IMG/VR virus record: IMGVR_UViG_3300037137_001341
Coordinates: 32,001 to 96,000 of that record
DNA: 64,000 nt
Strand: one strand, 5' to 3'
Source of the DNA: a virus
Part shown: piece by piece, positions 1 through 64,000 of the stretch
Numbering within the stretch: position 1 is the first letter of the stretch
Layout: each line of letters begins with the position of its first letter
The notes under the pieces: generated by a model
Told to the model about the DNA's origin: nothing
Database searches by the model: none
Seen by the model: the letters and a program-made list of their open reading frames with translations, nothing else
Translations under genes and position numbers: made by a program

Positions 1-29
1 GCCTGACTTCAGGCGTCCTCGGATCCAGG

Positions 30-257
30 TCACAGGCACAGCGAGCCCCCCGAGACGGTGAACCCGTCCTCGCGGAGCCCGTCGATGATCGGTGCGACGT
101 ACCGGGGCTCGCAGGCGAGCGCCTCGCCCAAGTACTGCCAGGGCTCGGGGGCGCAGTGCTCGGTGATCCAGTCGCCCGCCTCGGCAGTCATGGGTCGCAG
201 GAGCGCGACGCTCCCGTGGTACTCGACCACCACGTCGGTCATGTGTGCTTGGTTCAT
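30..257 (-). CDS. Small hypothetical phage-type protein
   Basis: ORF 30..350 trimmed to ATG 257 (alternative 242) after AAAGGA; protein-like sequence. Confidence 0.7.
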   Translation of the reverse strand: MNQAHMTDVVVEYHGSVALLRPMTAEAGDWITEHCAPEPWQYLGEALACEPRYVAPIIDGLREDGFTVSGGSLCL

Positions 258-298
258 GCTCGGGGTCCTTTCGTTCGTCGTGAAGCTCGTCGTGTCGC

Positions 299-1174
299 TC
301 AGTCCAGGTCGAAGGCGTCGGTACCCGTGGCTTGCCAGGTGCCCTGCCACGTGCCGTAGGGATATGCGCGCGGGCCCGCAGAGAGCGCGGCGAGCCCCTC
401 GGCGACCATGTCCGCGACGTGACCGATTATTCTCTCCTGTCGGTACGCATCGGCCAGCAGGCTTCCTCGGTCGTTCCGCCAGTCGTACCCCTGATCATCG
501 CTCCGCACCCCGATGACAACCCAGGTCGTGCCGGTGGCGTCAGCGATCACCGTCCCGACAAGAAGCTCGCCCGGTGCCGGTTCACGCCATACCGGTGCCG
601 TGGCAGCAGCAGCCTCCTCGGCGGCGGCAATCGCTGCCTTCGCGGCGAACGAGACGAGCGTCCCGGCGAACGCCTGGGCCTCTGCAGCATGTAACTCAGC
701 GTGCGTCACGCACGAACGATCCCAGCACTCCTCCTCGACGTAGGGGCACGGATCGGGCTCGGGCGGGCAGAGCGCCCGCAGTCCGGCCTCGATCTTCTCC
801 GCAACGTCCACCGTTTCGTGCGCCTCCAGCACCTCGGCGAGCGTGAGCTTGCCCAGCGTCACGAGGTGATCGAGCAGCGCCTGGCAATCGTACGGCGCCA
901 CGACATGTGACGGCAGCGACGGCGCCCAGGGCTCCAGGTGCGGCTGGATCGCCGCGATGACCCGCTGCAGGTGATTCGACGTGAGCAGCTTCGCGCCGTA
1001 CCGCCGATAGCCCGCGTCACATGTCCAGATCCCACCAGCGATCGTAAAGAACGTCCCCTCGCTCCAGCTGGAGTGACGCTGCCAGCCGCTGCGGCGGCGC
1101 GAGATCGCGCTCTTCGGCAGCGGGCTCTCGACGCGACAGGTCAGCCGGTACTTGCCATCGGGTAGCTTGCTCAC
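299..1174 (-). CDS. Hypothetical protein; C-terminal domain paralogous to 9957..10271
   Basis: GTG start overlaps upstream stop (GTGA); ERIIGHVADMVAEGL motif; ends DAFDLD. Confidence 0.7.
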   Translation of the reverse strand: MSKLPDGKYRLTCRVESPLPKSAISRRRSGWQRHSSWSEGTFFTIAGGIWTCDAGYRRYGAKLLTSNHLQRVIAAIQPHLEPWAPSLPSHVVAPYDCQALLDHLVTLGKLTLAEVLEAHETVDVAEKIEAGLRALCPPEPDPCPYVEEECWDRSCVTHAELHAAEAQAFAGTLVSFAAKAAIAAAEEAAAATAPVWREPAPGELLVGTVIADATGTTWVVIGVRSDDQGYDWRNDRGSLLADAYRQERIIGHVADMVAEGLAALSAGPRAYPYGTWQGTWQATGTDAFDLD

Positions 1175-1848
1175 GGGACATTCCCTTCCCACGCGGCGAG
1201 CGCCGCGTGCTGTTCGTCGGTGACCGGGTACCAGGCCCGGCTCCGGGGCTCGATGAGCGCCGGCTCGAACTCCTCGTCGTGACACAGATCATCCCACGCC
1301 GAGAGCATGTACGTCACGTCCCCGGCGAGCTTGTCCGTGATGCGCCAGACGACCATGTCGGGGAGCACCGCGTAGGCGCCCTCGCACATTTGGCCAGCGC
1401 GCCCCGGCGGGGTGCTGAAGTCGGGGGCATGTGCCGACAGGTCGGCGGGGAGCACGGGTGGTGGCGCGAGCGGCGGGGTCGCGGCGAGCAGTCGCTCTGC
1501 GAACGCCTCGGCCGCAGGTCCCCCCGCCTTCGCGATGGCCCGCAGGTCCGTCTCGAAGTCCACGGCCGCGGGCGCGGCGTCCGCGGCGGGCTCCGAAGGC
1601 TTGTCGCTGCGCGGCAAGACGGCTGCGCCGAAGAGCGCGCCGCACTCGCCTCGGCACACGTACCGGCCCTCCTCGCCGCCGATGGTGCCGTTGTGGCAAT
1701 TCGGGCACTCGTCGCCCTCGTACACAAGCTCGGGCTCCGCGACGGAAGCCCGCACCTCGGCGACCTCGGCCTGCAGCTGCGCCTCGGCAGCGTCGACCGG
1801 CTTGCGCTTGCTGACGCGCTTCGCCTTGCGCCTGATCTTCTTTGTCAC
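1171..1848 (-). CDS. Hypothetical protein with Zn ribbon
   Basis: CPNC..CRGECG; basic N-terminus; coupled to neighbours. Confidence 0.7.
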   Translation of the reverse strand: MTKKIRRKAKRVSKRKPVDAAEAQLQAEVAEVRASVAEPELVYEGDECPNCHNGTIGGEEGRYVCRGECGALFGAAVLPRSDKPSEPAADAAPAAVDFETDLRAIAKAGGPAAEAFAERLLAATPPLAPPPVLPADLSAHAPDFSTPPGRAGQMCEGAYAVLPDMVVWRITDKLAGDVTYMLSAWDDLCHDEEFEPALIEPRSRAWYPVTDEQHAALAAWEGNVP

Positions 1849-2024
1849 TGGATCTCCTCTTCGCTTCGCGGGTGAGTGGGGATCCCGCCGGGCCCATGTT
1901 GAGCGCTCAGCTTTTGCACCGCGTCGTGCAGCCGCGCGATCTTCGCGGCATCCTCCGCGCCGAACTTCTCCGTGGCGACCTCGATCACGAGGGCGCGCAG
2001 CCTGGCGGCTTGTTCCGGTGTCAT
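1845..2024 (-). CDS. Small hypothetical protein (alternative start 2138)
   Basis: GGAG RBS before ATG 2024, directly downstream of a conserved motif copy. Confidence 0.55.
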   Translation of the reverse strand: MTPEQAARLRALVIEVATEKFGAEDAAKIARLHDAVQKLSAQHGPGGIPTHPRSEEEIQ

Positions 2025-2040
2025 CGTGGTTTCTCCGTCG

Positions 2041-2061
2041 TACTTGAGCAGGAACGGGGGG
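2041..2061 (-). promoter_or_regulatory. Conserved upstream motif copy 1
   Basis: CCCCCCGTTCCTGCTCAAGTA on minus strand. Confidence 0.65.
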
Positions 2062-2137
2062 TCAGTTACTGGCCCCGCGTCCAACTCGGGACGAACGAAC
2101 GCCAGCAGCCTGAGCGGCTCCGTGGCTTGAGCGTCCA

Positions 2138-2461
2138 TCAGTCCACCTTCCACATGGCCCGGTACTCGGCGACCGTGCCGGTCCAGGTACATGCCGGCGA
2201 TACCGGCGACGAGTGCCCACGTACGAGCACGTAGTCGTTGCGGGCGTCGTAGCGCACAAGGATCCCGTGGTGCTTCGGGAAGTACCCGGACTGCGGGTCG
2301 CACTCGACGCTCTTCAGGCATGTGCCGGGGCAGTCGAGCAGCACGTCGGGGTCGTTGCGCTTGTGCGCCTCGGCGACGCGCTTCGGGTCGGGGCCGCCGA
2401 TGGGCGTGTTCATGCACGCCTCGGTGAACGCTTTGGGGTCGTCGTTGCGCTGCATGATCAT
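2138..2461 (-). CDS. Hypothetical protein
   Basis: GGAGGACACATG start; ATGA coupling. Confidence 0.7.
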   Translation of the reverse strand: MIMQRNDDPKAFTEACMNTPIGGPDPKRVAEAHKRNDPDVLLDCPGTCLKSVECDPQSGYFPKHHGILVRYDARNDYVLVRGHSSPVSPACTWTGTVAEYRAMWKVD

Positions 2462-2724
2462 GTGTCCTCCGTTGGTGGCCTCGGCATCGGTCGCCAGTAC
2501 AGGCGAGCGTTCTCGGGGATGTCGCCGTCCACGGCGGGGCCGCGGTACGTGAGCGCCGCGTACTGGCCACGGCGCGGCATGTACGCGAGCACCTCTTCGC
2601 CGATGGGCGGCTTGCGCTTCGGTGCGAGGTGCCAGCCGTCGTTCGTGAACACGCGCACAAGCCACGGGATGACGATGGAGCCGAACAGGGAGCCCATCAG
2701 GAAGTCGAAGCCGTGCGCGTTCAT
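2458..2724 (-). CDS. DUF551-like protein with N-terminal TM helix
   Basis: C-terminal YWRPMPRPP resembles the DUF551 signature. Confidence 0.55.
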   Translation of the reverse strand: MNAHGFDFLMGSLFGSIVIPWLVRVFTNDGWHLAPKRKPPIGEEVLAYMPRRGQYAALTYRGPAVDGDIPENARLYWRPMPRPPTEDT

Positions 2725-2924
2725 GGCTGCCCCCTGCTGAGAGCCGCCTTGCGAAGCTCCGCGTCCTCGTCGGCACATTCCTCCGTGTCGAACGCGAACG
2801 CGCCGTGCTCCGCGTCGAAGGCGTCGGCCTCGGCATGTGCCCGGTCGAGCGCCTCGCACTCTCGGAGGATGCGCTCCTTCTGCTCGGCTCGGCGGATCTC
2901 GGCGATGATGGATGCTGCGATCAT
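2721..2924 (-). CDS. Small acidic hypothetical protein
   Basis: GGAGAACACATG start; ATGA coupling. Confidence 0.65.
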   Translation of the reverse strand: MIAASIIAEIRRAEQKERILRECEALDRAHAEADAFDAEHGAFAFDTEECADEDAELRKAALSRGQP

Positions 2925-3106
2925 GTGTTCTCCTCGACGGGCTCGACCCACTCGATCGGAACCCAGAGCTTCGCTACCACCCAGAATCCGTGGTCGACCT
3001 TCTCGACGGGCTGGTCGTCCATGACGCGCACGTCCTCGTGCCGGCTCGCCTCGCCGTAAGCCTCCTGCGCGATGTAGCGCACCGTCTCAGACTCCTTCTC
3101 GGTCAT
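2921..3106 (-). CDS. Small hypothetical protein
   Basis: GGAGGACACATG start; coupling on both sides. Confidence 0.7.
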   Translation of the reverse strand: MTEKESETVRYIAQEAYGEASRHEDVRVMDDQPVEKVDHGFWVVAKLWVPIEWVEPVEENT

Positions 3107-3321
3107 GTGTCCTCCGCATCTTCGTCCGGCGTCGCGAGTAGCTCGTCGTGCTCCTGGTACATCGTGTCCCAGACCTCGCCATCGCGAACCAGATCCTCGA
3201 TGATCCCTTCGGCCGACACGGTGACATGACGCTCGAAACCGTTGCGGGATGCGACGATCACCTTCACGTCGTTGAGCGCGGCTCCGCCCTCGACGCCATC
3301 GATCAGTACTTTCAGCGTCAT
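3103..3321 (-). CDS. Small hypothetical protein
   Basis: GGAGGACACATG start at 3321. Confidence 0.7.
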   Translation of the reverse strand: MTLKVLIDGVEGGAALNDVKVIVASRNGFERHVTVSAEGIIEDLVRDGEVWDTMYQEHDELLATPDEDAEDT

Positions 3322-3506
3322 GTGTCCTCCGTGGTGTCGTCGCTGTAGAGCGTGTCTTCGTGCTCCAGACTGCTGCGAAGGCAGTCCGAGTGATCGAGCG
3401 GAAGCAGGGCGCGCTCGTCGAGCTTGACCTCGACCGCCTCCTCGGCGGCGTCCTCGTCGGGAGCTTCCACCGTGACGTACAGGCTGTACTTGAACGTGAA
3501 CTTCAT
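3318..3506 (-). CDS. Small acidic hypothetical protein
   Basis: GGAGG RBS; ATGA coupling. Confidence 0.65.
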   Translation of the reverse strand: MKFTFKYSLYVTVEAPDEDAAEEAVEVKLDERALLPLDHSDCLRSSLEHEDTLYSDDTTEDT

Positions 3507-3781
3507 GGACAGGCTTCCTCCGTGGTGAACGTGTACTCACAGGCCGTAGCGCCGGGGTCGCCCGGCCACGAGACGTTGAAGCCGCGCTCGGTCTGACTGA
3601 CCGTCGCGCCCTTCAGGTTCAGGAACGTGTCGCGCCCCTCGGGCGTCGCGAACACGGCGGACGTGCCCTGCTTCCGCAGGAACGTGCGCTCGGCAACCTT
3701 GCCGTTGAACGGCCAGCGTACCGTGAGGCGCGTGCCCGGCGGGATGCGGAAGACGTCGGCTTGAGACTTGACGGTGGTCAT
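3503..3781 (-). CDS. Hypothetical beta-rich protein
   Basis: ORF in coupled operon; CACATG start. Confidence 0.65.
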   Translation of the reverse strand: MTTVKSQADVFRIPPGTRLTVRWPFNGKVAERTFLRKQGTSAVFATPEGRDTFLNLKGATVSQTERGFNVSWPGDPGATACEYTFTTEEACP

Positions 3782-3785
3782 GTGC

Positions 3786-4040
3786 TCACGCCTCTTTGTT
3801 CAGAAACAGCGGGGCCACGCGCCTGGCGTCGCGCACGGCTTCCGTCACGAGGGCGGCGAGCGCCCCCTCTGCCGTTTCCTCTGCCGTGCAGAAGGCTTCG
3901 AGCGCCTCGCGGGCGATGCGGTAGTCGCGGGACGTGCCGCAGCACCCCGCGTCGATCTCGCGGGCGACCTTGCGATCGTGCGCCGCGAGCAGCGGCGACA
4001 GGATGCTTTGGATGCGTTCGGTAAGGTGGGTCATGCTCAT
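3786..4040 (-). CDS. Hypothetical protein
   Basis: GGAGGACATG start downstream of motif copy 2. Confidence 0.65.
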   Translation of the reverse strand: MSMTHLTERIQSILSPLLAAHDRKVAREIDAGCCGTSRDYRIAREALEAFCTAEETAEGALAALVTEAVRDARRVAPLFLNKEA

Positions 4041-4051
4041 GTCCTCCGGTG

Positions 4052-4072
4052 TACGTGGTCAGGAATGGGGGG
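4052..4072 (-). promoter_or_regulatory. Conserved upstream motif copy 2
   Basis: CCCCCCATTCCTGACCACGTA, intergenic. Confidence 0.7.
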
Positions 4073-4306
4073 TCAGGGTGCGTCGCTCGCGCGGCACGCG
4101 GCGTACGCGGCGCGCAGGTCGGCGACCAGGCCCCGCGCCTCGACCAGCGGAATGTGTCCGCGGCGCGCGTCGAGGTAGAGATCCCGCGCGACGTTCCCGA
4201 GCCGCTCCGCGGTCGCGGTCGGATCGAACGTCGGGAGGTTCCGGTCGCGGTTGAACGCGGCGAGCGCGTCGCGTGCGGCGTCGATGGTCGGGTCGTTCGT
4301 GGTCAT
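4073..4306 (-). CDS. Hypothetical protein
   Basis: GGAGAACACATG start at 4306. Confidence 0.65.
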   Translation of the reverse strand: MTTNDPTIDAARDALAAFNRDRNLPTFDPTATAERLGNVARDLYLDARRGHIPLVEARGLVADLRAAYAACRASDAP

Positions 4307-4322
4307 GTGTTCTCCGTTGCGG

Positions 4323-4718
4323 TCAGTGGACAACGATCACGTCATCGAAGCTATCGAGCACGTCCCGCGCAGTGGCGGCGATCTCGGGGTACTCTCTCGC
4401 GTAGAATCCGTCCGCATAGTCGGGGTGATCGGTGTCCGTCACGAGCACCCACTCCGTCCGCGTGGCGACCGCGTCGACCTCTTCGATCAGACGGCGCAGC
4501 GCGGCGAAGTTTTCGCCACCGCAGAAGCCCGATTCGAGCGCGGCCTTTGTCAGACGCGCCAGCTGTTCGTCGGGTCGCGCGAGCACGCGCGCTACGTTGG
4601 AGTAGACGATCAGCCCGTCGCCGGGCTGGAAGGCCCGGCGGATCTTGCGGACCGCGCGCTCGATTCGATCGCCATGGAACATGCTGCCGGATGCGTCGAG
4701 AACGTAGAACGTGGACAT
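4323..4718 (-). CDS. Minimal vWA-domain protein
   Basis: N-terminal FYVLDASGSM (MIDAS DxSxS) and later LVTD. Confidence 0.7.
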   Translation of the reverse strand: MSTFYVLDASGSMFHGDRIERAVRKIRRAFQPGDGLIVYSNVARVLARPDEQLARLTKAALESGFCGGENFAALRRLIEEVDAVATRTEWVLVTDTDHPDYADGFYAREYPEIAATARDVLDSFDDVIVVH

Positions 4719-4752
4719 ATGCTGTGCTCCGTGTGTGACAGGTAGGGTCAGG

Positions 4753-4803
4753 TGGCCCGCCGCGCCGGGGTCGAACCGGCCGCGCCCCCGGACGGGGCGG
4801 CGG
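4753..4803 (-). ncRNA. tRNA-like mini element (acceptor stem + T-arm + CCA; no D or anticodon arm)
   Basis: CCGCCGC-16 nt-GCCGG TTCGACC CCGGC-GCGGCGG-G-CCA, intergenic. Confidence 0.45.
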
Positions 4804-4812
4804 GGCATGTGC

Positions 4813-4962
4813 TCAGCGGCTCAGGGCCCGCAGCGCGTCGAGCCCGCGGGCGATGCCCCGCGCGACCCGCTGCGCATCGCGCAGGCCAAACTCGTGAATC
4901 AGGGCCCGCAGCGTGTCGAAGTGCGCGCCGTCGTCGCTCGCGTCGATCTGGGTCGTGGTCAT
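4813..4962 (-). CDS. 49-aa ORF MTTTQIDASDDGAHFDTLRALIHEFG... (not in ORF track)
   Basis: GGGAG RBS, ATG 4962, TGA 4813; fills gap in operon. Confidence 0.55.
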   Translation of the reverse strand: MTTTQIDASDDGAHFDTLRALIHEFGLRDAQRVARGIARGLDALRALSR

Positions 4963-5039
4963 GTTCGTGATCTCCCGTCATATGCTGCAGGCGCTCGCCG
5001 ACCCGGACCATCCAGGCCGGCGGGCTCCCGCGTTCCGTC

Positions 5040-6116
5040 TCAGAGGGTGAAGGCGCTCAGGTCGATGGCCGGCGTCGCGGCGTCCGCGGCGGGCTCCGAA
5101 GCTGGCGCCTCGGGGTCGCGCTCCGCAGCGCCCAGCGTGGCGCCCTCGGCTTCGAGCCAGTCCGGGATCTCCAGATCCGCGGCCGACTGCGCCGCGGCAT
5201 AGGCCGCCGCAATCCCGCTGCAGATCCGCTCCAGGCGTGCCGCGTGGCCCGCCAACATGTCCCGCACGGGGCCCAGGCTGTTGAGCAGCGCGACCGATTC
5301 GGACCGGCGCCGCGCCAGCGTCGCGTACTTCGCCTTGCCGGCGATCTTCTCGCCCTTCAGCTTGGCGAGCAATTCCGCCGCCTGCTTCTCGGCGTCGTCG
5401 ATCACGGCGTCGGACATCGCCGTGGCATTGTCGCCGTGCTGCGTGACGTCCACCACGGACGCCCGGAGCCCGGTGCGCGTGGTCGGATCGTAGTACATGG
5501 CCCGGAGTTCCCGGAGACAGGCGACGACGCGCTCCGCGGTCGGGTCCCCGGCGCGCAGGACATATGACCCGCGGGCAATGAACCGGTAGGCGTGAGCCTC
5601 TTCGAGCACGACGGACAGGATCCGCGAGACGACGGCCGCGTCAGCGTGCGGGACAAGGCGCAAGGCCTGGCGGCGCAGCTGGTCAGCGAACGCCATGCAG
5701 GCGGGGTCCGCGGCGCCGCCAATCGGCGGGGCGACAAAGATCCCGGCGGGACACGAGAAGACCCGCGCGCCGGGCACCTTGGCCGCCTGCTCCGTGCCAG
5801 TCTGCACGCTGCGCTCTACCTGATAGGACGTGACGTGATCCCCGTCCTTGTGATCCAGTTCCGTGACCGAGAGCCCGTCGCGCCGGTTGGCGCCGACCCG
5901 GCCGACGACGAGCGAGAGCGCCCGCACCTCGTCCACGTCGCGCATGCGCTTCGCGGCCTTGCTCAGTCCGTGCCGCTCGAAGAGCGCCGCGAGATCCTCG
6001 CGGGGGGCGTCCGTGAACCCGGGGTACAAGACCCCGGTCTGGTAGGCGACGGTCGCGCCGCCCTTGGCAGCGTCGGCGACGAGCGCCTCGGCGGATTCGA
6101 TGGAACGTAGGGACAT
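5040..6116 (-). CDS. Hypothetical protein, possibly DUF3150/DUF6744-like
   Basis: 358 aa, helical C-half; size and context near a MoxR/vWA pair; family call is tentative. Confidence 0.6.
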   Translation of the reverse strand: MSLRSIESAEALVADAAKGGATVAYQTGVLYPGFTDAPREDLAALFERHGLSKAAKRMRDVDEVRALSLVVGRVGANRRDGLSVTELDHKDGDHVTSYQVERSVQTGTEQAAKVPGARVFSCPAGIFVAPPIGGAADPACMAFADQLRRQALRLVPHADAAVVSRILSVVLEEAHAYRFIARGSYVLRAGDPTAERVVACLRELRAMYYDPTTRTGLRASVVDVTQHGDNATAMSDAVIDDAEKQAAELLAKLKGEKIAGKAKYATLARRRSESVALLNSLGPVRDMLAGHAARLERICSGIAAAYAAAQSAADLEIPDWLEAEGATLGAAERDPEAPASEPAADAATPAIDLSAFTL

Positions 6117-6153
6117 GCTCGGGGGACCTTTCAGCGTGGGGATGGTTTCGTGG

Positions 6154-6174
6154 TACTTGACCGGGAACGGGGGG
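6154..6174 (-). promoter_or_regulatory. Conserved upstream motif copy 3
   Basis: CCCCCCGTTCCCGGTCAAGTA, intergenic. Confidence 0.7.
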
Positions 6175-6182
6175 GGCGGGGC

Positions 6183-6770
6183 TCAGAGCCCGACCGGGGC
6201 GGCGGCGTTACGCGGGGCGACGTAGGGGCCCGCGGCGCGGTACTCGTGCGCCAGCTTGGCGGGGCTCGCCGTGCGGCCGAGGCTGTAGTCTCCGGCGACC
6301 GGGGCGCCGTGGCCGGGGCGATTGCGCGCCGTGATCTGGGGACCGTTGCCGCTGCAGTCGGGGGCCGCCTTGACGGCGGGGGCCGTGATAGCCGGGCGCT
6401 CGCCCTCGCCGGTCAGGACCCACTCGCGCCAGGTGGCGCGCCGCACGACGGGGGAGGGAAGGACGGGCGCCCGCGAGGGGGCCGGGCTCGCGCTGCGCGC
6501 CGGGGGGGCCGCGGAGAGCGCCGCCGCGATGCGTGCTTCGAGATCCCGGAGGAGAGCCGGGCGCGCCGTGCGGGCGTCAAGGCCAGCGTCGCGAGCCAGG
6601 GCCACCGCGGCGCGGTCCGTGGGGGCGAGCACAATCAGGGTGCTCATTCCGCCGTCGCGGTCGGTTGCGACCTGGACGGTGTAGCCGTTGACGGCCTTGC
6701 CATCCTTCAGCGCACGGCGGACCGTGCTGCCCTGGCGGGCGGTGAGCTTGGGGGAGTGCGTGGGGTTCAT
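6183..6770 (-). CDS. Hypothetical protein, first gene of leftward unit
   Basis: ATG 4 nt after motif copy 4; starts MNPTHSP. Confidence 0.6.
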   Translation of the reverse strand: MNPTHSPKLTARQGSTVRRALKDGKAVNGYTVQVATDRDGGMSTLIVLAPTDRAAVALARDAGLDARTARPALLRDLEARIAAALSAAPPARSASPAPSRAPVLPSPVVRRATWREWVLTGEGERPAITAPAVKAAPDCSGNGPQITARNRPGHGAPVAGDYSLGRTASPAKLAHEYRAAGPYVAPRNAAAPVGL

Positions 6771-6774
6771 ACCT

Positions 6775-6794
6775 CACATGCCCAGGAATGGGGG
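6775..6794 (-). promoter_or_regulatory. Conserved upstream motif copy 4
   Basis: CCCCCATTCCTGGGCATGTG. Confidence 0.7.
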
Positions 6795-6814
6795 TCGGAC
6801 CCCGTGCGGAATCG

Positions 6815-6890
6815 ACCGTTATGATAAACTCAGAGAAGTATAACGATGGGGGGGTGCAGCCTTGTGATAAAAAACTTTATGTTAACGTAC
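6815..6890. other. AT-rich spacer between divergent units (candidate operator or origin)
   Basis: Strongly AT-rich; CGTTAT..ATAACG inverted repeat; TGATAAA twice. Confidence 0.45.
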
Positions 6891-6914
6891 GGGGTCTGGA
6901 GCCCCCGAGCCCAG

Positions 6915-6934
6915 CCCCCATTCCTGGTCATGTA
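6915..6934 (+). promoter_or_regulatory. Conserved upstream motif copy 5
   Basis: CCCCCATTCCTGGTCATGTA. Confidence 0.7.
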
Positions 6935-6938
6935 CGGC

Positions 6939-7157
6939 ATGAACCCCCGACCCTCCCCCGCCCCCCGCCGCAAGGTGCCGGCCCCCGTCGCGCAAGCGAC
7001 GCGGCCGAACCGACCCGAGACGCGCGCCTACGCCGTCGCCTTGGCAGCTGCCGACGCTGTAGATGACGCCCGCAAGGCGCTCGCCGCGGCTGAGCGCGCG
7101 TCAGCCCTCGCGTGGGCCGCGTACCACGCTACTGCCCCCCTATTCCTGGCCAAGTAG
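6939..7157 (+). CDS. Small Ala-rich protein, first gene of rightward unit
   Basis: ATG 4 nt after motif copy 5; starts MNPRPSP. Confidence 0.55.
   Translation: MNPRPSPAPRRKVPAPVAQATRPNRPETRAYAVALAAADAVDDARKALAAAERASALAWAAYHATAPLFLAK
7137..7156 (+). promoter_or_regulatory. Conserved upstream motif copy 6 (variant)
   Basis: CCCCTATTCCTGGCCAAGTA upstream of the AAA gene. Confidence 0.6.
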
Positions 7158-7199
7158 CCCGAACCACCCCGAACCGAACCACCGAAAGGATCACGCATC

Positions 7200-8396
7200 A
7201 TGGGAAGCCTCGCCACAATTCACGCCGCAACGGACGCGGCACCGGTCATTGACCTGGCCGACGTCCGGCGCCGCCTCACGGCGAACCGCACGGCGCTCGC
7301 CGGCCGGTTCTGGGAGCGCGCGGACATTCTGCAGGGCTTGGACGTCGCTGCAGTCGCCGCGGAACATGTGCTCATGGTTTCGCCGCCTGGCACGGCGAAG
7401 TCTGACCTTGCCCGCACGTGGGCCGCGCAATTCGCGGGCGTCTACCGGGAGGATCTGTTCACCCGGCAGAGCACGGAGGCGGACCACCTCGCGTACCTGG
7501 ACGTCGGCAAGTTCAGCACCCCACCGCACGTGTACGTCTACAAGACGGAGGGCAAGATCACGGAAGCACACTTCGCGTTCGCGGACGAGTGCTTCAAGGC
7601 CACGGGCGGCTTCCTGAACGCCCTCCTCGGGTGGCTCAATGAGCGCAGCGTGCGCGGCGGGCATGTGTCCCCCTTGATCACGTGCGTCGCCGCCAGCAAT
7701 GAGTTTGGCGAAGACGAAAGCGTGGCCGCGCTCGAAGATCGGTTGCTGATCCGGTACGAGGTGACGCCGATCGGGAAGCGAGCAAACCGGCTGGCCTTCC
7801 TCGCGGCCAGCGCCCAGCCCGCCGCGCCGCTCACATTGGAGCCGATCACGGTGGACGAGATCCGGGCGGCACATGTCGCGGCCCGGTCGCTGCCGGTCGA
7901 CGCCCTCGTCGTCGAGGCGGTAGCCGACGTCCAGGATGCGCTGAGGGGCGCCGGGGTCTATGTCTCGGACCGCCGGGCCCGCAAGTGTATCCGAATCCTG
8001 CAGGCCTATGCCTGGGTCACGGGGAGCGCGACGGTCGAGATCGACCACGTTGACTTCCTCCGGGATGTGCTCTGGCGCCGGCCGGAGGACAAGCCCGCGG
8101 TGCAGACTGCGCTCGGTGCCGTGAACCGGGGCATGATCGGCGAGATCAAGGTGATCGTCACCCGGCTCCTGGACATGTACCACGAGGCCAAGGGGCAGGC
8201 CGACTTTCCGAGCCGCGCCGCTCGCATCGCGGAGCAGCTGGATCTCGGCGGGCGCGAGATCAAGGCCAAGTACGGTGGCCGGATCCCGGACGCGGTGAAA
8301 GAGCGCGCCAAGGGCTACCTCGGCGAGCTTCGCAGTGCCTACGAGCACTGCAAGCAGGTGGACGCAAAGCTCCCCTACGCGGGGGGCGGCGTCTAA
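7200..8396 (+). CDS. MoxR/RavA-family AAA+ ATPase
   Basis: Walker A SPPGTAKS, Walker B FADECFK, AASNE, DRLLIR; adjacent vWA gene. Confidence 0.9.
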   Translation: MGSLATIHAATDAAPVIDLADVRRRLTANRTALAGRFWERADILQGLDVAAVAAEHVLMVSPPGTAKSDLARTWAAQFAGVYREDLFTRQSTEADHLAYLDVGKFSTPPHVYVYKTEGKITEAHFAFADECFKATGGFLNALLGWLNERSVRGGHVSPLITCVAASNEFGEDESVAALEDRLLIRYEVTPIGKRANRLAFLAASAQPAAPLTLEPITVDEIRAAHVAARSLPVDALVVEAVADVQDALRGAGVYVSDRRARKCIRILQAYAWVTGSATVEIDHVDFLRDVLWRRPEDKPAVQTALGAVNRGMIGEIKVIVTRLLDMYHEAKGQADFPSRAARIAEQLDLGGREIKAKYGGRIPDAVKERAKGYLGELRSAYEHCKQVDAKLPYAGGGV

Positions 8397-8404
8397 GAAT
8401 CTCC

Positions 8405-8484
8405 CCCGGCCACGGCGGCACCCAGCGGCCGTGGCCGGGCTACTCGGGTGACCGTGCCAACGGTACGATCTCCCGACTAGCCCG
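8405..8484 (+). other. Intergenic structured RNA (overlapping hairpins)
   Basis: CCCGGCCACGGC/GCCGTGGCCGGG 12-bp stem; GGGCTAcTCGGG/CCCGAcTAGCCC stem enclosing ACCGT/ACGGT. Confidence 0.5.
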
Positions 8485-8506
8485 CTGCAACCCAAACGGA
8501 GGACAC

Positions 8507-9673
8507 ATGCTCACGTTCGCACAAGCTCGACGACGTCACAGCTTCTTCGGAAGCGTCGTGGACGCCAATAACGAGGGCCTCGCAGCCGACGCTTACGCCG
8601 GGGTCACAGGCCTGGGCGGCGAAGCCGGCGGCCTGGTCACGCTCGCGGTCGCCGATACGATGCCCACGGAATATGCCGTGCTGCTGGCGACCGATGACAT
8701 CGCCGCCGCGTTCGCGGCCAGCTGCGCTCTCGAAGCGTTCGCCGAACAAGTCCCGCCGCGGACACCGTACGAGGCACGCAAGATCGCGGACGAGGGCTGG
8801 CGCCGGTTCCGCGTGCTGGCCGACCAGGCCGGTCACCAGGATCACGGGCTCGGCGGGGACATGTCCGCCGCATGGGTCGTGTTCAAGACCGTGCAGGATC
8901 TCCAGCCGGACCCCGAGAAGATCAAGCGCATCGCGCTGCTCGCCGGGCGCATGTACCAGGCGCTCCGCGGCCAGAAGGATCGCCGCGTCAAGGGGATCCC
9001 GGAGGAAGTGATCGGGACGGAAACGGGCGGCGACGTCGCTGCTCTGCTCCCGTCAGAGTGGGCCCTGCTCGCAACGGACCCGACGCGCCGGCACCTGTTC
9101 GGCCAGATCGCGGAACGCCGCGCGCTGCAGTACGAGCGGGCCGGCAAAGAGAAGAAAGCTCGCGGTCCCCTGGTCATAGCCCTGGACGAATCGGGGTCGA
9201 TGGCGGAAGGGCGCGACGAATGGGCCAAGGCCGCGATGACGGCTCTCACGCGGATCGCGTGGGAGGAGAAGCGGCCCGTCGTGATCGTACACTTCAGCAC
9301 GGCAACCCGCGTGCAGGTACTCAAGCCCGGCGACAAGGCGGGTGTGGTCAAGGCGCAGCACACGTTCTTGGACGGCGGAACCGACATCGGCGCCGCTCTC
9401 CGGGTCGGCGTGGACGAGGTTGCAGCCCTCGCGACGCAAGGGCACCGCGGGGCCGACGTCGTGCTCGTGTCGGACGGCGGCGACGCCGGCCAGCGTGTGG
9501 GCGACGCCCTGAAGGATATGTCCAAGGCGGGGACGCGGCTCTGGAGCATCGCGATCGACACGCCGTTCCACGGTCCCCTGAAGGACCAGGCGTCGGAGTA
9601 CATCCACCTGACCGACGCGGACATGACCAGCGCAACGGGCGCGAAGAAGCTCGCCGGGGCGGTGACGCCGTGA
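8507..9673 (+). CDS. vWA-domain protein (ViaA/CoxE-like)
   Basis: LDESGSM MIDAS, GGTD, LVSDG. Confidence 0.88.
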
Positions 9674-9948
9674 TCACCGTGCTGCAGACCAACCTCGGCT
9701 CCAAGGGGCACGAGTATCACATCACGCGGGCACATGACGGGACGGTCTACTGCGACTGCCCTGGCTGGAAGTTCTCGAAGGCGAGCCCGAAGTCGTGCAA
9801 GCACCTGGATCGCTGGAACGCGACCGCCCTCTACCGCACCGCAACGGTCACGGTGCAGGCGCCGCGGCCGGCGGCCCCGGTGCAGCATGTCCCCGCGGCC
9901 ATGCAACAACCAGCGGGCGAGGTTTTCCAGTCGTTCGACTGGCTCTAG
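9670..9948 (+). CDS. SWIM zinc-finger protein
   Basis: YCDCPGW..CKH (CxCx(n)CxH); GTGA coupling. Confidence 0.8.
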
Positions 9949-9956
9949 GAGGACAC

Positions 9957-10271
9957 ATGACCACCGAGATCAGACTCGGAGACGTCGTGCAGAACGTCGT
10001 CGTGCAGAACGTGGGGCTCGCGTACCCGCGCTGGGTGCTCACCGATGTTCACCCGACTACGCTCCATATGTACGTGTGGATGGATGAGCGCGGCAACAAG
10101 GTGGACGACTACTTCCGCTGGGACAACGGCGAGCGTGTCATCGGCCACGTGGGGGACATGCTGGCGGAAGGGCTGGTGGCGCTCTTGCTTGGCGGCCCAG
10201 CCGTCGAGCCCCGCCGCGGACACCCGGAGGTCGCCACTGGCGAGGTCTTCGCCTCGCTCGACTGGATCTGA
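9957..10271 (+). CDS. Hypothetical protein, paralog of C-terminal domain of 299..1174
   Basis: GGAGGACACATG start; ERVIGHVGDMLAEGL. Confidence 0.75.
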   Translation: MTTEIRLGDVVQNVVVQNVGLAYPRWVLTDVHPTTLHMYVWMDERGNKVDDYFRWDNGERVIGHVGDMLAEGLVALLLGGPAVEPRRGHPEVATGEVFASLDWI

Positions 10272-10277
10272 GGACAC

Positions 10278-10679
10278 ATGCCGAACTTCGAGACGGACGA
10301 CAACAGCACGGACGATCGCTCGTTCCTGGACAACGGCGTCGTGCACCGCACGATCGACAAGTGCGACCACTGCTTCCGCGAGATCGACACGACGGGCGAC
10401 CCGAGCCCGACGTGTCCGTGCTGCGGGAACACGTCATGGGTGCGCGTGACCCTGACCGACCACTGCCCGTGGAGCTTCGCTGGCTGTCGCGGCCCGAGGG
10501 CGTCCGTCATGGAACATATCTGCGCGCAGTGCTTGAACACCCTGGCGGTCTGGGACCGGGTGGCACGCGCCGAACTCGTCTGCATGTGCCCCGCGTGCAT
10601 CGGTTCGGTCCCTCCCGAGGACCCCGTCTGTCCGGCAAGCCCCGGCTCCAAAGACGGCGACCCGTTCGATTGGCTCTGA
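10278..10679 (+). CDS. Cys-rich Zn-finger protein
   Basis: CDHC, CPCC, CAQC, CPAC. Confidence 0.7.
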   Translation: MPNFETDDNSTDDRSFLDNGVVHRTIDKCDHCFREIDTTGDPSPTCPCCGNTSWVRVTLTDHCPWSFAGCRGPRASVMEHICAQCLNTLAVWDRVARAELVCMCPACIGSVPPEDPVCPASPGSKDGDPFDWL

Positions 10680-10694
10680 CCCCCCGCGTCACGA

Positions 10695-10715
10695 CCCCCC
10701 GTTCCCGGTCAAGTA
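10695..10715 (+). promoter_or_regulatory. Conserved upstream motif copy 7
   Basis: CCCCCCGTTCCCGGTCAAGTA, identical to copy 3. Confidence 0.7.
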
Positions 10716-10739
10716 GACCAGAAGAAAGAAGGTAACCCG

Positions 10740-11144
10740 ATGCCCCCCTATGGACGAGACGAGCAGGTTCAAGCCCTGCACATGCTGAACGTGCTGGAGC
10801 GCGCCAAGGCGCTGATTGCGGCCATCGCGTCATCCGGCGGGATCGCCAAGGCGGATCTGTCTCAGGAGGGGATCCGCGACGCGCTCCGCAGCCTGTTCGA
10901 TGAGACGAGCAAACTGCAGGTGTACGAGTCACGAGCCGCGGCACGCGGCACCCTCTCGAAGCTGGACGACGAGGGGCTCGCTCTCGCAATCAAAGGCGTG
11001 CGGGATGGTCGCATCCTGACGGCTGGCGAGCAGGACGTGCGAAACGCGACGCCCGAGCAGATCGCGGAGGCCTTCTCGCTGGACGACGTCGAGCCCGTCA
11101 AGGCTCCCGAGCCCGGCAAGCCCGAGGACGCTTTCTCTCTCTAG
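10740..11144 (+). CDS. Hypothetical helical protein
   Basis: Follows motif copy 7; ends EDAFSL. Confidence 0.7.
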   Translation: MPPYGRDEQVQALHMLNVLERAKALIAAIASSGGIAKADLSQEGIRDALRSLFDETSKLQVYESRAAARGTLSKLDDEGLALAIKGVRDGRILTAGEQDVRNATPEQIAEAFSLDDVEPVKAPEPGKPEDAFSL

Positions 11145-11152
11145 GAGAACAC

Positions 11153-11401
11153 ATGACCATGATCGCAACGCGCTTCCGGTGTGCCAGCCCCGACCCGCTC
11201 CGGTGTCGGTACACTGACTGCATCGAGCAGCACCCGGCGGCGCCGGATTCGCTGGACGATGGCATCGAAGAGGCCGAGGAGGAGCGGATCACCTGTCCGA
11301 GCTGCCGGCGGGACATGGGCCTCCCGGATCTCAGTGACGAGGAGCGGGCAGCGGCGCGGAAGGGCCAGTACCTCACGGTGCCGCGACTGGAGAACACATG
11401 A
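11153..11401 (+). CDS. Small Cys-containing protein
   Basis: GGAGAACACATG start; CPSC. Confidence 0.65.
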   Translation: MTMIATRFRCASPDPLRCRYTDCIEQHPAAPDSLDDGIEEAEEERITCPSCRRDMGLPDLSDEERAAARKGQYLTVPRLENT

Positions 11402-11688
11402 CCACGACGAACGATGACAAGGGGCCGCTGTTCCAGACTGGCGAGATCGTCGCCACCCCCGGCGTGATGGAGGCGGTGACGCCCGAGCAGCTGGGCACGG
11501 CTCTCCACCGACACATGTCCGGGGACTGGGGCGACGCGGATCTCGAAGACGCCCACGCCAACAACATGTCGCTGCTGGATGGCTCGCGTCTGCTGTCCGT
11601 CTACAAGGCTGGCGAGACGAAGTTCTGGATCATCACGGAGGCAGAGCCCCGAGAGGTCACGACGTTTTTGCTGCCCGAGGAGTACTGA
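11398..11688 (+). CDS. Conserved plasmid/phage-related protein (ATPG..RH..GDWG..WIITE..TT.LLP.EY family)
   Basis: Recognisable motif string; function unknown. Confidence 0.8.
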   Translation: MTTTNDDKGPLFQTGEIVATPGVMEAVTPEQLGTALHRHMSGDWGDADLEDAHANNMSLLDGSRLLSVYKAGETKFWIITEAEPREVTTFLLPEEY

Positions 11689-11690
11689 AC

Positions 11691-12257
11691 ATGTCCGTGG
11701 TCAAGCCGTACCTGGAGGGCATGGTCGCGCTGCGAGCGCGCATGCCGCAGCCCACGCGGAAGCTCGCCTATTCGTGCTTCGAGGAGTTCGTGCTCAAGCA
11801 CGGCCGCGAGTACGACAAGGCGCCCCTCTCCGCGGAGCAGCGCAAGTATGTGCTGGCGACCGCGAAACGCTACGGAAGGCCCTTCGAGGTCCGACAGTGC
11901 TTCTACAACGCGCAGCTTCACATGCTGTTCGGTGGGGACCACGAGGAGCGGCTGACCTACTGCGAGGGCTACGGCGTCCGGTACATCCCGTGCTTGCACG
12001 GGTGGCTCGTGCTCGACGGCACGCACGTCATCGACACGACCTGGCGCATGGACAAGCCGATGGGCCGCGGCGCGCTGGCGAACCGCGCGCTCGGAACCTG
12101 GAACGATGAGCGGGCCTACTTCGGCGTGACGTTCTCCCGTGAGTACGTGAGCCGGTACGTGGTCGAGCGGGCGCACGGCGGCTCGCTGCTCGAAGATTTC
12201 AAAGGGGACTATCCCCTGCTCACCGGCGCGGTTGAGCGCGAGACGTGGGCTGCCTGA
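11691..12257 (+). CDS. Putative papain/transglutaminase-fold protein
   Basis: QCFYNA, YCEGY, HGWLV, VIDTTW give a candidate Cys-His-Asp triad. Confidence 0.6.
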   Translation: MSVVKPYLEGMVALRARMPQPTRKLAYSCFEEFVLKHGREYDKAPLSAEQRKYVLATAKRYGRPFEVRQCFYNAQLHMLFGGDHEERLTYCEGYGVRYIPCLHGWLVLDGTHVIDTTWRMDKPMGRGALANRALGTWNDERAYFGVTFSREYVSRYVVERAHGGSLLEDFKGDYPLLTGAVERETWAA

Positions 12258-12277
12258 TCTGAACCGAGGAGGAACAC

Positions 12278-12544
12278 ATGTCCGAGAAGAGCCCGAGAGA
12301 TTACGGCATGGGGATGCCCGACGTGCGCGGCGCGCCTCGCGTCGCCGAGATCCTGAAGAGCGGCGCGGACGGCTATGCGTGCCCGAACTGCGGGTGCGAG
12401 ACGATCGCGAAGATCGAGATCGACGTCGTTGACGCACGGCTGCACGGCGGCCACGGCACCGGGCGCTACGTCGGCTGCCCGGCATGTCCCTGGGCGAGCC
12501 CGATGGTCACCATGGCGGCGGGACCAGCGAAGGGGGATGCGTGA
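12278..12544 (+). CDS. Zn-ribbon protein
   Basis: CPNC..CPAC; GGAGGAACACATG start. Confidence 0.7.
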   Translation: MSEKSPRDYGMGMPDVRGAPRVAEILKSGADGYACPNCGCETIAKIEIDVVDARLHGGHGTGRYVGCPACPWASPMVTMAAGPAKGDA

Positions 12545-12819
12545 AGAAGAAGGCGACGGCGAAGAAGCGGCGTACGAAGATGCCCTGCGTCGACTGCGGC
12601 GGGCTGGGTGTTATCTTATTTCGCTTCTGGCTCAGCGACATCCTTCCGCTGATGGATGCGAACCTCGACGAGCAGCGCGCTACCATCTACCGCTGCGACA
12701 CATGCCGCAAGTACGCCGACAACCACGAGGCGAGCCAGGCTATCGAGGGCAAGGCGCGCCTGTACGACGAGATCATGGCGGTGCGCCCGGAGCACTTGCG
12801 CAAGAGAGGAGCCGCGTGA
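12541..12819 (+). CDS. Zn-finger protein
   Basis: CVDC..CDTC; GTGA coupling. Confidence 0.65.
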   Translation: MKKKATAKKRRTKMPCVDCGGLGVILFRFWLSDILPLMDANLDEQRATIYRCDTCRKYADNHEASQAIEGKARLYDEIMAVRPEHLRKRGAA

Positions 12820-13172
12820 TGCCGGCGCTCGGCCGGAAGTGGAGCGCGACGTACGGGCTCGAAGAGCACGCCGACCACGTCGAGTGCCTGCTCAGGAATA
12901 TCCTCGCCGTGATTCACGAGGACGGCGGGGAGCACACCAACAGTCTCGGGCTCGTCCCGTCATGTGCCGACGCGCTCGACAAGATCGCTGCGTGGCGCTC
13001 TCACGTCTGCCCCGACCCGGAGGATGTGGTGGACGAAACCATCGACAGCCTGGAGGAGAATCTCTCCGAGTGCGAGGACGAGTGCGAGGATCTGCGTGGA
13101 CAACTGTTCGACGCGAACGAGAAGCTCGGTGCAATCCGCATCGCGCTCAAGGACGCGCTGCGTGAGGAGTAG
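12819..13172 (+). CDS. Hypothetical protein with acidic coiled coil
   Basis: TGATG coupling; LLRNILAVIHEDGG. Confidence 0.65.
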   Translation: MPALGRKWSATYGLEEHADHVECLLRNILAVIHEDGGEHTNSLGLVPSCADALDKIAAWRSHVCPDPEDVVDETIDSLEENLSECEDECEDLRGQLFDANEKLGAIRIALKDALREE

Positions 13173-13176
13173 ACAC

Positions 13177-13773
13177 ATGTCCGACGAAAAGAACGACAAG
13201 AGCCAGCCCATCTTCTTCAGCGCGAAGGAATCCGAGGCACATGCGGAGGAGATCGCGTCGGTGATGGTCAAGGCTCTGGAGGCGGCCGTCAGCGAGTCCA
13301 AGCACCCCGTGTGGGCGCTAGCCGCGCTGCGCATGGCGACATGTGCCATGCGTCGAGCCTTGATCAAGGAGGACTACATGGACGAAGAGGCCGCGAAAAC
13401 CATGGAGGAATGGGTGGACGGCTGCATCACGGCCGAGCCCGATTTCGGTGCCGCTCTGGCCGAGCGGGAGATGTTCCGGCGATCGGTCAAGATGCCGGAC
13501 ACGGAGGGCGGGCATAACATGCAGGCGGCTATCAACGCCGGCACGCAGTGCCTCAACACCGCGTCGGAGTACGCGACGGACCCGATGGGGATCCTGGTTG
13601 TGCTCACCGCTGCCAGGTACATGGCCATGGCGGTGTTCAAGCACGAGCACCCAGACGACTACGAGGAGGCGTACACGTTGCTGCGCGCCTTCGAGAACAC
13701 CATCAGGCCGAAGGCCGTCGGCGTCGTGGAGGTTGCGCGGGATACGACCATGTCGAAGGGAGGAAGCGCGTGA
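13177..13773 (+). CDS. Hypothetical helical protein
   Basis: GAGGAG..ACACATG start. Confidence 0.7.
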   Translation: MSDEKNDKSQPIFFSAKESEAHAEEIASVMVKALEAAVSESKHPVWALAALRMATCAMRRALIKEDYMDEEAAKTMEEWVDGCITAEPDFGAALAEREMFRRSVKMPDTEGGHNMQAAINAGTQCLNTASEYATDPMGILVVLTAARYMAMAVFKHEHPDDYEEAYTLLRAFENTIRPKAVGVVEVARDTTMSKGGSA

Positions 13774-14426
13774 CCATCCCCGCCAGTGAAGCCGAGCCCG
13801 GCAAGATTTACCGGCTCACCCGAGATCCCGGCACGACGTACTACAAGCTCTGCGAGCCCGCGACCGTGAAGCGGCTGGAGAAGCGCCTGTACGCCCTGAA
13901 CGTGCAGACCATGTCCCCGGACGACCGGTACACGCTGCAGGCCCTTGCTCGTGTGCGCAACGCAGAACATGTGCTCGGGGTTCGATACATGCGGTACCTG
14001 AACACCGCGGGCGACCGCTGCGAGTCCAAGGCCTACGTGGCCTTCCCGCCTGACTACCCCTTGCGCGAAGTCGAGAAGCCCCCAGGTTACGGAGGGGCCA
14101 AGCGCAAGGGGGTGACGTCCGCGTCACAGGAGGAAGGATCCGCAGATGCCACGCAAGAAGAAGACGACGACCGAGAAGCTGGAGGAGCAGGAGAAGAAGA
14201 CCCAGGCCGACGAGATCACCAGGATCATTTCGGAGACATGTGCCCTCCTGGACGACATGCTGACCAAGGCGAACCCGGATCTGCCCAAGGCGCCGACGGC
14301 CCCTGTGCTTGCGAGGATGCAGGCGTACCTGGACAGGAGGGGCGTGAAGCCGGAAGATCCGGCCTGGATAGCCAGGATGCGGAAGACCACGAAAAACTAC
14401 AGGCTGCAGAAGGCGCACTCGCGTAG
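13770..14426 (+). CDS. Hypothetical protein; 3' part overlaps next gene
   Basis: GTGA coupling; first ~125 aa protein-like. Confidence 0.55.
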   Translation: MTIPASEAEPGKIYRLTRDPGTTYYKLCEPATVKRLEKRLYALNVQTMSPDDRYTLQALARVRNAEHVLGVRYMRYLNTAGDRCESKAYVAFPPDYPLREVEKPPGYGGAKRKGVTSASQEEGSADATQEEDDDREAGGAGEEDPGRRDHQDHFGDMCPPGRHADQGEPGSAQGADGPCACEDAGVPGQEGREAGRSGLDSQDAEDHEKLQAAEGALA

Positions 14427-14451
14427 CGAGGACGCTTTCGACTTGGATTGA
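14146..14451 (+). CDS. Hypothetical basic protein
   Basis: AGGAGGAAGG RBS; ends EDAFDLD. Confidence 0.7.
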   Translation: MPRKKKTTTEKLEEQEKKTQADEITRIISETCALLDDMLTKANPDLPKAPTAPVLARMQAYLDRRGVKPEDPAWIARMRKTTKNYRLQKAHSRSEDAFDLD

Positions 14452-14462
14452 GAGGGAGACGC

Positions 14463-14867
14463 ATGACACATCCGAACCAGCTTCCCTTCGACTGGTCCCG
14501 CGAGGACCGGCGCGAAAGCGCCCAGGCACGTGACCGCGGCATCGACCGCGCTGCGCGAGCCTCGGGCGAGTGGCAGGTGGACGCCATCGCGGCGATCCGC
14601 CTGGTCGCCGCGTCGAGGTCCGTGCTCACCACGGACGACGTGTGGCGGGCGCTCGGGCGCGACCCCGGCGTCGAGGGCCGCGCCATGGGGGCGGCGATGC
14701 GCGCGGCTGCCAAGCTCGGGCTGGTCGAGCGAACCGACCGGACGCGCAAGAGCGAACGGGTCGCCTGCCACCGTCGGGATCTGCGCCTGTGGCACTCGCG
14801 CATCTACAGCGGCGGCAAGACGCTGGTCGAGGTCTTCAGGGACTACGACGGGGAGCCCAAGCTATGA
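14463..14867 (+). CDS. Conserved phage protein, possible winged-helix DNA binder
   Basis: LTTDDVW..RAMGA..GLVERT..SER..H pattern; N-terminal QLPF. Confidence 0.65.
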   Translation: MTHPNQLPFDWSREDRRESAQARDRGIDRAARASGEWQVDAIAAIRLVAASRSVLTTDDVWRALGRDPGVEGRAMGAAMRAAAKLGLVERTDRTRKSERVACHRRDLRLWHSRIYSGGKTLVEVFRDYDGEPKL

Positions 14868-15469
14868 CCCGCAAGGTCACGGCGTTGGTGCTCGCCGCTG
14901 GGGCATGTGTCCTGGCGTGCAGCGGGGGCGAGTTCGCTGGGGCTCCAGGGCACGAGTCGACTTCAGGGGGCGCAACCGGGACCCCTCCCGACGGCGGCGC
15001 CGTGGTCATATCCCCCGGGACCGGTGGAGTCGCTCCCCGCCCTGGGACCGGGGGCTCCCCGTCGACTGGGGGATATGCTGGTGCCGGCGGCGCTGGTGGC
15101 TCCCCGGTGTCCGCAGGCGGCTCCGAAACTGGGGGCAGGCCCGTGGGCACGGCCGGCGGGTCTGGCGGGGTTACCCAGGCCCCTGACGCTGGCGCCGGGG
15201 GACATGTCCAGGGCACCGGAGGGGCGGCCCCCAGCGCGGGCGGCGTCCCAGGCACCGGAGGCGTTGGGGCCACTGGGGGATATGCTGGCGGGACGGGCAC
15301 GGGCGGGAGCGCCGTGGTGCGAGACAGCGTCTGTCCCGCCTTCATCTGTCCTGCGACCTGTCCGCCGCCACTGGCCCAGACGTGCTGCCTTGGCCCCACC
15401 ACTGGGCCGACCGGCTGCGGCTGCACCTACCCCACCGGGATGTCGAGCCAACCGTTCGCCTGCCACTAG
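14864..15469 (+). CDS. Lipoprotein with Gly/Thr linker and Cys-rich C-terminus (myxobacterial style)
   Basis: Signal with lipobox VLAC; TGG repeats, PDAG; 8 Cys at C-terminus. Confidence 0.75.
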   Translation: MTRKVTALVLAAGACVLACSGGEFAGAPGHESTSGGATGTPPDGGAVVISPGTGGVAPRPGTGGSPSTGGYAGAGGAGGSPVSAGGSETGGRPVGTAGGSGGVTQAPDAGAGGHVQGTGGAAPSAGGVPGTGGVGATGGYAGGTGTGGSAVVRDSVCPAFICPATCPPPLAQTCCLGPTTGPTGCGCTYPTGMSSQPFACH

Positions 15470-15900
15470 GGCAGCGCCCGAAGGTACTGCCGGAAGGCCC
15501 GGTTCGAGAGGGCCGGGATGCCCAAGGCGTCGCTGCGCCGGCTCCGCACGAGCATTAGCATGTCCGCACCGGGCTCCCCCGTGACCATGTGCAGCGCGAG
15601 CGCGGCGATGAACGCCGAGCGGTTCCGTCCCATCTGGCAGGTCACGAGGACCCTCCGTCCTCTGCGCATGTCCCTCGCGACGGCCTCCGCGGCTGTCCAG
15701 GCGGTCATCAGGTCGTCTGCCGTCGGCTCCGACGAGTCATCGAACGGGCAGTGCCGCACCCGCACGCCCGGGAAGGCCGCTGCCGGCGGCTGGTACTCCT
15801 CGGCCGCGAAGACGATGACGTCGAAGCGCCCCACGTAGTCCCCCGGCGGGGGCGCGGCGCCCACGTAGAGCCCTTCCACGATGCGGCTGGCGTCTGCCAC
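15466..15900 (-). CDS. Dual-specificity/tyrosine phosphatase
   Basis: LVTCQMGRNRS (CX5R), PFDD general-acid loop. Confidence 0.88.
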   Translation of the reverse strand: MADASRIVEGLYVGAAPPPGDYVGRFDVIVFAAEEYQPPAAAFPGVRVRHCPFDDSSEPTADDLMTAWTAAEAVARDMRRGRRVLVTCQMGRNRSAFIAALALHMVTGEPGADMLMLVRSRRSDALGIPALSNRAFRQYLRALP

Positions 15901-15961
15901 GGGCGGCAGAGTACCCGAAAGCCGCTGGGACCGAAATAGGCTGGTCTGTTATCGTAACGGG

Positions 15962-18900
15962 ATGCCTAGACCGAACAGGCCTGAGCTAGCTCTGCTCCGG
16001 GGGAAGAGTACGGCCGAGGCGCTGGCGAGGTGGACGGAGAGCTTCGCCGGGGGCGACCGGGAGACGGCCGAGAAGTACGCGGCGATCCTCTCTCGCTTCA
16101 CCGGCAAGCAGGCCAGCGGGGCAGAGTACGAAGCGTACATGGGGGCGTACTCCCCGGCGACTCGGCGGGCGTACTCCTTTGCTCTGACGGAGTTCTTCGA
16201 GTGGCTAGCCACGAAGCACAAGCGCGTCGTTCCGCCGCCGCAGGTCACGCGGAAAGATGCGGAGGACTACGTCGAGTGGCTCATCACAAGGCCGTACTCG
16301 CTGGAGGGAGAGAAGCTCCGCGATGGTGATCAGCGGGAGCGCCTCACGCTGTACGAGATCGTCGGCGAGCTTGGCTCCGCCGACATTCTGAGCATCGCGG
16401 CAAAGACGCCTGGATGGCTGCGCACAGCACATCCCGCCCCGGGCGTCGAGATCGACAGGGGATGGCTCAATCGCGAGCTTGGCCGCATGGTCCTGCACGA
16501 TCTCCTGGTGCGCTCGCCGACGATGGAGGATCTTCGCCGTGAGGACGCGCGCATCGGCATCGGGGTGTTCACTCTGCTCGTCCCTGACGGCGACACGATG
16601 CGGGAGATGCCGCTCGAAGAGATATTCTCGTACACGCTGCCGCGAGCACGCGCTGTCTCTCGAACAACGGTCGTGGTGCGCGTCGCCGCGCTCACATCCT
16701 TCTGGCAAGCGCTGATGGAGGCGGACAATTCCAGCGGGGCAGGCGCCCTCGTGCGACACAACGTGTTCTCGGACGTAGGAAACCGCGTGCGCGTCGGACT
16801 CGCCGCAGATCGCCGCGCGAGCAGAGCACGCAAGGGACGGCTGACGCCGGAGCTAGTGGAGCGCCTGCTCCGGGTGGCCGATGGTCCGTCTCTTGCTGAG
16901 AAGCGTGATGCTGCACTCCTCTGGTTCCTGGTTCTCACGGGAGCCAGGGTTACCGAGATCACGCGCATCCGCAGAGGACGTCCCCCGGCGGCAGAGGCGG
17001 CCCGCTGGCCCGGCTGGTACGACGAGCGGGCAGTGCCACCTGCGGTCGAGCTTGTGCGCAAGCGCGGCTTCCGGCAGAGGCTCCCGTTTCCACCGTACGC
17101 GCTCAAGGCGCTCGCCGCGTTTCAAGCGGAGCTTGCTCGCCACGCGCCGCTGACCGGCACGCAAAGTGACAACCAGAACGAGCCTCACTACCTCGCTCCA
17201 ACAGCGCCAGGCTGGCGCTACAAGGCACTAGCTGAAGAGCCTGACGCGCCGCTCTTCCCACCGGTCAAGTTCTGGGGGGCCAACTCATCGCGCAACTATC
17301 AGGAGTTCAAGCCGAACGCGAACGTACGACCCGACTACCGTCGCTCGATGACACGCAACGGCATCGACGCCATCCTCAAGAAGATCGCCAAGAAGGCCGG
17401 GTTCACCGAGGAGGAGCAGGCGCTCGCCCACACGCACGCATTTCGTCACTTCGCGGCGACGGCCATGGCGCGCAGAGGCAAACCGATCCGGGAGATCCAG
17501 TACATGCTCGGGCACGAGTCGCTCGTCACGACCGAGCGCTACGTGGAACCAGAGACCAGCACGGAGGCTCTATCCGGCCAGAACGAGATCCTAGACTTCA
17601 TCGCTGGCGCTGCGCATGAGCCGCCGGCACCAGCAGAGCCGGAAGCTCCGCGACAGCCACCGACCAGGCCTGCGCGCGTCGTGGAGACATATGCCGTGCC
17701 TCCAGGGCGACCTGGGCGTCCGCAGGCTGGCCCGCGTCCCGAGAAGAAGCGCCGGCCGCCTCCCGAGGTACAGGCCCCGGAGGCAGGCGGGATGCCGGCA
17801 CAGTCCCCCCGTGTCGTGCCGGAGGCACAGGTCGAGCCTGGTCAGGGGCTCGTCGCCATCGCACCAAAGGGAGGGGTCGAGCCGCCCCATGTGTCGCAGG
17901 TGCGCGGGAACATATCCCCGCCGCCTACCCCGCTCGAAGCCTACGGGGCTCTTGCGCCGCACCCGCCGGGAGTTCCGCCGACGCACCCGAGCCAGATCGC
18001 GTTCACGCGCGTGAACCTGCGAACCGCGAAGCCCAAGGAGCGGGCGCTGGTGAACCTGGCCCCGCCGGGGGACAAGCGCGACCTTGTGCAGCAGGTCACA
18101 TGGCTGCGGGCGAACTACGACCCGTGGCCCATGAACTACGGCATCGACGAGCAGTGGCTTCTGCCCTGGTTCGCCCGCGGCTCCGCTTCCAGCGGCGGCG
18201 AGGTCACCGTGGACATCATATCGAGGACCGGGGAGAGAAAGATCGTCGTTGTCCCGCCCATCCCCGTGCTCTCGCACTACCAGATGGATCCAGGGCTCGC
18301 ACCGAAGCACGCGCCGAAGCTCTGGCAGAGCATCGATCAGATGCGGACCCGCTGGCTACGCACGGTGCCTACGAAGGCGTTCGGGCTCGATCGTTGGTGG
18401 GGCATGTTCCTGCAGGCTCGGTTGACTCTCGGACAAGTCACCAAGGGCAAGTTCACGTGGGTGCCGTTCAACACACCGGCAGAAGTCGGGACACAGATCC
18501 GTTCCCACGACGACGAGTACCTGAGCAAGTGGCTGGAGATCAACGCGGAGCGATACGGCACGACGATCAACGCCTTCGAGGACATCAGGCGCATCGAGCG
18601 CGCCAGCGAGGACGACTCTGATGAGGCCCAGAAGGAGTGGGAGGAGTTCCAGAGCACATGGCGGGACGCCTCCCTCATGGGCGTGTCCCCAGCCGCAGAG
18701 CTACCGGACTGGTTCATCGCGGACGATCCTGTGCGTGACATCTACGACCGCGACCCGGAGGAGTGGCGGTGGTTCTCGACGTGGTTCGGCGCCATCACCG
18801 GACAGAACCTGACGCCGGTGCGCGACGAGACGCTCAAGGCCGAGGAGGCGTTCGCTCTCGAAGAGCGGAGTAACAGGATCCTGCAGGCGCGCAAGCTCCT

Positions 18901-20236
18901 GGAGGGGTACTACGAAGCGGTCACGGATCTGCGCACCTCGAAGGGTGATGAGCGTGAGGGTGGGCACGCCTCCCTCAAAGCCTACGTGGCGCAGCTGGCC
19001 GAGTACGGGATACCGGACCCGGCGCAGATGCTCAAGGAAGGCAAGCTACGGAAGAAGCAGCGCCGCGAAGCCAGCATCGAGCAGCTGCTGAACATGGCCT
19101 TCCCGGACGTCGGCGTGGAGGTCGTGGACCCGAACGTGCTCAGGAGCCAGCTGTTCGACGCGGACACGCTCCGCCTGGACATGTCCCGCAAGACCATCTC
19201 GCACACGGACGAGTTCCGCAAGCGCTTCGCCGCGCGCTACGACGGGCGGGACTCCGAGTGCGTCGTGCGGCGCGCCGCCCGCGGCATGTGGGAGCATGTG
19301 AAGCGCAACGGCATCCCGGTCGCCCGAGGAGAACAGCGCGCTTCCCAGTACAGCCTGCTCTACTCCGTCATGCTCTCGTACATGGCCTGGATCTTCCCGT
19401 GCCCTGCGGAGATCGAGGAGCGCATGGCCAAGGAGGGACGCCTGGGCGCCGAAGCGCGGCTGGTCTGGTTGAACGGTGTGCGCAGCGCGACGCAGCACAT
19501 GGCCCGCATCGAGCGCGACGCCGACGAGCCAGCGCTGCTCGCTGTTGCCGCCGAGGATGGCCTGGACTCAAAGAGCGCCGAGGAAGTGCTGGAAGCCGGG
19601 CTCGTCGTCGATTCTGTGCGGGCACAGGTGGCGGTGCCGCCCCCCGAGGTGGCAGAGGCCGTGGCCAAGAGCGCCGTGGAGTCAGGGCAGGTCGCCGTGG
19701 AATCCGGCGGCGTCGTCGTGGTGCGGCCGACGGTGTTGCGCCGCCGAAAGTCGCCGAGCGCGCTCCGGGAAGAGGCCCGTGAGGAGAGGTCGCCCGTACC
19801 TGCGCCCCCCGCTCCCCGCGCACCAGAACCCACGGCGCGCGAGCGCATTGCCGAGATGAGAGGCCGGAGAGGCGCCGTGGTCGAGCTTGTCCAGGAACGC
19901 GCGCAGACCACGGGGACATACCTGAGCGGCGTGGAGGAGCCCGAGGTTGAGGAGCAAGAGACCCCGCTGGAGCGGGAAGCGGAGTACATGGAGCCAGAGG
20001 TCGAGCAGTACGAGGGGCCGCAGCTGCCCAGCATGTTCTCCGTGGGTGGCGAACAGCACGAATCGGCCGAGACGACCACCCACGGGCTCGCCTACGAAGA
20101 ACTGGAGCGGAACGCTGCGCCGCCCAGGTACATGACCCTGGGGGCCTACGCTGCGGGGGCCGACTATGTCGCGAACGCCGAGGAGGTGCTCCCGAGCGCC
20201 ATCAGGATGATGGCCGCGATGACGCTGCCGTTCTAG
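15962..20236 (+). CDS. Very large tyrosine recombinase with ~870-aa C-terminal extension
   Basis: SPATRRAY, TGARVTEI, RKRG, HAFRH, LGHES, TERY: complete R-K-H-R-H-Y set. Confidence 0.85.
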   Translation: MPRPNRPELALLRGKSTAEALARWTESFAGGDRETAEKYAAILSRFTGKQASGAEYEAYMGAYSPATRRAYSFALTEFFEWLATKHKRVVPPPQVTRKDAEDYVEWLITRPYSLEGEKLRDGDQRERLTLYEIVGELGSADILSIAAKTPGWLRTAHPAPGVEIDRGWLNRELGRMVLHDLLVRSPTMEDLRREDARIGIGVFTLLVPDGDTMREMPLEEIFSYTLPRARAVSRTTVVVRVAALTSFWQALMEADNSSGAGALVRHNVFSDVGNRVRVGLAADRRASRARKGRLTPELVERLLRVADGPSLAEKRDAALLWFLVLTGARVTEITRIRRGRPPAAEAARWPGWYDERAVPPAVELVRKRGFRQRLPFPPYALKALAAFQAELARHAPLTGTQSDNQNEPHYLAPTAPGWRYKALAEEPDAPLFPPVKFWGANSSRNYQEFKPNANVRPDYRRSMTRNGIDAILKKIAKKAGFTEEEQALAHTHAFRHFAATAMARRGKPIREIQYMLGHESLVTTERYVEPETSTEALSGQNEILDFIAGAAHEPPAPAEPEAPRQPPTRPARVVETYAVPPGRPGRPQAGPRPEKKRRPPPEVQAPEAGGMPAQSPRVVPEAQVEPGQGLVAIAPKGGVEPPHVSQVRGNISPPPTPLEAYGALAPHPPGVPPTHPSQIAFTRVNLRTAKPKERALVNLAPPGDKRDLVQQVTWLRANYDPWPMNYGIDEQWLLPWFARGSASSGGEVTVDIISRTGERKIVVVPPIPVLSHYQMDPGLAPKHAPKLWQSIDQMRTRWLRTVPTKAFGLDRWWGMFLQARLTLGQVTKGKFTWVPFNTPAEVGTQIRSHDDEYLSKWLEINAERYGTTINAFEDIRRIERASEDDSDEAQKEWEEFQSTWRDASLMGVSPAAELPDWFIADDPVRDIYDRDPEEWRWFSTWFGAITGQNLTPVRDETLKAEEAFALEERSNRILQARKLLEGYYEAVTDLRTSKGDEREGGHASLKAYVAQLAEYGIPDPAQMLKEGKLRKKQRREASIEQLLNMAFPDVGVEVVDPNVLRSQLFDADTLRLDMSRKTISHTDEFRKRFAARYDGRDSECVVRRAARGMWEHVKRNGIPVARGEQRASQYSLLYSVMLSYMAWIFPCPAEIEERMAKEGRLGAEARLVWLNGVRSATQHMARIERDADEPALLAVAAEDGLDSKSAEEVLEAGLVVDSVRAQVAVPPPEVAEAVAKSAVESGQVAVESGGVVVVRPTVLRRRKSPSALREEAREERSPVPAPPAPRAPEPTARERIAEMRGRRGAVVELVQERAQTTGTYLSGVEEPEVEEQETPLEREAEYMEPEVEQYEGPQLPSMFSVGGEQHESAETTTHGLAYEELERNAAPPRYMTLGAYAAGADYVANAEEVLPSAIRMMAAMTLPF

Positions 20237-20667
20237 CGGTCGCCGATGACGGCGAACTGCGTCCCGAGATCCTCGAAGAACACATCCCCGGACTTCACGA
20301 GCAGGAAGTCCTTGCCGGTCCCAGGGAAGCCCCTGGGCGTGCGCCTGTAGATGGCCACGACGGTGCCCACGAACTCCCGGGATGTGCCGCCAGCTGGGTC
20401 CCCCGGCTCGGGGCCGCTCGGCGCGATCCGCAGGACGGTCTTGCCGGTGAACTTCTCGGTGATCGAGCCGGGGCCAGTGGGGGCGTTCTCGATGATGTCG
20501 AGGGTCGACGGAGCGGTGTCTGTCAGCGTGGTAGCTACGGCCGTGTCCCACAGAACCTTCGGGGTTGCACCATCGAGGGTGATGATGGCGAAGTGTGGCG
20601 GCTGCAGCTGGATCGCAGATGGCCCGGCCGGAGCGACGTGGAGAGCGACGATGTCACCGTTTGCCAT
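20233..20667 (-). CDS. Hypothetical beta-rich protein, paralog of 20671..21099
   Basis: GDIV..QLQPP..LDII..F.GK.V..F.G.VV. Confidence 0.7.
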   Translation of the reverse strand: MANGDIVALHVAPAGPSAIQLQPPHFAIITLDGATPKVLWDTAVATTLTDTAPSTLDIIENAPTGPGSITEKFTGKTVLRIAPSGPEPGDPAGGTSREFVGTVVAIYRRTPRGFPGTGKDFLLVKSGDVFFEDLGTQFAVIGDR

Positions 20668-20670
20668 GGC

Positions 20671-21099
20671 TCAGCGATCCTCCAAGGGATGGACGCTTGG
20701 GAACGGTAGTTCGTAGTACATCCCGTTCGAGAGCGAACGAATCAGCACCTTGGTGCTGCCTGGGGCGTTCACGTCGTACACGTCCACGACGCGACCGATG
20801 TACGCATCCGAGTAGGGAACGAGCGGCTTCGTCGCCGTCGCAGGTACTGCGATCCCAACGACCACCTTGTCGAGAAAGACGGCCAGCTGGATCGGCGACG
20901 CCGTGTCCGTGATCTTGTCCAGGGCAGCGTCCGGGACGCCCGTCAACGCTTCCTGGCCAGAGAACGTCACGTCGTTCACTCCGGGCGCAGCCGCCGTGAC
21001 GACGCCGACCAGCGGGGGCTGCGGCTGCAGCGTGCCTGGCGCGAGCGAGCCGACGGTCGACAGCTTCACACGGACTCGATCTCCGGCCACGAACGCCAT
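20671..21099 (-). CDS. Hypothetical beta-rich protein
   Basis: ATG 7 nt after -10 box; QPQPP..LDKI..FLDKVV..YIGRVV. Confidence 0.7.
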   Translation of the reverse strand: MAFVAGDRVRVKLSTVGSLAPGTLQPQPPLVGVVTAAAPGVNDVTFSGQEALTGVPDAALDKITDTASPIQLAVFLDKVVVGIAVPATATKPLVPYSDAYIGRVVDVYDVNAPGSTKVLIRSLSNGMYYELPFPSVHPLEDR

Positions 21100-21106
21100 G
21101 ACCCCG

Positions 21107-21135
21107 AGGCTACCGGCTGCCACCACCCGGGTCAA
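21107..21135 (-). promoter_or_regulatory. Sigma70-type promoter (leaderless)
   Basis: TTGACC-17-TAGCCT-7-ATG. Confidence 0.65.
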
Positions 21136-21763
21136 GTGAGAGCGGATCGCCTGTGTAGTAGCGGGTTTCGTCGTCGTACATCATGGCCGCCGTCAGCTGG
21201 GGGATGTCCCGGTGCTCCCCCGCCATCGCCTCCAGGACCAGAGCCCGCACGACGTTCGCCGCCTGCGCGCCGCGAGCACGTGACCGGCGCATCAGCGCCC
21301 GCCTGGCCCCGAGCGTGATGACCGTGTGCTCGTTCACGGAGGAGCCCTTCACGTACGTCGGCAGAGGCTTCCCTTTCCAGAACCAGCGACGCGCCGATGC
21401 CGGCTCGTGCGACCCCATCAGGTAGTCGTGGATCAAGCTCCGCAGGAACGTCGGCGGGTGCGCGCTGCGAAGCTCGCACTCCGCCATCCACGCCGCATGG
21501 ATCTGCGGCGGCATCCACATCTGGTACTGGTAGAGTCTCTCGATCCCCTCCTGGGTGCCGCCCGCGTTCGAGCGCGCTGGTGAGAGCCCGCGGTCGTGCA
21601 GCGCAAGGCGCGCCTGTGCCCGGACCTCCAGAAGCAGATCCGTGTCGACGCCCAATCGCTTCGCGATGGCGTCAACACGGTCATCGGAGATGCGGACCGT
21701 CGCGTACTTCGTGCCCAGCAGCCGGGCCGCCAGCCACTCGCGGAAGCTCTGCGGAGGCCCCAC
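21110..21763 (-). CDS. Hypothetical protein, possible tandem ribbon-helix-helix
   Basis: FLRSLIHDYL and VVRALVLEAM helices each follow a short strand. Confidence 0.55.
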   Translation of the reverse strand: MGPPQSFREWLAARLLGTKYATVRISDDRVDAIAKRLGVDTDLLLEVRAQARLALHDRGLSPARSNAGGTQEGIERLYQYQMWMPPQIHAAWMAECELRSAHPPTFLRSLIHDYLMGSHEPASARRWFWKGKPLPTYVKGSSVNEHTVITLGARRALMRRSRARGAQAANVVRALVLEAMAGEHRDIPQLTAAMMYDDETRYYTGDPLSLDPGGGSR

Positions 21764-22101
21764 TACTGAGTGACGATGCGCGACTGGTGGATGTGCGTGC
21801 AGTAGAGAACGTCACGTGGGCTCACCGCCACGAGCGCGAAGTCCTTTCCGCTGCCCGTCAGCATCTCCACCACGAGCATGATCCCGCCTGCGCCATCTGG
21901 CTCGACGTGAAGCACGCCGCTCAGGACAGGCACGGCAATCGCGCCGCCCTCCTTGTTCATCGCCGGGATATGAGCATACGTGCAGCCGATGTAGGGCTCC
22001 CGCAGCTGCAGCATCGCCGGCTTCTCGTTGAAGGCGAAGTAGCCACTCGGGCGCTCGCCGGTGACCTGTGTCTCTTGTTCCTGCGCGTTTTCTTCAGCCA
22101 T
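21763..22101 (-). CDS. Hypothetical protein
   Basis: GGAG RBS; start MAEENAQ. Confidence 0.65.
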   Translation of the reverse strand: MAEENAQEQETQVTGERPSGYFAFNEKPAMLQLREPYIGCTYAHIPAMNKEGGAIAVPVLSGVLHVEPDGAGGIMLVVEMLTGSGKDFALVAVSPRDVLYCTHIHQSRIVTQ

Positions 22102-23209
22102 GATGCTTCTCCGCCTCCTGTAGCATGCGCCGGATAGCCGGCACGTTCTTGTTCTCCCACGACCACTCGGTGCGCAGGGCTTCAGCGTTCTGCTCGGCAT
22201 GTGCCGCCACGGACGCCCAGTGCGAGTACATGACCCCGAGCGCCTCCGTGATGGCCTCCACGCTCACCGCCGGCGCCATCGAGCCCGGGAAGTCGTTCAT
22301 CGAGGCGAGCGGCCCGTGCTCCACGATGACGGCCCCCGGCGGGTGGTTGCCCAGGAACTCCGCGTGACCGGTGCAGGCTGTCGCGATGACTGGGACGCCG
22401 CAGGCGAGCGCCTCCAGGGGAACCATGCCGAAGCCCTCGCCACGGGACGGCTGGCAGACCGCGTGCATCGCGCTGTACATGCCTGCGACGCCGTACTGCC
22501 CGTTCCCCAGTCCCGGCTGCGACTCCACGTCGCCGGTACCGAGTCCCAGGTCGGCGCACCACCACCGCACCTTGGACATATGCAGCGGGTTCATCACCAC
22601 GACGAGCTTCGCCAGCGGCGGCAGGGCCCCAGACCGCTTGGCGATCTGCCAGGCACGCAGGAGCATCTGCGTGCTCTTCCGCTCCGTCTCGCTGCTGGTC
22701 ATGTGCAGCACCAGGAACCGCTCCAGCCGGAACTCATGCTTCACGGCGTCGCGGAACTTGGGCATCAGCATGTGCACGGCAGGAGTGACTCCGTGCGGCG
22801 CAACAACCACGGGCATCGCGTCCGGCACATGCCGCCGGAGCACCGAGGCAGCCCAGGCGCTCGGAGCCAGGAGGCCGCCCGTGAGCATCCCCCGCGGCAG
22901 CACGCCTGACGGCTTCAGGAACGACTCCATCATCCCCTTCGGGAGTCCCTCGCTGTTCGGGGCGAGCAGGAGCCAGTGCGACTTATGCTCGCCCATGCGG
23001 TGCGCGTGCATGAGCCCCATCGGGGGGCCGAGGTTCAGCGACACCGGCGCGTTCGCCCCGGCTATCGCGTCTTCGCTCTCGAAGTCCATGGGCCATGTCC
23101 CTGCGTGCTCGCCAGCAGCCACGAGGGCACGCTCCATGCCGCGTGTCACCTGCACGAACGAGTGCTCACCGACGGTGTGGCCGTAGAGGCGGACGCGCGA
23201 CTCAGCCAA
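22094..23209 (-). CDS. Glycosyltransferase family 4
   Basis: PSRGEGFGMVPLEALACGVPVI; ERKST; start uncertain (TTG 23209). Confidence 0.88.
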   Translation of the reverse strand: MAESRVRLYGHTVGEHSFVQVTRGMERALVAAGEHAGTWPMDFESEDAIAGANAPVSLNLGPPMGLMHAHRMGEHKSHWLLLAPNSEGLPKGMMESFLKPSGVLPRGMLTGGLLAPSAWAASVLRRHVPDAMPVVVAPHGVTPAVHMLMPKFRDAVKHEFRLERFLVLHMTSSETERKSTQMLLRAWQIAKRSGALPPLAKLVVVMNPLHMSKVRWWCADLGLGTGDVESQPGLGNGQYGVAGMYSAMHAVCQPSRGEGFGMVPLEALACGVPVIATACTGHAEFLGNHPPGAVIVEHGPLASMNDFPGSMAPAVSVEAITEALGVMYSHWASVAAHAEQNAEALRTEWSWENKNVPAIRRMLQEAEKHHG

Positions 23210-23411
23210 CGGAGAACCCCGTGGCCTTCGTGTGCAGCCAGCCGATGAAGCTCCATAGGGACATGCTCGTCTGGTCGAGGCCGGGAGCATGCAGCGCACT
23301 CCACCGGATCAGCTTCTTCTTGACCGGCTCCGGCATGAGTCGCTTGGCCTCGACGCGCTTCATCGCATCGACGAAGGCGTCGCTGAACACAGGTCCGGTC
23401 GGGTCAGCCAT
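23202..23411 (-). CDS. Small hypothetical protein
   Basis: GAGG RBS; coupled. Confidence 0.6.
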   Translation of the reverse strand: MADPTGPVFSDAFVDAMKRVEAKRLMPEPVKKKLIRWSALHAPGLDQTSMSLWSFIGWLHTKATGFSVG

Positions 23412-23601
23412 GTCGTCCTCTGTCTCCGGCGATGTGCTTCGCCAGTTCCGCCACCGCATCGATCAGGTAGTTCAACGCTTCCTCTGGGCCATCACCGTCG
23501 ATGTCCATGCAGGACCTAGCGCGGTTGAGCGACTTGAAGATATCCACCATGTCCTCCGGCGGGATCCAGTCGCGGCTGTCGGGTTGCTTGTCGCGGCTCA
23601 C
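23404..23601 (-). CDS. Small hypothetical protein
   Basis: Coupled ORF. Confidence 0.55.
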   Translation of the reverse strand: MSRDKQPDSRDWIPPEDMVDIFKSLNRARSCMDIDGDGPEEALNYLIDAVAELAKHIAGDRGRHG

Positions 23602-23864
23602 TTGAGCATCGTTCCCTTCGCAATGGTCGCCGAGCGGCGCTGGTACTGCGTCGTCTCCTCGAAGCGTCGCAGTATCGCGAATTGGATGCCGTGCTGCGCG
23701 ATCTGCGTTGGGGTGATTACTCGCGCCCGAACAAGCGCGGCCCCGATCGCATCCAGCTGCTGACGGTAGCTGTCGGCTAGAGCGCGCCAGTTGTATTGGG
23801 TCTCACCGTTCGGCCCCCTGGTGATCTTCTGTGCCTTCTTCTTCTTTTTCTTCTTCGTGGCCAT
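23598..23864 (-). CDS. Small basic protein (poly-Lys N-terminus)
   Basis: GGAGG RBS; TGATG coupling; MATKKKKKKK. Confidence 0.6.
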   Translation of the reverse strand: MATKKKKKKKAQKITRGPNGETQYNWRALADSYRQQLDAIGAALVRARVITPTQIAQHGIQFAILRRFEETTQYQRRSATIAKGTMLK

Positions 23865-25231
23865 CACCCGAACCCTCCTGCCTCGACCAGCTTCTTGTAC
23901 GCATCCGGGAACCGCGTCGCGATCCGCGCCGCCATCATGTTCCCCACGGGCCCGAGCCCGTACTTGGCGTAGAAGTCCGCAGGATGCACGCGCCGCTTCG
24001 GCGGCTGCGCCCTGCGGAGCGCGGCCCGTATCAAGAGCAGCGGGCTCTCCGCCCAGAGCGCGTCCTTCTCCCAGCCGTAGCCTGGATGCACAGGCTCGAA
24101 GGACACGTTTGGCGTGTCGGTCTGGCAGATCGAAACGTCGTCCGCTCCGGCGAACCCCGCCGGGCCGCTCCAGCCCGTGTAGACCATACGGTTGCCGGCG
24201 CAGCGAGCATCGAACGCCGGGAGATCCCAGCCCTCGGCATGTGAGCACGAGACGTAGATGTTGTTGTCCCGATGCAGATGCGCGATCTTCTCCTCCGGGA
24301 GCTTCTTCGAGAGCACACGTACGCGCTTGCTGAAGTTCCCCGGCGTCCAGCCCTTCGCCCGCACCGCCCCCTTGGCAAGCAGCTGCCTGATCGACTCCTC
24401 CACCGTGGGGTAGCCCTCCCACTCGCCCCACTCGTACGTCTTGATGAACAGCGAGGCTCGCTCCTGCGGGGAGAACTCCAGGAGGAACGCCGTCAGAAGT
24501 CGGTGGTAGTTCTTCCGCGGCTCCCACTTGCCGATGGCGTAGAAGCGCCTGCCCTCCGGCACCGTCTCGGGCCCGCGAGGGGCCGACACGCGGCAGGCGA
24601 GGTTCGTGTCCGGGTCGTAGGGCGCCGGGATCGCGTAGACCTTCCTGACGCCGGCCCGACGGAATATGTCCACGGCCCACTCGCCGTGCACCCACACCTC
24701 GGCGCACCGGTTCAGCACGTTCGCGATCTCGGGGGACACCGTCGTGCGCTCCCACGGCGTGTAGACGATGGTGGACTCGTAGACCTTGATCTCGTCGGCG
24801 AAGCCGGACCAGCGGGCGCCGGCCGGCACGATCACCTGCTCCAAGTAGCTCGCGTTGTGGACGACCAGCTGCCGGATCGCGATGGGCACCGCTCCGAGGG
24901 ATGTGTCCCGGAGGTAGCCGACAGTGGCCCGGATCTGCGGGTCTACGTCGTCCTCCATCATGTACTTCGGGCGCTGCAGCCGTCGTAGCGTCACCGGGAG
25001 CCCCGTACGCGCGAGCGCCTTCACCTGGGCACGAGCGTGTCGCGCGAGCCCATCCTCCAGGATGTCCCACCCGGCCTGGTACTCGATGCCGCAGGGCAGA
25101 AGCGCGTCGCTGCCGGGCGCTACGACGTGGCGCTCAAGCTCCGCGTCGGTGGGAGCCTGCCCCGTTCCGTCGCCGTCGAGCACGCCCGTCGGAGCGCGGA
25201 AGCCGGCCAGCTGCTCAATCAGTTCCGGCAT
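23864..25231 (-). CDS. Glycosyltransferase family 4
   Basis: IGKWEPRKNY, SHAEGWDLPAFDA. Confidence 0.85.
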   Translation of the reverse strand: MPELIEQLAGFRAPTGVLDGDGTGQAPTDAELERHVVAPGSDALLPCGIEYQAGWDILEDGLARHARAQVKALARTGLPVTLRRLQRPKYMMEDDVDPQIRATVGYLRDTSLGAVPIAIRQLVVHNASYLEQVIVPAGARWSGFADEIKVYESTIVYTPWERTTVSPEIANVLNRCAEVWVHGEWAVDIFRRAGVRKVYAIPAPYDPDTNLACRVSAPRGPETVPEGRRFYAIGKWEPRKNYHRLLTAFLLEFSPQERASLFIKTYEWGEWEGYPTVEESIRQLLAKGAVRAKGWTPGNFSKRVRVLSKKLPEEKIAHLHRDNNIYVSCSHAEGWDLPAFDARCAGNRMVYTGWSGPAGFAGADDVSICQTDTPNVSFEPVHPGYGWEKDALWAESPLLLIRAALRRAQPPKRRVHPADFYAKYGLGPVGNMMAARIATRFPDAYKKLVEAGGFG

Positions 25232-25461
25232 CAGTTCGCACCCTCGGGCTTCTTCTCCAGAAGAGCCGTTACCTCATCACGCAGCATCCTCAAGTCCTCC
25301 TCCGACAGCCCGATACCGACGATCAAGCCACCGGCCACCTTCACAGCAGTCGGGGCACCCACGAGGAGCGCAGGTCGCCCCTTCAGAATCCCCAGCGTCC
25401 ACGTTCCCTTGCCACGCTTGAGCGCGGCAGATGCGCGCTTAAGGAGTTCCTCGTCGTCCAT
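25231..25461 (-). CDS. Small hypothetical protein
   Basis: CACATG start; coupled. Confidence 0.55.
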   Translation of the reverse strand: MDDEELLKRASAALKRGKGTWTLGILKGRPALLVGAPTAVKVAGGLIVGIGLSEEDLRMLRDEVTALLEKKPEGAN

Positions 25462-25467
25462 GTGCGA

Positions 25468-25749
25468 TCAGTTCAGGTTCGGGTCGCGCGCCGGCTTCTT
25501 CTTCTTGAAGCGCTGGTCCTTCGCTTCCTCGGCTATCGCCTGAGCGAATATCTCGCGCAGCATCGCTTTGGCCTTGGGGTCTTTCAGGCGCTTCCCTATC
25601 GCCGCCAGCGACGCGAACACGTGCTCCAGCGAGATCGTGACCGTGACCGTCCCCTGGGCCATCTTGCTTTTCACCCACGGAGCACGCTTGCCGATGCGGT
25701 GCGCCGTGCGCTTGCTCTTCTTCGAGACCTTCTTCCATGTTGCCATCAC
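25468..25749 (-). CDS. Small basic protein
   Basis: GGAGGAG RBS; Lys-rich. Confidence 0.6.
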   Translation of the reverse strand: MMATWKKVSKKSKRTAHRIGKRAPWVKSKMAQGTVTVTISLEHVFASLAAIGKRLKDPKAKAMLREIFAQAIAEEAKDQRFKKKKPARDPNLN

Positions 25750-26042
25750 TCCTCCTCGATCACACCGAGCACGTCGTCCTCGGACATGAAGATTGAGTCC
25801 TCCGCGCCGCGGTTCTCGATCTCCGAGCCAGAGTACTTGCCGAAGATCACGCGGTCGCCCACCTTCAGCTTCGTCTCGATGAAGTGCCCCTGGTCCGAGA
25901 GCCGCCCGCGGCCCGCGGCGGTCACCGTGCCCTTCGTGAGCTTCTGCTTGGCGTTCTCGGGGATGATGATGCCCCCTTTGGTCACGTCCGTTGCCGGATC
26001 ACGACGGACCACGATGCGGTTGCCGATGGGTCGAATCTTCAT
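25746..26042 (-). CDS. groES: Co-chaperonin GroES
   Basis: MKIRPIGNRIVVR, TKGGIIIPENAK, VGDRVIFGKYSGSEI, DVLGVI. Confidence 0.93.
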   Translation of the reverse strand: MKIRPIGNRIVVRRDPATDVTKGGIIIPENAKQKLTKGTVTAAGRGRLSDQGHFIETKLKVGDRVIFGKYSGSEIENRGAEDSIFMSEDDVLGVIEEE

Positions 26043-26242
26043 AGCGAACCTCCCTTCCTTGATGTCTGCCCTTGCAAGCTCTGCTGCCACATGTCCGACA
26101 CCCCGGTGAGCCACGACGTGGCGTCACTCTCCGTCTGGTTGTACAGCGGCGCGTAGCCGATGATCTCCCGCACCGCGTCCACCGTCTCCCGCACCGCCCG
26201 CGTCTCTTCTCGGGACCGCTTCCTGTACCGGTTGTGCCCCAT
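26039..26242 (-). CDS. Small hypothetical protein
   Basis: Fills gap; ends overlapping groES start. Confidence 0.5.
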   Translation of the reverse strand: MGHNRYRKRSREETRAVRETVDAVREIIGYAPLYNQTESDATSWLTGVSDMWQQSLQGQTSRKGGSL

Positions 26243-26247
26243 CTCGC

Positions 26248-26844
26248 TCAGGCTTCCTCGACCTTCGAGTCCGCGATCCTGACGGCCCACGTGCAGCCGA
26301 AGTTGCTGCACCGGATGAGATCGTCCACGAAGATCGTGCCGCATATCCGCACGTAGAACGGCACCCCGTACGGGTCGACCAGCTGCACCATCTTCCCCTC
26401 CTGCTTCGTGTCCAGGAAAAACTTCCGGTGGCTCTTCCTGACCATCACCTGCGAAGACCCGTGCGGCTCACCACGCTCCAGGCACTTCGGGCACACGAGC
26501 GTGAAAAGCTCGTCTCCGTCCGGCGTCAGCACGATCTCGCCCACGCACTCCTGCCGGATGCTCTTGTCCCGGTTCAGGTAGTAGAAGACCACGCGCGGCG
26601 AGCCCGTGTCGTGCATCCGCATCGACGTGAGCTTCGCGTGCACGAACCCGTCCTTGGTCATCCCGGCGCCGTGGGCCGCAGCCGCCTGCTGCCTATCCTG
26701 GTGCGCCCTGCCAACCTCGGACATGTGCGCCTGCTTGGCGCGCTGCTTGTCGTAGGCGCCGCTGGTCGTCCCGCCTTTGACGATGATCTGCAGCGGGCTG
26801 GCGCCGATGGACGAGGCGCCACCCTTCTCATCAGGGTCGGACAT
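26248..26844 (-). CDS. Hypothetical protein with CxxC and Cx4C Zn site
   Basis: CPKC..CSNFGC; upstream TTGACA. Confidence 0.7.
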   Translation of the reverse strand: MSDPDEKGGASSIGASPLQIIVKGGTTSGAYDKQRAKQAHMSEVGRAHQDRQQAAAAHGAGMTKDGFVHAKLTSMRMHDTGSPRVVFYYLNRDKSIRQECVGEIVLTPDGDELFTLVCPKCLERGEPHGSSQVMVRKSHRKFFLDTKQEGKMVQLVDPYGVPFYVRICGTIFVDDLIRCSNFGCTWAVRIADSKVEEA

Positions 26845-26879
26845 GTGGCTAGCATTGCTAGCTTAGCTAGCCGAACATG

Positions 26880-27188
26880 TCAACGGCGTGCAGCGGCCAT
26901 CAGGGCAGAAAGTCCGAAGATAGCCACCGAGCCGAGGACCAGGGGCTTCCACCCGACGTCCTTGACAGCGTCCCGGACCATGAACCCGAAGAGCCCGAGC
27001 CCGCCGAGGAGGGCGAACGTGCCAGCCTCCTGGTTCTTCGGCAAGGCGTCCGTCTTGAAGAGGTCCCCATCACGGATCGCGCGGCCCGCCTCGTAGGCGA
27101 TGAGCCCCCCACCGACGATGCCGGCGAACGCGAGGACAGCCGTCTGGGTCTGTACCGTCGTCTCCGGGAGAAGCTCGTAGTCGCTCAT
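26880..27188 (-). CDS. Small three-TM membrane protein
   Basis: Three hydrophobic segments; ATGA coupling. Confidence 0.7.
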   Translation of the reverse strand: MSDYELLPETTVQTQTAVLAFAGIVGGGLIAYEAGRAIRDGDLFKTDALPKNQEAGTFALLGGLGLFGFMVRDAVKDVGWKPLVLGSVAIFGLSALMAAARR

Positions 27189-29383
27189 GGGGAGCAGCGC
27201 ACTTCGGCCCACTGGATCTCTCCCACGCACCTGAGCGCGGGGGCTCCGCCTGGGAGCACGACACTGAACGTGATCTCGTGGGCCGCCGTCGCTACCGCCG
27301 TCATCGTGACTCCGAGCGCCCCAGGATCTAGCCCACCGGACGCTACGGATGCGTCCACCACGGCGCCTCCCTCGTCATGTGCCAGGACGTCGAACCAGAT
27401 CGACTGCCGTTGCGTGGATGGCGCCGCACTCTCCGCGACGATCAGCATGACGCGGAAGGTGTACGCGAAGTGGTCCCGCGTCAGGAACGGCTTCACCGTG
27501 AAGTTGGTGAGGATCCCGACTACGCTCGGGCCGGCGGGAGTGAGCCGTCCCATAACCACGGTGCCCGACTGACAGCCGCCGTCCGCGCCGAAGCGCGGAC
27601 CGCCACCGAGTACATGCCCGGACTCTTGCATCGAGTAGCCGTCCTCTCCGCCCGCATGGGAAGCGAACGCGGTCGACGTGCTGTTCTGGCCCTGCGCGTG
27701 GGAGTCGTTACCGCTTGCCGTGCACGAGATACCCTCGGCGTGCGAGTTACTGCCGCTTGCCAGTGCGCTCGCGCCCTCGGCGTGGCTCGCGATGCCCTGC
27801 GCAACGCTGTGGAATCCCTCGGCATGTGACGTAGGACCGGACGCGACGCTCGTGTCTCCTTCGGCATGAGAGTTCAGACCACTGGCGATCGTTGTGATGC
27901 CTTCCGCGTGGGCATTATCCCCACTTGCAAGAGCGCTGTTCCCTTCGGCGTGCGAACGATCCCCCTGAGCGTTGCATGCGTCGCCTTCGGCGTGAGAAGC
28001 GAAACCGCTAGCAGATCCGCTGCTGCCCTCTACGTGCGAGTTCACGCCAAGGCTCTGTCCGGCCGATCCCTCGGCATGTGAGTTCGCTCCCTGCGCCAGT
28101 GTTCCTACACCCTCGGAGTGAGAGTTCCCTCCCGTCGCCTGCGTCGCGTTGCCCTCGGCGTGAGACACCTGACCGAGCGCTTGCGTCGAGCTTCCTTCGG
28201 AGTGCGAGAAGTCTCCTACGGCATGCGTCGAGAGCCCTTCGGCATGTGCCGAGTCACCGTTCGCCAGAGTCGCACTGCCCTCGGCGTGGGATGATGGCCC
28301 GTTCGCATGCGCCTGGAGGCCCTCGGAGTGAGACTGCAGGCCGTTGGCCTGCGTCTGCCTTCCTTCGGCATGAGCGAAGTTCGCCGTCGCCTGCGACTGG
28401 ACGCCTTCAGCGTGCGATGCCTCACCGCTCGCGACCGTCGAGTGCCCCTCAGAATGTGACGAGAGCCCGGATGCCAGTGATGCCGTTCCCTCGGCATGTG
28501 ACGCGACCCCAGATGCTGTCGTGAAGTTCGGGCCTTCGCCCTGCCCCTCGGCGTGGCTGTTCGTCCCGGTCGCTCTCGTAAGGTGGTTCTCCGCGTGAGA
28601 TCGGGTGCCGCTCGCGAGGGTCTGCTCGCCCTCCGCGTGAGAGTGGTCCCCGCTCGCCGTACAGGACGCTCCCTCGGCGTGTGACACGTCTCCGCTGGCC
28701 GTGCTGTCGGCCCCCTCGGCGTGCGAGTGCCTGCCGGTGGCATCACAGGACACGCCCTCGGCGTGCGAGTTCTCGCCGCTGGCGATCGATAGTTGCCCTT
28801 CGGCATGTGACCGCAGACCGCTCGCCTGGGTCTGAGTTCCCTCGCAGTGGGACGCCTCGCCGCTCGCCGTCGAGTTGAGGCCCGTGGCGAAACTCGCGTG
28901 CCCGCTGGCCGTCGTCCCGTCGTTCTCGGCACATGCGTACAGACCGGTAATCGTGACGTTGTTCTTGACGCAGCCCTCCACGATCGGGCCGGCTATAAGC
29001 GTCCCGAAGATCACCAGCCCCATCACTCGTTGGCCCTTCGCCGCTCCGGCGATCTGGACATCGAGGATTGGGTCCGTGATTGTGAGCGCCTCGATCTGCT
29101 TCTGCAGATCCTCGGCAGTCGCTGCGAGCAGGATCCGCAGGTTGTCGATGTTCGCCCCGCCGACCATATTGGACCGGTCAGCGCCCTCGACCTCCAGGAA
29201 GAACATGTGCCCGTCGCCCGCGCCCGTGAGCGTGATGGATGCGACGGTCGAGTTCGGGAGAGCCTCAAACAGAGGAACTATTTTTGCGAGTATCTGCGCC
29301 CCCATGTCTTCCGCTGTTGCAGACTGAATTACCGCGCTTATCGCATTGGCGGTACCACCGAGGATTGTTCCGTATCTCGACAT
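27185..29383 (-). CDS. YadA-head-like beta-roll repeat protein (candidate spike/receptor-binding protein)
   Basis: ~28 tandem 14-aa xASGxxSHAEGxxx repeats; no signal peptide or barrel anchor. Confidence 0.8.
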   Translation of the reverse strand: MSRYGTILGGTANAISAVIQSATAEDMGAQILAKIVPLFEALPNSTVASITLTGAGDGHMFFLEVEGADRSNMVGGANIDNLRILLAATAEDLQKQIEALTITDPILDVQIAGAAKGQRVMGLVIFGTLIAGPIVEGCVKNNVTITGLYACAENDGTTASGHASFATGLNSTASGEASHCEGTQTQASGLRSHAEGQLSIASGENSHAEGVSCDATGRHSHAEGADSTASGDVSHAEGASCTASGDHSHAEGEQTLASGTRSHAENHLTRATGTNSHAEGQGEGPNFTTASGVASHAEGTASLASGLSSHSEGHSTVASGEASHAEGVQSQATANFAHAEGRQTQANGLQSHSEGLQAHANGPSSHAEGSATLANGDSAHAEGLSTHAVGDFSHSEGSSTQALGQVSHAEGNATQATGGNSHSEGVGTLAQGANSHAEGSAGQSLGVNSHVEGSSGSASGFASHAEGDACNAQGDRSHAEGNSALASGDNAHAEGITTIASGLNSHAEGDTSVASGPTSHAEGFHSVAQGIASHAEGASALASGSNSHAEGISCTASGNDSHAQGQNSTSTAFASHAGGEDGYSMQESGHVLGGGPRFGADGGCQSGTVVMGRLTPAGPSVVGILTNFTVKPFLTRDHFAYTFRVMLIVAESAAPSTQRQSIWFDVLAHDEGGAVVDASVASGGLDPGALGVTMTAVATAAHEITFSVVLPGGAPALRCVGEIQWAEVRCSP

Positions 29384-29395
29384 GTTCGTTCTCCT

Positions 29396-29671
29396 TCAGT
29401 CCGCAAATAGCTTCGTTCGCTTCTGGATCTGCTTCACGGCGATGCCCGCGATGAGCGAGACCACCACAGCCGTCGTGACCGAGATGAACAGTGGGCGACG
29501 GTACCAGACAACCTTGCCGTCGCGACACCCGTCACATGACGGATGATCGTCTGGGCCTACGCAGACGACGCAATCGCCGTCCTTCAGATACGTGCACTCG
29601 GGGCACGTGACCAGGGCCATGCGCGTTTGCACCTGGCCGGTCGCAGTCGGGTAACCCACGTAGCCGATCAT
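29396..29671 (-). CDS. Cys-rich protein with C-terminal TM anchor
   Basis: CPEC, CVVC, CDGC; TM then basic tail. Confidence 0.7.
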   Translation of the reverse strand: MIGYVGYPTATGQVQTRMALVTCPECTYLKDGDCVVCVGPDDHPSCDGCRDGKVVWYRRPLFISVTTAVVVSLIAGIAVKQIQKRTKLFAD

Positions 29672-29674
29672 GGG

Positions 29675-29998
29675 TCAGTCCTCGTCGTCGTCGTCCTCGT
29701 GACGCTCGCACCACTCGATGAAGCCGGCGATGGCGTCGAGGATGGTCTCGTAGCCGTCGTCGATCCGCAGGTGCTTCCTGAACTCTTCGCCTGACTTCAG
29801 GTCGACCTCTCGGATCTCGTAGCCACACGTCCTCGACTCGTCGTTCGCTCCAGCGCCCTTCTCCCAGAAGAACGTGACGGCGACGTCCTCGCGACCGAGA
29901 CAATCCTCGGCGCGCTCCGTCATGGCCTCCAGAAGCTCCGTGCCGACCTCGGCGTCTTCGAGGTAGTCCTCTTGGGGCAGGTGGTTGTTCGCGCGCAT
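29675..29998 (-). CDS. Acidic hypothetical protein
   Basis: Starts MRAN; D/E-rich. Confidence 0.65.
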   Translation of the reverse strand: MRANNHLPQEDYLEDAEVGTELLEAMTERAEDCLGREDVAVTFFWEKGAGANDESRTCGYEIREVDLKSGEEFRKHLRIDDGYETILDAIAGFIEWCERHEDDDDED

Positions 29999-30004
29999 GG
30001 ACGC

Positions 30005-30661
30005 CTACCGGCCTCTCGCTCGCGATTCGTGCTGCGCCTTCAGCTTCAGCCTGTACCGCTCTCCGGCTGCGAGCCTACTCTGATGCTTCTCGTAGGCACT
30101 CGTGTAGTCCGACGGTGAACGGGGGCGGTGCTTGTGCTGATGCGACTCCCACGCCATGTACTCGGCCGGTGAGCGGTGCATGTTCTCCTCGTACCCCTCC
30201 CCAGGCACGTAGTACTCGTACTCGGCGATGCCGCGCTTCCCGAGCCTTCGCTCTCCCTTGCGCGACTTGCGCCTCCCTCGCCGTTGCCGATGCCAGTCGT
30301 CGCCTGGCTTCCGCGGCGCTTCCCTGCCACGCTGGTGCCGCTTGTTCGGCGTGAGCTTCTTCTGCCCCCACCAGGCGTACCCGAACAGGAGCCCGAGCCC
30401 GATGCCGAGCGCAACACCGCCAGCGACCACGCCCCACGACGTCTCCTTGTACGTCGCCTCCGGGTCGGCCCCGAGCGCTGCCCAGTGCGGCAGGAAGTCA
30501 TCCTCCCCCGGGATGCTCTGCCCGAGCCCGCCGATGCCAACGCGCATGGGGCCCGCACGCAGCGGGTTGATGCCCCAGCCCGGCACCGGCGCGTTCTGCC
30601 AGCCAGGCGTCGCGACGGCAAGCTCGTGGTAGTCGGCGTCAGGCACGTTCCAGTACGACAT
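30005..30661 (-). CDS. Membrane protein with GLG tag and basic tail
   Basis: IGGLGQ, ALGAD, TM, then LTPN/YEEN and Arg-rich segment. Confidence 0.72.
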   Translation of the reverse strand: MSYWNVPDADYHELAVATPGWQNAPVPGWGINPLRAGPMRVGIGGLGQSIPGEDDFLPHWAALGADPEATYKETSWGVVAGGVALGIGLGLLFGYAWWGQKKLTPNKRHQRGREAPRKPGDDWHRQRRGRRKSRKGERRLGKRGIAEYEYYVPGEGYEENMHRSPAEYMAWESHQHKHRPRSPSDYTSAYEKHQSRLAAGERYRLKLKAQHESRARGR

Positions 30662-30800
30662 CGTCTTCTCCTTCGTCCGACGCCATCGCGGGCACCGGGA
30701 TCGTGTCCCGTTCGTTGTCGACGACCACGCCCCACTCCCAGGGGGAGGAGGCAAAGTCTTCCTGCGGCTCCTGGTTCTCCTGGTCGGGGTCCGGCGGCAT
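30639..30800 (-). CDS. Small acidic protein
   Basis: Preceded by GTGACT-17-TAGACT-7-ATG (30808..30836). Confidence 0.45.
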   Translation of the reverse strand: MPPDPDQENQEPQEDFASSPWEWGVVVDNERDTIPVPAMASDEGEDDVVLERA

Positions 30801-30832
30801 GTGCCCCAGTCTACATGCCCCCTGGGCGCGAG

Positions 30833-31069
30833 TCACCTGCGGCCCCGCATCCACCAGGCTCCCAGGCCCACGGCCATGACCACCGCGGCGGAGATGACCA
30901 CGGCGCCCCGCATGACGGCCATGTTGATGGCCGGCTGGGCCTGGTCCGAGGCGTCGTTGACCAGGGCCTCCATGGGCAGCGTGATCTCCGTGTCCTTCCC
31001 CCAGGGGAGGGGCAGGTCCACGAGGTACGTGATCGTCTTGCCGGGGCCGGCACCCATCGCTCGGTACAT
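30833..31069 (-). CDS. C-anchored membrane protein, paralog of 31311..31697
   Basis: GAGPG..PWGKDTEI; TM + RGRR. Confidence 0.75.
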   Translation of the reverse strand: MYRAMGAGPGKTITYLVDLPLPWGKDTEITLPMEALVNDASDQAQPAINMAVMRGAVVISAAVVMAVGLGAWWMRGRR

Positions 31070-31072
31070 GAG

Positions 31073-31306
31073 TCATTCCTCCGGTGGCGCGCCCGGAGGC
31101 ACCCACCACGCTTCGACATCACAGTCGACGTCGCGCCATCGCTGCTTGGTCACGCAGCCTCTGAGGAAGGCGTCCGTCTTCATGTGGGAGTCGAAGTACC
31201 CCTCCGCCTCCTCGCGCGTGTCACCCGCGAACACGTGTCTCACGATCGGATAGTCGTGCCCGCCGCCAGGCTCGTAGATGTCGACGACGAGACGCCACGC
31301 ATGCAC
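31073..31306 (-). CDS. Small hypothetical protein
   Basis: Fills gap in operon; protein-like. Confidence 0.6.
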   Translation of the reverse strand: MHAWRLVVDIYEPGGGHDYPIVRHVFAGDTREEAEGYFDSHMKTDAFLRGCVTKQRWRDVDCDVEAWWVPPGAPPEE

Positions 31307-31310
31307 CGCG

Positions 31311-31697
31311 CTACACGCCCTTCTTGATCCACCAGGCAGCGAGGCCGACCGAGAGGACCACCATGCCGGCGATGCCGAGCGCGGCCTTGATCGCGTCGTC
31401 CTTGACCATGTCGACCTTGGCGAACGTGATCTCCATCTGCTTCGCGATCTCGGGACGGATCACCTCGTCCATCACCTTCTTCACGAGCTTCGGCCCGTAG
31501 AGGTTCGCCTCGTCCTCCATGTCGTTGATGAGCTTCGTCTCCAGCGCGTTGATGTCCGGCGTGAGCGAAGCCCACGTGTCGGCGACCATCGCGTCGACCG
31601 GCACGACGATCTCCGTGTCCTTGCCCCACGGAAACGGCGCGTCGACCTTGTAGGTCTTCGTGGGACCGGGGCCTGCGCCGACGCCGTGGTAGCTCAC
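31311..31697 (-). CDS. C-anchored membrane protein
   Basis: YHGVGAGPG..PWGKDTEI; TM + KK. Confidence 0.75.
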   Translation of the reverse strand: MSYHGVGAGPGPTKTYKVDAPFPWGKDTEIVVPVDAMVADTWASLTPDINALETKLINDMEDEANLYGPKLVKKVMDEVIRPEIAKQMEITFAKVDMVKDDAIKAALGIAGMVVLSVGLAAWWIKKGV

Positions 31698-32335
31698 GCT
31701 GCCGCCTTCTGCTCGTACTCCCGCCGCAAGACCTCGTAGGCCACGTTGAACTTCTTCAGTCGCTCGACGTTCAATGCGCGCTGCCGATCGCTCTGCGGCC
31801 GGTCGGCGTTGTACTTCAACACGAGCTTCCGGTACTGCCGCTTGATCTGCTCCCAGTTCGAGCGCGGCGGCATCTTCAGCGCCTTGAGCGCCATCGCCAC
31901 GGACATGCCGCCGGGAGCCTGCTGCGCCGGAGGCGGCGGGGATTCCTGACGGCCGTTGGTCCATCCCTCGGCGCGCTTCCTGGCCTTCGTCTCCCCGATG
32001 CAGACCTCGCAGATCGCGTCCGCCATGTAGTCCACGCGGGAATGTGCCAGGCAGCACGGGCGCCCGCACACGTCGCACTTCACGACCGCGTACGACCGGC
32101 AGGCTCGGGGTCTCCCGGTGCTCACGTCGGGCGAGGCGCAGGGCGTGGGGGACATGACGGCGAACGTCCACTTCGAGAGCGCGTTCTTCGTGAGATGCGA
32201 GCCCCACTCCTTCAGCTGTTCGGCGACCTCCTGAGCGGCGGTCGAGCTAGCGCCAAGGTTCTGCGCCATGACGGACGCGAACGTCTCCCACGGGATCTCT
32301 GCGGTGGCCCGCTTGAGGCGCTCGAAGAGATCCAT
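31694..32335 (-). CDS. Zn-finger plus degenerate J-domain protein
   Basis: CDVC..CLAH..CEVC; IKRQYRKLVLKYNADR..FNVAYEVL (HPD replaced by NAD). Confidence 0.75.
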   Translation of the reverse strand: MDLFERLKRATAEIPWETFASVMAQNLGASSTAAQEVAEQLKEWGSHLTKNALSKWTFAVMSPTPCASPDVSTGRPRACRSYAVVKCDVCGRPCCLAHSRVDYMADAICEVCIGETKARKRAEGWTNGRQESPPPPAQQAPGGMSVAMALKALKMPPRSNWEQIKRQYRKLVLKYNADRPQSDRQRALNVERLKKFNVAYEVLRREYEQKAAA

Positions 32336-32342
32336 CTGGCGC

Positions 32343-33038
32343 CTACGCCGCGGCAGCCGGCCGCGTCGCGTAGAAGGCGCCGAGACCGAGCACGGCCCCG
32401 ATGCCCACGCCGGCCGCCATGCCCATCGGCTTGGTCTTCTTCCACAGGACGGCACCGAGGAGCCCCGCGACCGCGCCGCCACCGGCGTACATCGCGAGGT
32501 TCTTCTTGTCGTCATCCGTGAGCGGAGCCGCCGAGCCGAGACCGCGCAGATGACCACTGTGAACGACGGGGCGACGGGGAGGCCGCCGGCGCACCCTGCC
32601 GAGCCCGGCCGTAGCGCCTGCGTTGTACCAGGCGATCAGCGCCTTCTGGAAGCCGGCGTTCATGTGTGACCAGTCGTAGTCCGACAGAGACTCTGTCACA
32701 TCGACGAGCATCATGTCGCACGAGTCCAGCTGGTTGAACCGACCGAGCCCGTGCGCCTGACCCTTGTACGCAGACACGGTACACACGGAGATCCACCGTC
32801 CTGTATCCGTGTCGGTGTACCCACCGGTGTACCAGTGGTAGAGCGTGCTGCGGAATGTGTCCGGCAGCGCTTCCCACTCGCTGTCGTCCATGGCTTCCAC
32901 TGCCGCGACGAGAGCCGCGTCCGTCCCGTCGCTCTTGTTGTACTGGCCGACGCCGCTGAAGTACTCGCCCATGCCCTTCATCCCGGGCGGCTTGTACGCG
33001 AAAAACTCACCCATTCCTGCTGGTGCTTGCTTGTACAT
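32343..33038 (-). CDS. Membrane protein with multiple G-h-G tags
   Basis: GMGEFF, GMGEYF, GVGQ, GLG x3; two C-terminal TM. Confidence 0.75.
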   Translation of the reverse strand: MYKQAPAGMGEFFAYKPPGMKGMGEYFSGVGQYNKSDGTDAALVAAVEAMDDSEWEALPDTFRSTLYHWYTGGYTDTDTGRWISVCTVSAYKGQAHGLGRFNQLDSCDMMLVDVTESLSDYDWSHMNAGFQKALIAWYNAGATAGLGRVRRRPPRRPVVHSGHLRGLGSAAPLTDDDKKNLAMYAGGGAVAGLLGAVLWKKTKPMGMAAGVGIGAVLGLGAFYATRPAAAA

Positions 33039-33043
33039 TGGAG

Positions 33044-34093
33044 TTACCTCTTCCTTCGTAGAACGAGTGCGATCCCGAGCAGCGCCACAGCGCCGAGCCC
33101 ATACATCGCCATGGTGCTCATCATCGGCGCGCTCGCGCCCCCGGTGTCCACCCGCGTGCCCTTCGTCTTGTCGGCCAGCGACAAGTACGGAGGCAGCACC
33201 GGGCCGCCGCCGCCAGCGAACCAGGCGTACAGGTTCGGCATCGACTTCTTCACGAAGTCCGGGCCCCCGCCCGCAGTGGTCGGAGCCGCCATGAGCCCGA
33301 CCATGATCCCGATCCCAGTGGCGTTCGGGTACGTCTGCGCTCCCGCGGACGCGCTCACGGTCTTGCCGCTCATCACCGGGGACGCGGATACGATGTACTG
33401 CCAGAGCACGCTCGCCGCCGGCTCCCAGATCCCGCTGGTGTAGAAGTCGGGCGTGTAGGTCGCCTGCGCCGTCGTACTGAGCGCGAAGCCGCCGCTCGAC
33501 AGCGCCATCAGCGACTTCACCTCGGCGAGCGTTGCCGCGTCACCGAGATCGAGCGTTATCCCGGTCACCGCAGCCGGCGCGCCTGCGCCGAGGCTTCCGT
33601 CATTGAACGCCCGCAGCGGGCCGAACGTGTTCATGCCCTCGTAGTGCGGCCCAAGGATCCCCTGGTTGTAGACCGAGATGGGCGTGCCACCGGCCTCGTC
33701 CGTATCTCCGAGCGAGCCATCGTTGTATGACCGCAGCGGTCCCGGCATCGAGGCGTCTGCCGGTGAGCCACCGACCACGCCGTCGGCGTACGCGAAGAGC
33801 GATCCAGCGGAGGCGTCACCGAGCCCGAGCGATCCGTCCGAGTACGCGAACAGCGGGCCAGGCATCGCGGACTCGTCCGGCGAGCCGCCGAACACGCCGT
33901 CCGAGTACGCCTGCAACGGCCCCTGCCCGAGCCCGAGCGATCCGTCCGAGTACGCGAACAACGGGCCAGGCATCTCGGCGCTTGCCGCCGAGCCCCCGAC
34001 GACACCGTCGGCATATGCCTGCAGCGGGCCCTGACCCAAGCCGCCGGCGCCCTGGGTGATCTTGGTGCTTCCGAAATATGCGCCTAGCGGCAT
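33044..34093 (-). CDS. Repeat-containing C-anchored membrane protein
   Basis: GPLxAYxDG repeats; TM + RRKR; GAGGAACACATG start. Confidence 0.78.
   Translation of the reverse strand: MPLGAYFGSTKITQGAGGLGQGPLQAYADGVVGGSAASAEMPGPLFAYSDGSLGLGQGPLQAYSDGVFGGSPDESAMPGPLFAYSDGSLGLGDASAGSLFAYADGVVGGSPADASMPGPLRSYNDGSLGDTDEAGGTPISVYNQGILGPHYEGMNTFGPLRAFNDGSLGAGAPAAVTGITLDLGDAATLAEVKSLMALSSGGFALSTTAQATYTPDFYTSGIWEPAASVLWQYIVSASPVMSGKTVSASAGAQTYPNATGIGIMVGLMAAPTTAGGGPDFVKKSMPNLYAWFAGGGGPVLPPYLSLADKTKGTRVDTGGASAPMMSTMAMYGLGAVALLGIALVLRRKR
33590..34035 (-). repeat. Intragenic tandem repeat, ~108-bp unit
   Basis: gagcccgagcgatccgtccgagtacgcgaaca at 33821 and 33929. Confidence 0.75.
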
Positions 34094-34122
34094 GTGTTCC
34101 TCGTTCCTGAGCCTACTCCGGG

Positions 34123-34350
34123 TCAGTCCCCTACGAAAGCCTCGATGCGGGGCCGCAGAAAGTACATGGCGATCCCGCCGGCTACGACGCCGACCCCGAG
34201 CCAGGCCCAGCCGGGCACACCGGCGCCGATCTCGTCCGCCCCGAGCCCAACGGCCCTCCCGAGGATCCCCATGGGGCCGCCCACGTTGTCCATCGTGGGC
34301 CCGAGCGCCTCGGCGCCAGCCGCAAGAGACCTCTTCTGCTGATCGGTCAT
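34123..34350 (-). CDS. Small C-anchored membrane protein
   Basis: VGLGADE; TM. Confidence 0.7.
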   Translation of the reverse strand: MTDQQKRSLAAGAEALGPTMDNVGGPMGILGRAVGLGADEIGAGVPGWAWLGVGVVAGGIAMYFLRPRIEAFVGD

Positions 34351-34571
34351 CGGGACCTCGGCCTCACCGGATCACGCAGCACGAAATACCCGAGCACGAT
34401 CGCCACCCCGAGGAGCCCGAGCGCCATCCGGTGCGCCAGCTGCACGGTCTCCGGCGACGGCTCCGTTGGAGCATCGCCCATCGCGCCCGAGCAGCCGCAG
34501 CCGCCCACGCCGACGAGCTTGCCGGACATGTCCCCGTAGGGAGGGACACCGGCGATGGCGACCAGATTCAT
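34347..34571 (-). CDS. Small C-anchored membrane protein
   Basis: GVGGCGCSGAMGDA; TM + basic tail. Confidence 0.68.
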   Translation of the reverse strand: MNLVAIAGVPPYGDMSGKLVGVGGCGCSGAMGDAPTEPSPETVQLAHRMALGLLGVAIVLGYFVLRDPVRPRSR

Positions 34572-34573
34572 GT

Positions 34574-35491
34574 TCACTTCTTGTACTTCCGGTACATGTA
34601 GTAGCCGCCGCCACCCACCGCGAGCAGCGCAAGGATCCCCCACATCGCCGACGTCGAGGACGCCTGCGTCGTTGGCTTGTGGAACATCGGGATGCAGTTG
34701 CTGCCGACCAGATGTGATCCGGGCGGGCAAGTCGTCGCTACTGTCAGCGCCACGCAGTTGCCGTTCGCGTCCCACACGTACCCTGGTGAGCAGTCGCCCG
34801 CGCAGACGCTCGTGCCGTCCGTGAAGTGGAACGGTGACCTGCCCGCTGGACACGTCACGCAGTTCCCGTTCGCGTCCCAGGCATGCTCCGGGTCACAGAT
34901 CCCCGCGCACTGCCCCTTGAAGAGCGCGTGCCCCGGAGGACACGACGTCACCGCGCACGGCGGCGCCGCCATCAGCTTCGCCCACCAAGCGGGATCGTGT
35001 TGGCCGAGCCAGCAGAGGACGTTCCAGTCCTTGTTGTCCCCACCTCCCGCGTTGCAGTAGTCCCGCAGCTTCGCGAACTCCGGCGTGATGCACGCAGCAG
35101 GAGCCGGGAGTCCGGCGCCGGGACAGAACGGGAGCTTCGAGAGCGCGATGGCGGTCCACTGCGCCGCCGTGTCATTCACGCAGTCGAAGTCCGGGTTCAG
35201 CACGCGGCCATTGGCGCAGTTGGCGATAACGCCGGCCGTGTACGTGTCGATGCACGTCGGCGTCGGGCAGATGTTCGAGTCGGCAACAGAACACGGCGGA
35301 AAGGCGGCCAGCCTCCCACTCATCTTGTACTCGACGCCGAGCCCGGTCAGCGTTCCGCTTCTCTGAGCCGCACAGAGCCCGACCGCCTCGTCATGCTCCG
35401 CCTGCGAGACACACGTCGGCTCCGAGAGGGAGCGGATCCCGCTGGGGGTCATCTCCAGGAGGCCGAGACCTGTCATCGATCGGTACGTCAT
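34574..35491 (-). CDS. Cys-rich C-anchored membrane protein
   Basis: MTGLG, LTGLG; CxxGxxWDANGNC modules; TM + RKYKK. Confidence 0.78.
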   Translation of the reverse strand: MTYRSMTGLGLLEMTPSGIRSLSEPTCVSQAEHDEAVGLCAAQRSGTLTGLGVEYKMSGRLAAFPPCSVADSNICPTPTCIDTYTAGVIANCANGRVLNPDFDCVNDTAAQWTAIALSKLPFCPGAGLPAPAACITPEFAKLRDYCNAGGGDNKDWNVLCWLGQHDPAWWAKLMAAPPCAVTSCPPGHALFKGQCAGICDPEHAWDANGNCVTCPAGRSPFHFTDGTSVCAGDCSPGYVWDANGNCVALTVATTCPPGSHLVGSNCIPMFHKPTTQASSTSAMWGILALLAVGGGGYYMYRKYKK

Positions 35492-35495
35492 CGGA

Positions 35496-36050
35496 TCACT
35501 TCTTCCTGAGCATCATGTACCCGAGGCCGAGCACAGCGACGGCACCGAGCCCGTACAGAGCCATGGTGGTCGTGCTCATGCCGGCCTGCGTGTCTCCGCC
35601 GCCGCCGGCGGAGCAGTGCGGAGTCTCCTGCGCCTTGTCCCAGTACGTCGGCGACTTGCTGGCGGCCCAGCAGAGCGAGTTCATCCCGGCCGTCGGCCCG
35701 TCGAAGAACGGGTACTTGTCGCAGTACGCGAGCCCCTGCAGATACGTTTCGTCGAGGCACGCCGGCATGCCACCGGCGAACGCCGTGTCGAAGCTCGGGC
35801 ACCCTGGAAGGGCGTCCACGCCGCACTGATTCAGGTGAGCGCAGAGCGCGCTCCACACGGCGGCGCTCACGCCGGGGGGAGCCGGCTCCTTGGCCTTACA
35901 TTCGGCGATGGCCGCGATCCAAGTCTGATCGAGGCACGTGTTCCCGCCCTCCGTGGGGATCCCCTGACCGCACGGCAGAGCGGTCGCGTACTGCATGGCC
36001 TGCTCAAGCGTGGGGGGCGGTTCGGCTCCTATGCTGCTGTTTCGGTACAT
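35496..36050 (-). CDS. Cys-rich C-anchored membrane protein
   Basis: SIGAE; YC..NSLCW domain shared with neighbours; TM + RKK. Confidence 0.78.
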   Translation of the reverse strand: MYRNSSIGAEPPPTLEQAMQYATALPCGQGIPTEGGNTCLDQTWIAAIAECKAKEPAPPGVSAAVWSALCAHLNQCGVDALPGCPSFDTAFAGGMPACLDETYLQGLAYCDKYPFFDGPTAGMNSLCWAASKSPTYWDKAQETPHCSAGGGGDTQAGMSTTTMALYGLGAVAVLGLGYMMLRKK

Positions 36051-36056
36051 GGCGCA

Positions 36057-37097
36057 TCACTTCTTTCTCATCACCATGTAGCCGACACCGAGTGCGACGA
36101 GCGCGCCGATCCCGAACATAGCCATGGTCGTGCTGCTCATTCCGGCTTGCTGCGTGCCGCCACCGCCACCGCCGGCGGACGGCGGGACACATGCGCCGGT
36201 GACCGGATCACGGGTGTACCCGTAGCCGTATACGGAGCAGTCGTCGGCCGGCAGGATGTGCTTGGTCGTGTCGGCCTGCAGCACGCAGGTACCGCTGGAG
36301 TCCCTGATGTAGCCGGTGTCGCACGGGGTCGGCAGCTTCACGTCTGCAACGCAGTCGCTTCCGACCAGATGGAAGCCCGCGCTGCACGTCTTGGGTGGTG
36401 GCGGCGTCGGCGCCGCTACAGGGATGCAGTTGCCGTTCGCGTCCCACACGTACCCTGGTGAGCAGTCGCCGACGCACTGGCCCTTGAACATCGAGTGCCC
36501 AGGAGGGCACGTCGTCGGGGCGGCGCCCGCAGTTGCCACGCAGTTGCCGTTCGCGTCCCAGACATATCCCGGTGAGCAGTCGCCGACGCACACGAACTTC
36601 TTCGACGGCAGCATGAACATCGAGTGCCCAGGAGCGGCAACCGGAACGTCCATGAACTGCTGGTACAGATCCGGGAAGCGATGCAGCGTCCAGCAAGCCG
36701 CGTCGAGACTAGGGTTCCGTGGGTAATTGACCGGAAACGTCTTGCAGTAGTTGATCTCGTTCCGAAAGACGGTCCCGACTTCCGACGTATCGGTGCATCC
36801 CGGAATCATGGCGATCCATGGCGCCGTGTCGATGTCCGAGCAGCCCAGCTTCTTGAACATGCCGCAGGTTCCGAGTGCAGCACGCGCATCCTGGAACTGC
36901 TGGTCGGTCAAGTTGGCCGGCTTCTGGCCGGTGTAGAACAGCGACAGGATCTGGATCATCTGCGCGCTGAGACACGGCGCGTTAGCCAAGTCCGCGGGGC
37001 AGCCGTTCACTGCGATCCCGTAGAGCAGGTACGCGACCTGATCCGGCGTCAGCGGGGCCTCGGCGGCCCCGAGTCCTCTCATCTCTCTGTACGTCAT
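36057..37097 (-). CDS. Cys-rich C-anchored membrane protein
   Basis: MTYREMRGLGA start; repeated CVGDCSPGYVWDANGNC; TM + RKK. Confidence 0.78.
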   Translation of the reverse strand: MTYREMRGLGAAEAPLTPDQVAYLLYGIAVNGCPADLANAPCLSAQMIQILSLFYTGQKPANLTDQQFQDARAALGTCGMFKKLGCSDIDTAPWIAMIPGCTDTSEVGTVFRNEINYCKTFPVNYPRNPSLDAACWTLHRFPDLYQQFMDVPVAAPGHSMFMLPSKKFVCVGDCSPGYVWDANGNCVATAGAAPTTCPPGHSMFKGQCVGDCSPGYVWDANGNCIPVAAPTPPPPKTCSAGFHLVGSDCVADVKLPTPCDTGYIRDSSGTCVLQADTTKHILPADDCSVYGYGYTRDPVTGACVPPSAGGGGGGTQQAGMSSTTMAMFGIGALVALGVGYMVMRKK

Positions 37098-37930
37098 CGC
37101 CGACGGTTCCTTGCCAGCTGCCGCGAGGCAGGCGTGTAGGAGCCGCCGATCCTGGGCGCCCGCTTCGACCAGAGCATGTACCCCAGCACCGCGGCTCCGA
37201 GGCCCACGGCGATGGGCAAGCTCAGGTTCGTCTTGGTGTCCACGGAAGGCGTCGTCGGGACGAGCTTGATCGGCGGCGCGGCAGGCGGCCCCGTCGGCAC
37301 CGTGACCGGCGTCGCGATCGTCATCTGCGCCGTCAGCGCATCCTGGAAGGACGAGGTCGCCGGGGTCGAGCGCGTCGTCGAGCCCTGCGACGGGATCTGC
37401 GCCGCGAAGACGAGTGCACCACCGACGGCGGCGGCTCTCGGCGCGATGGTGAGCGTGTGCTTCGGCAGCTGGGACATGTCGATGCGCTCGCCCCAGTGGA
37501 GGAACGCAATCGTCGGGACGGGCTTCGCGTCGTCCTGCCGGTAGACGGCCTGCGTCTCGTACGCCTTGTACGCCGTCCCCTTCCACATTGCGTCGATCGA
37601 CGCCTGCGTCATCGGGCCCTTCGTGATGATCGCTACGAAGGGCAGCGGGGAGCCGTAGGACAGCTGCATGGCCGCAGCGATCTGGTCGTCGTTCAGGCCC
37701 CAGAGCACGATGTTCGTGTCCGGGTTCGTGATCTCCTCCCAGGTCGTGTCGCTCGTGCGCGACGCCCACGGCGTGTACGTGCCGAGCACCTGGAGGTCCA
37801 GCGCCGTGGTGAGTTCCGAGAAGATGCTCTGCGCCGGCATGTCCCCGAGGGACGTGCCCGGGGGCGCCGGGATCATGCGCAGCGAGTCCCAGGCCGCGCC
37901 CGAGCCGCCATGCTCCATGTAGGAGGACAT
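37094..37930 (-). CDS. C-anchored membrane protein
   Basis: SLGD; TM; ends LARNRRR. Confidence 0.7.
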   Translation of the reverse strand: MSSYMEHGGSGAAWDSLRMIPAPPGTSLGDMPAQSIFSELTTALDLQVLGTYTPWASRTSDTTWEEITNPDTNIVLWGLNDDQIAAAMQLSYGSPLPFVAIITKGPMTQASIDAMWKGTAYKAYETQAVYRQDDAKPVPTIAFLHWGERIDMSQLPKHTLTIAPRAAAVGGALVFAAQIPSQGSTTRSTPATSSFQDALTAQMTIATPVTVPTGPPAAPPIKLVPTTPSVDTKTNLSLPIAVGLGAAVLGYMLWSKRAPRIGGSYTPASRQLARNRRR

Positions 37931-38084
37931 CACCACGGGAGCCTCACTCGCTCGCCCGCAGAAGCCAGCCGGCCGCCGTTTCCCGAGCACGACTCGGCTG
38001 CCAGCATGTCCGACGCTGGAGCGGTTGCCGATGCCCGCCGAAAGAGCGACGTCGGCCGACTGGCCTCTACGGGTGAACGAAAAG

Positions 38085-38372
38085 TCACGGCTTGTACCTC
38101 GAAGGGTTGAGCCGCACGGCGGTATCCCATGCTCCGTCCCTGGAGATCAGGGCAGTCTCCGCCGCCTCCACATCTCCGGCGTCCTCCAGGTAAACGCGCA
38201 TGTCCTCGAAGACACCAGACACGATCTCGAAGAGCTTTGATGGATCTCCGTGCAGGAGGTCCAGCGCCTCCATGACTCGCTCGTGCGCCATGTCCGACTT
38301 CGTCGGTGGACCACGACGGCTTTTCTTGCCGTGAATCCCAGCCGCCGGAAGCATCTTCATGTTCCTTTTCAT
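38085..38372 (-). CDS. Small hypothetical protein
   Basis: GGAGG RBS, ATGA coupling; starts MKRN. Confidence 0.55.
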   Translation of the reverse strand: MKRNMKMLPAAGIHGKKSRRGPPTKSDMAHERVMEALDLLHGDPSKLFEIVSGVFEDMRVYLEDAGDVEAAETALISRDGAWDTAVRLNPSRYKP

Positions 38373-39277
38373 CGTGGCCCTCCACCGAGCGACCCTGGAC
38401 CACCGCTCGCGTTCGTCAGGGGCTTCATGCACTCCATCAAGGAGTCGAGGTGAAGCTCCGGGATCAGCATCCCCGCGATGTCGTACTCGATGAACGCGAT
38501 CGGCGACGGGATGGGCTGGAAGATCACGCACCGGACCTGCACGGTCTGGTTCGACCTCGCGTAAAGCGTGAACGGCACCGACAAGGGACCGTACCGCGTC
38601 GGCCGCTGCGGCAAGAGCGACGTACCGACGCCGGCCGCGCTCGCGAAGCTCGACGCCCCGGCGATGTTGAACGTGGACCCCTGCGCCGCTCCGACCGCTG
38701 CCGCGAGCGCGGGCGGAAGCTCACCCCCTCCGATCGCTGGCGTCGTGAAGGCCTGCGTGAACGTCTGGATGGGCACGGGGTCCAGCTGGTACAGCAGGTT
38801 CCCCGGCTGGTGCTGGTCCACGCTGATCTGGAAGCCCATGATCGAGGAGAAGCGCCGGGCTTCGACAGGCACGGTGTCGCCAGCGTCCACACCCGAGAAC
38901 CGGTAGATGTCCGGGCGGAGATCGAACAGGAGGAGCGCGAACGTGCTCGGCACCTTGAAGGCACCAAGCTCGAACGTGAACGGCGTCTCCGGGCTGACGT
39001 CGTCGAGGAACATGCCCTCCTCGGGCAGCCGCCGGTACAGCTGCTCGAACGGCACCACCGACGGGTGCACCATCAGGGAGCCCAGGAAGCCACCCGCAAG
39101 CTGCACCCGATCCGCGTTGCACCCGAGGGATGTGCCCTCGCCAGGGTACGGCGCCGGGGGCGGAGCATCGCCCAGCCCCGGTCGCAGGTACTGCGCGGGG
39201 CGCGCGGGCGGCTGGACCGAAGGAAGGCCCAGCCCCGCGATCTGCCTTGCTGAAAGGTGCAGAGGGGGCTGGTTCAT
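38369..39277 (-). CDS. Beta-rich protein, candidate jelly-roll minor capsid/penton
   Basis: Alternating hydrophobic strands; N-terminal IAGLG/PGLGD; terminal strand EYDIAG. Confidence 0.5.
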   Translation of the reverse strand: MNQPPLHLSARQIAGLGLPSVQPPARPAQYLRPGLGDAPPPAPYPGEGTSLGCNADRVQLAGGFLGSLMVHPSVVPFEQLYRRLPEEGMFLDDVSPETPFTFELGAFKVPSTFALLLFDLRPDIYRFSGVDAGDTVPVEARRFSSIMGFQISVDQHQPGNLLYQLDPVPIQTFTQAFTTPAIGGGELPPALAAAVGAAQGSTFNIAGASSFASAAGVGTSLLPQRPTRYGPLSVPFTLYARSNQTVQVRCVIFQPIPSPIAFIEYDIAGMLIPELHLDSLMECMKPLTNASGGPGSLGGGPR

Positions 39278-39290
39278 GCGTGCCTCCGCT

Positions 39291-40274
39291 TCAGGTCAGA
39301 CGGACCGGACCAGGCGGCTGGATGATCTTGAACCCGTGCAGCCCGATGAAGAGGAGGCCATCGGGCAGGCGCGTGATCGGATCGACCGTCGCCGTCTGGT
39401 TCAGCGGATCCACGACGCCCTCATGGACGTCGTACTGGCTGCCCAGGAACGGGTAGAGCCCGCCGGCCGCGAAGCCGGAGGCGTTGCCCGCGGGCGGGTT
39501 GTTCACGTGCGTCGGCTGCACCTTCCACTGGACCGTCTCGCCACGCTCGAAGAAGTCGAGCGCGCCCAGCTGGAAGGGGCTGTTGATGCTGTCCGAGTAG
39601 AACGCCGAGGGCACCGGGTCGTTCGACCGCGGGTAGCCGGCGCCCTGGTTCAGCATCGTGATGACCGCGTCGAACTCCATCGAGCGGAAGGACGAGTGGT
39701 TCGAGGGGCTCGCGTAGATCGGCGCGCCCGTGCCCGGCGCCGCGATGCCGGTGATCGGCTGGTAGCCCGCCGCGCCGTCGTTCAAGTCCCAGGCCGAGTG
39801 GATCGGCCGGAAGCGACCGAACGAACGTCCCTGGAACGCCGCCTGCGCCTGCGACACAGGATCGCGGGCCGCGAACTGGAAGGCCGACTGGAAGGCCGCG
39901 AACCGCGCAACGGCCACGAACGGGCCGTCCTGCGAGATCGTCTTCGTGCCCTGCTGCTCCGAGATCGTGTTCGACCCGATGGGGATCGTCACGAGGAGGT
40001 CGAACGGAACCCGCCGGCCCGGGATCGACTCGATGTACCGGACGTGATCGTTCACGTTGCCGTTACCGAAGCCGTTCCCGTTGCTCTTGCCCTCGACGCC
40101 CTGCAAGGCGTTCGCGAGGTTCTGCAAGTCGCGCGTGTTGCGCTCCAGCGCCTGACGAAGCAGCGCGGTGTCGCCCTGGTTCGCCTTCGCCATGTCCGCG
40201 GCCTGGCGCGCCTGGCCCGCCGCGTACCCAGCCTGCTGCTGCAGCTGAGCGAGGATCTGATTGAGGTCTGCCAC
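39291..40274 (-). CDS. Candidate jelly-roll capsid protein with N-terminal coiled coil
   Basis: GGAGG RBS before GTG; ISQDGPFV, SNDPVP, PFQL, terminal FIGLHG strand. Confidence 0.55.
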   Translation of the reverse strand: MADLNQILAQLQQQAGYAAGQARQAADMAKANQGDTALLRQALERNTRDLQNLANALQGVEGKSNGNGFGNGNVNDHVRYIESIPGRRVPFDLLVTIPIGSNTISEQQGTKTISQDGPFVAVARFAAFQSAFQFAARDPVSQAQAAFQGRSFGRFRPIHSAWDLNDGAAGYQPITGIAAPGTGAPIYASPSNHSSFRSMEFDAVITMLNQGAGYPRSNDPVPSAFYSDSINSPFQLGALDFFERGETVQWKVQPTHVNNPPAGNASGFAAGGLYPFLGSQYDVHEGVVDPLNQTATVDPITRLPDGLLFIGLHGFKIIQPPGPVRLT

Positions 40275-40449
40275 TGTCTTGTGCCTCCGGTTAGGAGTAC
40301 CGGACGGGAACCCAGGGTACATGCCCCAAGCGTCCCAGTCCGTGCCATCGGTCAGATTCAGGCCCGGCCCCAGGTCGCCCCAGGGCCGGTCCGCGCTCAC
40401 TGAGACGTCCAGTGACTCACAGGCAAGTGCCCGGAATCACTGGGCTTTC

Positions 40450-41229
40450 TCACTGAACGTCGCGCGCGAAGAGACCGTCGAAGGTGAATTGGATCACCTT
40501 GTTGATGCCGTCCACGGCGTTCAGGTTGCTCTGGAGGGACAGGTAGTTCCGTCCCTGGGGACCGTTGGTCATCCCCGCGAGCACGCCGTTGCCGCCGTCC
40601 GGCAGCGGCAGGATCTGCGCCGTGCAAAGCACGTTCTGCCGTGGTGGCAGGAGAATCGCGCGGGCGAGGCGCAAAATCGCAGTGTGGTCCGGCGTCCCGT
40701 TGTTGAAGTGGATCAGATCCGAGGATCCGCCGAGGTCGCCCCAGAGGCCGCCGCCGTCCGGGAAGTACTTCGTGGCCATGTTCGAGATCGAGTTCTTCTC
40801 GCCCGTCCCATAGCTCCAGTGCAACTGCTCTTCGGCTTGCCAGTAAAGCCGATAGACGTCTTCGATCGAGCCCGGGTACTGCCCCGCGCCGGGCCCACCG
40901 GGGTTCGCGAAGAAGTTCGCCGCGCCGTCCTGGGAGAAGTCGCCGTTCTGCTTGATGTTGCCGTTCGCAGGACCGGTCGCCCGGATCTGCGGGTTGCGGA
41001 ACCACGTGAACACGCGCAGGGCGAGCGTCACGTGCGACTGGTCGGACGGCAGGGTCGAACCGTTCTGGAGGTTCGTCAGCGCGTTCGGGTCGTCGATGCG
41101 CTGCTGGTTCGAGAACAGCTTCTGCGTCGCGTTGACGGGGTTGATGTTGCCACCGAGCCCGCTGGTGCGGATCAGGGTGTCGTAGAAGGGCTGGTGCACA
41201 CGCTCGCGGACGTTCGTCAGCTTTGCCAT
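40450..41229 (-). CDS. Candidate major capsid protein (single jelly-roll type)
   Basis: AGGAGA RBS, flanking structured spacers; QPFYDT..LF..TNL..G.LP..; terminal FTFDG strand; no TM. Confidence 0.6.
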   Translation of the reverse strand: MAKLTNVRERVHQPFYDTLIRTSGLGGNINPVNATQKLFSNQQRIDDPNALTNLQNGSTLPSDQSHVTLALRVFTWFRNPQIRATGPANGNIKQNGDFSQDGAANFFANPGGPGAGQYPGSIEDVYRLYWQAEEQLHWSYGTGEKNSISNMATKYFPDGGGLWGDLGGSSDLIHFNNGTPDHTAILRLARAILLPPRQNVLCTAQILPLPDGGNGVLAGMTNGPQGRNYLSLQSNLNAVDGINKVIQFTFDGLFARDVQ

Positions 41230-41319
41230 GGAAATCTCCTTGAGAGATGGGTGGGTGACCCCGGGACCGTTTTGTAAGGGTGTCGTCCCTTGTTTCCCGA
41301 AGTCGGTTCTAACGCCCCG

Positions 41320-41366
41320 CGCCCCGGGGTCTGCTGCGTGGGATGCACGCAGCGCCTACCGGGGCG
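41320..41366 (-). other. Stem-loop upstream of candidate MCP gene
   Basis: GCTGCGTG/CACGCAGC inner stem; CGCCCCGG/CCGGGGCG outer stem. Confidence 0.55.
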
Positions 41367-41384
41367 AGAGGAGAGAGGAAGTGA

Positions 41385-43898
41385 TCAGCCGCCGCTGAGC
41401 ACCCCGTTCCCACCAGGACCCTGGAGGATCCCCGCGGGAAGCTCGGACTCCGTGTAGTGCGCGTCCGCAGAGGTCGTCCCGGCCCAGAGAGGACCGTTCG
41501 GGATCCACTGCGACTGCGTCGGCACGGTGCTCTCCGCGAACCCGCCGTTGCTCGGCGAGGCCGTGAAGAACTCACCGAGCCCCGCAGCAGCCTGCCCAGC
41601 GACCGCCTGCGTCGCGCCCTGACCCAGTCCAGCAGCCGACTCGGCGAGATCCAGGATCTGATCCAGGTTCGCGTCGGGACGGATGCCGTCGTCGATGGGA
41701 AGCTGCCCCATGTGCGAACGACCGGGCATGAGGGCGAGCGGGCCGGCCTTCTCGTAGAATCCCACTCCCTGGGTGCCGGGACCAGCGAAGTACTCGCCCA
41801 CGCCCGAGGCGGGCTTGAAGTACTCGCCCACGCCGGCGTGCGCCTGCGTGAACTGCGGTGCCTGCCCGATCGATGCGTACTGGGGCATGATCGAGTGAGC
41901 GTTCTTTGCGATGCCGAGGCCTCGCAGGTGACGCGGCTGGTAGCGACCCGAACCGCGCAGCGCGGATGCCCGGCTGTTCGAGTAGCCGTCGAGGTACGAG
42001 AGCACCTGCGGCTGGTTGGCCGCAGTGAGTGCCGTCCGAACGAAGGACTCCAGGAAGGAGACCATCATACCGGCCGACACCGCCATCCTGGTCTCGACCT
42101 TGACGGCCTTGACCATGGACATGCCCGCGATGCCCACGCCACCGATGACGAGGCCCGTGATGGGCTTCTGCCAGGTCGCGATGATCGACTGCTTGCCGTT
42201 GGAATCGACGACCGCCATGCCCGCGAACGTGGTGCCGTCAGCCGACGTCAGCGCCTTCACTGCCGCGCCCGTGAGGGCTCGGTGCGCGAAGAAGCCGATG
42301 AGGATGAGGCCGCCCGTCTTGAGCAGCGCCGTCATGTCCCCGGCGAACCCGTTCTTGAGGTACCGGTTCGCGTGAAGCCGACGACCGAGCCCGTGACGGC
42401 GATGACGCCTGCTGTGGCGCCGACGCCGGCTGTTCTCCTCGTAGTGCCTGTTCCGCACGAGGTACAGGCCGCGCTTCAGACGGCGGACCTTCCGACGACC
42501 GATGCGACGCGGCACTCCACGCACGCGACGGGACTTGCTCTTGCGCTTCGCGACCTTGCGCTTGCCGCGCTTCTTGCCGCCCTTGCCCTTGGCCTTGCGC
42601 GTACGCCACGCCTTCCGCGCAGCGGCTGCACGCTTGGTGCTCTTGCGCTTCCCCTTGCGCTTCGCGACCTTGCGCTTGCCGCGCTTCTTGCCGCCCTTGC
42701 CCTTGGCCTTGCGTGTACGCCACGCCTTCCGCGCAGCGGCTGCACGCTTGGTGCTCTTGCGCTTCCCGCTCTTGCGGGACTTCGCCTTCTTCTTCTTCTT
42801 TCTCGCCTTGGCCATTCTCTTCGCTCCCGCGTTGGGTGTGAACGCATCCATGCCTCGCTCGACACGAGCGGCAGCAGCCTTGCGGCGCTTCGCGATCCGA
42901 TCGCGCGCCTTCTTGTACGCCTCGACGTTCTTGTAGTCCTTGGCGCTGATCGCCCCCGCGATTGCCCACTCGGGGATCTTGCGGAGCCGCTTGCCCTTGC
43001 GGGTCATGTAGCTCAGCCCCCGCGCGCCCCGGCGCGGGTTGTAGAGGCTCGCCCGACGGAACGGACCGTAGGCCACGCGCGCCCGGTGCCCGCTCTTGGA
43101 GGTCTTCGACTGCTTCGGCCACTTGGACTTCACGGCCTTGCGGTGCCGCTTCGCCACGTTCGCCGGCAGCATCCGCTTCGCCTCGCGGATCTTCTCTTTC
43201 TCGGCCCGGATCTTCAGCCGCTCGATGGCCTTGTTCTCGCGCTGCACCGCCTTCTCGGCCTGCGTCTTCGCGCGCTCCATCGCCTTCCCCGCCGCCTTGA
43301 TCCGCTTCTCGGCCGCCTTGATCCGCTTCTCGGCCGCCTTCACGGTCTTCGACGCGCGCTTGCGCTTGGCCGGAGTCGACGTGGCCGCCGCACCGCGACG
43401 CCCCGACGCCTCCTGCCAGTGCTGCCACGGAGTCTTGCGTGGAGAAGATGAGGAGGAAGCAGCAGCGCGACCCTTCCCGAAGGTGGCCTCGTGAGAGGCC
43501 TCGTAGGCCTCCCGCTGCGCCTTGGTCTGCCGCTTGGACAGATTGCGCCGGAGCCCGCGCTTCCGCGTGCGACCGCCACCTGCTGCGCGACGGTTTTCCT
43601 GCATGCGCCGCACGAAGGCGGCGCGGTGAACTCCGTTCGATGACATTGCCATGCTTCCGCTCCTGTTGGCCATGAGGCGCCGAGCGCGAGCAACGCGCTC
43701 GGCGCGGGACAGACCGTGGACTGCGCTGCGAGCGGAGTGGGCACGCGCATAGGCCCCGGGGCCATTCACCGCCGAGAGCGTCGTGACGCCCATGGGGTTC
43801 GGCCGGTAGCTGCCGGCGTTCGGCCGCGCCATGCGGTACGCGCCCACATCCGCCTTGCGGATGGGGAACGCGCGACCGATTGCTTTGCGACTTGCCAC
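41385..43898 (-). CDS. 837-aa tripartite protein: histone-H1/protamine-like basic region, TM region, G-h-G repeat tail
   Basis: K/R-rich N-terminal ~515 aa; hydrophobic helices; GVGEYF/GLGEFF repeats. Confidence 0.8.
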   Translation of the reverse strand: MASRKAIGRAFPIRKADVGAYRMARPNAGSYRPNPMGVTTLSAVNGPGAYARAHSARSAVHGLSRAERVARARRLMANRSGSMAMSSNGVHRAAFVRRMQENRRAAGGGRTRKRGLRRNLSKRQTKAQREAYEASHEATFGKGRAAASSSSSPRKTPWQHWQEASGRRGAAATSTPAKRKRASKTVKAAEKRIKAAEKRIKAAGKAMERAKTQAEKAVQRENKAIERLKIRAEKEKIREAKRMLPANVAKRHRKAVKSKWPKQSKTSKSGHRARVAYGPFRRASLYNPRRGARGLSYMTRKGKRLRKIPEWAIAGAISAKDYKNVEAYKKARDRIAKRRKAAAARVERGMDAFTPNAGAKRMAKARKKKKKAKSRKSGKRKSTKRAAAARKAWRTRKAKGKGGKKRGKRKVAKRKGKRKSTKRAAAARKAWRTRKAKGKGGKKRGKRKVAKRKSKSRRVRGVPRRIGRRKVRRLKRGLYLVRNRHYEENSRRRRHSRRHRRHGLGRRLHANRYLKNGFAGDMTALLKTGGLILIGFFAHRALTGAAVKALTSADGTTFAGMAVVDSNGKQSIIATWQKPITGLVIGGVGIAGMSMVKAVKVETRMAVSAGMMVSFLESFVRTALTAANQPQVLSYLDGYSNSRASALRGSGRYQPRHLRGLGIAKNAHSIMPQYASIGQAPQFTQAHAGVGEYFKPASGVGEYFAGPGTQGVGFYEKAGPLALMPGRSHMGQLPIDDGIRPDANLDQILDLAESAAGLGQGATQAVAGQAAAGLGEFFTASPSNGGFAESTVPTQSQWIPNGPLWAGTTSADAHYTESELPAGILQGPGGNGVLSGG
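42540..42767 (-). repeat. Near-perfect 114-bp tandem duplication (38 aa)
   Basis: GKRKSTKRAAAARKAWRTRKAKGKGGKKRGKRKVAKRK twice. Confidence 0.9.
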
Positions 43899-43967
43899 TC
43901 TTCTCGACTCTTCTCGGCGGATCTGTGATCCGGCGAGGCGTCGGGAAGGCGCCCTGCGAACTCTTGA

Positions 43968-43996
43968 AAGCTACCGAGAGGATGTCCCTACGTCAA
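43968..43996 (-). promoter_or_regulatory. Sigma70-type promoter for core/capsid operon
   Basis: TTGACG-17-TAGCTT. Confidence 0.65.
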
Positions 43997-44045
43997 GGAA
44001 AAGCGTTTCTCCTGGGTTTTCCCCGAGAGTATGCTCCAGCTGGCC

Positions 44046-44345
44046 ATGCTCGCGCCCCCACACGGACCGACGGCTGCGCGCCCCCTGCATCTGGCGTACC
44101 CGGAGGTTTTTGCTGGACTCGGAGAGAGCCAAAATCCCGCCGGAACCGCGATGCACGCGGTGTCCTGGTCCACAGGCTCGATCGTCATCGACACCATGAT
44201 CGGCGGCGCGGCCGGCTACGCCCTCTCTCCGTCCCCCGGGGACCGATGGAAGTGGGCCCTCGGGGGGGGAGCAGCGACCGGGCTCGCCGGGGTGTTCGGG
44301 TTGCTCGCCACGGCTGGATTCAGCTACGTGCGGCGACGTCGATGA
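44046..44345 (+). CDS. Small membrane protein with GLG tag
   Basis: FAGLGE; TM hairpin similar to 54159..54554; RRRR end. Confidence 0.68.
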   Translation: MLAPPHGPTAARPLHLAYPEVFAGLGESQNPAGTAMHAVSWSTGSIVIDTMIGGAAGYALSPSPGDRWKWALGGGAATGLAGVFGLLATAGFSYVRRRR

Positions 44346-45409
44346 ACATTCTGTACGGCGTGTGCGGCGACGGGATGGGGCACGCGATGCGCTCTGCGGT
44401 GCTGGCCCATCACCTGGAGAACGCCGGGCACGAGATCACGTTCGTGTCGAACGACGGGGCGCTCAAGTACTTGCGTCGGCGAACGAAGCGGCAGCCGATC
44501 GAGGTCATCGGGATGCACTCCAAGATCACGCGCAACGTCGTCTCTCCATTCGGCACGCTCGTGGCCAACGCGCTCCGCCAAAGCAAGGGCGTGTGGGGGA
44601 ATATGCTGGCGTCCATGGAGATGGTGACGAAGCTGCCGGACGTCGTCATCACGGACTTCGAGCCGACGACGGCGCACTACGCGCTCACGATGTCGAAGCC
44701 GCTCATCGCCGTGGACAACGTCCACTTCCTGAACCACTGCACGCACCCCGCATCGTTGATCAACAGCGATTACTCCGCAGCCGCCTTCATGTACGAGGTC
44801 TGCGAGAACCTCATCCCGACGGCGCGGCGGTATCTCGTTACGACCTTCGCACAAGCCCCGGTCTTGCGGCCCACCACCACGCTGCATCTTCCGATCCTTC
44901 GAGAAGAGATCCTCTCTGCCAAAGATTCCGCATCATGTGGCGAGCACGTCGTGGCCTACTTCAACGACAAGGCGGACCACGCGATGCTCGCCCGCGTGTT
45001 CCAGAAGGCCAGCGCGCCGATCTTTCTCTACGGGAAGGCTTCGCAGAAACACCGGAAACAGGAAGGCAACGTCACGTTCTGCCCGTTCTCGGACGAGGCG
45101 TTCATTCAGGACGTGGCTTCCTCGCGCGCCGTCATCGGCGGCTCCGGGTTCACGTTTATGACCGAGGCGATCTTCCTCGGGAAACCGATGTTTGCGCTTC
45201 CGTACGAGATGCAGTTCGAGCAGATCCTGAACGCGAACTACCTGGAGGCGCTAGGATACGGGGAGCGCTGCAGGCACATGACGCCAGAATCCCTCCGCTC
45301 GTTCCTGGACAACGTCCCCCGCTACACGGAGAAGCTCCAGGAGTTTCGTCACGACGGGAACGCTGACCTGTTCGCGTCCGTTGAACGAGCGCTGCAGGAG
45401 GTTGCGTGA
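44342..45409 (+). CDS. GT-B glycosyltransferase (MJ1255/GT28-like)
   Basis: MNILYGVCGDGMGHAMRS, ITDFEP, GFTFMTEAIFLGKP, QFEQILNA. Confidence 0.88.
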   Translation: MNILYGVCGDGMGHAMRSAVLAHHLENAGHEITFVSNDGALKYLRRRTKRQPIEVIGMHSKITRNVVSPFGTLVANALRQSKGVWGNMLASMEMVTKLPDVVITDFEPTTAHYALTMSKPLIAVDNVHFLNHCTHPASLINSDYSAAAFMYEVCENLIPTARRYLVTTFAQAPVLRPTTTLHLPILREEILSAKDSASCGEHVVAYFNDKADHAMLARVFQKASAPIFLYGKASQKHRKQEGNVTFCPFSDEAFIQDVASSRAVIGGSGFTFMTEAIFLGKPMFALPYEMQFEQILNANYLEALGYGERCRHMTPESLRSFLDNVPRYTEKLQEFRHDGNADLFASVERALQEVA

Positions 45410-46137
45410 CCCGCATCGCGCACCTGACGGACATGCACCTGGACGGCGGGTACGAGCGCCGCGCTCGACTCGATAAAGCCATCGCGCATGCCGCGCAGCT
45501 GGGATCGCAGCATCTGCTTCTCACCGGCGATCTCACCGAGTCAGGAAGCCTCAGAGAGTTCGAGGACATCGCTGACGCGCTTCACGGCTGGCCCACCAAC
45601 GCGGTTACGATCGTGCCAGGCAATCACGACGGGCACCCCGCTCGCTGGCGCGAGGCCCTCAACGGTCCGCTGCAGGAGTTCCGACTCACCAGCACCCCCG
45701 GGATGGTCACCGATGTTGGGGACGCCGTGATCGTACCGGTCTCGACACAGATCGGCAGCCGGGCTCCGTTGTTCTGGGCACTCGGGCATGTGAGCGCAGC
45801 GCAGGTCCGCATGCTGCACGCCGCCGCCGATGCCACAGCCGTCAGAAGGAAGGCGATGATCGTGGCGATGCACCACGGGCCGCAACTGAATCTCCTGCAG
45901 CCTCTCGACGGCCTCACGAACCGGCACGCCATCGGCGCGCTCGTGAAGAAGCATCCTCACGTGTGGCTTTGCTGCGGACATGACCATCGCGCCCTGGACC
46001 TGGGGCATGTGTTCGTGGCCGCCAGCGTGGCGGGACATGACGACCCTCTGCGCGTCTATGACGTTCGCGGGCCGCAGCTGGCGCCGGTCTACAAGAGCGG
46101 GAAGAGTGGCTCGTACTTCGACTGGCTAGGTCTGTAG
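45406..46137 (+). CDS. Calcineurin-like metallophosphoesterase (Icc/CpdA-like)
   Basis: DMH, TGDL, GNHD, MHH, GHDH. Confidence 0.88.
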   Translation: MTRIAHLTDMHLDGGYERRARLDKAIAHAAQLGSQHLLLTGDLTESGSLREFEDIADALHGWPTNAVTIVPGNHDGHPARWREALNGPLQEFRLTSTPGMVTDVGDAVIVPVSTQIGSRAPLFWALGHVSAAQVRMLHAAADATAVRRKAMIVAMHHGPQLNLLQPLDGLTNRHAIGALVKKHPHVWLCCGHDHRALDLGHVFVAASVAGHDDPLRVYDVRGPQLAPVYKSGKSGSYFDWLGL

Positions 46138-46392
46138 ATTCTGCTTCTGGTTGTGGCTCACGACCCAGGTCAGCACGAACGCCTCGATTGCGAGCGCCGC
46201 TCCGAACGAACGGACCCAGAGACGAGGGTGCTCGTCCCCCGCGAGGAATCGAAGGCCGCCCGCAATCAGGATCGTGCGGCCTGCAACGCTGATCGCGATG
46301 TCGCGCAGAGCCGTCGGCTTGCCGTCTACAAGCCCGATCGCAGCCGCGCTCGACGGAAGCTGTCTTGGATCATCGCACGGAGACATGATCAT
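46126..46392 (-). CDS. Small two-TM protein
   Basis: ATGA coupling; hydrophobic segments. Confidence 0.6.
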   Translation of the reverse strand: MIMSPCDDPRQLPSSAAAIGLVDGKPTALRDIAISVAGRTILIAGGLRFLAGDEHPRLWVRSFGAALAIEAFVLTWVVSHNQKQNLQT

Positions 46393-46754
46393 CTCCGCCG
46401 CCTCGTAAGCACGAACGCCGCCAGGAACGCGGCGCCCCCCGCGATGGCCACCTGGAGCCCGAGCCCTGGCCGCGCCGTCAGTGCGCCACGGGCCCGAGCC
46501 TGGAAGCATGTGACCTCGTCCCACGACGGCTTGATCTCCGGGTCACATGTATCCATCCAGTGCCGGATGTCCTCCTGCGTGTACCCGCGGCGCTCGTACG
46601 GGGCCATGAGCGCGAAGGGGATCTGCCACTCCGGGACCTTCGCCGGGTCGACGCCTGCCTCGTGCAGCAAGATCCCGAGGTACTGATACTCGCGCTTCGC
46701 CCGCACCTCCGGCGCGTCGCGGTAGATCGGCGTGTCCATCGTCATGGTCGCCAT
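46389..46754 (-). CDS. C-anchored membrane protein
   Basis: PGLGL; TM + RRRR. Confidence 0.7.
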   Translation of the reverse strand: MATMTMDTPIYRDAPEVRAKREYQYLGILLHEAGVDPAKVPEWQIPFALMAPYERRGYTQEDIRHWMDTCDPEIKPSWDEVTCFQARARGALTARPGLGLQVAIAGGAAFLAAFVLTRRRR

Positions 46755-47800
46755 CAGCGTCTCCCTCGGAAGAAGTACACGCCGAGCGCAACGGCGGCCA
46801 GTGCGCCAACGGCAACGAGCACCTTCGCGCGGTTGTCCTGCGCTCGCTGGTCCGCCTCACCGAGCGCGAGGTTCATGCGCTGGCGGAAGCAGTCGGGGTC
46901 TCCGTTGCAGCCGATGACCCAATCGAGTGCCTCTACCGGCTCGACGCCACGGCTCTTCAGAGCGGCGAGCACGGTGAGGTCCGCGGCGTTCTGCGGGACG
47001 TTTAGCGCGAGATCGAGCCAGGCACGCTCCTGCACCATCGATCCGATATACGCAGCAAGCTCGTTAAGCTCCTGCGTGCGTTCCATGTCATCGAGGCTCT
47101 CTCCAGCGGCGACTTGCTGTCGCGCTGCAGCGGCAATCTGCGCGTGTGTCGGAGGCGGAACCGGAGCCGCGGCCGACGCCGGAGGAGGAGACAGCACCGT
47201 GCCGGGAGGAGGCTCGGCGGCAGAGACGAACTGGATCTTGTTCGCACTGTCCGTCGTCATCTTGCAGACGGCGATCGGCTGACACGGCACAGAGTCGCCG
47301 CCGAAGTTAAACCGCAGTTCGCGCTCACACCAGCCGGTCGGCGTTCCGTACGCGCGCAGCGTCGTGCTCACCGCGCTCCACGCCTCGAAGGCGTCCTGGA
47401 AGTTCTGCGCGCAGGGCGCCGGATCCTTCCTGTTGTGGAGCTTGTCCTGGACCCTTGCCGCCAAGTCGTACGCGAGCGCGCTGGCCTGCTTGTAGTCCTT
47501 GCCCGGCTTGACCCTCTGCTCCGCGATGACCGTGTTCGCTACGATGTGAGCCGCCGTGATCGCGTAGTTCAGCGGCCACACCGCGGCGACCAGCGGATCG
47601 GCAGGGATCACCACAGATGCGCCCTGGTCACCGGCATATGCCAGAATCGTATGGACGTCTCCCCCACCGCTGAGCATCGCCTGCGCAGTCTCGACGGCGA
47701 CGCGATGTAGCTCCGCAAGCCCGGGGCCACCCCAGAGGTAGTCGTACGGTTCCGGCACCACCTGCGGGACCGGCAGTTCACCGAAGCCCCCGTAGCTCAC
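46754..47800 (-). CDS. C-anchored membrane protein
   Basis: Starts xSYGGFGE; TM + RGRR. Confidence 0.7.
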   Translation of the reverse strand: MSYGGFGELPVPQVVPEPYDYLWGGPGLAELHRVAVETAQAMLSGGGDVHTILAYAGDQGASVVIPADPLVAAVWPLNYAITAAHIVANTVIAEQRVKPGKDYKQASALAYDLAARVQDKLHNRKDPAPCAQNFQDAFEAWSAVSTTLRAYGTPTGWCERELRFNFGGDSVPCQPIAVCKMTTDSANKIQFVSAAEPPPGTVLSPPPASAAAPVPPPTHAQIAAAARQQVAAGESLDDMERTQELNELAAYIGSMVQERAWLDLALNVPQNAADLTVLAALKSRGVEPVEALDWVIGCNGDPDCFRQRMNLALGEADQRAQDNRAKVLVAVGALAAVALGVYFFRGRR

Positions 47801-48036
47801 GACTGCCTCCAGATCATGTACCCCGACGCAACCAGGAGCCCGAGGCCGATGAACCCGACAGTCGACAGACGTACCTGCGACGTCTCCTGCTCTGAGAGCG
47901 TCTTGCTGATCTGCAACAGCTGCTTTTGCTCCAGCGTCAGCGGCTTGCAGTCGCCGTTCTCGTCCCAGGCGTAGCCGGGGCTGCATATGCCGACGCACTG
48001 GCCCTTGAAGAGCGCATGACCAGAAGCGCAGGTCAT
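47797..48036 (-). CDS. Mini Cys-module C-anchored protein
   Basis: CASGHALFKGQCVGICSPGYAWDENGDC; TM. Confidence 0.72.
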   Translation of the reverse strand: MTCASGHALFKGQCVGICSPGYAWDENGDCKPLTLEQKQLLQISKTLSEQETSQVRLSTVGFIGLGLLVASGYMIWRQS

Positions 48037-50183
48037 CGCCTCATCATCCTCGCTGCGGCCCATCCCGCAAGGGCGCCGCCGCCGACGGCAAGAAGCCCGT
48101 AGTTCAGCGCGTCGCCACGGCGCTGGCCCCGGCGGCGCGCCTCCTTCACAGCGGTGCGGAACGAGGCTGCGTTCGCGGCCACCTTGCGCACAGCATCCCG
48201 CTTGATGGCCGCGCTCGCGACGAGCCACTCGTTGCCGGTATGTGTCGCCGCCACGTCGGCCGCCTGCGCCATCTGCTGCTGGACCGAGTACTGGCTCGTG
48301 GCCATCGAGACCGTTCGCGCCACGTCACGCTGCACAAGAGCCGACGCCGCGGCGGCCTGCTGGAGCGACCCATGCAGCCACCGACCCCACTCCGGGGTCG
48401 AGCAGCCACCAACCTCGGTGCCTCCACTCCACGCGACCGTTCCGATCTTCTGAAGCTCCTCCTTGTCGGAGTGCTCGTAGCTGTCCCACTTGGTCACGTT
48501 GCGGTCTGCGAACTGCCCCTCGACGCAGTCGTAGTCCCACTTCCACATGTTCGGCTTGCCGGCGCGACGATGGCAGCGGTTGACCGTGCGGGGATCTTCT
48601 GCCGCCGCGTACTCGGAGCCCTTCATCGCCAGGACCACCTGGAACGGCGTCACGTACCGGCGGGCTCTCCAGAACGCCAAGGAGGAGAGGGCGTCGCAGC
48701 TGGGGCTCTGCTCGGTGATGTTCGGGATGCGAGCCTGCCCGAGCGCGGCGCGCGAGTAGTCATACGAGTCGCGAACGACGATCGGGTCGGTGAAGAACTG
48801 CAGGTACGGACACCCGGCCGGAACGACGCAGGAGCGTGTGACCGGATACGGGTAGCGCATGTACTGGTGCGCCTTCGCGTCGATCGGGACCGGGTTGCCG
48901 TTCTGGTCGTAGACGAAGTCGAGCGTGTTGCCGCCGGCTTCCATCTCAGGAAACAGGCGGATTCCGTCCCCGCTCGCCGCCGTGCAGCTGATCCCTTGCG
49001 AACGACCGTACGGGCGCAGCCATTCATCGTTCACCTGCATGAGCCCGTCGAGGCTTCCCTGCATCTTCTGCCAGTACAGCTGGTACTGGACCCACAATGT
49101 CGCCGCGAGATCCGTGCAGACCGCGGTCCCGGCCGCCGCCGCCTGACGCGCTGCCTGCTGCGCCAAGCTGAGCTTCTCGCTGTCGGTCGGACCGAATCCG
49201 AGCGCGTCTGCCAGAACCGGGACGAGCGCGCCGCCGATGATGTTCCCCAGAATGGCTCCGATCGGAGCGGGGAGCCCGAACAGCTGCCCGATGGCAGCGC
49301 ACATGGTGCCGCACGCGCCGATGATGATGCCCTCAACGCCCGCGAGCGAGATTGAGCCAGTGCTGATCGCGTCCACGGTAAGCTCGCACATGGAGAACGC
49401 GGTGCCGGGAATGATCTGCAGCATTGCGGCCCGACCGCAGGAGTGCAGGAACGCGGTCGGATCCGTGTTCGTAATGATCGGGATGCCGAACCGCGACATG
49501 TAGGAGGACCCGAGCGCGAGCGCCCACGATTCGGCGCCGTCCACGGTCGTCGGCAGATTGTGGATCATCTGCCCGGCGGCGATCAGTTCGGGAGGCAGAC
49601 CGATCTGTCCGCAGTTCGTGAGGACGAACGACTGCATCATCGCCACCGCGGCTTCGGGCGTCGGGTTCGTCAGCAGGTTCGGGTGCGAGAAGATGTAGGC
49701 CTCGCACCAGTTGACGGTCTCGTCGTCGCTGAGCGGGTTCCTGATGCTGATGTCGGGCGCGTTCGGCAAGCCGCTACGCGCCTTGGCCAAGGTATCGCGC
49801 CCCCGCTGGACATATCCCTGAAAGACCGGTCCGGCCCAGGCGGCTGCCTGCTCCCCCGCCCACTTCTTGATGGTATCTCTGCCGCTGCTCGACGTCGGGT
49901 CCACGATGGGGACCCACGGCACCTGGATGCCGGTGTCACTGGCGAAGTCGCTCCTCGCCTTGTCCGCCGCCGCCTGCGTCACATACCCCTGCGCGCCGGG
50001 GCTGATGGTGTTCACGTACGCGGGCGCCCCGGCGGGGCCTCCGGCGACCACGGCCTTGTAGAGCCCCACTTGCGTGCCGGTGTCGGCTGGGATGGCGATG
50101 CCGCCGTTCACGGAAATCTGCCCCAGCCCACTCCGGCGCGGGACCCAGATGTGCGGGCCACGGCCGCCGCCGGAGAAGGTCAT
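48033..50183 (-). CDS. Large C-anchored membrane protein with internal hydrophobic hairpin
   Basis: RSGLGQ; Gly/Ala-rich central helices; terminal TM + RR. Confidence 0.72.
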   Translation of the reverse strand: MTFSGGGRGPHIWVPRRSGLGQISVNGGIAIPADTGTQVGLYKAVVAGGPAGAPAYVNTISPGAQGYVTQAAADKARSDFASDTGIQVPWVPIVDPTSSSGRDTIKKWAGEQAAAWAGPVFQGYVQRGRDTLAKARSGLPNAPDISIRNPLSDDETVNWCEAYIFSHPNLLTNPTPEAAVAMMQSFVLTNCGQIGLPPELIAAGQMIHNLPTTVDGAESWALALGSSYMSRFGIPIITNTDPTAFLHSCGRAAMLQIIPGTAFSMCELTVDAISTGSISLAGVEGIIIGACGTMCAAIGQLFGLPAPIGAILGNIIGGALVPVLADALGFGPTDSEKLSLAQQAARQAAAAGTAVCTDLAATLWVQYQLYWQKMQGSLDGLMQVNDEWLRPYGRSQGISCTAASGDGIRLFPEMEAGGNTLDFVYDQNGNPVPIDAKAHQYMRYPYPVTRSCVVPAGCPYLQFFTDPIVVRDSYDYSRAALGQARIPNITEQSPSCDALSSLAFWRARRYVTPFQVVLAMKGSEYAAAEDPRTVNRCHRRAGKPNMWKWDYDCVEGQFADRNVTKWDSYEHSDKEELQKIGTVAWSGGTEVGGCSTPEWGRWLHGSLQQAAAASALVQRDVARTVSMATSQYSVQQQMAQAADVAATHTGNEWLVASAAIKRDAVRKVAANAASFRTAVKEARRRGQRRGDALNYGLLAVGGGALAGWAAARMMRR

Positions 50184-50743
50184 CCCGCGATGCCGTCCTT
50201 CCCAATCGTGAGCGAGCCGCCGGTCAGGAGCATGTGCACCCCCTCGGGGGTGTACACGAACAGAAACGTCTCCCCTGTCTCTGGGTGCTTCGCCGAAGCG
50301 AGCATCGCCCGTGAGATTCGGACCTCGTAGAAACCGACGTTCTTCGGGAGCACAAGCTCCCCGCCATCGTCCTCTTCGTAGAGGTGCACCTGGACGCCGA
50401 GTAGCGGTCCGAGCCGCGTGAAGTGCTTCGGCATGGGCTCGTCGAACTGCACGACGGGGCCCACGACCTCGATGCGGCTCGACGGGGAGCCCCACTCGCG
50501 AAGAAAGCCTGGCGCCGCGTACACGGTGCGTGAACCCTCTGCCACGTGCTTGTAGTCCTCGTGCTCCGCGAGGTTCTTCTGCCACTTGTTCGAGCGGTAC
50601 ATCTCGGCGCCGCCGACACCGATCTCCTGCATCCGAGATGGCCAGGTGAACGGCATCTCGATCTCGCGCTCAGACTCCCGCGCGTAGAACGTCTTGAACG
50701 TCTTCAGCGCCTGCGGCTTAGTATCGACGACGCGGAGGGCCAT
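50180..50743 (-). CDS. Soluble hypothetical protein
   Basis: YRSNKW..YKH; ends GGSLTIGKDGIAG; TAGAAT 8 nt upstream. Confidence 0.7.
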   Translation of the reverse strand: MALRVVDTKPQALKTFKTFYARESEREIEMPFTWPSRMQEIGVGGAEMYRSNKWQKNLAEHEDYKHVAEGSRTVYAAPGFLREWGSPSSRIEVVGPVVQFDEPMPKHFTRLGPLLGVQVHLYEEDDGGELVLPKNVGFYEVRISRAMLASAKHPETGETFLFVYTPEGVHMLLTGGSLTIGKDGIAG

Positions 50744-50754
50744 GACGGAGGATT

Positions 50755-51105
50755 CTACCTCTTCTTCGCGACGTACCAGAGAAGCACTGCACCGGCGACT
50801 CCAGCGACCACCCAGAGTACTGTTGACGGCGGCGCTCCGTCGAGCCCGGCGAGCGAGCGCGTGCGGCGCACGAGGCGCGCCTCGTCCACCGGAGCGATGA
50901 GGCCGACAGCTACGTCGCCCTCGCCGACGATCTTGGAGCCCGGCGGGACCGGGCGGCCCGCCTCGATCGAGGGGACGCCGATCTTCGTGGCGGCCTGAAG
51001 GACAGGGGACGGGAGATCGTCGTTGATGTTGAAGCTCCCCGGTGCCTGCAGGTACTCGTACCCGCCGGTGTCCGGCTTCCATCGCGAGTAGATCGTGGTG
51101 CTCAC
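50755..51105 (-). CDS. C-anchored membrane protein
   Basis: SLAGLDG; TM + KKR. Confidence 0.7.
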   Translation of the reverse strand: MSTTIYSRWKPDTGGYEYLQAPGSFNINDDLPSPVLQAATKIGVPSIEAGRPVPPGSKIVGEGDVAVGLIAPVDEARLVRRTRSLAGLDGAPPSTVLWVVAGVAGAVLLWYVAKKR

Positions 51106-52007
51106 GCCGCCGCTCCTCGCCGCCGAGACGCGAGCATCATGGGGACGACGATGCTCGCCACGTAGAGCCCGAGCCCGATCGCGGCGACCCAAGCGAGCGG
51201 CTGCAGCAGGGTCCCCATGAAGCCAAGGAGATCCGGGTTCCCATTCTTCTGGATGCTCTGCATCGCGGCGACGCAGTTGCGCATGTCATCCGCGGTGCCG
51301 GTCTTGCTGAGCTTGTCGCAGTACGCGATGACCTTGTCGGTGATCGGGGAGCCGATCTGCCAGACGTACACGAGGTAGCAGACCCCGAGGACAAGTACGA
51401 TGCCGAGCGCCGCGAGCGCCCAACCGCCGAGCACCAGCTGGATTGCCCCGACACCAGCTGCCGGCGCCTCCGGCGTCGTCTTGAACTGATCAAGGTGCCC
51501 GTTCTTTTCCAGGTCCACGAACGTCTGCCACGTCTGCACAAGCGAGTTCGCGTGCGCCATGACGTCGCCCGGCGTGACCTTGCCGGCCCGCATCGCGTTC
51601 TCCATGACGCCGTCGTAGTGGAGGTACGCGCCGTTCATGGACGAGGCCGCGAGCGTCGCGAGCGCGTCCACCGCGAGGGAGCGAGGGAAGTGCACCGACG
51701 CCTCCCAGTCGCCAGCCTTCGTCGCCTGCCACACGTCGGCGCCCGTCTGGTTGATGAGCGCCATCAGCTGCGTCATCGCATGCCGAGCATCGCCCGCCTG
51801 GATGGTCCGGTACTTGTCCCGGAACTCCTGGCTGAGCTTGCCGAGCACGCCGAGGAACTTGGCGCCCTCCTGGAGCATGAGATCCTGGTACGCGCTGTCG
51901 AAGCCGTTCTCGTCGATGCCATGACCCTTCGCGATCAGGCCGTCCCATGGGATCCCGGGCGGCCCCACGAGGTCGTCGTACATCCCGGCGAGCTTCTCGA
52001 TGAACAT
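51102..52007 (-). CDS. Membrane protein (two TM)
   Basis: AGVGA; TM-Cys pair-TM + RRR. Confidence 0.72.
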   Translation of the reverse strand: MFIEKLAGMYDDLVGPPGIPWDGLIAKGHGIDENGFDSAYQDLMLQEGAKFLGVLGKLSQEFRDKYRTIQAGDARHAMTQLMALINQTGADVWQATKAGDWEASVHFPRSLAVDALATLAASSMNGAYLHYDGVMENAMRAGKVTPGDVMAHANSLVQTWQTFVDLEKNGHLDQFKTTPEAPAAGVGAIQLVLGGWALAALGIVLVLGVCYLVYVWQIGSPITDKVIAYCDKLSKTGTADDMRNCVAAMQSIQKNGNPDLLGFMGTLLQPLAWVAAIGLGLYVASIVVPMMLASRRRGAAA

Positions 52008-52013
52008 GTGCGT

Positions 52014-52385
52014 TCAGACCTTTGCTGCGCGTTTTCTGTCCGTCCGCCAGGCCATGTACGCGAAGATGCTGAAGCCGGCAGCAACCGTGGCCCAGGCCCA
52101 CTGAGGCACCTGATCGATTGCTGTTCGGAGGTCGCGCCCGAAGTTGCTCGGCTTCGGACCGCCAGTGAGGTAGGCCGCCCAGCCCTGCGTGAAGAGATCG
52201 GGCGGCGAGTAGTACCCGAGGTTCACCAGCGTCGCCGGGTCCGGGTGCCCGTTCGGATCCATCCCGTACGTCGCGTTCCGCGCCGTCTGCTGGTACGCGA
52301 GGATCGCGCCATCCGTTGCGCTATCCCAGTGCCCCGTTTGAGGGACGCCGAGATTCTGCTGAACCTTCTGGATCGCCGTGGGCAT
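52014..52385 (-). CDS. Peptidoglycan-binding-domain protein with C-terminal TM
   Basis: IQKVQQNLG..TGHWDSATDGAILAYQQ..G.PDPAT. Confidence 0.72.
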   Translation of the reverse strand: MPTAIQKVQQNLGVPQTGHWDSATDGAILAYQQTARNATYGMDPNGHPDPATLVNLGYYSPPDLFTQGWAAYLTGGPKPSNFGRDLRTAIDQVPQWAWATVAAGFSIFAYMAWRTDRKRAAKV

Positions 52386-52391
52386 GGACGC

Positions 52392-52790
52392 TCACCTCTT
52401 CTTGGAAGCGCGGTAGATGAGGGCTCCACCGACAGCGACGGCCGCGATGGCCCCGCCGTAGAGCATCCAGTTCGTGCCGCCGGTGCCGCCGAACATGCCT
52501 GCGCTGGTGCCAGGTTTCTTCGTCCCCGTGTCGCCGTACACGACCACCTCGGGAAGCGTGATCACGCCGATGCTGTTGCCCGAGAGGCTCCCGTTGCCGA
52601 CCCCGTTCATGCCGTCCGGGCTGAGCCCCACCTGCTTCGGCAGAATGGCGCGGAGCCTCGCGTTCAGGAACGAGATGTCCCTGTACTGGTGCTGCCCAGC
52701 GTACCCGAGCCCTGCCATCGGAGGACGAGCCTGCTGCCACTCCGCGTTCAGCAGAGCGTAATCCTCGTAGGCGATTGTTCCGTAGGCCAT
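52392..52790 (-). CDS. C-anchored membrane protein
   Basis: MAGLGY, MNGVGN; TM + KKR. Confidence 0.7.
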   Translation of the reverse strand: MAYGTIAYEDYALLNAEWQQARPPMAGLGYAGQHQYRDISFLNARLRAILPKQVGLSPDGMNGVGNGSLSGNSIGVITLPEVVVYGDTGTKKPGTSAGMFGGTGGTNWMLYGGAIAAVAVGGALIYRASKKR

Positions 52791-52794
52791 CGGC

Positions 52795-53553
52795 TCACTT
52801 CCTCTTCTTCGACATGTACAGGCCGGCACCGACCGCGGCGACGACGAAACCACCGAGCATCCAGGCCGTGGCGCTGGAGGACTTGCCCGTCGTCGGCCCG
52901 ACGTGCGGAGCATCGGCGATCTTCGCCGGGAGCACCATGTTCGGGCAATCCAGATCGAAGCGGATGCTTGTACATCCAGCCGGCAGCGAGGGGAGCACCG
53001 GATGGAAGCTGATGCCAAGCTCATGGAGCTTGAACATCGCTCCGCAGGTCGCGCTGTCGTACACACCGGTCTGCGGGATCGCGTTGTAGCCGGCGGCGGT
53101 CAGCGCAGTGCTCAGCGCATCCTGCAGATCATCCGCGATATTGCTCTTCTGGTTCAACGCGAGGAAGCACGGATCGGCCGCCGGCCCGGCTGGGGGCGAG
53201 GTCCCACCACTAGAGGGCGCGACCGGCGCGGCGGTCGAGTCCGACGGGGCCTGAGAAGGAGCAGGCGCAGCCGCGACCCACGACGCCGGCAACTTCACGA
53301 CGTCCCCGACCTTCGCGCAGAACCCGTACTGCGTGCACTTGTGCGCCGGGTTCGCCGTGGCAAGTTCGGTCCACCGGTTGCCGTTGCCCGTGATCGCCTT
53401 CGCGACGGACGTGCCGGTGTCCCCGCTCCTCCAGGTGTACGTCGGCGCCGATGACAGACCGAGCCCCCCGAAGCCCATGTTCGAGCCGTCGAACAGGCCG
53501 CCGCCGTAGCCGCCGCCACCGAAGATGCCTTCTCGCGTGTGAACCTGGATCAT
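52795..53553 (-). CDS. LysM plus PG-binding-like C-anchored protein
   Basis: YTWRSGDT..VAK..WTELATANP..VGDVVKLP; LQDAL..TGVYDSAT; TM + KKRK. Confidence 0.75.
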   Translation of the reverse strand: MIQVHTREGIFGGGGYGGGLFDGSNMGFGGLGLSSAPTYTWRSGDTGTSVAKAITGNGNRWTELATANPAHKCTQYGFCAKVGDVVKLPASWVAAAPAPSQAPSDSTAAPVAPSSGGTSPPAGPAADPCFLALNQKSNIADDLQDALSTALTAAGYNAIPQTGVYDSATCGAMFKLHELGISFHPVLPSLPAGCTSIRFDLDCPNMVLPAKIADAPHVGPTTGKSSSATAWMLGGFVVAAVGAGLYMSKKRK

Positions 53554-53555
53554 TG

Positions 53556-53831
53556 CTATCTCCTGACGAGACAAAAACCGCCGATGACGCCGATTGCACC
53601 GAGGAGCCATGGCGTCCACGGCGCGTAGGTCTCCGCAGTCGCCGCCGCCTGACCGAGTCCGTTGGCAGGGACGAAGCCGCGCCTGAGCATCCCCGGCTGG
53701 AGCCCCATCGTGCGCGGCGGGATCATGCCCAGGCCCTGCGTCGACCAGTTCGACGGAACGTGGATGACGTCACGGAAGATGGCCGCGCCCTCTTCGCGCT
53801 CCTGCAGACCCTTTCCATCTCGACGGTACAT
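53556..53831 (-). CDS. Small C-anchored protein
   Basis: QGLGM, NGLGQ; TM + RR. Confidence 0.68.
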   Translation of the reverse strand: MYRRDGKGLQEREEGAAIFRDVIHVPSNWSTQGLGMIPPRTMGLQPGMLRRGFVPANGLGQAAATAETYAPWTPWLLGAIGVIGGFCLVRR

Positions 53832-53834
53832 GAC

Positions 53835-54155
53835 CTAGTAGCTGCCTTTGTAGCCGGAGAAGTGGAGGTACGCATACGTCGCAAGCCCCAGGGCCGCGAT
53901 GAACAGCACCGTCTTCCCGACGGACGGGCCAGCCGTGTCGTCCCCAAGCCCTTGCATCCCCGCTTCGAGCCCGAAGTCGTTCGGTCGCTCCGCCCACGGG
54001 AGCCCGAACTGCGGGCGCGTGTAGATCGGCCCGTGGAACCGCGTCGGGTACGAGTGCAGCATCACGGTGTACGGGTTCGGCACGCCAGGGGGCACCGGAC
54101 CGTCGTACGTGTTCAGCGACTGGCCTAAACCAGCCATGCAGGGAACGCACGCCAT
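53835..54155 (-). CDS. Small C-anchored protein
   Basis: MAGLGQ, MQGLGD; TM. Confidence 0.72.
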   Translation of the reverse strand: MACVPCMAGLGQSLNTYDGPVPPGVPNPYTVMLHSYPTRFHGPIYTRPQFGLPWAERPNDFGLEAGMQGLGDDTAGPSVGKTVLFIAALGLATYAYLHFSGYKGSY

Positions 54156-54158
54156 CGT

Positions 54159-54554
54159 TCAGCCCTTCCTCTTGTTCGCGACGATGCCCATGACGCCGAG
54201 ACCGAGCACCCCGGTGAAGAGCCCGACCGGCACACCGATCCAGCCCCACGTGGTCGCATCCTGCCGAGACGGCGCAATCGCCTTGCCCGCCTGGTAGCTC
54301 AGCGCGCCTGCGACGCCGAGGATCGCCAGCATCCAGGCCATGTCCGCGCTCGTCATCTTCGTGTCCACCGGGACGCCAGTCCCTGTGTCAGCCGGGGCAT
54401 CCCCGAGCCCACGTATCGCAGCCACCACGGGGCTCAGCGCGAAGAACCGTGACTTGCCGACCGCGCCGGTGCCGGCGGCTGCCTGCGTCATGGCGCCGGC
54501 AGGGACGTCCTGCGAGAAGACGTCGAACGTGGGCAAAATGCTTTGGCTGTCCAT
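54159..54554 (-). CDS. Membrane protein
   Basis: IRGLGD; TM hairpin + KRK. Confidence 0.72.
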   Translation of the reverse strand: MDSQSILPTFDVFSQDVPAGAMTQAAAGTGAVGKSRFFALSPVVAAIRGLGDAPADTGTGVPVDTKMTSADMAWMLAILGVAGALSYQAGKAIAPSRQDATTWGWIGVPVGLFTGVLGLGVMGIVANKRKG

Positions 54555-54561
54555 GTGCTCC

Positions 54562-55257
54562 TCACTTCTTCATCAGGGTCGCGGCCACGATGCCGACCGC
54601 GACGCCGACGATGGCGAATCCCGCGAAGATGCCGAACTTGGAGCCGGAATCCGTCGCCGGAGCATCGGCACCGAGCCCGTTCACTGGCCACGCCTCCTCG
54701 TTCGGGATCCAGGTCCCGCCGGGATCGGGATGCGTGACGTTCTGCGGACTCACGCCGGGAGGAAGCTCCCAGAGCAGCTGCCTCTCGCGCACGGTGTCCA
54801 GCTGGCTCTGATCGATCGCGACCGCGCCGCCGGGCACGTACATGACGGGCTGGCCAGTGGTCGCGTCGATCACCTCCGACGGCTGGTAGTCGATCGAGTT
54901 CACCAAGTAACCCGGCATCGAAGCGTGGTCCGCGAACACGCCGTAATCCGGGTGGATGTTCCCCTGCGTGCCGTGCGGATCGAACACGCCATTGCCTTGT
55001 ACATCGTCCGCTGCTGCGAGCGTGTTTAGCTCGTTCGCGTAATCCTTGATTCCGATGTCTGCGGTCATGCCGTTGTCTCCCAGGCCCGCGATGTTGCGCC
55101 CACGCGCGCCGCGGTACATGTCGTACGAAGGGTTCATGCCGCTCGGACGCATGTCCGGCGGCCCGATCTCGTCGATGCTCGGAAGGTCGCCGCCGAACAT
55201 CGGCTGGCTCGCGTACACCGGGTACGGGGGACGCAGGGCTCGAAGGACGTTGCTCAT
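54562..55257 (-). CDS. C-anchored membrane protein
   Basis: IAGLGD, VNGLGA; TM + KK. Confidence 0.75.
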   Translation of the reverse strand: MSNVLRALRPPYPVYASQPMFGGDLPSIDEIGPPDMRPSGMNPSYDMYRGARGRNIAGLGDNGMTADIGIKDYANELNTLAAADDVQGNGVFDPHGTQGNIHPDYGVFADHASMPGYLVNSIDYQPSEVIDATTGQPVMYVPGGAVAIDQSQLDTVRERQLLWELPPGVSPQNVTHPDPGGTWIPNEEAWPVNGLGADAPATDSGSKFGIFAGFAIVGVAVGIVAATLMKK

Positions 55258-55844
55258 GTGATGCTCCTTGGCGCTCCCGGATCTTCATCGAGGCTCACCG
55301 TGTAAAAAGTCGTCACACGATCGAGCATGCCGCGCTCGTCCGTGCCCCCGACGGGGTCACAAACTACCCATTCCCCGCTTCGCGGTTCCTTCACGCGCGT
55401 GAACACGTGGCTGTACTGGCCGGCCTCACCGAAGCCGACGACCACGAACTCGGCGACGCGGCCAAGCTGCAACGCCATCGTCGCGATGATCGTCGCCATG
55501 TCATCGCAATCACCGATCGCACTTCCGTGCGCGGCTACTTCCTCGACGAGCCTCTGTGCGTCCTTCACGAGTTCGGTGTGCAGGGGGTCGTTGACGTAAT
55601 GAACGCGCTCCGTCACCCAGTACCGCACCGCCAGGATCTCGCCGAGGTAGTCCTTCGGCTGCACCTGTCGAACGATCTGCTCGACCATGCTCCGCACGAG
55701 CATGCTCTTCTCGCCCCGTTCGCCATGCGTCGCGCTCACCATGGCCCGGAGTGTGTCCGGGTGACCATGAAAAGCGCTCAATGAGTGTGGCGGGTTAGCG
55801 GAGAGCAAGGGTATCCCGAGCCGGGGGTCGGGAGCGCCCTGCAC
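55254..55844 (-). CDS. Transglutaminase-fold cysteine protease candidate
   Basis: YVNDP, GDCDD, SHVF, WVVCDP (Cys-His-Asp triad). Confidence 0.82.
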   Translation of the reverse strand: MQGAPDPRLGIPLLSANPPHSLSAFHGHPDTLRAMVSATHGERGEKSMLVRSMVEQIVRQVQPKDYLGEILAVRYWVTERVHYVNDPLHTELVKDAQRLVEEVAAHGSAIGDCDDMATIIATMALQLGRVAEFVVVGFGEAGQYSHVFTRVKEPRSGEWVVCDPVGGTDERGMLDRVTTFYTVSLDEDPGAPRSIT

Positions 55845-55849
55845 TCGGA

Positions 55850-55878
55850 AGCCTACCGGCGCCAGGCTCGTAACTCAA
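55850..55878 (-). promoter_or_regulatory. Sigma70-type promoter (leaderless)
   Basis: TTGAGT-17-TAGGCT-5-GTG. Confidence 0.6.
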
Positions 55879-55916
55879 GCGCGGGATATGTCCTGGGGTT
55901 TTCCGGCTACTTCGTC

Positions 55917-56123
55917 TCAGCCCCGCGGCTCCGACAGCATCCATGCGCGCCCCTCGGCGCGCCGCATCGCGACCACGCGGGCCGTGCCCTTATCGAGCAG
56001 CACGCTCGCGATGGCGAGCGCGGCGAAGATGCTGGTCCCGAGCCACCAAACCTTTCTGTCCTCCTCGCTCGTGTCAGCGCCGATGCCGATGGAGGAGCAG
56101 CAGGTTCCGATTTGGCGGTACAT
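55917..56123 (-). CDS. Small membrane protein
   Basis: IGIGAD; TM. Confidence 0.65.
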   Translation of the reverse strand: MYRQIGTCCSSIGIGADTSEEDRKVWWLGTSIFAALAIASVLLDKGTARVVAMRRAEGRAWMLSEPRG

Positions 56124-56126
56124 GAT

Positions 56127-56330
56127 CTACCGGCTCCCCCGAAGCCCGAGCGGGTCCTTCGCGTCAATGGCGAAGAACGCGACCGCGAGGCCCACGAGGA
56201 GGCCGCCTGCGACCCAGCTGGTGCCCGAACCCATCTGCGCCGTGTCGGCGCCGATCCCAGACATGTGTCTGCGCCCGTGCGGCCTGACCAGTGGCGCGCC
56301 GCCGTAGCCACCTGCGACGCTGTGGTACAT
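56127..56330 (-). CDS. Small membrane protein
   Basis: MSGIGAD; TM. Confidence 0.68.
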   Translation of the reverse strand: MYHSVAGGYGGAPLVRPHGRRHMSGIGADTAQMGSGTSWVAGGLLVGLAVAFFAIDAKDPLGLRGSR

Positions 56331-56337
56331 GTCCCAG

Positions 56338-56366
56338 AGGCTACCAGGAGGTCAGGGGCCGGGCAA
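56338..56366 (-). promoter_or_regulatory. Sigma70-type promoter (leaderless)
   Basis: TTGCCC-17-TAGCCT-7-ATG. Confidence 0.6.
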
Positions 56367-56370
56367 CCTC

Positions 56371-59013
56371 CTACGACGGCTGCGCCTGCGCTGCCCGCGC
56401 CTGATGCTGCGCCGCGATCTGCTGCCAGAGCTTCTCGACCCAGCGCTTGCCGTCGCGTCGCAGGATCACCGACTCGGCGCCGCCCGGCATCCCCCTCACG
56501 ACGCTCAGCAAGTCCTCCGGCTTGTGCATCTGCACGAGCGCGCCGCTCGGGTCGGGGTACGCCTCCACGAAGCGCTGCGCGAAGATTTCTGCCGGGAGCC
56601 CGACGTTGATCGCCCGCTCGACCTCGGCGCGGAACTCCACGATGGCCGTGTCCGGGAAGATGGCCCCCAGCGCGTTCGTGCCCTGTCCGTTCTGGGGCAC
56701 ATGCTCCTGCGGTGGGGACTGGACCTGCGGGGCCGGCTGCGGGGACATGTTCTGGGGAGGCGGCTGGACCTGCTGCATCGGAGGAGCCATCGGCGTGGTC
56801 GGCTGCATCGGCTGGACCTGTTGCTGTGGCTGCGGCTGCGGCTGGAACGGCGCCTCGGGCGGGATAGTCGGCTGGTGCCCCGCGACGGGCACAGATCCCT
56901 GCGAGGCCCACGCAACCGTCCGTCGCGGCTGCGGCCTCGGGATCCGCTGCTGCTGTGGCGGCTGCCCCTGCCCCTGAGCCGGCGGCAGCTGGCGCGGAGC
57001 GCCCGGTTGCCCCTGTCCACCACCGGCGCGTGCTTCCATCGCCCTCGGGAGCCACTCGTTCATCGTCTCGAACGCCTTCGAGAGCCCCATGCCGACGGTG
57101 CCGACGAAGCGCTCGCCCGCGGTCTGGTTCGCGTTCTCGTCGGTCTTCGTGAAACCGAGCGCCTCGGCCTGCGCCGTGATCTTGCCGATCACCTGCACCG
57201 GGTCCTTCGACTTCTCGGCTTCCTCTCGGGCCTCCGAAAGCTCCTCTTCGAGCCGCGCGATCCGCTCCTTCGCGTTCGCCAGCTGCATGTCCCACGTGCT
57301 CTTGGTCGTGTCCACGCGGGTCGTATGCTGCTCACCCTGCATCCGAAGCTCGCGGGCGTGCTGCTCCCGCATGTCCTTGATGCGGTCGTCGAAGCGCGCA
57401 ACCGTCTCGGCCACCCGGCGCTCGGCGACGTCGCGCTCCTCGCGCCTCGTCTGCTCGACCTGCCCCTTCAGTTCGGTCTCGCGGTCACGCCACCGGCGCT
57501 CGGTCTGCTCCAGAATCTCCCGTGCATGCTTCTCGGAGTCTTCGAGCCGCTCACGCAGGCGCTTCAGTTCATCGTCGTGCCGCTCCTTCAGCGCCGAGCC
57601 GGACTCGCGGTTCTGCTCGCGGATCCGGTTCGTCTCCTCCATGTGAGCCTGACGCAGACGCACGATCTCGTCCTCGGCGTTCTTGCCTGGGTGCATCTCC
57701 TTCACGAGATGCACGGCGTCCTGCACCGGGTTCTGCGACACGCGCTGGTTCTGCTGCTGCTCCGCGAGCCTTTCGAGCTTCAGACCCATCTGCTTGGCGT
57801 CCTCGCGTGCGAGGGACAGCTGCTCGCGCAGCGACTCTTCGCGTCTCTCAGCCGACCTGTTCGCCTGCTCCACTGCCTGCTTGCTGGCATCGCTGACGAT
57901 CGACAGGACGTCCTTGTTCGGGGCGGCACTCACCAGCGCCGCCTTGCGAAGCTCCTCCTTCTCCTCGTCGGCACGCTTCAGCAGGTTCTGCATGAAGTCG
58001 ATATTCGTCCGGTGCATCGCTGCGTCGGCCGGTGTCGCCGGGACGGCGCCTTGCTGGAACCCTGGTGCGAACGGATTCATCGAACTTTCTCCCTGCTTCT
58101 GCTGATTCTGCTTGGTCGGATTGGTGCCCGGGAGCACCGCCAGGTTCGGCGGGAACACCGGAACGGTGTAGCGGAACGGATCGGTCTTCGCCTTGATGAT
58201 GGGAAGGCCAGTCGCTGGATCTCGGCGCCCCTTCGGATCGGGGCCGTAGACGGTGAGCGCGTAGACACGGCCCCCGTACCACTGGTGGAACTCGCTCTCG
58301 GTGATCGCCTCCCGGATCTCACCGAGGTAGCCCGAGCACGGGATCTGCGCCCAGACCCTCGGTTCCAGCCGCTCGACGCGAATGAAGTGCTGGCCGTCAC
58401 CGATGGTGAAGCGCGCGTACACATCCCGCAGGTTCTTCGGCTGCTTCCAGCCGACCAGATCCTCGTTGTCTGTCGGCCGCACCTCCCCGATCGTCGGGTG
58501 AGTACGCATCCTCGGATCTGCTTCGGTCGCGGGGATCTCGTCCATCGGTGAGTGGACCACTTCCTCCTGCGGGTCACCCTCCGTGAGCCCCTCGTCGTAC
58601 ACGTCGGCCACCGGCTGCTGCGAGCGCGAGGGCCTGGCAGGGAGCGGTGGCTCGCTCTCCCCCTCATCTGCTGGGGGCGGGTGCCGCCGCAGCACAGCCT
58701 CGAAGGCAGCGGAGACGGCAGCTGCCGGCGCTTCGCGGCGTTTGACGGCCACGACTGGCTCGGGGTGCTCTTTCCTGGCCTCTTCCCGGGCGTCCTCGGT
58801 CATGGCCAGGAACTCGTCCGGGTCTATGCGCCGACGGCGAGCTTCGGCGCGGAGCTTGTTGGCCCAGCGCGCCTTGAGTGCGCCCCGCTCCCTCGGTGAC
58901 ATGTCCGCGTACGGCTGGTACGCGACGCCGTAGAGCCGGGACTCAGCCAGCAACTGCCGATCGATCTGCCTGGCTGAATCCTCGGGCTGCTGCTCGGAGG
59001 CCGGTTCGCTCAT
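56371..59013 (-). CDS. 880-aa coiled-coil protein (candidate scaffold)
   Basis: Globular RVERLEP..YGGRVY domain, long E/R coiled coil, P/Q-rich linker. Confidence 0.8.
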   Translation of the reverse strand: MSEPASEQQPEDSARQIDRQLLAESRLYGVAYQPYADMSPRERGALKARWANKLRAEARRRRIDPDEFLAMTEDAREEARKEHPEPVVAVKRREAPAAAVSAAFEAVLRRHPPPADEGESEPPLPARPSRSQQPVADVYDEGLTEGDPQEEVVHSPMDEIPATEADPRMRTHPTIGEVRPTDNEDLVGWKQPKNLRDVYARFTIGDGQHFIRVERLEPRVWAQIPCSGYLGEIREAITESEFHQWYGGRVYALTVYGPDPKGRRDPATGLPIIKAKTDPFRYTVPVFPPNLAVLPGTNPTKQNQQKQGESSMNPFAPGFQQGAVPATPADAAMHRTNIDFMQNLLKRADEEKEELRKAALVSAAPNKDVLSIVSDASKQAVEQANRSAERREESLREQLSLAREDAKQMGLKLERLAEQQQNQRVSQNPVQDAVHLVKEMHPGKNAEDEIVRLRQAHMEETNRIREQNRESGSALKERHDDELKRLRERLEDSEKHAREILEQTERRWRDRETELKGQVEQTRREERDVAERRVAETVARFDDRIKDMREQHARELRMQGEQHTTRVDTTKSTWDMQLANAKERIARLEEELSEAREEAEKSKDPVQVIGKITAQAEALGFTKTDENANQTAGERFVGTVGMGLSKAFETMNEWLPRAMEARAGGGQGQPGAPRQLPPAQGQGQPPQQQRIPRPQPRRTVAWASQGSVPVAGHQPTIPPEAPFQPQPQPQQQVQPMQPTTPMAPPMQQVQPPPQNMSPQPAPQVQSPPQEHVPQNGQGTNALGAIFPDTAIVEFRAEVERAINVGLPAEIFAQRFVEAYPDPSGALVQMHKPEDLLSVVRGMPGGAESVILRRDGKRWVEKLWQQIAAQHQARAAQAQPS

Positions 59014-59546
59014 GCGTCCTCGGGAGCCTCATCCTCGTCGTCATCGTCATCGTCGTCATCATCCTCGTCCTCGATGACGATCGACTTGGTGAAGTCAGCC
59101 ATCCCCTGTGTCATGCGCCGCAAGGTCGCGAAGACCTCCCGCTGCGCGTCACCCTCGACACCGGCGGGGACCAGGCTCGTGAGCCCGTCGAGCAGCTTGG
59201 TGTACTGCTCGAACAGCTGGAGGTACTTGTCGGCGTCTTCCTTCAGGAGCGCTGACGTGTCACCGGCACCATCCGGGAGATCCGCGACGTGGTTTTCGAG
59301 ATCCACGATGGCGACGGCGCTAGCCGACGCGAGATCCATGATCAGCGTCATCACGGTGCCGCCGACCTCGCGGTAGACCTTCGCAATCTCCGGCTTGCCA
59401 GCGTCGTCCGCGGACTTCGCCAGGGACGCAAACCTGTCGCGTCCCTCCGCGGCGTCGATGTAGAGCGTGCGGAACTCGCTCTCGGTGTCGGGCTCGTCTG
59501 TCGGTTCGGCCGGCGTCGTCTGCAGCGTCTGAGTGGGTTCGGACAT
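59010..59546 (-). CDS. Helical protein with poly-Asp tail
   Basis: ATGA coupling; acidic C-terminus. Confidence 0.75.
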   Translation of the reverse strand: MSEPTQTLQTTPAEPTDEPDTESEFRTLYIDAAEGRDRFASLAKSADDAGKPEIAKVYREVGGTVMTLIMDLASASAVAIVDLENHVADLPDGAGDTSALLKEDADKYLQLFEQYTKLLDGLTSLVPAGVEGDAQREVFATLRRMTQGMADFTKSIVIEDEDDDDDDDDDEDEAPEDA

Positions 59547-59551
59547 GTACT

Positions 59552-60268
59552 TCAGTTCTCCTGGTTCTCGTCGTCGCGCTTCGGCTCATCGAAGATCCCG
59601 AAGCCCTGGAAGATGGGAAGGTGTGTGCGTTTTGCGCCCTGCTCGATCTTGAACTTGTCGAAGTCGTCGAGGCGCTTGATGCTCTCGACGTCGTACGGGT
59701 GGCGCATGTCGCAGGCCCACATGCCGAGATCGGACACGGTCATAAACGTGCCCTCGGTCGTGCGACGCGCGGAGCAGAGGCGGTAGTGCTTCTTGTGCGT
59801 GGCGTTCAGGTAGAAGCTGCCCTGCTGGCGCACGTAGTGGTGGCACTGCGGCCGGATCGGCAAGACCTCGACCCACTCGTCGCTGGAGATGTTGGTCGCG
59901 CCCTGCTCCCGCACGAGGTTGTTCTTGACTCGATAGCAACCGTTCGGTGCGCGCGAAACGTCCGCGGGCTCGAACGTCGCTTTGATCTCTCCCCATTCGT
60001 CGCGCATCACGAACTTCGAGACGTCCGCCATGCACACGAGCGACTCCGTCGAGAGCGCGGGGATGTCGTCGCCGTTGGTCGTCGTGTCGACCGTCACGGG
60101 CATCCCATCGGGGCCCGTGACGCGCATCGCTGGCCCCGGCTGGAAGTCCTCGTCCACCTCATCGAAGGGGTGGAACTCGGTTTCCGCGTCTACGTCGCCC
60201 TCGGGCCCCTCGTGAACGGTCTCATCCGGCTCAGCGCTGTCGCGCGAGTCCCCTGGTTCGTCGGACAT
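59552..60268 (-). CDS. Hypothetical protein with Cys/His cluster
   Basis: QCHHY..LC..ACD; promoter upstream. Confidence 0.72.
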   Translation of the reverse strand: MSDEPGDSRDSAEPDETVHEGPEGDVDAETEFHPFDEVDEDFQPGPAMRVTGPDGMPVTVDTTTNGDDIPALSTESLVCMADVSKFVMRDEWGEIKATFEPADVSRAPNGCYRVKNNLVREQGATNISSDEWVEVLPIRPQCHHYVRQQGSFYLNATHKKHYRLCSARRTTEGTFMTVSDLGMWACDMRHPYDVESIKRLDDFDKFKIEQGAKRTHLPIFQGFGIFDEPKRDDENQEN

Positions 60269-60276
60269 GTGCCGGC

Positions 60277-60305
60277 ATGCTAACCACGGACATGTGCCCG
60301 ATCAA
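60277..60305 (-). promoter_or_regulatory. Sigma70-type promoter (near-leaderless)
   Basis: TTGATC-17-TAGCAT-8-ATG; CACATGTCC in spacer. Confidence 0.62.
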
Positions 60306-60335
60306 CGCCCTGATCACTACCAAGCCTTGCAGAAC

Positions 60336-60827
60336 TCACGCAGCGGGCTTGCCCGGCGCCTTGGGCACTTCCTGCGGCGTGGAGACATGTGACCCGTCGA
60401 ACTCCTCGATGAAGCTCGCCAGCGCTGGGTCCGCCTGGACGATGGGGGCCTGTTTTCCGAGCTTCTGAAGCTCCGCCGCGAGGCCGTTCGAGACCCTCAC
60501 GACGCGCTGAAGGTCGCGCATGAGCCACGCCTGGGCCACGCCGGCCGCCTGACTCGACTCCCGGTAGAACCGCTGCCAGGTATCCCGCTCCTTTTCGATG
60601 CCCTCGATGATCCCGAAGAACTCGGAGGCCCTCCGCTCGTGCGTTCGGGCCAGATCGGCCAGTTCTCCGGCTGCCCCATTCGCGTCCTCGGCGCTCTTGA
60701 CCGCGAGGTCGAACCCCGTTCGCAGCTGCTTGATCCGCTCCAGGGCCACATGCCACAGGGCCGCCAGCACCAGGAGGAGAAGCAGGGTGGAACCCCCGAA
60801 TATCTGCGCAAGTAGTCGAAATGTCAT
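60336..60827 (-). CDS. N-terminal TM plus coiled-coil protein
   Basis: ATGA coupling; hydrophobic N-terminus. Confidence 0.68.
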   Translation of the reverse strand: MTFRLLAQIFGGSTLLLLLVLAALWHVALERIKQLRTGFDLAVKSAEDANGAAGELADLARTHERRASEFFGIIEGIEKERDTWQRFYRESSQAAGVAQAWLMRDLQRVVRVSNGLAAELQKLGKQAPIVQADPALASFIEEFDGSHVSTPQEVPKAPGKPAA

Positions 60828-61252
60828 CCGTATTCTCTCTGAAGCCAACGGAGCGCGCAGTCGGCTCCAGGGTGAAGGTGGGGGCCCGTAGCCGCGGGAT
60901 CGGCCCAGATCCAGGCCGTGTGCTCGCCGTCGAGCTTCGGCGCGAACTCCTCCCGCACGGTAACCACGAAGAGGGTGTAGGCCAGCGCGACGGGCTCGCC
61001 GTCGCCGTCCCCAGTGACGACGTCGCCGTCGAGCAGCTGGACGAGATCCAGGCATGTGACGCAGTCCGTCAGGATCGCGGGGAGCCCCGTCTCCTCGTCC
61101 AGTTCTCGGGCGGCCGTCGCTTCCGGCGCCTCGCCGGGATCGGACATGCCACCGGGGTGGCTCCATCCCTGGCCGTCCGTGCGCTCCATGAGCAGCACGC
61201 GGCCGGTGTTCTCGGCGAGAATGAGGGTGCCGGCGGCGCGAGGTATGGTCAC
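60824..61252 (-). CDS. NUDIX hydrolase
   Basis: PGGMSDPGEAPEATAARELDEETGL Nudix box. Confidence 0.9.
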   Translation of the reverse strand: MTIPRAAGTLILAENTGRVLLMERTDGQGWSHPGGMSDPGEAPEATAARELDEETGLPAILTDCVTCLDLVQLLDGDVVTGDGDGEPVALAYTLFVVTVREEFAPKLDGEHTAWIWADPAATGPHLHPGADCALRWLQREYG

Positions 61253-61518
61253 GTCACGTCACTCTCGGGGCGATCCCCGATGACGATCCCTCGATGCTGA
61301 TTCGCGCGCCGCGCCCGCTTCTCCGGCTTCGGCGTGTCACGATCGTAGCCCTTCTCGCGCCATGCTTTCATGTACTTGCGGTGGCACTCCTTGCAGTGCC
61401 GCTGGTAGCCGTCGCGGCGGTGCGTGGCGAAAAGCGCGGTGCTCAGGAAGTCCTGGTGGCCGGCGCACCACGCCTTTCCCTCCGGCGGGTCGCCGTGAAT
61501 GGTTGCACGCTTCGCCAT
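61249..61518 (-). CDS. Small Zn-binding basic protein
   Basis: WCAGH..F..DGYQRHCKEC, like the Zn module found N-terminal to phage HNH nucleases. Confidence 0.65.
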   Translation of the reverse strand: MAKRATIHGDPPEGKAWCAGHQDFLSTALFATHRRDGYQRHCKECHRKYMKAWREKGYDRDTPKPEKRARRANQHRGIVIGDRPESDVT

Positions 61519-61836
61519 TCACGCGCCCCGCAGAAACGCTTCCATCCGATCCCCGAGCAAGTTCACGACCTGCTCCCTCGTGGTGGCCCCGGATTCGATC
61601 GCCATCACGAACAGTTCCGCGATCTTGCGCACGTCATCTGCCGGCACATACCCCGCGTCCCGCAGATCCTGCTCGGTGGCCCATTCGCAGCCGCTGGGCT
61701 TGAAGTTCTCGGTGCCCACGACGGTCCCGGTCCCCCGGCCGGTCTTTGTCACCAGCAGGGCGAACCTCGTGGGATCCGGCCGGGTGAACATGATGGGGCG
61801 CGTGGCGCCGGCCGGGATGCTCTCTTCGTCCATCAT
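61519..61836 (-). CDS. Hypothetical protein
   Basis: Coupled ORF. Confidence 0.6.
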   Translation of the reverse strand: MMDEESIPAGATRPIMFTRPDPTRFALLVTKTGRGTGTVVGTENFKPSGCEWATEQDLRDAGYVPADDVRKIAELFVMAIESGATTREQVVNLLGDRMEAFLRGA

Positions 61837-62423
61837 TTTCCACGCCCCAGCCGGCGCGACGCAGCGCCCGGCAGCGCCCCGCGCCCCCCGCTCGGCGGCA
61901 GCTGCCCGCGCTCCGCTTCGGCCGCGATCAGCCGCTGTTCCAGCCGCTCGATCACCCCGAGGAGCTTGATGTTGGCCATCTGGCCGGTCCGGCTGTCGGC
62001 GCGCCCCATGGCCTCGGGATCGTAGATGTTCGTGGCGATCGGGCCGCCGCCGAAGATCCCGCCCGCCGTGGAGCCCCCGAGGCCATGTACCCCGTCGAGA
62101 AGCTCGGCCTCCTCCTCGTACCAGCGCTCCCGCGCTTCCTCCGCGCTCTCCCCGCGGTCGTCCCCGCGGTACCTGACCACGGGGGACCCCTCGAACTCCT
62201 GCGACCTGTGCCGCTCGATCGCCTCCTCGCGGGTGCGCGCGAGCGCGGCGCCGCTGGCGTCCCCGAGCGGGTCCGGCCGCGTGATCGCCCGCGTCGGCGT
62301 TGGAGCGGGGTCGGCAGTGCCGACCCCCATCGCCTTCTCCAGCATCTCCCGCTTGATGACGTCGACCGTGACGCCCCGCATCTTGGCCAGCAGCTTCAGC
62401 GCCTCCTCGAAGTCGTCGGACAT
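61833..62423 (-). CDS. Hypothetical protein
   Basis: ATG 7 nt after -10 box. Confidence 0.68.
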   Translation of the reverse strand: MSDDFEEALKLLAKMRGVTVDVIKREMLEKAMGVGTADPAPTPTRAITRPDPLGDASGAALARTREEAIERHRSQEFEGSPVVRYRGDDRGESAEEARERWYEEEAELLDGVHGLGGSTAGGIFGGGPIATNIYDPEAMGRADSRTGQMANIKLLGVIERLEQRLIAAEAERGQLPPSGGRGALPGAASRRLGRGK

Positions 62424-62430
62424 GCGCTCA

Positions 62431-62459
62431 AGGGTAGCTAGCCACTCGACGATTCGCAA
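62431..62459 (-). promoter_or_regulatory. Sigma70-type promoter (leaderless)
   Basis: TTGCGA-17-TACCCT-7-ATG. Confidence 0.58.
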
Positions 62460-62803
62460 GCCCCGAGCGCCTTCTGCACCGCGTCCTCGCCGTCGTCCGT
62501 GTCCTCCGCGGGAGTGCCCTTTGGGAACTGTTCCCGCGCGAGCTTGCGGAGCGCCTTGCGGGACTCCTTCGTCATCACCCAGTCCGGGTTCCCGATGCAG
62601 CGCCCGGTGTTCAGACTGAACTCGACGGCGTTCGCGCTGCCCCAGGTGAGCAGGGCACGTGTCCGCGTATCCAGTCGGACGAGCGACTCCTCGCGTTCCT
62701 GCAGCGCGGCTGCGGTGCGCTTGTAACCGCCGCGCTTCAGCTTGCCGTCCTCGGTCTGCTCGCGGGTGAGAACGGGCCAGTACTGGAGCTTCACGGCGGT
62801 CAT
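62438..62803 (-). CDS. Hypothetical protein
   Basis: GAGG RBS; ATGA coupling. Confidence 0.65.
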   Translation of the reverse strand: MTAVKLQYWPVLTREQTEDGKLKRGGYKRTAAALQEREESLVRLDTRTRALLTWGSANAVEFSLNTGRCIGNPDWVMTKESRKALRKLAREQFPKGTPAEDTDDGEDAVQKALGACESSSG

Positions 62804-63987
62804 GGTTTGCCTCGCACTTCGTCACGGAGCGCCGACGGCAACGTCTCGAAGAGCGACACGATCAGGCGGTGAACACGCTCACCGAGGTTTGGCGTCGCCG
62901 CCAGTTGCCTTGCGAGCCGGACCAGCGCGGCGCGGTCGCTCTTCGCGGCGTCGCGCTCGGCCGTGATGGTCACGACCTCTTCCAGAGACGTGGACTTCTG
63001 GAGCGCGGCTACTTCGTCCACGAGAACGAGTGTCGCGCTGCGAACCGCGGAGCGAGTCCTCGTGGCTTCCTGATCCTGCACCAGAGACATATCCGCCTGC
63101 AGCTTCCGGTTCTCGGCAACCAGTCGCTCGTTCCCCGCTGCTAACAATCGTGCTTCACCCTCCGCGTCGTTGCGCCGCTTCGCGTGGTCGGCGATCTGTC
63201 CGATGGCGACCATCTTGGACTGCTCAGCCTCGTCCTTCTCGCGCTCCAGCCTGATGAGTCGCTGGTTGGCGAGCGCGAGCCGGCCGCGCACTACCTCTAC
63301 CTCCGCCGTCAGCCACGCCACTCGACGCACGCTGTTGTGGTCCTCCAGATGCGCCGCTAACTTCTCAGCGTCGTCGAACGTCTTGTCGCAGATCAGGCAG
63401 GTGATCGGGCCGGCGAATGTCAGCGCCTCCGCGTCCACAGCCCGCTCCGCTTCCGCTGCCTCCGCGTCGGTCAGGGCGAAGCCGACGTCCTCGCGCGGCT
63501 CCTGTCGCGGATCGCTCCACCCTTCGGGCATACCAACCTCGTCGAGCTTGCGCTGCAGCTCGCTCACGCGGTCGTTCGCCGCCGCGTACTGCTGCGCGAG
63601 GTCGTTGTAATCCCTCACCATCGTCGCCACGACCGCGTCCACGTCCGCGCCGCGCTTGGCATACTCAGCCTGCTCGGCGAGCACCTCCTCGATGACCTCC
63701 GGCGACGCCGCCACATGCACCTGCTTGTTCCACTGCTCCCGCTGCGCGATGCGGAGCAAGATCAGGTAGCCCAGAAGATCCTTGATGACGTCCTCGCCTG
63801 CGGCGATGCCGCGCATGAGCCGCGAGAGCTTGTCGTCGATTCGGACACGGATCTGTTCCACCGTGTCGGACTTCGCGAAGATCCTGACGGGCGAGAGCGC
63901 AGAGGAACCGTATGCGCGGTTTTTCTCCAGCAGCATCGCCTTGAGCGCGTCGCACTCCTCGGAGATGCGCTCGGCGTCGCTGCGCAT
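62800..63987 (-). CDS. Nucleotide-modification-associated (Nmad1/DUF1599-like) domain + C2H2 finger + coiled coil; may start beyond window
   Basis: EKNRAYG..RIDDKLSRL..ED..DLLGY; CLICDKTF..LAAHLEDH. Confidence 0.72.
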   Translation of the reverse strand: MRSDAERISEECDALKAMLLEKNRAYGSSALSPVRIFAKSDTVEQIRVRIDDKLSRLMRGIAAGEDVIKDLLGYLILLRIAQREQWNKQVHVAASPEVIEEVLAEQAEYAKRGADVDAVVATMVRDYNDLAQQYAAANDRVSELQRKLDEVGMPEGWSDPRQEPREDVGFALTDAEAAEAERAVDAEALTFAGPITCLICDKTFDDAEKLAAHLEDHNSVRRVAWLTAEVEVVRGRLALANQRLIRLEREKDEAEQSKMVAIGQIADHAKRRNDAEGEARLLAAGNERLVAENRKLQADMSLVQDQEATRTRSAVRSATLVLVDEVAALQKSTSLEEVVTITAERDAAKSDRAALVRLARQLAATPNLGERVHRLIVSLFETLPSALRDEVRGKP

Positions 63988-64000
63988 CGCGCGCTCGACC

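Follow-up and report, generated by a model that had tools for sequence, protein, structure and literature searches.

What kind of particle would be built from a cluster of about 29 kb in which membrane proteins abound and the head and tail genes of phages are not recognised? The question is raised by positions 27185–56330 of the window, i.e. the whole stretch of 64,000 nucleotides analysed here (positions 32,001 to 96,000 of the IMG/VR record IMGVR_UViG_3300037137_001341). To our knowledge, the tailless bacterial dsDNA viruses with a membrane that have been described all combine a genome of ~10–20 kb with a double jelly-roll capsid protein and an FtsK/HerA-type packaging ATPase, and no tailless bacterial virus larger than ~30 kb is known. 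A sequence-only reading of the window had proposed a large tailless, membrane-containing bacterial virus of a Varidnaviria-like lineage. Our analysis suggests that this stretch of 29 kb most likely holds the core genes for virion morphogenesis, that is, for building the particle, of an uncultured bacterial virus.

The virus genome and its relatives

The virus record with the window comprises 116,237 bp at a CheckV completeness of 85%, and this 116-kb contig represents an incomplete copy of a genome of about 135 kb. Complete relatives span 136–179 kb with terminal repeats and have the block in common, with the gene order kept. The sizes of the record and of these relatives support the proposal of a genome of more than 64 kb. 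They belong to a widespread metagenomic clade with genomes of 110–180 kb, and homologues of a 259-aa capsid candidate from the block number in the hundreds, on contigs reaching 182 kb. Though common in metagenomes, the group is missing from GenBank phage records and from the searchable literature: neither Megablast against GenBank phages and PLSDB plasmids, with 25 kb of the block as query, nor tblastn with the 259-aa protein against GenBank phages gave a match, and a literature search found no description of this virus group.

The stretch is present in five sediment-metagenome runs, with at least 45% of the sampled words in four of the five, and no RNA run is among the sequencing runs listed as containing it. 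The virus probably has a dsDNA genome and a lytic lifestyle. Bacterial-type genes on these genomes, including peptidoglycan hydrolases, RecT/YqaJ, and DnaB with a DnaC-like loader, point to a bacterium as the host. A search for tRNAs found none. The MAG bins of relatives (Pirellulales twice, Pseudomonadota, Pseudomonadales, and Methanomicrobiales) were rejected as a guide to the host, since they are mutually inconsistent, and were treated as mis-binning.

Organisation of the gene block

GC3- and codon-based gene calling placed 43 genes in 27185–56330, 40 of them on the minus strand, with 28,461 of the 29,146 nt coding. Whereas the cluster of mostly co-oriented genes was thus read correctly, its limits were not, as the conserved block reaches from ~26880 to 62800. 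Its left edge is a small conserved protein of 110 aa (26880–27212, minus strand), homologues of which adjoin the spike gene in the relatives G001 and G003. To the right lies a conserved 880-aa protein (56371–59013, minus strand) whose middle is a long charged coiled coil and which also has a Pro/Gln-rich stretch. It is 47% identical over its full length to its counterparts in G001 and G003, belongs to no Pfam or PHROG family, and might be a scaffold or size-determining protein. Eight further conserved genes (59010–62803, minus strand) extend the syntenic block past the first right border, in the same order at 84.5–87.5 kb in G001 and 71–74 kb in G003. The three plus-strand genes at 44031–46137, encoding a small membrane protein, a glycosyltransferase (Glyco_trans_1_3), and a metallophosphoesterase (Pfam 2e-84 and 1.5e-12), have no homologues in G001 or G003 and, judged by this comparison, are an accessory insert outside the conserved module.

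The hydropathy census detected a hydrophobic segment in 31 of the 43 proteins at a lenient threshold and in 25 at a strict one, and in 26 proteins no more than 30 residues follow the last such segment. The initial estimate of about 30 small transmembrane proteins was therefore roughly right, with about 25–30 anchored proteins, the anchor being C-terminal in most. In three cases, the genes at 27185, 38369, and 55254, the segment is probably a strand buried inside a soluble protein. The first array, at 29396–37936 on the minus strand, consists of 16 genes, mostly for small or medium proteins with an N-terminal ectodomain and a C-terminal anchor according to the census and motif counts; many of their products bear a G-(L/V/I/M/F)-G motif near the N-terminus, and most have same-order homologues in G001 and G003. 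The array matched no Pfam or PHROG family apart from a DnaJ (J-domain) protein with a Cys-rich middle (31694–32335, minus strand; Pfam DnaJ 7e-07, above cut-off), which is conserved in G001 and G003 and is possibly an assembly co-chaperone. The second array (46126–54554, minus strand) has 14 genes, mostly for C-terminally anchored proteins, and includes a 716-aa protein with two transmembrane segments (48033–50183, minus strand); it is syntenic with 93–101 kb of G001 and 80–88 kb of G003.

Beyond it are a 231-aa tail-anchored protein (54562–55257, minus strand; 64–69% identity to G001 and G003), with two G-L/I-G motifs conserved at aligned positions in relatives, and a 162-aa Transglutaminase-core protein of the papain-like Cys protease fold (55254–55742, minus strand; Pfam Transglut_core 2.4e-06, above cut-off). 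With ~72% identity to relatives, the latter is the second most conserved gene, and it is a candidate maturation protease that might act on the G-x-G motifs. Two small membrane proteins of 68 and 67 aa (55917–56330, minus strand) have a G-I-G-A-D-T motif ahead of each anchor.

The spike recognised in the earlier reading is substantiated as a 732-aa fibre protein (27185–29383, minus strand; Pfam YadA_head 7e-06, phrog_25468 1e-72), in which an N-terminal adaptor domain of ~125 aa is followed by many SHAEG-type (YadA-head-like) repeats in a row and, at the C-terminus, by a beta domain. The N-terminus of a second fibre outside the window (C1:10106-11212) is 36% identical to that of the spike (E 8e-13), and in G001 the same adaptor domain heads 5–6 fibres. 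Support for the suggested cell-wall-binding proteins is modest, consisting of a PG_binding_1 match below the Pfam cut-off at 52014–52385 and a match of residues 35–100 of the protein at 52795–53553 to an endolysin PHROG (8e-07).

By composition and charge, the basic DNA-binding protein of the earlier reading corresponds to an 837-aa polybasic membrane protein (41385–43898, minus strand). Its residues 1–515 contain 34.5% Arg+Lys with a net charge of +154 and might act as a DNA condenser; hydrophobic segments follow at 524–601, and the C-terminal 236 aa are neutral and Gly/Ala-rich, with repeated G-V/L-G-E-Y/F-F motifs. The same architecture recurs in 15 relatives (676–905 aa, net charge +107 to +197), and in each of them the gene immediately precedes that of the 259-aa protein. 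The basic part of the 837-aa gene contains a 114-bp tandem duplication at 99% identity.

Candidate capsid proteins

The three adjacent soluble beta-rich proteins previously noticed at 38369–41229 are real and among the most conserved genes of the genome. The candidate for the major capsid protein is the 259-aa protein (40450–41229, minus strand), the most conserved of all, which was modelled as one beta-sandwich over residues 3–259, a predicted single jelly roll with long loops. An extensive head-to-tail self-interface is predicted for it, an interface that does not give the size of the oligomer. The second candidate, of 369 aa (39291–40400, minus strand), was modelled at low confidence (pLDDT 56) as a coiled coil (~46–106) and one beta-sandwich, the predicted jelly-roll domain at 127–366. 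The jelly-roll folds sought in this region were thus predicted for these two proteins, as single rather than double jelly rolls and with moderate to low model confidence. The third protein, of 302 aa (38369–39277, minus strand), ~71% identical to its G001 and G003 homologues and in a fixed place after the other two genes in 21 relatives, is a candidate vertex or minor capsid protein by its conservation and position.

Among the best fold matches of the two models are VP4 of Sulfolobus polyhedral virus 1 (SPV1) and capsid proteins of haloarchaeal membrane viruses, all at modest Z-scores of at most 8.0, a range that according to the tool may reflect merely a common arrangement. The SPV1 capsid chains (PDB 6oj0) are the best or near-best match for both, and the VIA fold matches include HHIV-2, HCIV-1, and P23-77 VP17. 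Fibre knobs, cement proteins, and carbohydrate-binding modules, which are also jelly rolls, occur in the same hit lists. Foldseek with the 259-aa model returned nothing from the PDB at E≤0.001 and only weak capsid-like rows from BFVD. Profile searches of all three proteins against PDB sequences gave noise or coiled-coil matches only, hhalign found no relation among the three families, and the ESM Atlas returned only unnamed clusters for the 302-aa protein. A promoter and terminator scan around the capsid genes gave no signal above shuffles. A conserved beta-rich protein of 288 aa is also encoded outside the window.

Search for packaging and tail genes

We searched five genomes in six frames, namely the present contig and four complete relatives. 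Terminase_6N and TerL_ATPase found no match at E≤1 while the controls matched, and neither did Phage_capsid or Phage_portal at the same threshold; TerL is the most conserved phage protein. Further capsid and portal families were covered by PHROGs on the called proteins, among which no head, tail, or packaging family was found. Neither Pfam nor PHROGs identified a terminase, portal, sheath, tube, or tape-measure protein, in agreement with the first inspection of the block, and these searches of the contig and the complete relatives found no HK97 capsid or terminase gene in the flanks either. Since 15% of the contig is missing, the absence of hallmark genes rests on the relatives.

An A32/FtsK-HerA packaging ATPase had been expected in the flanks; this expectation failed, as FtsK_SpoIIIE and Pox_A32 gave nothing above cut-off in six frames of the five genomes. 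The only conserved P-loop proteins are the DnaB-like helicase and its loader. Weak FtsK/A32 hits traced to the Walker A motif of this loader, an IstB/DnaC-like protein encoded next to the helicase, a conserved 455-aa protein at 23864–25231 proved to be a glycosyltransferase, and G001 genes at 56–60 kb, which are found in G003 and missing here, were glycosyl- or methyltransferases. A highly divergent ATPase lacking the Walker A motif may still be encoded.

A proposed particle and its alternatives

We consider the following particle somewhat more probable than its opposite. The polybasic N-terminal 515 residues of the 837-aa protein would condense the genome, and the hydrophobic segments of this protein would anchor it in a lipid membrane together with ~25 tail-anchored proteins of the block. 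Around the membrane, the self-associating 259-aa and the 369-aa jelly-roll proteins, perhaps with the 302-aa protein, would form the shell, and fibres with a common N-terminal adaptor domain would serve attachment. Because no packaging ATPase of a known type is encoded, the genome might be enclosed by co-assembly with the basic protein instead of being pumped in. Proteolytic maturation or sorting of the virion proteins is suggested by the Cys protease of transglutaminase fold and by the conserved G-(L/V/I/M/F)-G motif that most of them carry. From gene content, conservation, synteny, the absence of hallmark genes, predicted folds, and the predicted self-interface we infer the membrane, the icosahedral shell, motor-less packaging, the role of each protein, and the bacterial host. 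The proposal of a large tailless, membrane-containing virus is borne out indirectly: tail and head families are absent and membrane-anchored proteins dominate the block, so that the presence of a membrane and the lack of a tail would both follow from gene content. The membrane proteins could instead function in the host membrane.

The Varidnaviria-like label fared worse. [quoted passage not shown] With two jelly-roll genes side by side, the block recalls the two-MCP arrangement of Halopanivirales, the VIA matches include HHIV-2, HCIV-1, and P23-77 VP17, and an abundance of small membrane proteins is likewise typical of PRD1 and PM2. We nevertheless find this reading quite unlikely, as both modelled proteins are single jelly rolls, the FtsK and A32 families were not found in six frames of five genomes, the only conserved P-loop proteins serve replication, and the candidate MCP genes adjoin genes for polybasic and membrane proteins, not an ATPase gene as in known members; moreover, the nearest analogue, SPV1, lies with the other Portogloboviridae outside Varidnaviria. 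The dominance of membrane proteins, a giant DNA-condensing protein that lessens the need for a rigid shell, and jelly-roll hits that include TNF-like trimers and the PRD1 P5 spike would also suit an enveloped or pleomorphic virion, a membrane-wrapped nucleoprotein with jelly rolls as matrix or spike components. This arrangement is unlikely given that the most conserved protein has an extensive predicted self-interface, that two proteins find their best fold matches among the shell proteins of icosahedral viruses with a membrane, and that dedicated fibre genes are already present.

That this is a tailed phage (Caudoviricetes) with capsid, portal, terminase, and tail genes too divergent to be recognised appears very improbable: four terminase, portal, and capsid Pfam families gave nothing at E≤1 in five genomes, no PHROG family or P-loop protein offers a candidate, and the most conserved structural proteins were modelled as jelly rolls instead of HK97 folds. 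Genome size, the RecT/YqaJ/DnaB genes, endolysins, and multiple fibres with a common adaptor are all frequent in tailed phages, and the ESM Atlas labels neighbouring clusters automatically as 'Uroviricota'. We give hardly any credence to a non-viral origin, in which the block of a large plasmid-like or integrative element would encode a cell-surface, secretion, or transfer apparatus. Many membrane proteins, wall-binding or wall-degrading domains, adhesin-like repeats, and the binning of relatives into MAGs of several phyla are compatible with it, but those bins contradict one another, and relaxase, VirB4, and coupling-protein ATPases are lacking. The contigs are of viral size, the conserved genome size comes with terminal repeats, capsid-like folds accompany a polybasic DNA condenser and lysis enzymes, and IMG/VR and CheckV classify the record as viral.

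Comparison with known viruses

Compared with the particle proposed above, from genes and models the closest analogue would be the Portogloboviridae. We know of no packaging ATPase in SPV1, and its layering equals the proposed one, with shell proteins of the single jelly-roll type (VP4/VP10), subcapsomer proteins, membrane proteins, a lipid layer, and a core of DNA and protein; it also has many short membrane-protein genes. SPV1 encodes glycosyltransferase and methyltransferase genes, no packaging ATPase is among the nine annotated ORFs of its profile, and the Portogloboviridae have a ~20-kb circular genome and a hyperthermophilic archaeal host (PMC8459092). The present virus differs by its size (116–179 kb against 20 kb), by bacterial-type genes with peptidoglycan hydrolases and an occurrence in sediment metagenomes, by its huge, membrane-anchored, polybasic DNA-binding protein, and by its own helicase, recombination, and nucleotide-metabolism genes; profile searches against PDB sequences detected no similarity to SPV1 proteins. 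The design of shell, membrane, and DNA condensation seems to have been described so far only in a small archaeal virus.

Tentatively, and with less than even confidence, we suggest that these 110–180 kb bacterial viruses are an undescribed lineage at realm level, in which a single jelly-roll shell would cover a protein-rich membrane, a membrane-anchored polybasic protein would enclose more than 100 kb of DNA motor-free, and a G-x-G signal with a transglutaminase-fold protease would mature or sort the virion proteins. If so, the clade would break both rules, that on the size, capsid, and ATPase of tailless bacterial viruses and that on tails above ~30 kb, and would be the first bacterial counterpart of the archaeal Portogloboviridae. 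The SPV1-type design would then be an ancient and scalable way of virus building and no archaeal oddity, which raises the question of how a virus lacking an NTPase would enclose more than 100 kb of DNA. With this group, virus discovery based on hallmark genes has a sizeable blind spot.

Halopanivirales/Helvetiavirae (HHIV-2, HCIV-1, SH1, and the Thermus phage P23-77) have 16–31-kb genomes with an A32-like ATPase next to the capsid genes, an ATPase not found here. Like the proposed virus, the Tectiviridae and Corticoviridae (PRD1, PM2) and other bacterial viruses with double jelly rolls are tailless, contain an inner membrane with many small proteins encoded by the virus, and have adaptor domains in their vertex spikes and wall hydrolases associated with the virion. 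They differ in their genomes of 10–20 kb, in the double jelly roll of their capsid protein, and in having an ATPase of the FtsK/HerA type. Adenovirus (pVII/Mu/pV plus adenain) provides a functional analogy only: it has a eukaryotic host, a double jelly-roll hexon, and the IVa2 packaging ATPase, with no sequence relationship. Its Arg-rich proteins condense the genome, and its Cys protease cleaves many virion precursors at (M/I/L)XGG-X or (M/I/L)XGX-G, to which cleavage at the G-x-G motifs here might be analogous.

Genome, relatives and conservation

The window corresponds to bases 32001-96000 of one 116,237-bp contig with a G+C content of 66%, which is catalogued in IMG/VR as a linear viral sequence and rated 85% complete by CheckV. 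Because shadow frames swamp raw ORF lists at this G+C content, genes were called by a codon and GC3 score with a ribosome-binding-site bonus. This procedure gave 199 genes, and most gene starts are preceded by Shine-Dalgarno motifs. Twenty related contigs, the longest of 182 kb, are listed in IMG/VR. Three of them (136,226, 138,414, and 179,401 bp) received a rating of 100% complete and have direct terminal repeats, which measure 123 and 127 bp in the two complete relatives that were read, as circular assemblies would give. A TnpB/IS605-type (Cas12f-like) gene lies within one of the complete relatives, G001 (L032:5204-7012, minus strand), and genomes of this group therefore host insertion sequences.

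In a proteome comparison with two complete relatives, G001 and G003, homologues in both were found for 77 of the 199 contig genes. Between 26.9 and 62.8 kb, 37 of 53 genes have such homologues, with gene order kept. The sequence-only reading had placed a mostly co-oriented cluster of particle-building genes at 27185-56330, and we found there 43 genes, 40 of them on the minus strand, with 28,461 of 29,146 nt coding; the conserved block is wider, from about 26880 to 62800. A plus-strand insert at 44031-46137 separates the gene of a polybasic protein (41385-43898) from a second array of membrane proteins. Its three accessory genes, for a small membrane protein, a Glyco_trans_1_3 glycosyltransferase, and a metallophosphoesterase, are missing in G001 and G003. 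The gene of a 259-aa protein (40450-41229) shows the highest conservation in the genome (~80% identity to G001/G003), followed by a transglutaminase-core protein (72%) and then by the 302-aa (38369-39277) and 369-aa (39291-40400) proteins (about 71%). The order polybasic, 259-aa, 369-aa, and 302-aa protein is fixed in 15–21 relatives, the polybasic gene always lying directly upstream of the 259-aa gene.

Membrane proteins and the polybasic protein of the block

The many membrane proteins proposed for the block were borne out, as a lenient hydropathy threshold detected a hydrophobic segment in 31 of the 43 proteins and a strict threshold in 25. The last such segment of 26 block proteins stops no more than 30 residues short of the C-terminus. 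The typical block protein consists of an N-terminal ectodomain and a C-terminal anchor. The spike (27185-29383) was likewise recovered, with YadA-head-like repeats and a match to phrog_25468 (1e-72). Support for cell-wall binding was modest, comprising a PG_binding_1 match below the Pfam cut-off at 52014-52385 and an endolysin-PHROG segment (8e-07) at 52795-53553. The block also encodes the transglutaminase-core protein, which has a Cys protease fold, and a J-domain protein.

With transmembrane segments removed, the motif G-(L/V/I/M/F)-G occurs 51 times in the block versus 22 ± 4.8 in composition-preserving shuffles (about 2.3-fold), whereas it is not enriched outside the block (32 versus 38.8 expected). 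Many of the sites (within 29396-56330) are close to the N-terminus and precede the ectodomain. Although overall identity is about 50%, 25 of 50 motif sites are at aligned positions in both relatives, and all 45 sequences compared for the 259-aa protein keep the motif residue Gly24. The motif may serve as a signal for cleavage or sorting. A 108-bp tandem repeat at 33819-34042 (2.1 copies, 83% match), located in a 349-aa anchored protein, encodes a G-L-G motif in each unit.

The basic protein noticed earlier has 837 residues, and its residues 1–515 contain 34.5% Arg+Lys with a net charge of +154. Hydrophobic segments follow the polybasic part at 524–601, and a neutral 236-residue tail comes last. 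The same succession of polybasic part, membrane segments, and neutral tail bearing G-V/L-G-E-Y/F-F repeats is seen in 15 relatives, whose homologues have 676–905 residues and net charges of +107 to +197. By our own arithmetic, neutralising most of the DNA charge in a genome of 135 kb at +154 per copy would take about a thousand copies, if not more. The polybasic part of the gene contains a 114-bp tandem duplication at 42540-42767 (2.0 copies, 99% match). The near identity of the copies suggests that the duplication is recent, and the length of the basic region therefore seems free to vary, as the lengths of the relatives do.

Capsid candidates

The three soluble beta-rich proteins reported at 38369-41229 are real. 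The three families showed no mutual relation by hhalign and no sequence match to any solved protein. The 259-aa protein has 677 homologues at E≤0.001, of which the best 120 are 60–89% identical, all unnamed, and located on metagenomic contigs no longer than 134 kb. A distant relative (L017:8650-9843, plus strand) encodes a 397-aa paralogue with 43% identity over residues 1–187, directly upstream of the normal 259-aa copy.

AlphaFold2 with a 45-sequence alignment modeled the 259-aa protein as a single beta-sandwich of eight strands and long loops (pLDDT 72.7, pTM 0.75). A Foldseek search of the PDB with this model gave nothing significant. Fold matches obtained for the capsid candidates, with the three values for each in brackets, included HHIV-2 (7.1, 5.5, 118), PBCV-1 (6.8, 4.7, 139), HCIV-1 (6.7, 4.0, 129), SPV1 (6.4, 3.8, 137), FLiP (5.6, 4.5, 127), and P23-77 VP17 (5.6, 4.5, 117), all scores lying within the range where, by the tool's own warning, a match may reflect a common arrangement alone. 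Foldseek against BFVD returned SPV1 VP4 (E 9.7e-4, probability 1.00). Given that score range, we read these matches as probably indicating a single jelly roll of the viral-capsid type, and not as homology.

Predicted in three copies, the 259-aa protein scored 0.86 versus 0.00 for the best of three controls. Among proteins of solved structure, 20 of 30 one-chain pairs and 1 of 23 single chains reach this value; these counts are only a rough guide here because the alignment was our own and the prediction had three copies. Contact agreement among the runs was at least 92% and partner pLDDT at least 83. The predicted head-to-tail interface orders the loop 159–191 that is disordered in the monomer.

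Hallmark and packaging genes

Six-frame profile searches of the contig and four complete relatives, in which control genomes gave positive matches, detected no Terminase_6N, TerL_ATPase, Phage_portal, or HK97 Phage_capsid at E≤1. Pfam and PHROGs together covered essentially every protein of at least 250 aa and many smaller ones, returning families of replication, recombination, nucleotide metabolism, glycosyltransferases, methyltransferases, and lysis, and no head, tail, or packaging family. In the same six-frame searches, FtsK_SpoIIIE and Pox_A32 gave sub-threshold Walker A matches only. We rejected these matches as a packaging ATPase, since they fall in a 200–250-aa IstB/AAA_16-like helicase loader adjoining a DnaB-like helicase. 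A census with a relaxed Walker A pattern, covering every called protein of three genomes, left the helicase and its loader as the only conserved P-loop proteins. From the negative profile, family, and census results together, we conclude that the tailed-phage hallmarks are absent; the sequence-only reading had recognised none in the cluster, and the packaging ATPase that it expected in the flanks is missing from the contig and also from the complete genomes.

Discussion

On computational grounds, we lean modestly towards a tailless virion in which, from the outside in, a jelly-roll shell would cover a protein-rich membrane and a nucleoprotein core, and which would assemble without a packaging motor. 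Sulfolobus polyhedral virus 1 (SPV1, Portogloboviridae) has a jelly-roll shell, membrane, and nucleoprotein core (PMC8459092). It is not known to encode a packaging ATPase. The virus described here, for which the same layering is proposed, differs in its predicted bacterial host and in having a genome six- to nine-fold larger.

A particle that is enveloped or pleomorphic and has no lattice would also accommodate the anchored proteins and, given a jelly-roll candidate predicted to self-associate, seems unlikely. True Varidnaviria, with a double jelly roll and an unrecognised ATPase, would fit the capsid-type fold; the single sandwich and the census of P-loop proteins make this quite unlikely. 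A tailed phage diverged beyond recognition would have to have lost all resemblance to terminase, portal, and HK97 capsid profiles, and we regard it as very improbable. Least probable of all is a non-viral element, which would have to carry the capsid candidates, the polybasic protein, and lysis genes.

Non-tailed membrane phages known from the literature searched are small Varidnaviria. The group was not found in that literature or in the GenBank phage collection, and, as far as can be told, this computational finding is new to the literature.

Genes outside the block and host

The conserved left arm of the contig (L001:3147-16804, contig 3–17 kb, outside the window) holds a second structural-looking and lysis set. 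Its fibres share the N-terminal adaptor domain of the spike, of which the left arm also has three stand-alone copies; G001 has 5–6 such fibres. The set further includes a 288-aa beta-rich ORFan (5399-6265), an SGNH/GDSL esterase, and wall hydrolases matching Amidase_2 and SLT above the Pfam cut-off and M23 and M15 below it. Together with the RecT, YqaJ, and DnaB encoded in the genome, this set points to a putative lytic virus of a peptidoglycan-bearing bacterium. MAGs containing relatives (L040-L044) are labelled Pirellulales (twice), Pseudomonadota, Pseudomonadales, and Methanomicrobiales, which are mutually inconsistent, and one binned relative is of whole-virus size (122,730 bp). Their placement is probably a binning error, and Pirellulales is a weak host lead.

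A 1424-aa protein (15962-20236, plus strand) has a tyrosine-recombinase catalytic domain (Phage_integrase 1e-17, residues 461–530). The protein greatly exceeds ordinary integrases in size and is conserved from end to end in complete relatives (51–55% identity). Two core proteins without Pfam or functional PHROG match (L002:4836-6581 and L003:7963-9006, both minus strand) are paralogues (30% identity, E 1e-31) sharing a Gly-rich loop followed by a V-V-K-L motif, which resembles a protein-kinase ATP site. The early region encodes a MoxR-type AAA ATPase and vWA protein pair (7200-9673, plus strand) that is not conserved in G001 or G003, and G001 has a Mg-chelatase-like ATPase in its place.

Follow-up and report, generated by a model that had tools for sequence, protein, structure and literature searches.

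The tagged gene array

The stretch of DNA analysed here (the window; 64,000 nucleotides, positions 32,001 to 96,000 of IMG/VR record IMGVR_UViG_3300037137_001341) comes from the 116,237-bp record of an uncultured bacterial virus. Its minus strand carries an array of genes for a transglutaminase-fold enzyme, two candidate capsid proteins and many proteins anchored in the membrane through their C-terminus (C-anchored proteins), many of which bear a short Gly-Leu-Gly tag (Table 1). Genes were called with our own procedure, based on third-position GC and codon log-odds. The preliminary description had placed the enzyme gene at the head of this cluster; it does lie near the head of the operon, but it is not strictly first, as two tiny membrane ORFs and the gene for an 880-aa protein lie upstream.

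Table 1. Features of the array (coordinates within the window; tags given by residue number; G001 to G005 are genomes in which conservation was noted)
Feature	Position	Strand	Remarks
Pair of tiny membrane proteins (68 aa, 67 aa), upstream of enzyme	55917..56330	-	G-I-G-A-D in each
Transglutaminase-fold enzyme	55254..55844	-	about 185-196 aa, without membrane helix
C-anchored protein, 231 aa, directly downstream of enzyme	54562..55257	-	tags at 58, 194
C-anchored protein, 131 aa	54159..54554	-	tag at 49, I-R-G-L-G-D; G-L-G kept in G001, G002
C-anchored protein, 100 aa	53835..54137	-	tags at 3, 63; second kept in G001, G002, G005
C-anchored protein, 91 aa	53556..53831	-	tags at 33, 58
C-anchored protein, 252 aa, Gly/aromatic-rich N-terminus	52795..53553	-	tags at 27, 30; both kept in G001, G002
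C-anchored protein, 132 aa	52392..52790	-	tags at 27, 63
C-anchored protein, 716 aa	48033..50183	-	tag at 19, past conserved N-terminal peptide
C-anchored protein, 348 aa, M-S-Y start	46754..47800	-	tag at 5
837-aa protein	41385..43898	-	very basic N-terminal half, membrane helices, tagged tail
Candidate capsid protein, 259 aa	40450..41229	-	most conserved of module, 57-80% identity
Candidate capsid protein, 327 aa (start as in database homologues)	39291..40400	-	>700 homologues
Conserved soluble protein, 302 aa	38369..39277	-	tags at 15, 34 (N-terminal arm), 216
C-anchored Cys-rich protein, 346 aa, M-T-Y start	36057..37097	-	tag at 8; weak TIL/EB-like Cys modules
C-anchored Cys-rich protein, 300 aa	34574..35476	-	tags at 3, 45; both kept as G-L/V/M-G in three relatives
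Pair of small membrane proteins (75 aa, 76 aa)	34123..34577	-	one tag each, at 35 and 23
C-anchored protein, 349 aa, eight Gly/aromatic repeats	33044..34093	-	tags at 18, 54, 90
C-anchored protein, 223 aa	32343..33014	-	tags at 14, 21, 89, 137, 158
Three C-anchored proteins, 218, 78 and 128 aa	30005..31697	-	tags: first protein, 42-47; third (M-S-Y start), 5

In the 231-aa protein, site 1 has an almost invariant G-R-x-hydrophobic-A-G-L-G core. About 97 of 120 homologues cover this site, the second Gly is present in about four fifths of those, and about half retain site 2. The distant orthologue in genome G004 begins directly with the tag, the preceding part having been lost. The tail of the 837-aa protein contains five A-A-G-hydrophobic-G-E-Y-F tags (residues 689-775) and one more tag at residue 660; these repeats are kept in G001, G002, G003 and G005 as five to eight tags, about 10 residues apart and variable in number. 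Two of the five tags in the 223-aa protein close two repeated modules. The C-terminal helix and basic tail of the 252-aa protein gave a weak LPXTG_anchor match. Read by eye, other wall enzymes of the genome appear to be anchored by the same C-terminal helix and basic tail.

Enrichment and conservation of the tag

We counted tags outside membrane helices, which were masked by simple hydropathy, and derived expected tripeptide counts from each segment's own composition. The cluster sample (30005-56400, minus strand, 36 proteins) contained 43 occurrences of G-[LVMIF]-G where 18.4 were expected (P 7e-7) and 26 of G-L-G where 5.8 were expected (4.5-fold, P 7.5e-10), whereas the 149 proteins in the remainder of the genome contained 34 (41.8 expected) and 16 (13.5 expected, about 1-fold), respectively. 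This composition-corrected check had been proposed in the preliminary description, and the result agrees with its remark that the tag is rare in the early region, in that no enrichment was found there. The signal belongs to the Leu form: G-[VMIF]-G was only 1.35-fold above composition-corrected expectation in the cluster, which is not significant, so the idea of a single G-(L/V/M/I/F)-G tag holds for Leu and is weak for Val, Met, Ile and Phe. None of the control tripeptides (G-[AST]-G, A-hydrophobic-A and L-G-L) was enriched in the cluster; G-G-G was, at 2.4-fold (2.3-2.4-fold when the six-genome scan described below is included).

At least one tag was present in 23 of the 36 cluster proteins, slightly fewer than the 25 or more first described, and in 26 of the 149 proteins elsewhere. 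With helices masked, 38 cluster proteins fell into 34 BLAST families, 22 of them tagged. The tagged proteins are thus otherwise unrelated in sequence, as had been claimed, and common descent does not account for the tag.

An unbiased scan of all tripeptides compared C-anchored with other proteins in six genomes, namely the window genome and those of five related viruses (111-140 kb). G-L-G ranked top in the C-anchored proteins (75 versus 20.0 expected, P ~4e-21, 59 proteins), where it was enriched 2.0-6.2-fold in every one of the six genomes. It was not in the top list for the other proteins, its frequency in non-C-anchored proteins being 0.9-1.1 times expectation in the five relatives and 1.7 times in the window genome. 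These data support a real, conserved tag that is confined to one protein class and that composition and paralogy do not explain.

The N-terminal placement first noted was also seen, as tags were densest within the first 60 residues (9.8 per 1000 residues at positions 1-30, against 2.5 beyond 120). At many N-termini a tag follows M-S/T-Y or M-Y within a few residues, and M-S-Y occurred 15 times where 1.3 were expected. The position two before the first Gly showed enrichment of Met (4.1-fold), Phe (2.7-fold), Val (1.9-fold) and also Leu; downstream of the tag, Ala or Asp is followed by Asp and then Pro. Orthologues keep the tag, with Gly columns conserved at 0.63-0.65, above their flanks. Identity drops to 0.27-0.41 just past it, which resembles a linker or domain border, and segments preceding tags are better conserved than those following. 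Tag positions drift among orthologues. Our literature search found no publication describing the tag pattern.

The transglutaminase-fold enzyme

By sequence match, catalytic triad and fold, the enzyme belongs to the transglutaminase-like superfamily of the papain-like clan. It matched Pfam Transglut_core (PF01841) at E 4e-6, its score of 27.5 bits exceeding the curated cut-off of 23. Asp112-Cys113-Asp114, His146 and Asp163 are its invariant residues; the triad Cys113/His146/Asp163 is invariant in 35 homologues, and homologues down to 25% identity never vary in His or Asp and keep Cys in at least 90% of cases. Many homologues contain inteins exactly at the catalytic Cys, which fits a site under strong selection. 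Foldseek matches of the AF2 model (pLDDT 87.8) were 3kd4_A (E 9e-5), 3isr, 2f4o, LapG, TgpA, PNGase and PeiW, and included transglutaminase-like putative proteases. The fold is not of the adenovirus type (AVP, clan CE): the strong matches were all transglutaminase-like, with no adenain or Ulp1-like protease among them. Of 30 window proteins scanned against Pfam, none matched a transporter-fused C39 peptidase domain.

An orthologue with 52-71% identity lies beside the same gene array in all five related genomes, so that tag and enzyme co-occur in every relative. The transglutaminase-fold protease of the preliminary description is sound as to fold, Cys-His-Asp residues and location, and putative as to protease activity. 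Most small bacterial members of the superfamily are taken as hydrolases. LapG and BTLCP proteins share the fold and triad (4u65_E, E 3.6e-3; 4fgp_B; 4fgq_A; probability 1.0), although none of the solved LapG chains matched the enzyme at the sequence level. LapG is a site-specific protease of the transglutaminase-like type, with small residues at its cut sites; it differs in being periplasmic and calcium-dependent and in having a single type of substrate. The fold also fits a cell-wall endopeptidase such as PeiW or PeiP.

Capsid candidates and Salisaeta phage SSIP-1

The 259-aa capsid candidate has G-L-G at residue 24 and gave weak Atlas leads to PRD1 P3 and P2. A long N-terminal helix and a beta sandwich are predicted for the 327-aa candidate (AF2 pLDDT 59), with VIA Z of about 7 to the jelly-roll capsid proteins of PBCV-1, SPV1, HCIV-1 and STIV. 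The tag of the main capsid candidates is not kept in distant relatives.

The sole cultured-phage homologue of the enzyme is gp34 of SSIP-1 (24.7% identity, E 3e-7; phmmer E 1.8e-11), annotated in its record as a structural protein. Like the tagged proteins of the window, gp34 is membrane-anchored via its C-terminus, whereas the window enzyme has no anchor of its own. The SSIP-1 late module has the same layout, with a coiled-coil protein, the enzyme and then many small C-anchored proteins, several of which have G-M-G or G-L-G near the N-terminus. The SSIP-1 tag count is not above chance (4 versus 3.2), and its genome is 44 kb versus 111-140 kb for the present viruses. In a phmmer comparison that looked for homologous capsid proteins and a packaging ATPase, gp40, gp45 and gp46 had no match, and gp34 was the only detectably similar protein.

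Interpretation of the tag

The tag system looks like an undescribed code for sorting, and perhaps trimming, proteins during virus particle assembly. In our favoured reading the tag, hydrophobic-x-Gly-Leu-Gly and often Ala/Asp, Asp/Glu and Pro, would be a short linear signal that lies on the N-terminal, non-membrane parts of tail-anchored viral-membrane proteins and marks those destined for the particle. The neighbouring Cys-His-Asp enzyme would then cut at or just past the tag, with Leu, flanked by Gly on both sides, occupying the S2 pocket, which in papain-like enzymes is typically hydrophobic. In favour of this reading are the enrichment, N-terminal bias, residue context and conservation of the tag, the nearly invariant site 1 of the 231-aa protein, the fold and invariant triad of the enzyme with LapG among its fold neighbours, its place beside the array in all five relatives, the structural annotation and C-terminal anchor of SSIP-1 gp34, and the inteins at the catalytic Cys. 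We infer that the enzyme would be a protease acting on the tag; the orientation of the tags relative to the virion membrane is likewise inferred. We give this combined sorting and trimming code, which would resemble T4 leaders or adenovirus precursor sites, a probability of about 0.38.

The adenovirus protease AVP is packaged and has the consensus (M/L/I)-X-G-X-G and (M/L/I)-X-G-G-X; its substrates are particle and core proteins, including DNA-condensing ones. Here too a cysteine enzyme goes with one short Gly-based motif on many unrelated candidate particle proteins, and the hydrophobic residue two before the first Gly resembles (M/L/I)-X-G-X-G, but the middle residue is fixed as Leu rather than any, the targets are membrane-anchored and cutting is only proposed. 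In T4, unrelated internal proteins carry a short N-terminal capsid-targeting leader that is removed by the prohead protease gp21, so very short leaders can be cut. A common short N-terminal leader on unrelated proteins is likewise suggested here by the N-terminal bias and the excess of M-S-Y, although T4 is a tailed phage whose serine protease has another fold and L/I-x-E sites, and many of the present tags are internal or tandem.

Several observations sit poorly with the favoured reading. The tail of the 837-aa protein bears its tags in tandem and in varying number, an arrangement that is unusual for cut sites and characteristic of motifs for multivalent binding, and both the conserved segments before tags and the G004 orthologue with its tag at the extreme N-terminus point away from a plain cut site. 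The transglutaminase fold is also found in cell-wall endoisopeptidases, PNGase and true transglutaminases, and the chance-level count in SSIP-1 and the absence of a kept tag from the main capsid candidates of distant relatives also weigh against the reading. A docking signal fits the tandem tags and conserved upstream segments as well as a cut site does, and the alternative reader of the preliminary description, a pocket in the capsid, is no less tenable.

Nearly as probable as the favoured reading is that the tag and nearby Tyr/Phe form a capsid- or matrix-binding peptide that is not cut. It would link the jelly-roll shell to the membrane proteins and to the 837-aa protein, which would bind DNA, and the enzyme would have another task, most likely the cutting of cell-wall peptides at entry or exit. 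Encapsulin cargo-loading peptides offer a model, as they are short, contain Gly-hydrophobic-Gly and dock unrelated proteins in a shell pocket, although they are C-terminal and the shell has the HK97 fold, while the present tags are N-terminally biased and the shell candidates jelly rolls. Besides the points just given, docking is favoured by the position of the 837-aa gene just upstream of the capsid candidates, by the concentration of tags farthest from the membrane anchor, by the virus-encoded wall endoisopeptidases PeiW and PeiP among the fold neighbours, and by the similarly anchored wall enzymes read by eye. However, it names no receptor pocket, the capsid candidate models poorly, and the constant place of the enzyme inside the tagged array is left unexplained, as are the hydrophobic residue two before the tag and the linker-like region after it.

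The tag could instead be a generic cohesive or hinge motif without a single reader, the Gly/aromatic low-complexity segments filling the space from membrane to shell with a flexible layer that sticks to itself. The enrichment of G-G-G, the Gly/aromatic or Arg-Gly-Gly-like runs in several tagged proteins and the drift in tag position are consistent with this, but we consider it improbable: among hydrophobic residues Leu is strongly preferred (75 of 134 tags), flanking positions are conserved at single sites over 120 homologues, and the tag was not seen in PRD1 or P23-77 membrane proteins. Cross-linking by a true transglutaminase, joining the Gln of G-L-G-Q to Lys or N-terminal amines and so stapling the particle, is very unlikely; the fold family and the rank of Gln as the fourth commonest residue after the tag (1.8-fold) speak for it, but Gln follows only a minority of tags (10 of 134), and, as noted above, most small bacterial superfamily members are taken as hydrolases.

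Extended to a wider group, the sorting and trimming code would mean that SSIP-1-like membrane-containing bacterial viruses (about 35-140 kb) use a short Gly-hydrophobic-Gly leader to target dozens of unrelated tail-anchored proteins and the DNA-condensing protein to the nascent particle, where a packaged transglutaminase-fold cysteine protease would trim them. Such a code would be the bacterial equivalent of adenovirus AVP and of leader removal in T4, relying on an unrelated enzyme. We offer this extension tentatively, as something well short of an even chance.

Significance

The virus group is large, with more than 700 homologues of a capsid candidate and genomes of 111-140 kb, and we found no description of it in the literature searched. 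To our knowledge, little is known of how membrane-containing tailless phages choose proteins for the inner membrane of the particle. One short tag on about 22 unrelated families, together with an adjoining conserved enzyme, provides a testable handle on this choice, and because SSIP-1 is a cultured relative, bench tests are possible. Should the tag prove to be a docking peptide, it would offer a natural signal, transferable between proteins, by which they can be loaded onto the membrane or shell of a virus. Should the enzyme prove to cut it, protease-driven maturation by a one-motif code, so far a feature of adenoviruses and tailed phages, would also apply to bacterial viruses that contain a membrane, with another protease fold.

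Genome organization and the membrane-protein array

The window covers bases 32001-96000 of a single virus record (116,237 bp, 66-67% GC). Its genes, called with a model of third-position GC and codon log-odds, are short and densely packed, with frequent four-base overlaps. A minus-strand array of ~36 proteins runs from ~56.3 kb down to 30.0 kb and is broken only by one plus-strand glycosyltransferase gene and one phosphoesterase gene. At the C-terminus, the majority of the array proteins have a single hydrophobic helix and, behind it, a short Arg/Lys run, and searches of Pfam, PHROG and NCBIfam returned no family for most of the 36. When ten late proteins were compared with PHROGs, no member of the tagged module had a family, and the only matches were to the integrase-domain and fibre-like proteins (see table). 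NCBIfam returned a single weak LPXTG_anchor match for ten proteins with a C-terminal membrane helix (C-anchored proteins), at one C-terminus; we set aside a sortase signal and interpret this match as reflecting nothing more specific than a helix with a basic tail. Related IMG/VR records are 111-140 kb long, two of them with direct terminal repeats, and five of these genomes, each taken whole, formed the comparison set. Near the capsid candidates and the membrane-protein array, gene order is kept among the relatives.

Features of the window discussed in the text
Coordinates	Strand	Feature
15962-20236		1424-aa protein; tyrosine-recombinase (phage integrase) domain confined to residues 60-560, no family for the remaining ~860 residues
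27185-29383		732-aa fibre-like protein; ~35 short repeats of the Ser-His-Ala-Glu-Gly type, with matches to phrog_25468 and to YadA head repeats
30005-56330	-	Membrane-protein array
31694-32335		DnaJ-domain protein within the array (Pfam E 7e-7); by eye, Asn-Ala-Asp apparently replaces the signature His-Pro-Asp
34347-34577		Tiny membrane protein; Gly-Cys-Gly-Cys, a small motif recurring beside the tag in several such proteins, including its orthologues in three relatives (G001-G003)
34574-37097 and 47797-48063		Four C-anchored proteins sharing Cys-rich modules with repeated C-x-G-x-C-S-P-G-Y-x-W-D-x-N-G-x-C; weak TIL/EB-like Pfam matches; disulphide-type modules are unexpected on these proteins, which have no signal peptide
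39291-40400	-	Capsid candidate
40450-41229	-	Capsid candidate
41385-43898	-	837-aa protein with tandem tags in its tail
54562-55257	-	231-aa neighbour of the enzyme gene, directly downstream; two tags
55254-55844	-	Transglutaminase-fold enzyme

Enrichment of the Gly-Leu-Gly tag

The preliminary description had proposed that otherwise unrelated proteins of the cluster share a G-[LVMIF]-G tag that is rare in the early region. With predicted membrane helices excluded and expectations drawn from the composition of each segment, we counted 43 occurrences of G-[LVMIF]-G in the cluster (18.4 expected) and 26 of G-L-G alone (5.8 expected, P 7.5e-10). Across the genome's remaining 149 proteins, the corresponding counts were 34 (41.8 expected) and 16 (13.5 expected). 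The proposed enrichment therefore stands after correction, which rules out composition as the source of the excess. The set of middle residues held only in part: Leu carries the excess, whereas forms with Val, Met, Ile or Phe, at 1.35 times expectation, are not significantly enriched.

In a six-genome comparison that sorted proteins solely by presence of a C-terminal helix, G-L-G occurred in the C-anchored proteins at 2.0 to 6.2 times expectation in each genome; among the remaining proteins, the ratio was 0.9-1.1 in the five relatives and 1.7 in the window genome. A scan of all 8000 tripeptides placed G-L-G as the most enriched in C-anchored proteins (75 against 20.0 expected, P 4e-21, in 59 proteins), and in the other proteins collagen-like fibre repeats held the top ranks. 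Once helices were masked, the 38 cluster proteins fell into 34 BLAST families, 22 of them tagged. No shared ancestry that sequence comparison can detect thus accounts for the tag, and paralogy is ruled out as its source. The tag is a real feature.

Anatomy and conservation of the tag

Two residues ahead of the first Gly, Met, Phe and Val are enriched 4.1-, 2.7- and 1.9-fold, and the second Gly is followed by Ala (31%), Asp or Gln, then by Asp and then by Pro. Tag density in the first 60 residues is about four times that past residue 120. Many tagged proteins begin M-S-Y, M-T-Y or M-Y and carry the tag within the next few residues. Across the six genomes M-S-Y was observed 15 times against 1.3 expected, and 38 of ~180 C-anchored proteins have Tyr as their second or third residue. 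These starts are a second signature common to the C-anchored proteins of the window and the related genomes.

Orthologues keep the tag: in alignments its two Gly columns are conserved at 0.63 and 0.65, above their flanks, and identity is ~0.5 ahead of the tag and 0.27-0.41 over the seven residues behind it. Among 120 homologues of the enzyme's neighbour, the first site reads G-R-x-[L/F/I]-A-G-[L/V/I]-G. Those that have the region show an almost invariant core, with the second Gly retained in about four out of five; the second site survives in about half. In the 837-aa protein, the tail carries five A-A-G-hydrophobic-G-E-Y-F copies, conserved in four relatives, one of which has extra copies.

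The transglutaminase-fold enzyme

The enzyme's match to Pfam Transglut_core exceeds the curated cut-off. The enzyme is present in all five relatives (52-71% identity), adjoining the membrane-protein array, and Asp112-Cys113-Asp114, His146 and Asp163 are invariant. A sequence-profile search against solved structures gave no meaningful match. The AlphaFold2 model was confident (pLDDT 87.8); the proteins nearest to it in fold are putative proteases of the transglutaminase-like kind (3kd4, 3isr), PNGase, Rad4/XPC, LapG, TgpA and the pseudomurein endoisopeptidases PeiW and PeiP. These neighbours point to a Cys-His-Asp enzyme acting on an amide bond by acyl-enzyme chemistry, and the fold does not specify which amide. 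Complex prediction for the enzyme (alignment A2) with residues 1-205 of its neighbour (alignment A3) scored 0.03 against a mark of 0.32, a value that speaks neither for binding nor against it. The enzyme family is large: when its profile was run against 1.84 billion representatives, 3893 clusters matched with E no higher than 1e-3. Scanning viral contigs with single proteins gave no genomic context for the distant homologues.

Several homologues (P0364, P0366, P0368, P0373, P0378, P0383, P0385, P0387 and P0220) contain an intein at the exact junction of Asp112 with Cys113, the catalytic residue, either ~135 aa (mini) or ~330 aa (with a LAGLIDADG-type homing endonuclease) in size. The window's own copy is without an intein. 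Inteins typically lie at strongly constrained sites, and splicing uses the first residue after the intein as a nucleophile. Judging from the insertion point, Cys113 would double as that residue in the intein-bearing homologues.

Comparison viruses and particle type

Among 50,697 GenBank phage records, an enzyme homologue was found only in the cultured Salisaeta phage SSIP-1 (gp34, phmmer E 1.8e-11), an internal-membrane phage with a 100-nm, T=49 particle and two major capsid proteins (PMC6356626, PMC6260650). SSIP-1 gp34, annotated in its record as "structural protein", carries a membrane helix at its C-terminus. Small C-anchored proteins surround it, and several of them have G-M-G or G-L-G close to the N-terminus. 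Unlike the window genome, SSIP-1 has the tag at chance level (4 against 3.2 expected) despite its enzyme homologue. PRD1 and P23-77, the only cultured enzyme-less phages compared, had no tag excess and no enzyme match in the phage search. At sizes as small as those of these three phages, comparing tag excess with presence of the enzyme is uninformative. In a 34.8-kb virus record of 51% GC (IMGVR_UViG_3300028610_002683), a 25%-identical enzyme homologue is followed by C-anchored proteins, two of which begin M-S-M-G-L-G and M-G-I-G-L, which suggests that the pairing of tag and enzyme extends to small relatives. In the literature searched, we found no paper describing the tag, the enzyme's role or the virus group.

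The capsid candidate at 39291-40400 has more than 700 metagenome homologues, none of them named. Its model, of moderate confidence only (pLDDT 59), has a long helix at the N-terminus, and its beta sandwich is structurally closest (Z ~7) to the jelly-roll capsid proteins of PBCV-1, SPV1, HCIV-1, STIV and faustovirus. Genes for a terminase, a portal or an HK97-type capsid were not seen anywhere in the 116-kb genome, nor were a classical Walker A packaging ATPase or a match to SSIP-1 gp40. Outside tiny membrane proteins, Walker A matches were confined to a small kinase-like protein and to a primase-helicase of the DnaB-like type. The jelly-roll matches, the link to SSIP-1 and the many small membrane proteins fit a tailless, membrane-containing particle.

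Possible roles of the tag: a sorting signal with trimming or a docking signal

Sorting combined with trimming and pure docking fit the data about equally and are not exclusive. We place trimming first, with a probability of about 0.38. It fits a conserved cysteine enzyme that sits inside the tagged array, a motif in which the position read by papain-like enzymes is hydrophobic and flanked by Gly, and a variable linker behind the tag; T4 leaders offer a precedent. Those leaders are ten residues long and serve at once as targeting signals and cut sites.

That the tag acts purely as a docking signal is a tentative alternative, which we rate only slightly lower. Tags arranged in tandem, in numbers that vary, are consistent with docking, as are the better conservation of the peptide ahead of the tag and an orthologue in one relative (G004) that starts directly with the tag. 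Under sorting with trimming, the tag would be a sorting signal on proteins that would be trimmed by the cysteine enzyme encoded inside the tagged array, and this conserved enzyme would probably be packaged.

Follow-up and report, generated by a model that had tools for sequence, protein, structure and literature searches.

The 837-aa protein encoded at 41385-43898 on the minus strand of the window, a 64,000-nt stretch of the virus record IMGVR_UViG_3300037137_001341, is probably a membrane-anchored genome-condensing core protein, as judged from its sequence. It combines a protamine-like half, three hydrophobic helices and a conserved tail in one polypeptide and is encoded ahead of probable shell genes, so that it is a good candidate for the link that holds the genome to membrane and shell of the virus. 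A link between the tail and the capsid is plausible, as is processing of the protein. We give nearly even chances to the joint reading, in which an internal structural protein couples genome condensation, membrane and shell assembly and is perhaps processed. It builds on the observed architecture, its conservation, the synteny and the motif statistics, and for it we infer DNA binding, membrane insertion, topology, partner identity and cleavage. The features discussed below are listed in Table 1.

Table 1. Features of the 837-aa gene and of associated genes, with positions in the window.
Feature	Coordinates	Strand	Description
Whole gene	41385..43898	-	Basic half, then three hydrophobic helices, then conserved tail
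Conserved N-terminal peptide, aa 1-60	43719..43898	-	GRAFPIR.ADVG.YR ... NP.GVT ... [VI]NG[RP]GAY
Basic helical region, aa 61-258	43125..43718	-	Includes heptad-repeat helix aa 184-242
Basic beta/alpha domain, aa 259-350	42849..43124	-	VAYGPYRR..PRTGRR..SYMYR.K.GKLRKIP.WA
Hyper-basic disordered region, aa 351-516	42351..42848	-	Holds 114-bp tandem duplication and YEEN/LVRN/YLKN motifs
Three-helix hydrophobic bundle, aa 517-630	42009..42350	-	Candidate membrane anchor; cores 528-547, 579-596, 607-627
Linker, aa 631-668	41895..42008	-	GYSNS.AY.LRG, Arg-rich run, then h-R-G-h-G site; candidate protease site
GEYF zone, aa 669-720	41739..41894	-	SIMPRY.PVG..QAAAG.GEYF....G.GEYFAP.G.QGVG.YE.AGP
Acidic helix, third GEFF motif and C-terminal 47 aa	41388..41738	-	Conserved; last 47 aa near-invariant
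Second GEYF protein, 231 aa	32343..33038	-	Two GEYF motifs, soluble domain, Arg-rich run and HLRGLG, two C-terminal hydrophobic segments
Three best-conserved genes (259, 369, 302 aa)	38369..41229	-	Directly downstream; candidate shell proteins
Transglutaminase-core (papain-like Cys-His-Asp) protein, 196 aa	55254..55844	-	Same module; putative processing enzyme

The ORF represents a real gene with a GC3 of 0.85 and a GTG start at 43898. This long start is favoured since GRAFPIR.ADVG.YR is conserved immediately behind the GTG; the database copy of the protein (P0001) begins at M23. All elements that an earlier, sequence-only reading had described in this gene were found where it had placed them. 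About 90 metagenomic clusters show the same architecture. These homologues are known from metagenomic sequences only, with no isolate, and a first scan of genome contigs found no relative. The genomic context of the database homologues was read via IMG/VR and GTDB loci. Seven relatives were read, including four complete genomes of 111-140 kb, and in 7/7 relatives with readable DNA the homologue is a single, fused ORF of 818-905 aa. A search for shorter or unfused forms returned 56 clusters, about 40 of which are 284-412 aa long and cover most of the transmembrane (TM) and tail parts; the remaining clusters are smaller fragments. One of the short forms comes from a contig of 138 kb that resembles that of relative G002. 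Because the frame is open for the full length in all seven relatives, including G002 (818 aa), the split forms appear from the sequence to be gene-calling artefacts, to which the long antisense shadow ORF overlapping the gene (41457-43451, plus strand) may contribute.

Pfam and PHROGs scans of the protein and 30 neighbours assigned no family to the 837-aa protein or to the three genes downstream of it, and the Pfam scan of the protein at E ≤0.1 gave a sub-threshold PT26-6P_helical match only. The PDB sequence search returned 0 matches for both the single sequence and the family profile. Only unnamed clusters, below 0.9 and with TM <0.3, were retrieved from ESM Atlas. Foldseek of the whole model gave no match at E <1; the whole-model fold matches were generic coiled coils and helical membrane bundles only, with Z ≤7, within noise, and were discounted. 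A literature search on the GEYF motif and on large tailless membrane phages found nothing relevant.

The first 515 residues contain 34.6% K+R and 4.7% D+E, with a net charge of +154, and residues 401-515 reach 50% K+R. No other protein of the genome is strongly basic: the 837-aa protein has a net charge of +153, and the next one +32. Among 91 homologues, the basic half shows a median net charge of +151 and 38% K+R. Composition is kept in the basic regions, with sequence drifting to 18-37% identity, with indels and duplications; aa 61-258 is the least conserved part (18-37% identity), and the basic/helical region ranges from 150 to 521 aa among viruses of similar genome size. The basic half is not uniformly low-complexity, as it contains a conserved N-terminal peptide and a folded domain. 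The N-terminal peptide has a median identity of 53%, and 49 of the 56 homologues covering it carry an [LIVMA]NGxG motif. Long helices are predicted at aa 184-242 and 357-398, and three 21-nt repeats (43279-43341) lie in the former, a heptad-repeat helix. The 114-bp duplication reported earlier is present as a tandem repeat (42534-42647 and 42648-42761; 114 nt, 97% identical) that encodes a 38-aa repeat. In the basic half, 69% of Asn residues belong to a Phi-x-x-N pattern. Since about 10% of these sites precede Pro and several such Asn residues lie at predicted helix N-caps, Phi-x-x-N may be structural instead of a cleavage site. The sequence-only reading had called this half H1/protamine-like. 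This description holds for composition but not for a family or fold relationship, as no Pfam, PDB or fold match was obtained: neither an H1 winged-helix domain (Linker_histone) nor a protamine family was matched in Pfam, and aa 259-350 gave no fold match.

The beta/alpha domain at aa 259-350 is predicted with confidence by AF2 (pLDDT 93, pTM 0.78) and is probably a DNA-binding module. On the basis of this model, a confidently predicted basic beta/alpha domain with no known fold would be new here. Fold searches with aa 250-350 gave only E >1 with Foldseek against PDB, E >0.5 against BFVD, and Z ≤3.8 in the VIA-wide search, where the helical part alone was matched. Cren7 and IHF/HU appeared as noise-level rows in these searches and were discounted as relatives. 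A phmmer search against 1.84 billion representatives found no occurrence of the domain outside the family of the 837-aa protein itself.

Hydrophobic helices after the basic stretch had been predicted in the earlier reading, and three were found (aa ~517-550, 572-595 and 601-626; 24-34 residues each), though they are only marginally hydrophobic. They are modelled by AF2 with a pLDDT of ~90 and a 5-residue turn between helices 2 and 3. Their 18-21-residue cores contain a median of 0-1 charged residues in the 91 homologues, compared with 40% charged residues in the N-terminal half. On standard scales the KD19 peaks are 1.24-1.63, and simple Hessa sums, which are rough because the scale values used are approximate, amount to ~4-5 kcal/mol vs -0.9 to 2.5 for neighbouring TM anchors. 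The helices are Gly-rich and carry the conserved polar residues H539-R540, S614 and Q/E617. According to the model, this bundle is probably a membrane anchor. The flank charges are +8 (in), +1 over 24 aa (out), +1 over 7 aa (in) and 0 (out), and together with the helix count they favour an N-in/C-out topology with three passes. With three charge-free helices and such near flanks, the basic half and the GEYF tail would lie on opposite sides of the membrane, as the sequence-only reading had proposed. The near flanks and the helix count speak for this part of the proposal, and the weak hydrophobicity and an Arg-rich run (+6) starting 20 residues after helix 3 speak against it. An Arg-rich linker on the non-DNA side does not agree well with the positive-inside rule.

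No region of the protein is better conserved than the tail (62-67% identity), yet the pLDDT of the tail is <50. Conservation combined with predicted disorder is a signature of partner-binding peptides, and the modelled tail suits partner binding. The GEYF zone has a median identity of 65% and a pLDDT <50, and a conserved QAAAG stands ahead of its motifs. It is followed by the acidic helix, IDDGIRPD.NLD.VLDLAESAAGLG, and the near-invariant C-terminal 47 aa terminate in ...PAGILQGPGGNGVLSGG. The motif repetition noted earlier was confirmed by exact six-frame matches: GVGEYF occurs at aa 689 and 699 and GLGEFF at aa 773, and GMGEFF and GMGEYF stand at the N-terminus of the 231-aa protein. A six-frame search of the 64 kb for G-x-G-[ED]-[YFW]-[YFIL] retrieved only these five. 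In five relatives, the GEYF DNA pattern occurs 3-6 times per genome, compared with 0 for a reversed-pattern control, and 23/24 matches fall into two clusters, one in the tail of the homologue and one 7-8 kb downstream. Three ORFs read from the second cluster encode small membrane proteins with a C-terminal anchor. Per genome, GEYF motifs are essentially restricted to the 837-aa protein or its homologue and a single small membrane protein. The linker that joins the membrane helices to the tail carries a conserved Arg-rich h-R-G-h-G site, LRGLG (aa 658-662; 41913-41927). The strict form h-x-G-h-(x)-G is present in the linker of 60/91 homologues and h-R-G-h in most others. Within the structural module, h-x-G-h-G was observed 25 times vs 6.7±2.9 expected.

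The 837-aa gene heads an operon of best-conserved genes within a ~29-kb block of membrane and spike-like proteins. The earlier reading had placed it directly upstream of a candidate major capsid protein (MCP) gene; this position was confirmed, and the order of the downstream genes (40450-41229, 39291-40400 and 38369-39277) is kept in 7/7 related loci. These three genes share 43-81% identity with those of relatives, and the 259-aa product has a mean column identity of 85%; its sequence profile gave no match in PDB. At least 14 neighbouring proteins are built as [N-domain]-TM-[short basic C-end], indicating that basic ends and G-h-G-tagged domains lie on opposite sides of the TM throughout the module. 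The 196-aa transglutaminase-like protein has a 65% identical homologue in relative L008. Neither adenain (PF00770, Peptidase_C5) nor a Ulp1-type/C48 (PF02902) protease was matched in the 116-kb record, whose completeness is 85%. Pox_A32, FtsK_SpoIIIE and Terminase_6N were likewise searched in five records, including four complete relatives, and none was above the cut-off. Sub-threshold P-loop matches were identified as a DnaC-like loader and DnaB; these replication genes are located elsewhere in the relatives. The lack of a detected packaging ATPase or terminase is compatible with condensation-driven encapsidation. We infer that the element forms particles from its IMG/VR and CheckV classification and gene content. 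MAG bins of Pirellulales and Pseudomonadota give weak hints to a host, and the source samples are sediment or sludge.

In the joint reading, the gene product would be a structural protein inside the particle of a large virus (about 110-140 kb) that contains a membrane and apparently has no tail. Its N-terminal ~515 residues would bind the genome and neutralise its charge on that face of the membrane which is turned towards the DNA, and the three helices would cross the membrane. The C-terminal ~170 residues would emerge on the other side as a disordered string of conserved motifs with GxGE[YF]F two or three times, and these motifs, the acidic helix and the invariant C-end may fold onto a conserved partner, most likely the downstream shell proteins. 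In this way, genome condensation, membrane and shell assembly would be coupled through a single polypeptide. Maturation cuts are possible at the Arg-rich h-R-G-h-G site and at the many Phi-x-x-N sites, and the cutting enzyme may be the transglutaminase-like cysteine protein of the same module. The sequence-only reading had similarly suggested a core polyprotein that tethers the genome through the membrane to the shell. The sole strongly basic protein, the charge-free helices, the conserved tail, the synteny and the cleavage motifs agree with this suggestion; an adenain- or Ulp1-type protease was not found in the record.

A rather unlikely but still considerable alternative retains the membrane-anchored condensing core protein and removes the shell contact of its tail. 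The tail would then lie on the DNA side, with two spanning helices, or meet other partners, such as membrane proteins or a processing enzyme for which it would provide a released cofactor peptide like adenovirus pVIc. It could also be a substrate array, in which the G-h↓G-E-Y-F units are merely cleavage or cross-linking sites. The Arg-rich linker behind helix 3 would favour the cytoplasmic/DNA side by the positive-inside rule, but the first 20 residues past helix 3 are neutral, and the predicted bundle has three helices instead of two, with a short turn and with cores that are charge-free family-wide. Some homologues fuse site and motif (RRGVRGMG-EFF), so that GEYF may be the primed side of an h-x-G-h-G site, and the conserved QAAAG together with the transglutaminase-like enzyme encoded nearby would also suit a substrate. 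In the other GEYF-bearing proteins read, however, a TM separates the motifs from the basic end or loop.

Other explanations give the protein a different task. A non-structural role is improbable, whether in tethering viral DNA to the host membrane during replication or segregation, like phi29 p16.7, or in compacting or disrupting the nucleoid of the host. DNA-binding composition together with membrane helices agrees with such a role, but the gene heads the best-conserved operon of the membrane and spike-like block, a net charge of about +150 and conserved disordered C-terminal motifs are atypical of replication organisers, and DnaB and its loader are encoded elsewhere in the relatives. Similarly slight is the probability of a genome-delivery (ejection) protein, DNA-bound in the particle, whose Gly-rich helices would enter the host membrane at entry and form or line a DNA conduit. 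Marginally hydrophobic Gly-rich helices with conserved polar H-R, S and Q/E do resemble pore or channel segments, and aa 509-631 are matched best, though weakly, by channel or stator helices, but with Z 6.3-7.0 these matches are at noise level. A polycation of ~440-515 aa also exceeds the needs of a pilot protein, and the GEYF motifs common to small membrane proteins would be left unexplained. Very improbable is a tape-measure or scaffold role, with helices and disordered stretches setting particle size like PRD1 P30 or the PBCV-1 tape-measure protein. The long predicted helices and the conserved peptides at both ends would suit a ruler, whereas its extreme charge would be unnecessary and its helical/basic region varies widely in length among viruses of similar genome size.

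To our knowledge, characterised bacterial viruses, tailed or membrane-containing, carry essentially naked DNA packed by an ATP-driven motor. Protein-condensed cores occur in eukaryotic viruses (adenovirus, ASFV, baculovirus) and in a few archaeal viruses. A conserved membrane-anchored polycation heading the shell operon of a 110-140 kb lineage, with no packaging ATPase or terminase detected, would suggest that encapsidation can follow a different strategy among prokaryotic viruses. A single gene whose DNA-, membrane- and partner-binding parts can be separated would offer a handle on genome-membrane-shell coupling, and GxGEYF, h-R-G-h-G and Phi-x-x-N are short, countable motifs open to peptide binding and mass spectrometry. 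If the motifs are protease sites, adenovirus-like maturation logic would reach bacterial viruses. An unlikely, more far-reaching version is a prokaryotic virus with an adenovirus/asfarvirus-style core, in which a membrane-spanning protamine-like polyprotein would condense a >100-kb genome with no recognisable motor, repeated GxGEYF peptides would recruit the shell, and a virus-encoded papain-fold (transglutaminase-like) enzyme would dice the polyprotein at h-x-G-h↓G and perhaps at Phi-x-x-N. If true, bacterial viruses would have an independent or ancestral form of core maturation driven by a protease.

Protamines, histone H1 C-terminal tails and baculovirus P6.9 contain 35-50% K+R, are Ala-rich, conserve charge above sequence and carry tandem duplications. 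The 837-aa protein resembles them in composition only, as Pfam gave no match at E ≤0.1, to linker histones or otherwise, and it differs from H1 and protamines by the addition of a folded basic domain, membrane helices and a conserved acidic/aromatic tail. In the tectivirus PRD1, the small proteins P16 and P30 fix the internal membrane to the shell from beneath, and naked DNA is packaged by an ATPase, with no polycationic core protein known. The 837-aa protein may be analogous to P16 and P30 as a membrane-shell tie, with no homology between them.

In adenovirus, the core and cement precursors pVII, pre-mu (pX) and pVI act together with the protease AVP; Arg/Lys-rich proteins condense dsDNA within an icosahedral particle, and pVI precursor peptides bind the shell protein (PMC4246237, PMC7998265). 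AVP cleaves at (M/I/L)-X-G-X↓G, e.g. IVGL↓G (PMC4246237), and also at (M/I/L)-X-G-G↓X. The 837-aa protein is likewise a Lys/Arg-rich candidate DNA condenser, and the conserved LRGLG/MRGLG between its membrane helices and tail fits the AVP site pattern at the motif level. It differs in that neither its sequence nor its fold shows homology to pVII, pX or pVI, in that adenain was not found in the record, and in the prokaryotic host of the virus. DNA-, membrane- and shell-binding would also share one TM polypeptide here, whereas adenovirus has no membrane. In ASFV, the polyprotein pp220 and the inner-envelope protein pEP84R build a membrane-targeted core shell that is required for genome encapsidation, and a cysteine protease cuts Gly-rich sites (PMC9910796). 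This layer bridges the inner membrane and the nucleoid, as the 837-aa protein would do by analogy. In ASFV, however, a myristoylated polyprotein that is not a polycation is combined with a separate TM protein; no homology was detected, and a Ulp1/C48-type protease was not found in the present record. The portoglobovirus SPV1 is a prokaryotic virus with a single jelly-roll outer shell, an internal membrane and a protein-condensed dsDNA core, and its sub-capsomer proteins bridge the gap between membrane and capsid (PMC8459092). It differs from the present virus in its 20-kb circular genome, its hyperthermophilic archaeon host and its VP1, a separate soluble protein that forms a nucleoprotein filament and has no detected similarity to the 837-aa protein. 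SPV1 has the combination of a protein-condensed core with membrane-shell bridging for which the present virus is a candidate.

The IMG/VR record, of which the window covers bases 32001–96000, is linear (116,237 bp, 66% G+C) with a CheckV completeness of 85%. Third-position G+C of the 837-aa ORF is 0.85, the level of real genes in this record. The database copy of the protein begins at Met23. The long form from the GTG at 43898 is likely the product of the gene, since the residues directly after this codon, KAIGRAFPIRKADVGAYR, are conserved among relatives. In all seven IMG/VR loci the homologue is a single open frame of 818–905 aa with the same N-terminal peptide. The database also has 56 shorter forms, about 40 of them 284–412 aa long and the others fragments, which are for this reason probably gene-calling artefacts; many entries cover just the last 284–412 aa of the real gene. 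The antisense ORF overlying the basic region is a shadow frame and probably the reason for the truncated calls. The elements that the sequence-only reading had described in this gene are present as stated, and go beyond chance.

Features of the region discussed, with positions in the window
Feature	Position	Strand	Remarks
837-aa protein gene	41385-43898	-	
Conserved N-terminal peptide	43719-43898	-	aa 1-60
Heptad repeats	43279-43341		three repeats of 21 nt
Tandem duplication	42534-42647 / 42648-42761		114 nt, 97% identical; codes a 38-aa repeat
Antisense ORF	41457-43451	+	664 aa
Glycosyltransferase and calcineurin-like phosphoesterase (metallophosphatase)	43880-46137	+	Glyco_trans_1_3, E 2.5e-84
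259-aa protein gene	40450-41229		candidate shell gene
369-aa protein gene	39291-40400		candidate shell gene
302-aa protein gene	38369-39277		candidate shell gene
231-aa protein gene	32343-33038	-	second GEYF carrier
Shared-anchor protein	33044-34093	-	
Shared-anchor protein	35496-36050	-	10 Cys
Shared-anchor protein	36057-37769	-	26 Cys
Fourth neighbour	34574-35491		22 Cys; different anchor
Transglut_core protein	55254-55844	-	196 aa
Recombinase-domain protein	15881-20236	+	1451 aa
C-terminally anchored proteins	30833-56330	-	at least 14
Structural module	27000-66500		

About 91 clusters at the 90% identity level, all of metagenomic origin and 460–830 aa long, share the transmembrane and tail region (E down to 1e-154). 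No Pfam domain and no informative name was found in any of them. Gene order is fixed in the seven loci: genes for proteins of 850, 414 and 121 aa, the 837-aa protein gene, then genes for proteins of 259, 369, 302 and 298 aa. Conservation is highest in the three genes immediately downstream (43–81% identity), with a mean column identity of 85% for the 259-aa protein. The position directly upstream of candidate shell genes, first noticed in one genome, is thus kept in all seven loci. The glycosyltransferase and phosphoesterase genes, on the opposite strand, form an insertion between the 121-aa gene and the 837-aa gene, shared by this genome and one related locus (L009) only. Relatives are also carried by four GTDB contigs from two Pirellulales MAGs, one Pseudomonadota MAG and one Pseudomonadales MAG; as binning of viral contigs is unreliable, these bins are a weak hint at the host at best. 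Among other genes of the window, three proteins share an almost identical C-terminal anchor, TMA[ML][YF]G[LI]GA[VL].. followed by RKK or RRKR, and two of them are very Cys-rich. A 570-aa protein of the Cys-rich group has a weak TIL-domain match. In the recombinase-domain protein, a tyrosine-recombinase (Phage_integrase) domain covers aa ~490–560; the protein is unusually large for an integrase.

The strongly basic region of ~515 aa and its 114-bp duplication (42534–42761) were both recovered. K+R make up 34.6% and D+E 4.7% of aa 1–515 (net +154), with K+R rising to 50% in the final 115 residues. Across the family this half ranges in length between 150 and 521 aa, while K+R is kept at 0.38 and the median net charge is +151; charge kept while sequence drifts is the expected appearance of a bulk polycation. 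The 837-aa protein (net +153) is the sole candidate polycation in the genome, the next protein reaching +32. The N-terminal peptide contains [VI]-N-G-[RP]-G and N-P-x-G-V-T elements, and its Asn-Pro recalls the N↓P sites at which FlhB/YscU and reovirus mu1 cleave themselves.

AlphaFold2 with an 80-sequence alignment gave a mean pLDDT of 62.5 and two confident blocks. One (aa ~185–345) consists of a long heptad helix, short strands at 264–307 and helices at 310–347; the other (aa 520–630) has helices at 517–550, 572–595 and 601–626, the second and third being joined by a turn of 5 residues. Folded separately, aa 250–350 reached pLDDT 93 and pTM 0.78. This basic β/α domain (consensus VAYGPYRR..PRTGRR..SYMYR.K.GKLRKIP.WA) had no match in PDB or BFVD, and is limited to its own family among 1.84 billion representatives. 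The tail (aa 640–837) has pLDDT below 50 except for a short helix (745–755) and a hairpin (779–790). Median identity to the query over 90 homologues is 67% at the C-end, 65% in the GEYF zone and 62% in the acidic helix, followed by the N-peptide (53%), linker (48%), β/α domain (39%), helix bundle (36%) and basic runs (18–37%). Strong conservation together with predicted disorder is the expected appearance of partner-binding linear motifs.

Hydrophobic helices after the basic half were reported before, and three were found. They are marginal on standard scales, with KD19 peaks of 1.44, 1.63 and 1.24 and rough values of ~4–5 kcal/mol for simple Hessa sums, versus -0.9 to 2.5 in the C-terminal anchors of neighbours. 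Their cores (528–547, 579–596 and 607–627) have medians of 1, 0 and 0 charged residues among 91 homologues and are near charge-free, compared with 40% charged residues in the N-half. The single charge of core 1 is an invariant R/K540 beside H539, and helix 3 carries conserved S614 and Q/E617; we read the three helices as a putative bundle within the membrane that buries a polar contact. Net flank charge is +8 ahead of helix 1, +1 in loop 1 (24 aa), +1 in loop 2 (7 aa) and 0 for the first 20 residues past helix 3, which fits a predicted topology of N-in, three passes and C-out. An Arg-rich run (+6) starting 20 residues past helix 3 counts against this topology, and favors the alternative that the tail lies on the same side as the basic half. 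Against a same-side tail stands a plan repeated through the module: at least 14 proteins have an N-domain without signal peptide, a single C-terminal TM and a short basic end (RRRR, RKK, KKRK or KKK), several of them starting M-Y-[RKH]-...-G-x-G, similar to the SIMPRY..G with which the tail of the 837-aa protein begins. In the other GEYF carriers examined, the TM likewise stands between the motifs and the basic end or loop. We consider it rather probable that tail and basic half lie on opposite sides of the membrane.

The repeated tail motif (GxGE[YF]F) and its recurrence in the 231-aa protein hold as claimed. Two copies of GVGEYF (aa 689 and 699) and one of GLGEFF (aa 773) stand in the tail, and the 231-aa protein opens with GMGEFF and GMGEYF; these five are the only matches in six frames of 64 kb. 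Five relatives of 111–140 kb (four 100% and one 96% complete by CheckV; three with terminal repeats) contain 3–6 matches each to the DNA pattern and 24 in total, with zero for the reversed pattern. All but one fall in two clusters: one at the tail of the homologue, with three matches in every genome, and one 7–8 kb downstream, with two or three matches in three of the genomes. One relative has a single extra match elsewhere and another has just the three tail matches. Three of the downstream ORFs and the extra one encode small proteins arranged as soluble part, 1–4 GEYF motifs, GLG, TM segment(s) and K/R.

The linker follows the consensus GYSNS.AY.LRG-(R)n-G-[MLV]-R-G-[LMF]-G-...-SIMP. A strict h-x-G-h-(x)-G is found in 60 of 91 homologues and h-R-G-h-E in most others. 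The 231-aa protein has HLRGLG, preceded by an Arg-rich run, between its soluble part and membrane segments. As the site runs straight into the motif in some homologues (RRGVRGMG-EFF), GxGEYF is an extended form of the G-h-G element. The h-x-G-h-G pattern ([LIVMF]-x-G-[LIVMF]-G) occurs 25 times in the structural module versus 6.7±2.9 in shuffles, and is not enriched in the rest of the 116-kb record (11 versus 9.2 expected). In the module, many copies are N-terminal, at residues 1–15 of membrane or structural proteins (MTGLG, MAGLG, IAGLG). The pattern is that of type-2 sites of the adenovirus protease; cleavage at one such site, IVGL↓G, frees pVIc (PMC4246237). The 85%-complete record encodes neither adenain nor an Ulp1-type protease. 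Its sole papain-fold enzyme found is the Transglut_core protein of the structural module, with a Cys-His-Asp signature (GDCDD, SHVF, CDPV) and a 65% identical homologue in the related locus L008. In the basic halves of 91 homologues, 69% of 1,198 Asn have M/V/Y/F/L at -3, against a background of 15% and 7–23% at other offsets; no such excess was found in the tail or in the virus's other proteins. The consensus is Phi-[RTKV]-[RAKP]-N-[RGAKP], with conserved cases at M85..N88, F353..N356, YEEN (repeated within Arg runs of relatives) and Y513..N516 just before helix 1. Phi-x-x-N could be a cleavage or recognition site. A structural, helix-capping role is equally possible, because Pro follows in 10% of cases and several of these Asn cap the N-terminal end of predicted helices.

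The best-supported reading of the 837-aa protein is a putative membrane-anchored, genome-condensing core protein with a partner-binding tail across the membrane. The basic half would condense the genome, and the tail, on the membrane's other face, would bind a conserved partner, for which the proteins encoded by the three genes always downstream are the simplest candidates; the 837-aa protein would couple DNA, membrane and shell in assembly. As a rough estimate, a genome of 116–140 kb has 232,000–280,000 phosphate charges, of which several hundred copies at +150 would neutralise at least a third. Rival readings are a core protein whose tail lies on the same side or has a different partner, a replication anchor, an ejection protein or a tape measure. 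The core-polyprotein interpretation of the sequence-only reading is partly supported: the unique polycation, conserved tail and fixed gene order speak in favor, but neither adenain nor homology to known core proteins was found. Pox_A32, FtsK and Terminase_6N profiles gave nothing above cut-off in five records, a null result of these three packaging profiles with which condensation-driven encapsidation is consistent. Weak P-loop matches were rejected as packaging ATPase, being a DnaC-like loader and DnaB. In the replication module of the complete relative G002 (61800–65200), a DnaC/IstB-like AAA+ loader lies beside DnaB helicase (E 1e-84); no loader orthologue was found in the 85%-complete 116-kb record.

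No homology of the 837-aa protein to anything was found by sequence or fold. It represents a new protein family, coherent but unusual in architecture, from a virus lineage not described before, with putative function throughout. What is new is that three proposed roles appear to be fused in a single conserved protein encoded by a large prokaryotic virus, along with its family-specific basic domain and its motifs. Adenovirus pVII/mu/pVI with AVP is alike in its polycationic core, shell-binding precursor peptides and identical site pattern; however, no membrane is involved there, and neither adenain nor homology is present here. ASFV pp220 with pEP84R forms a membrane-targeted, protease-matured layer between inner envelope and nucleoid that is needed for encapsidation (PMC9910796). 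In the prokaryotic virus SPV1, a jelly-roll shell and an internal membrane occur together with a core condensed by protein, and the gap between membrane and capsid is spanned by proteins (PMC8459092).
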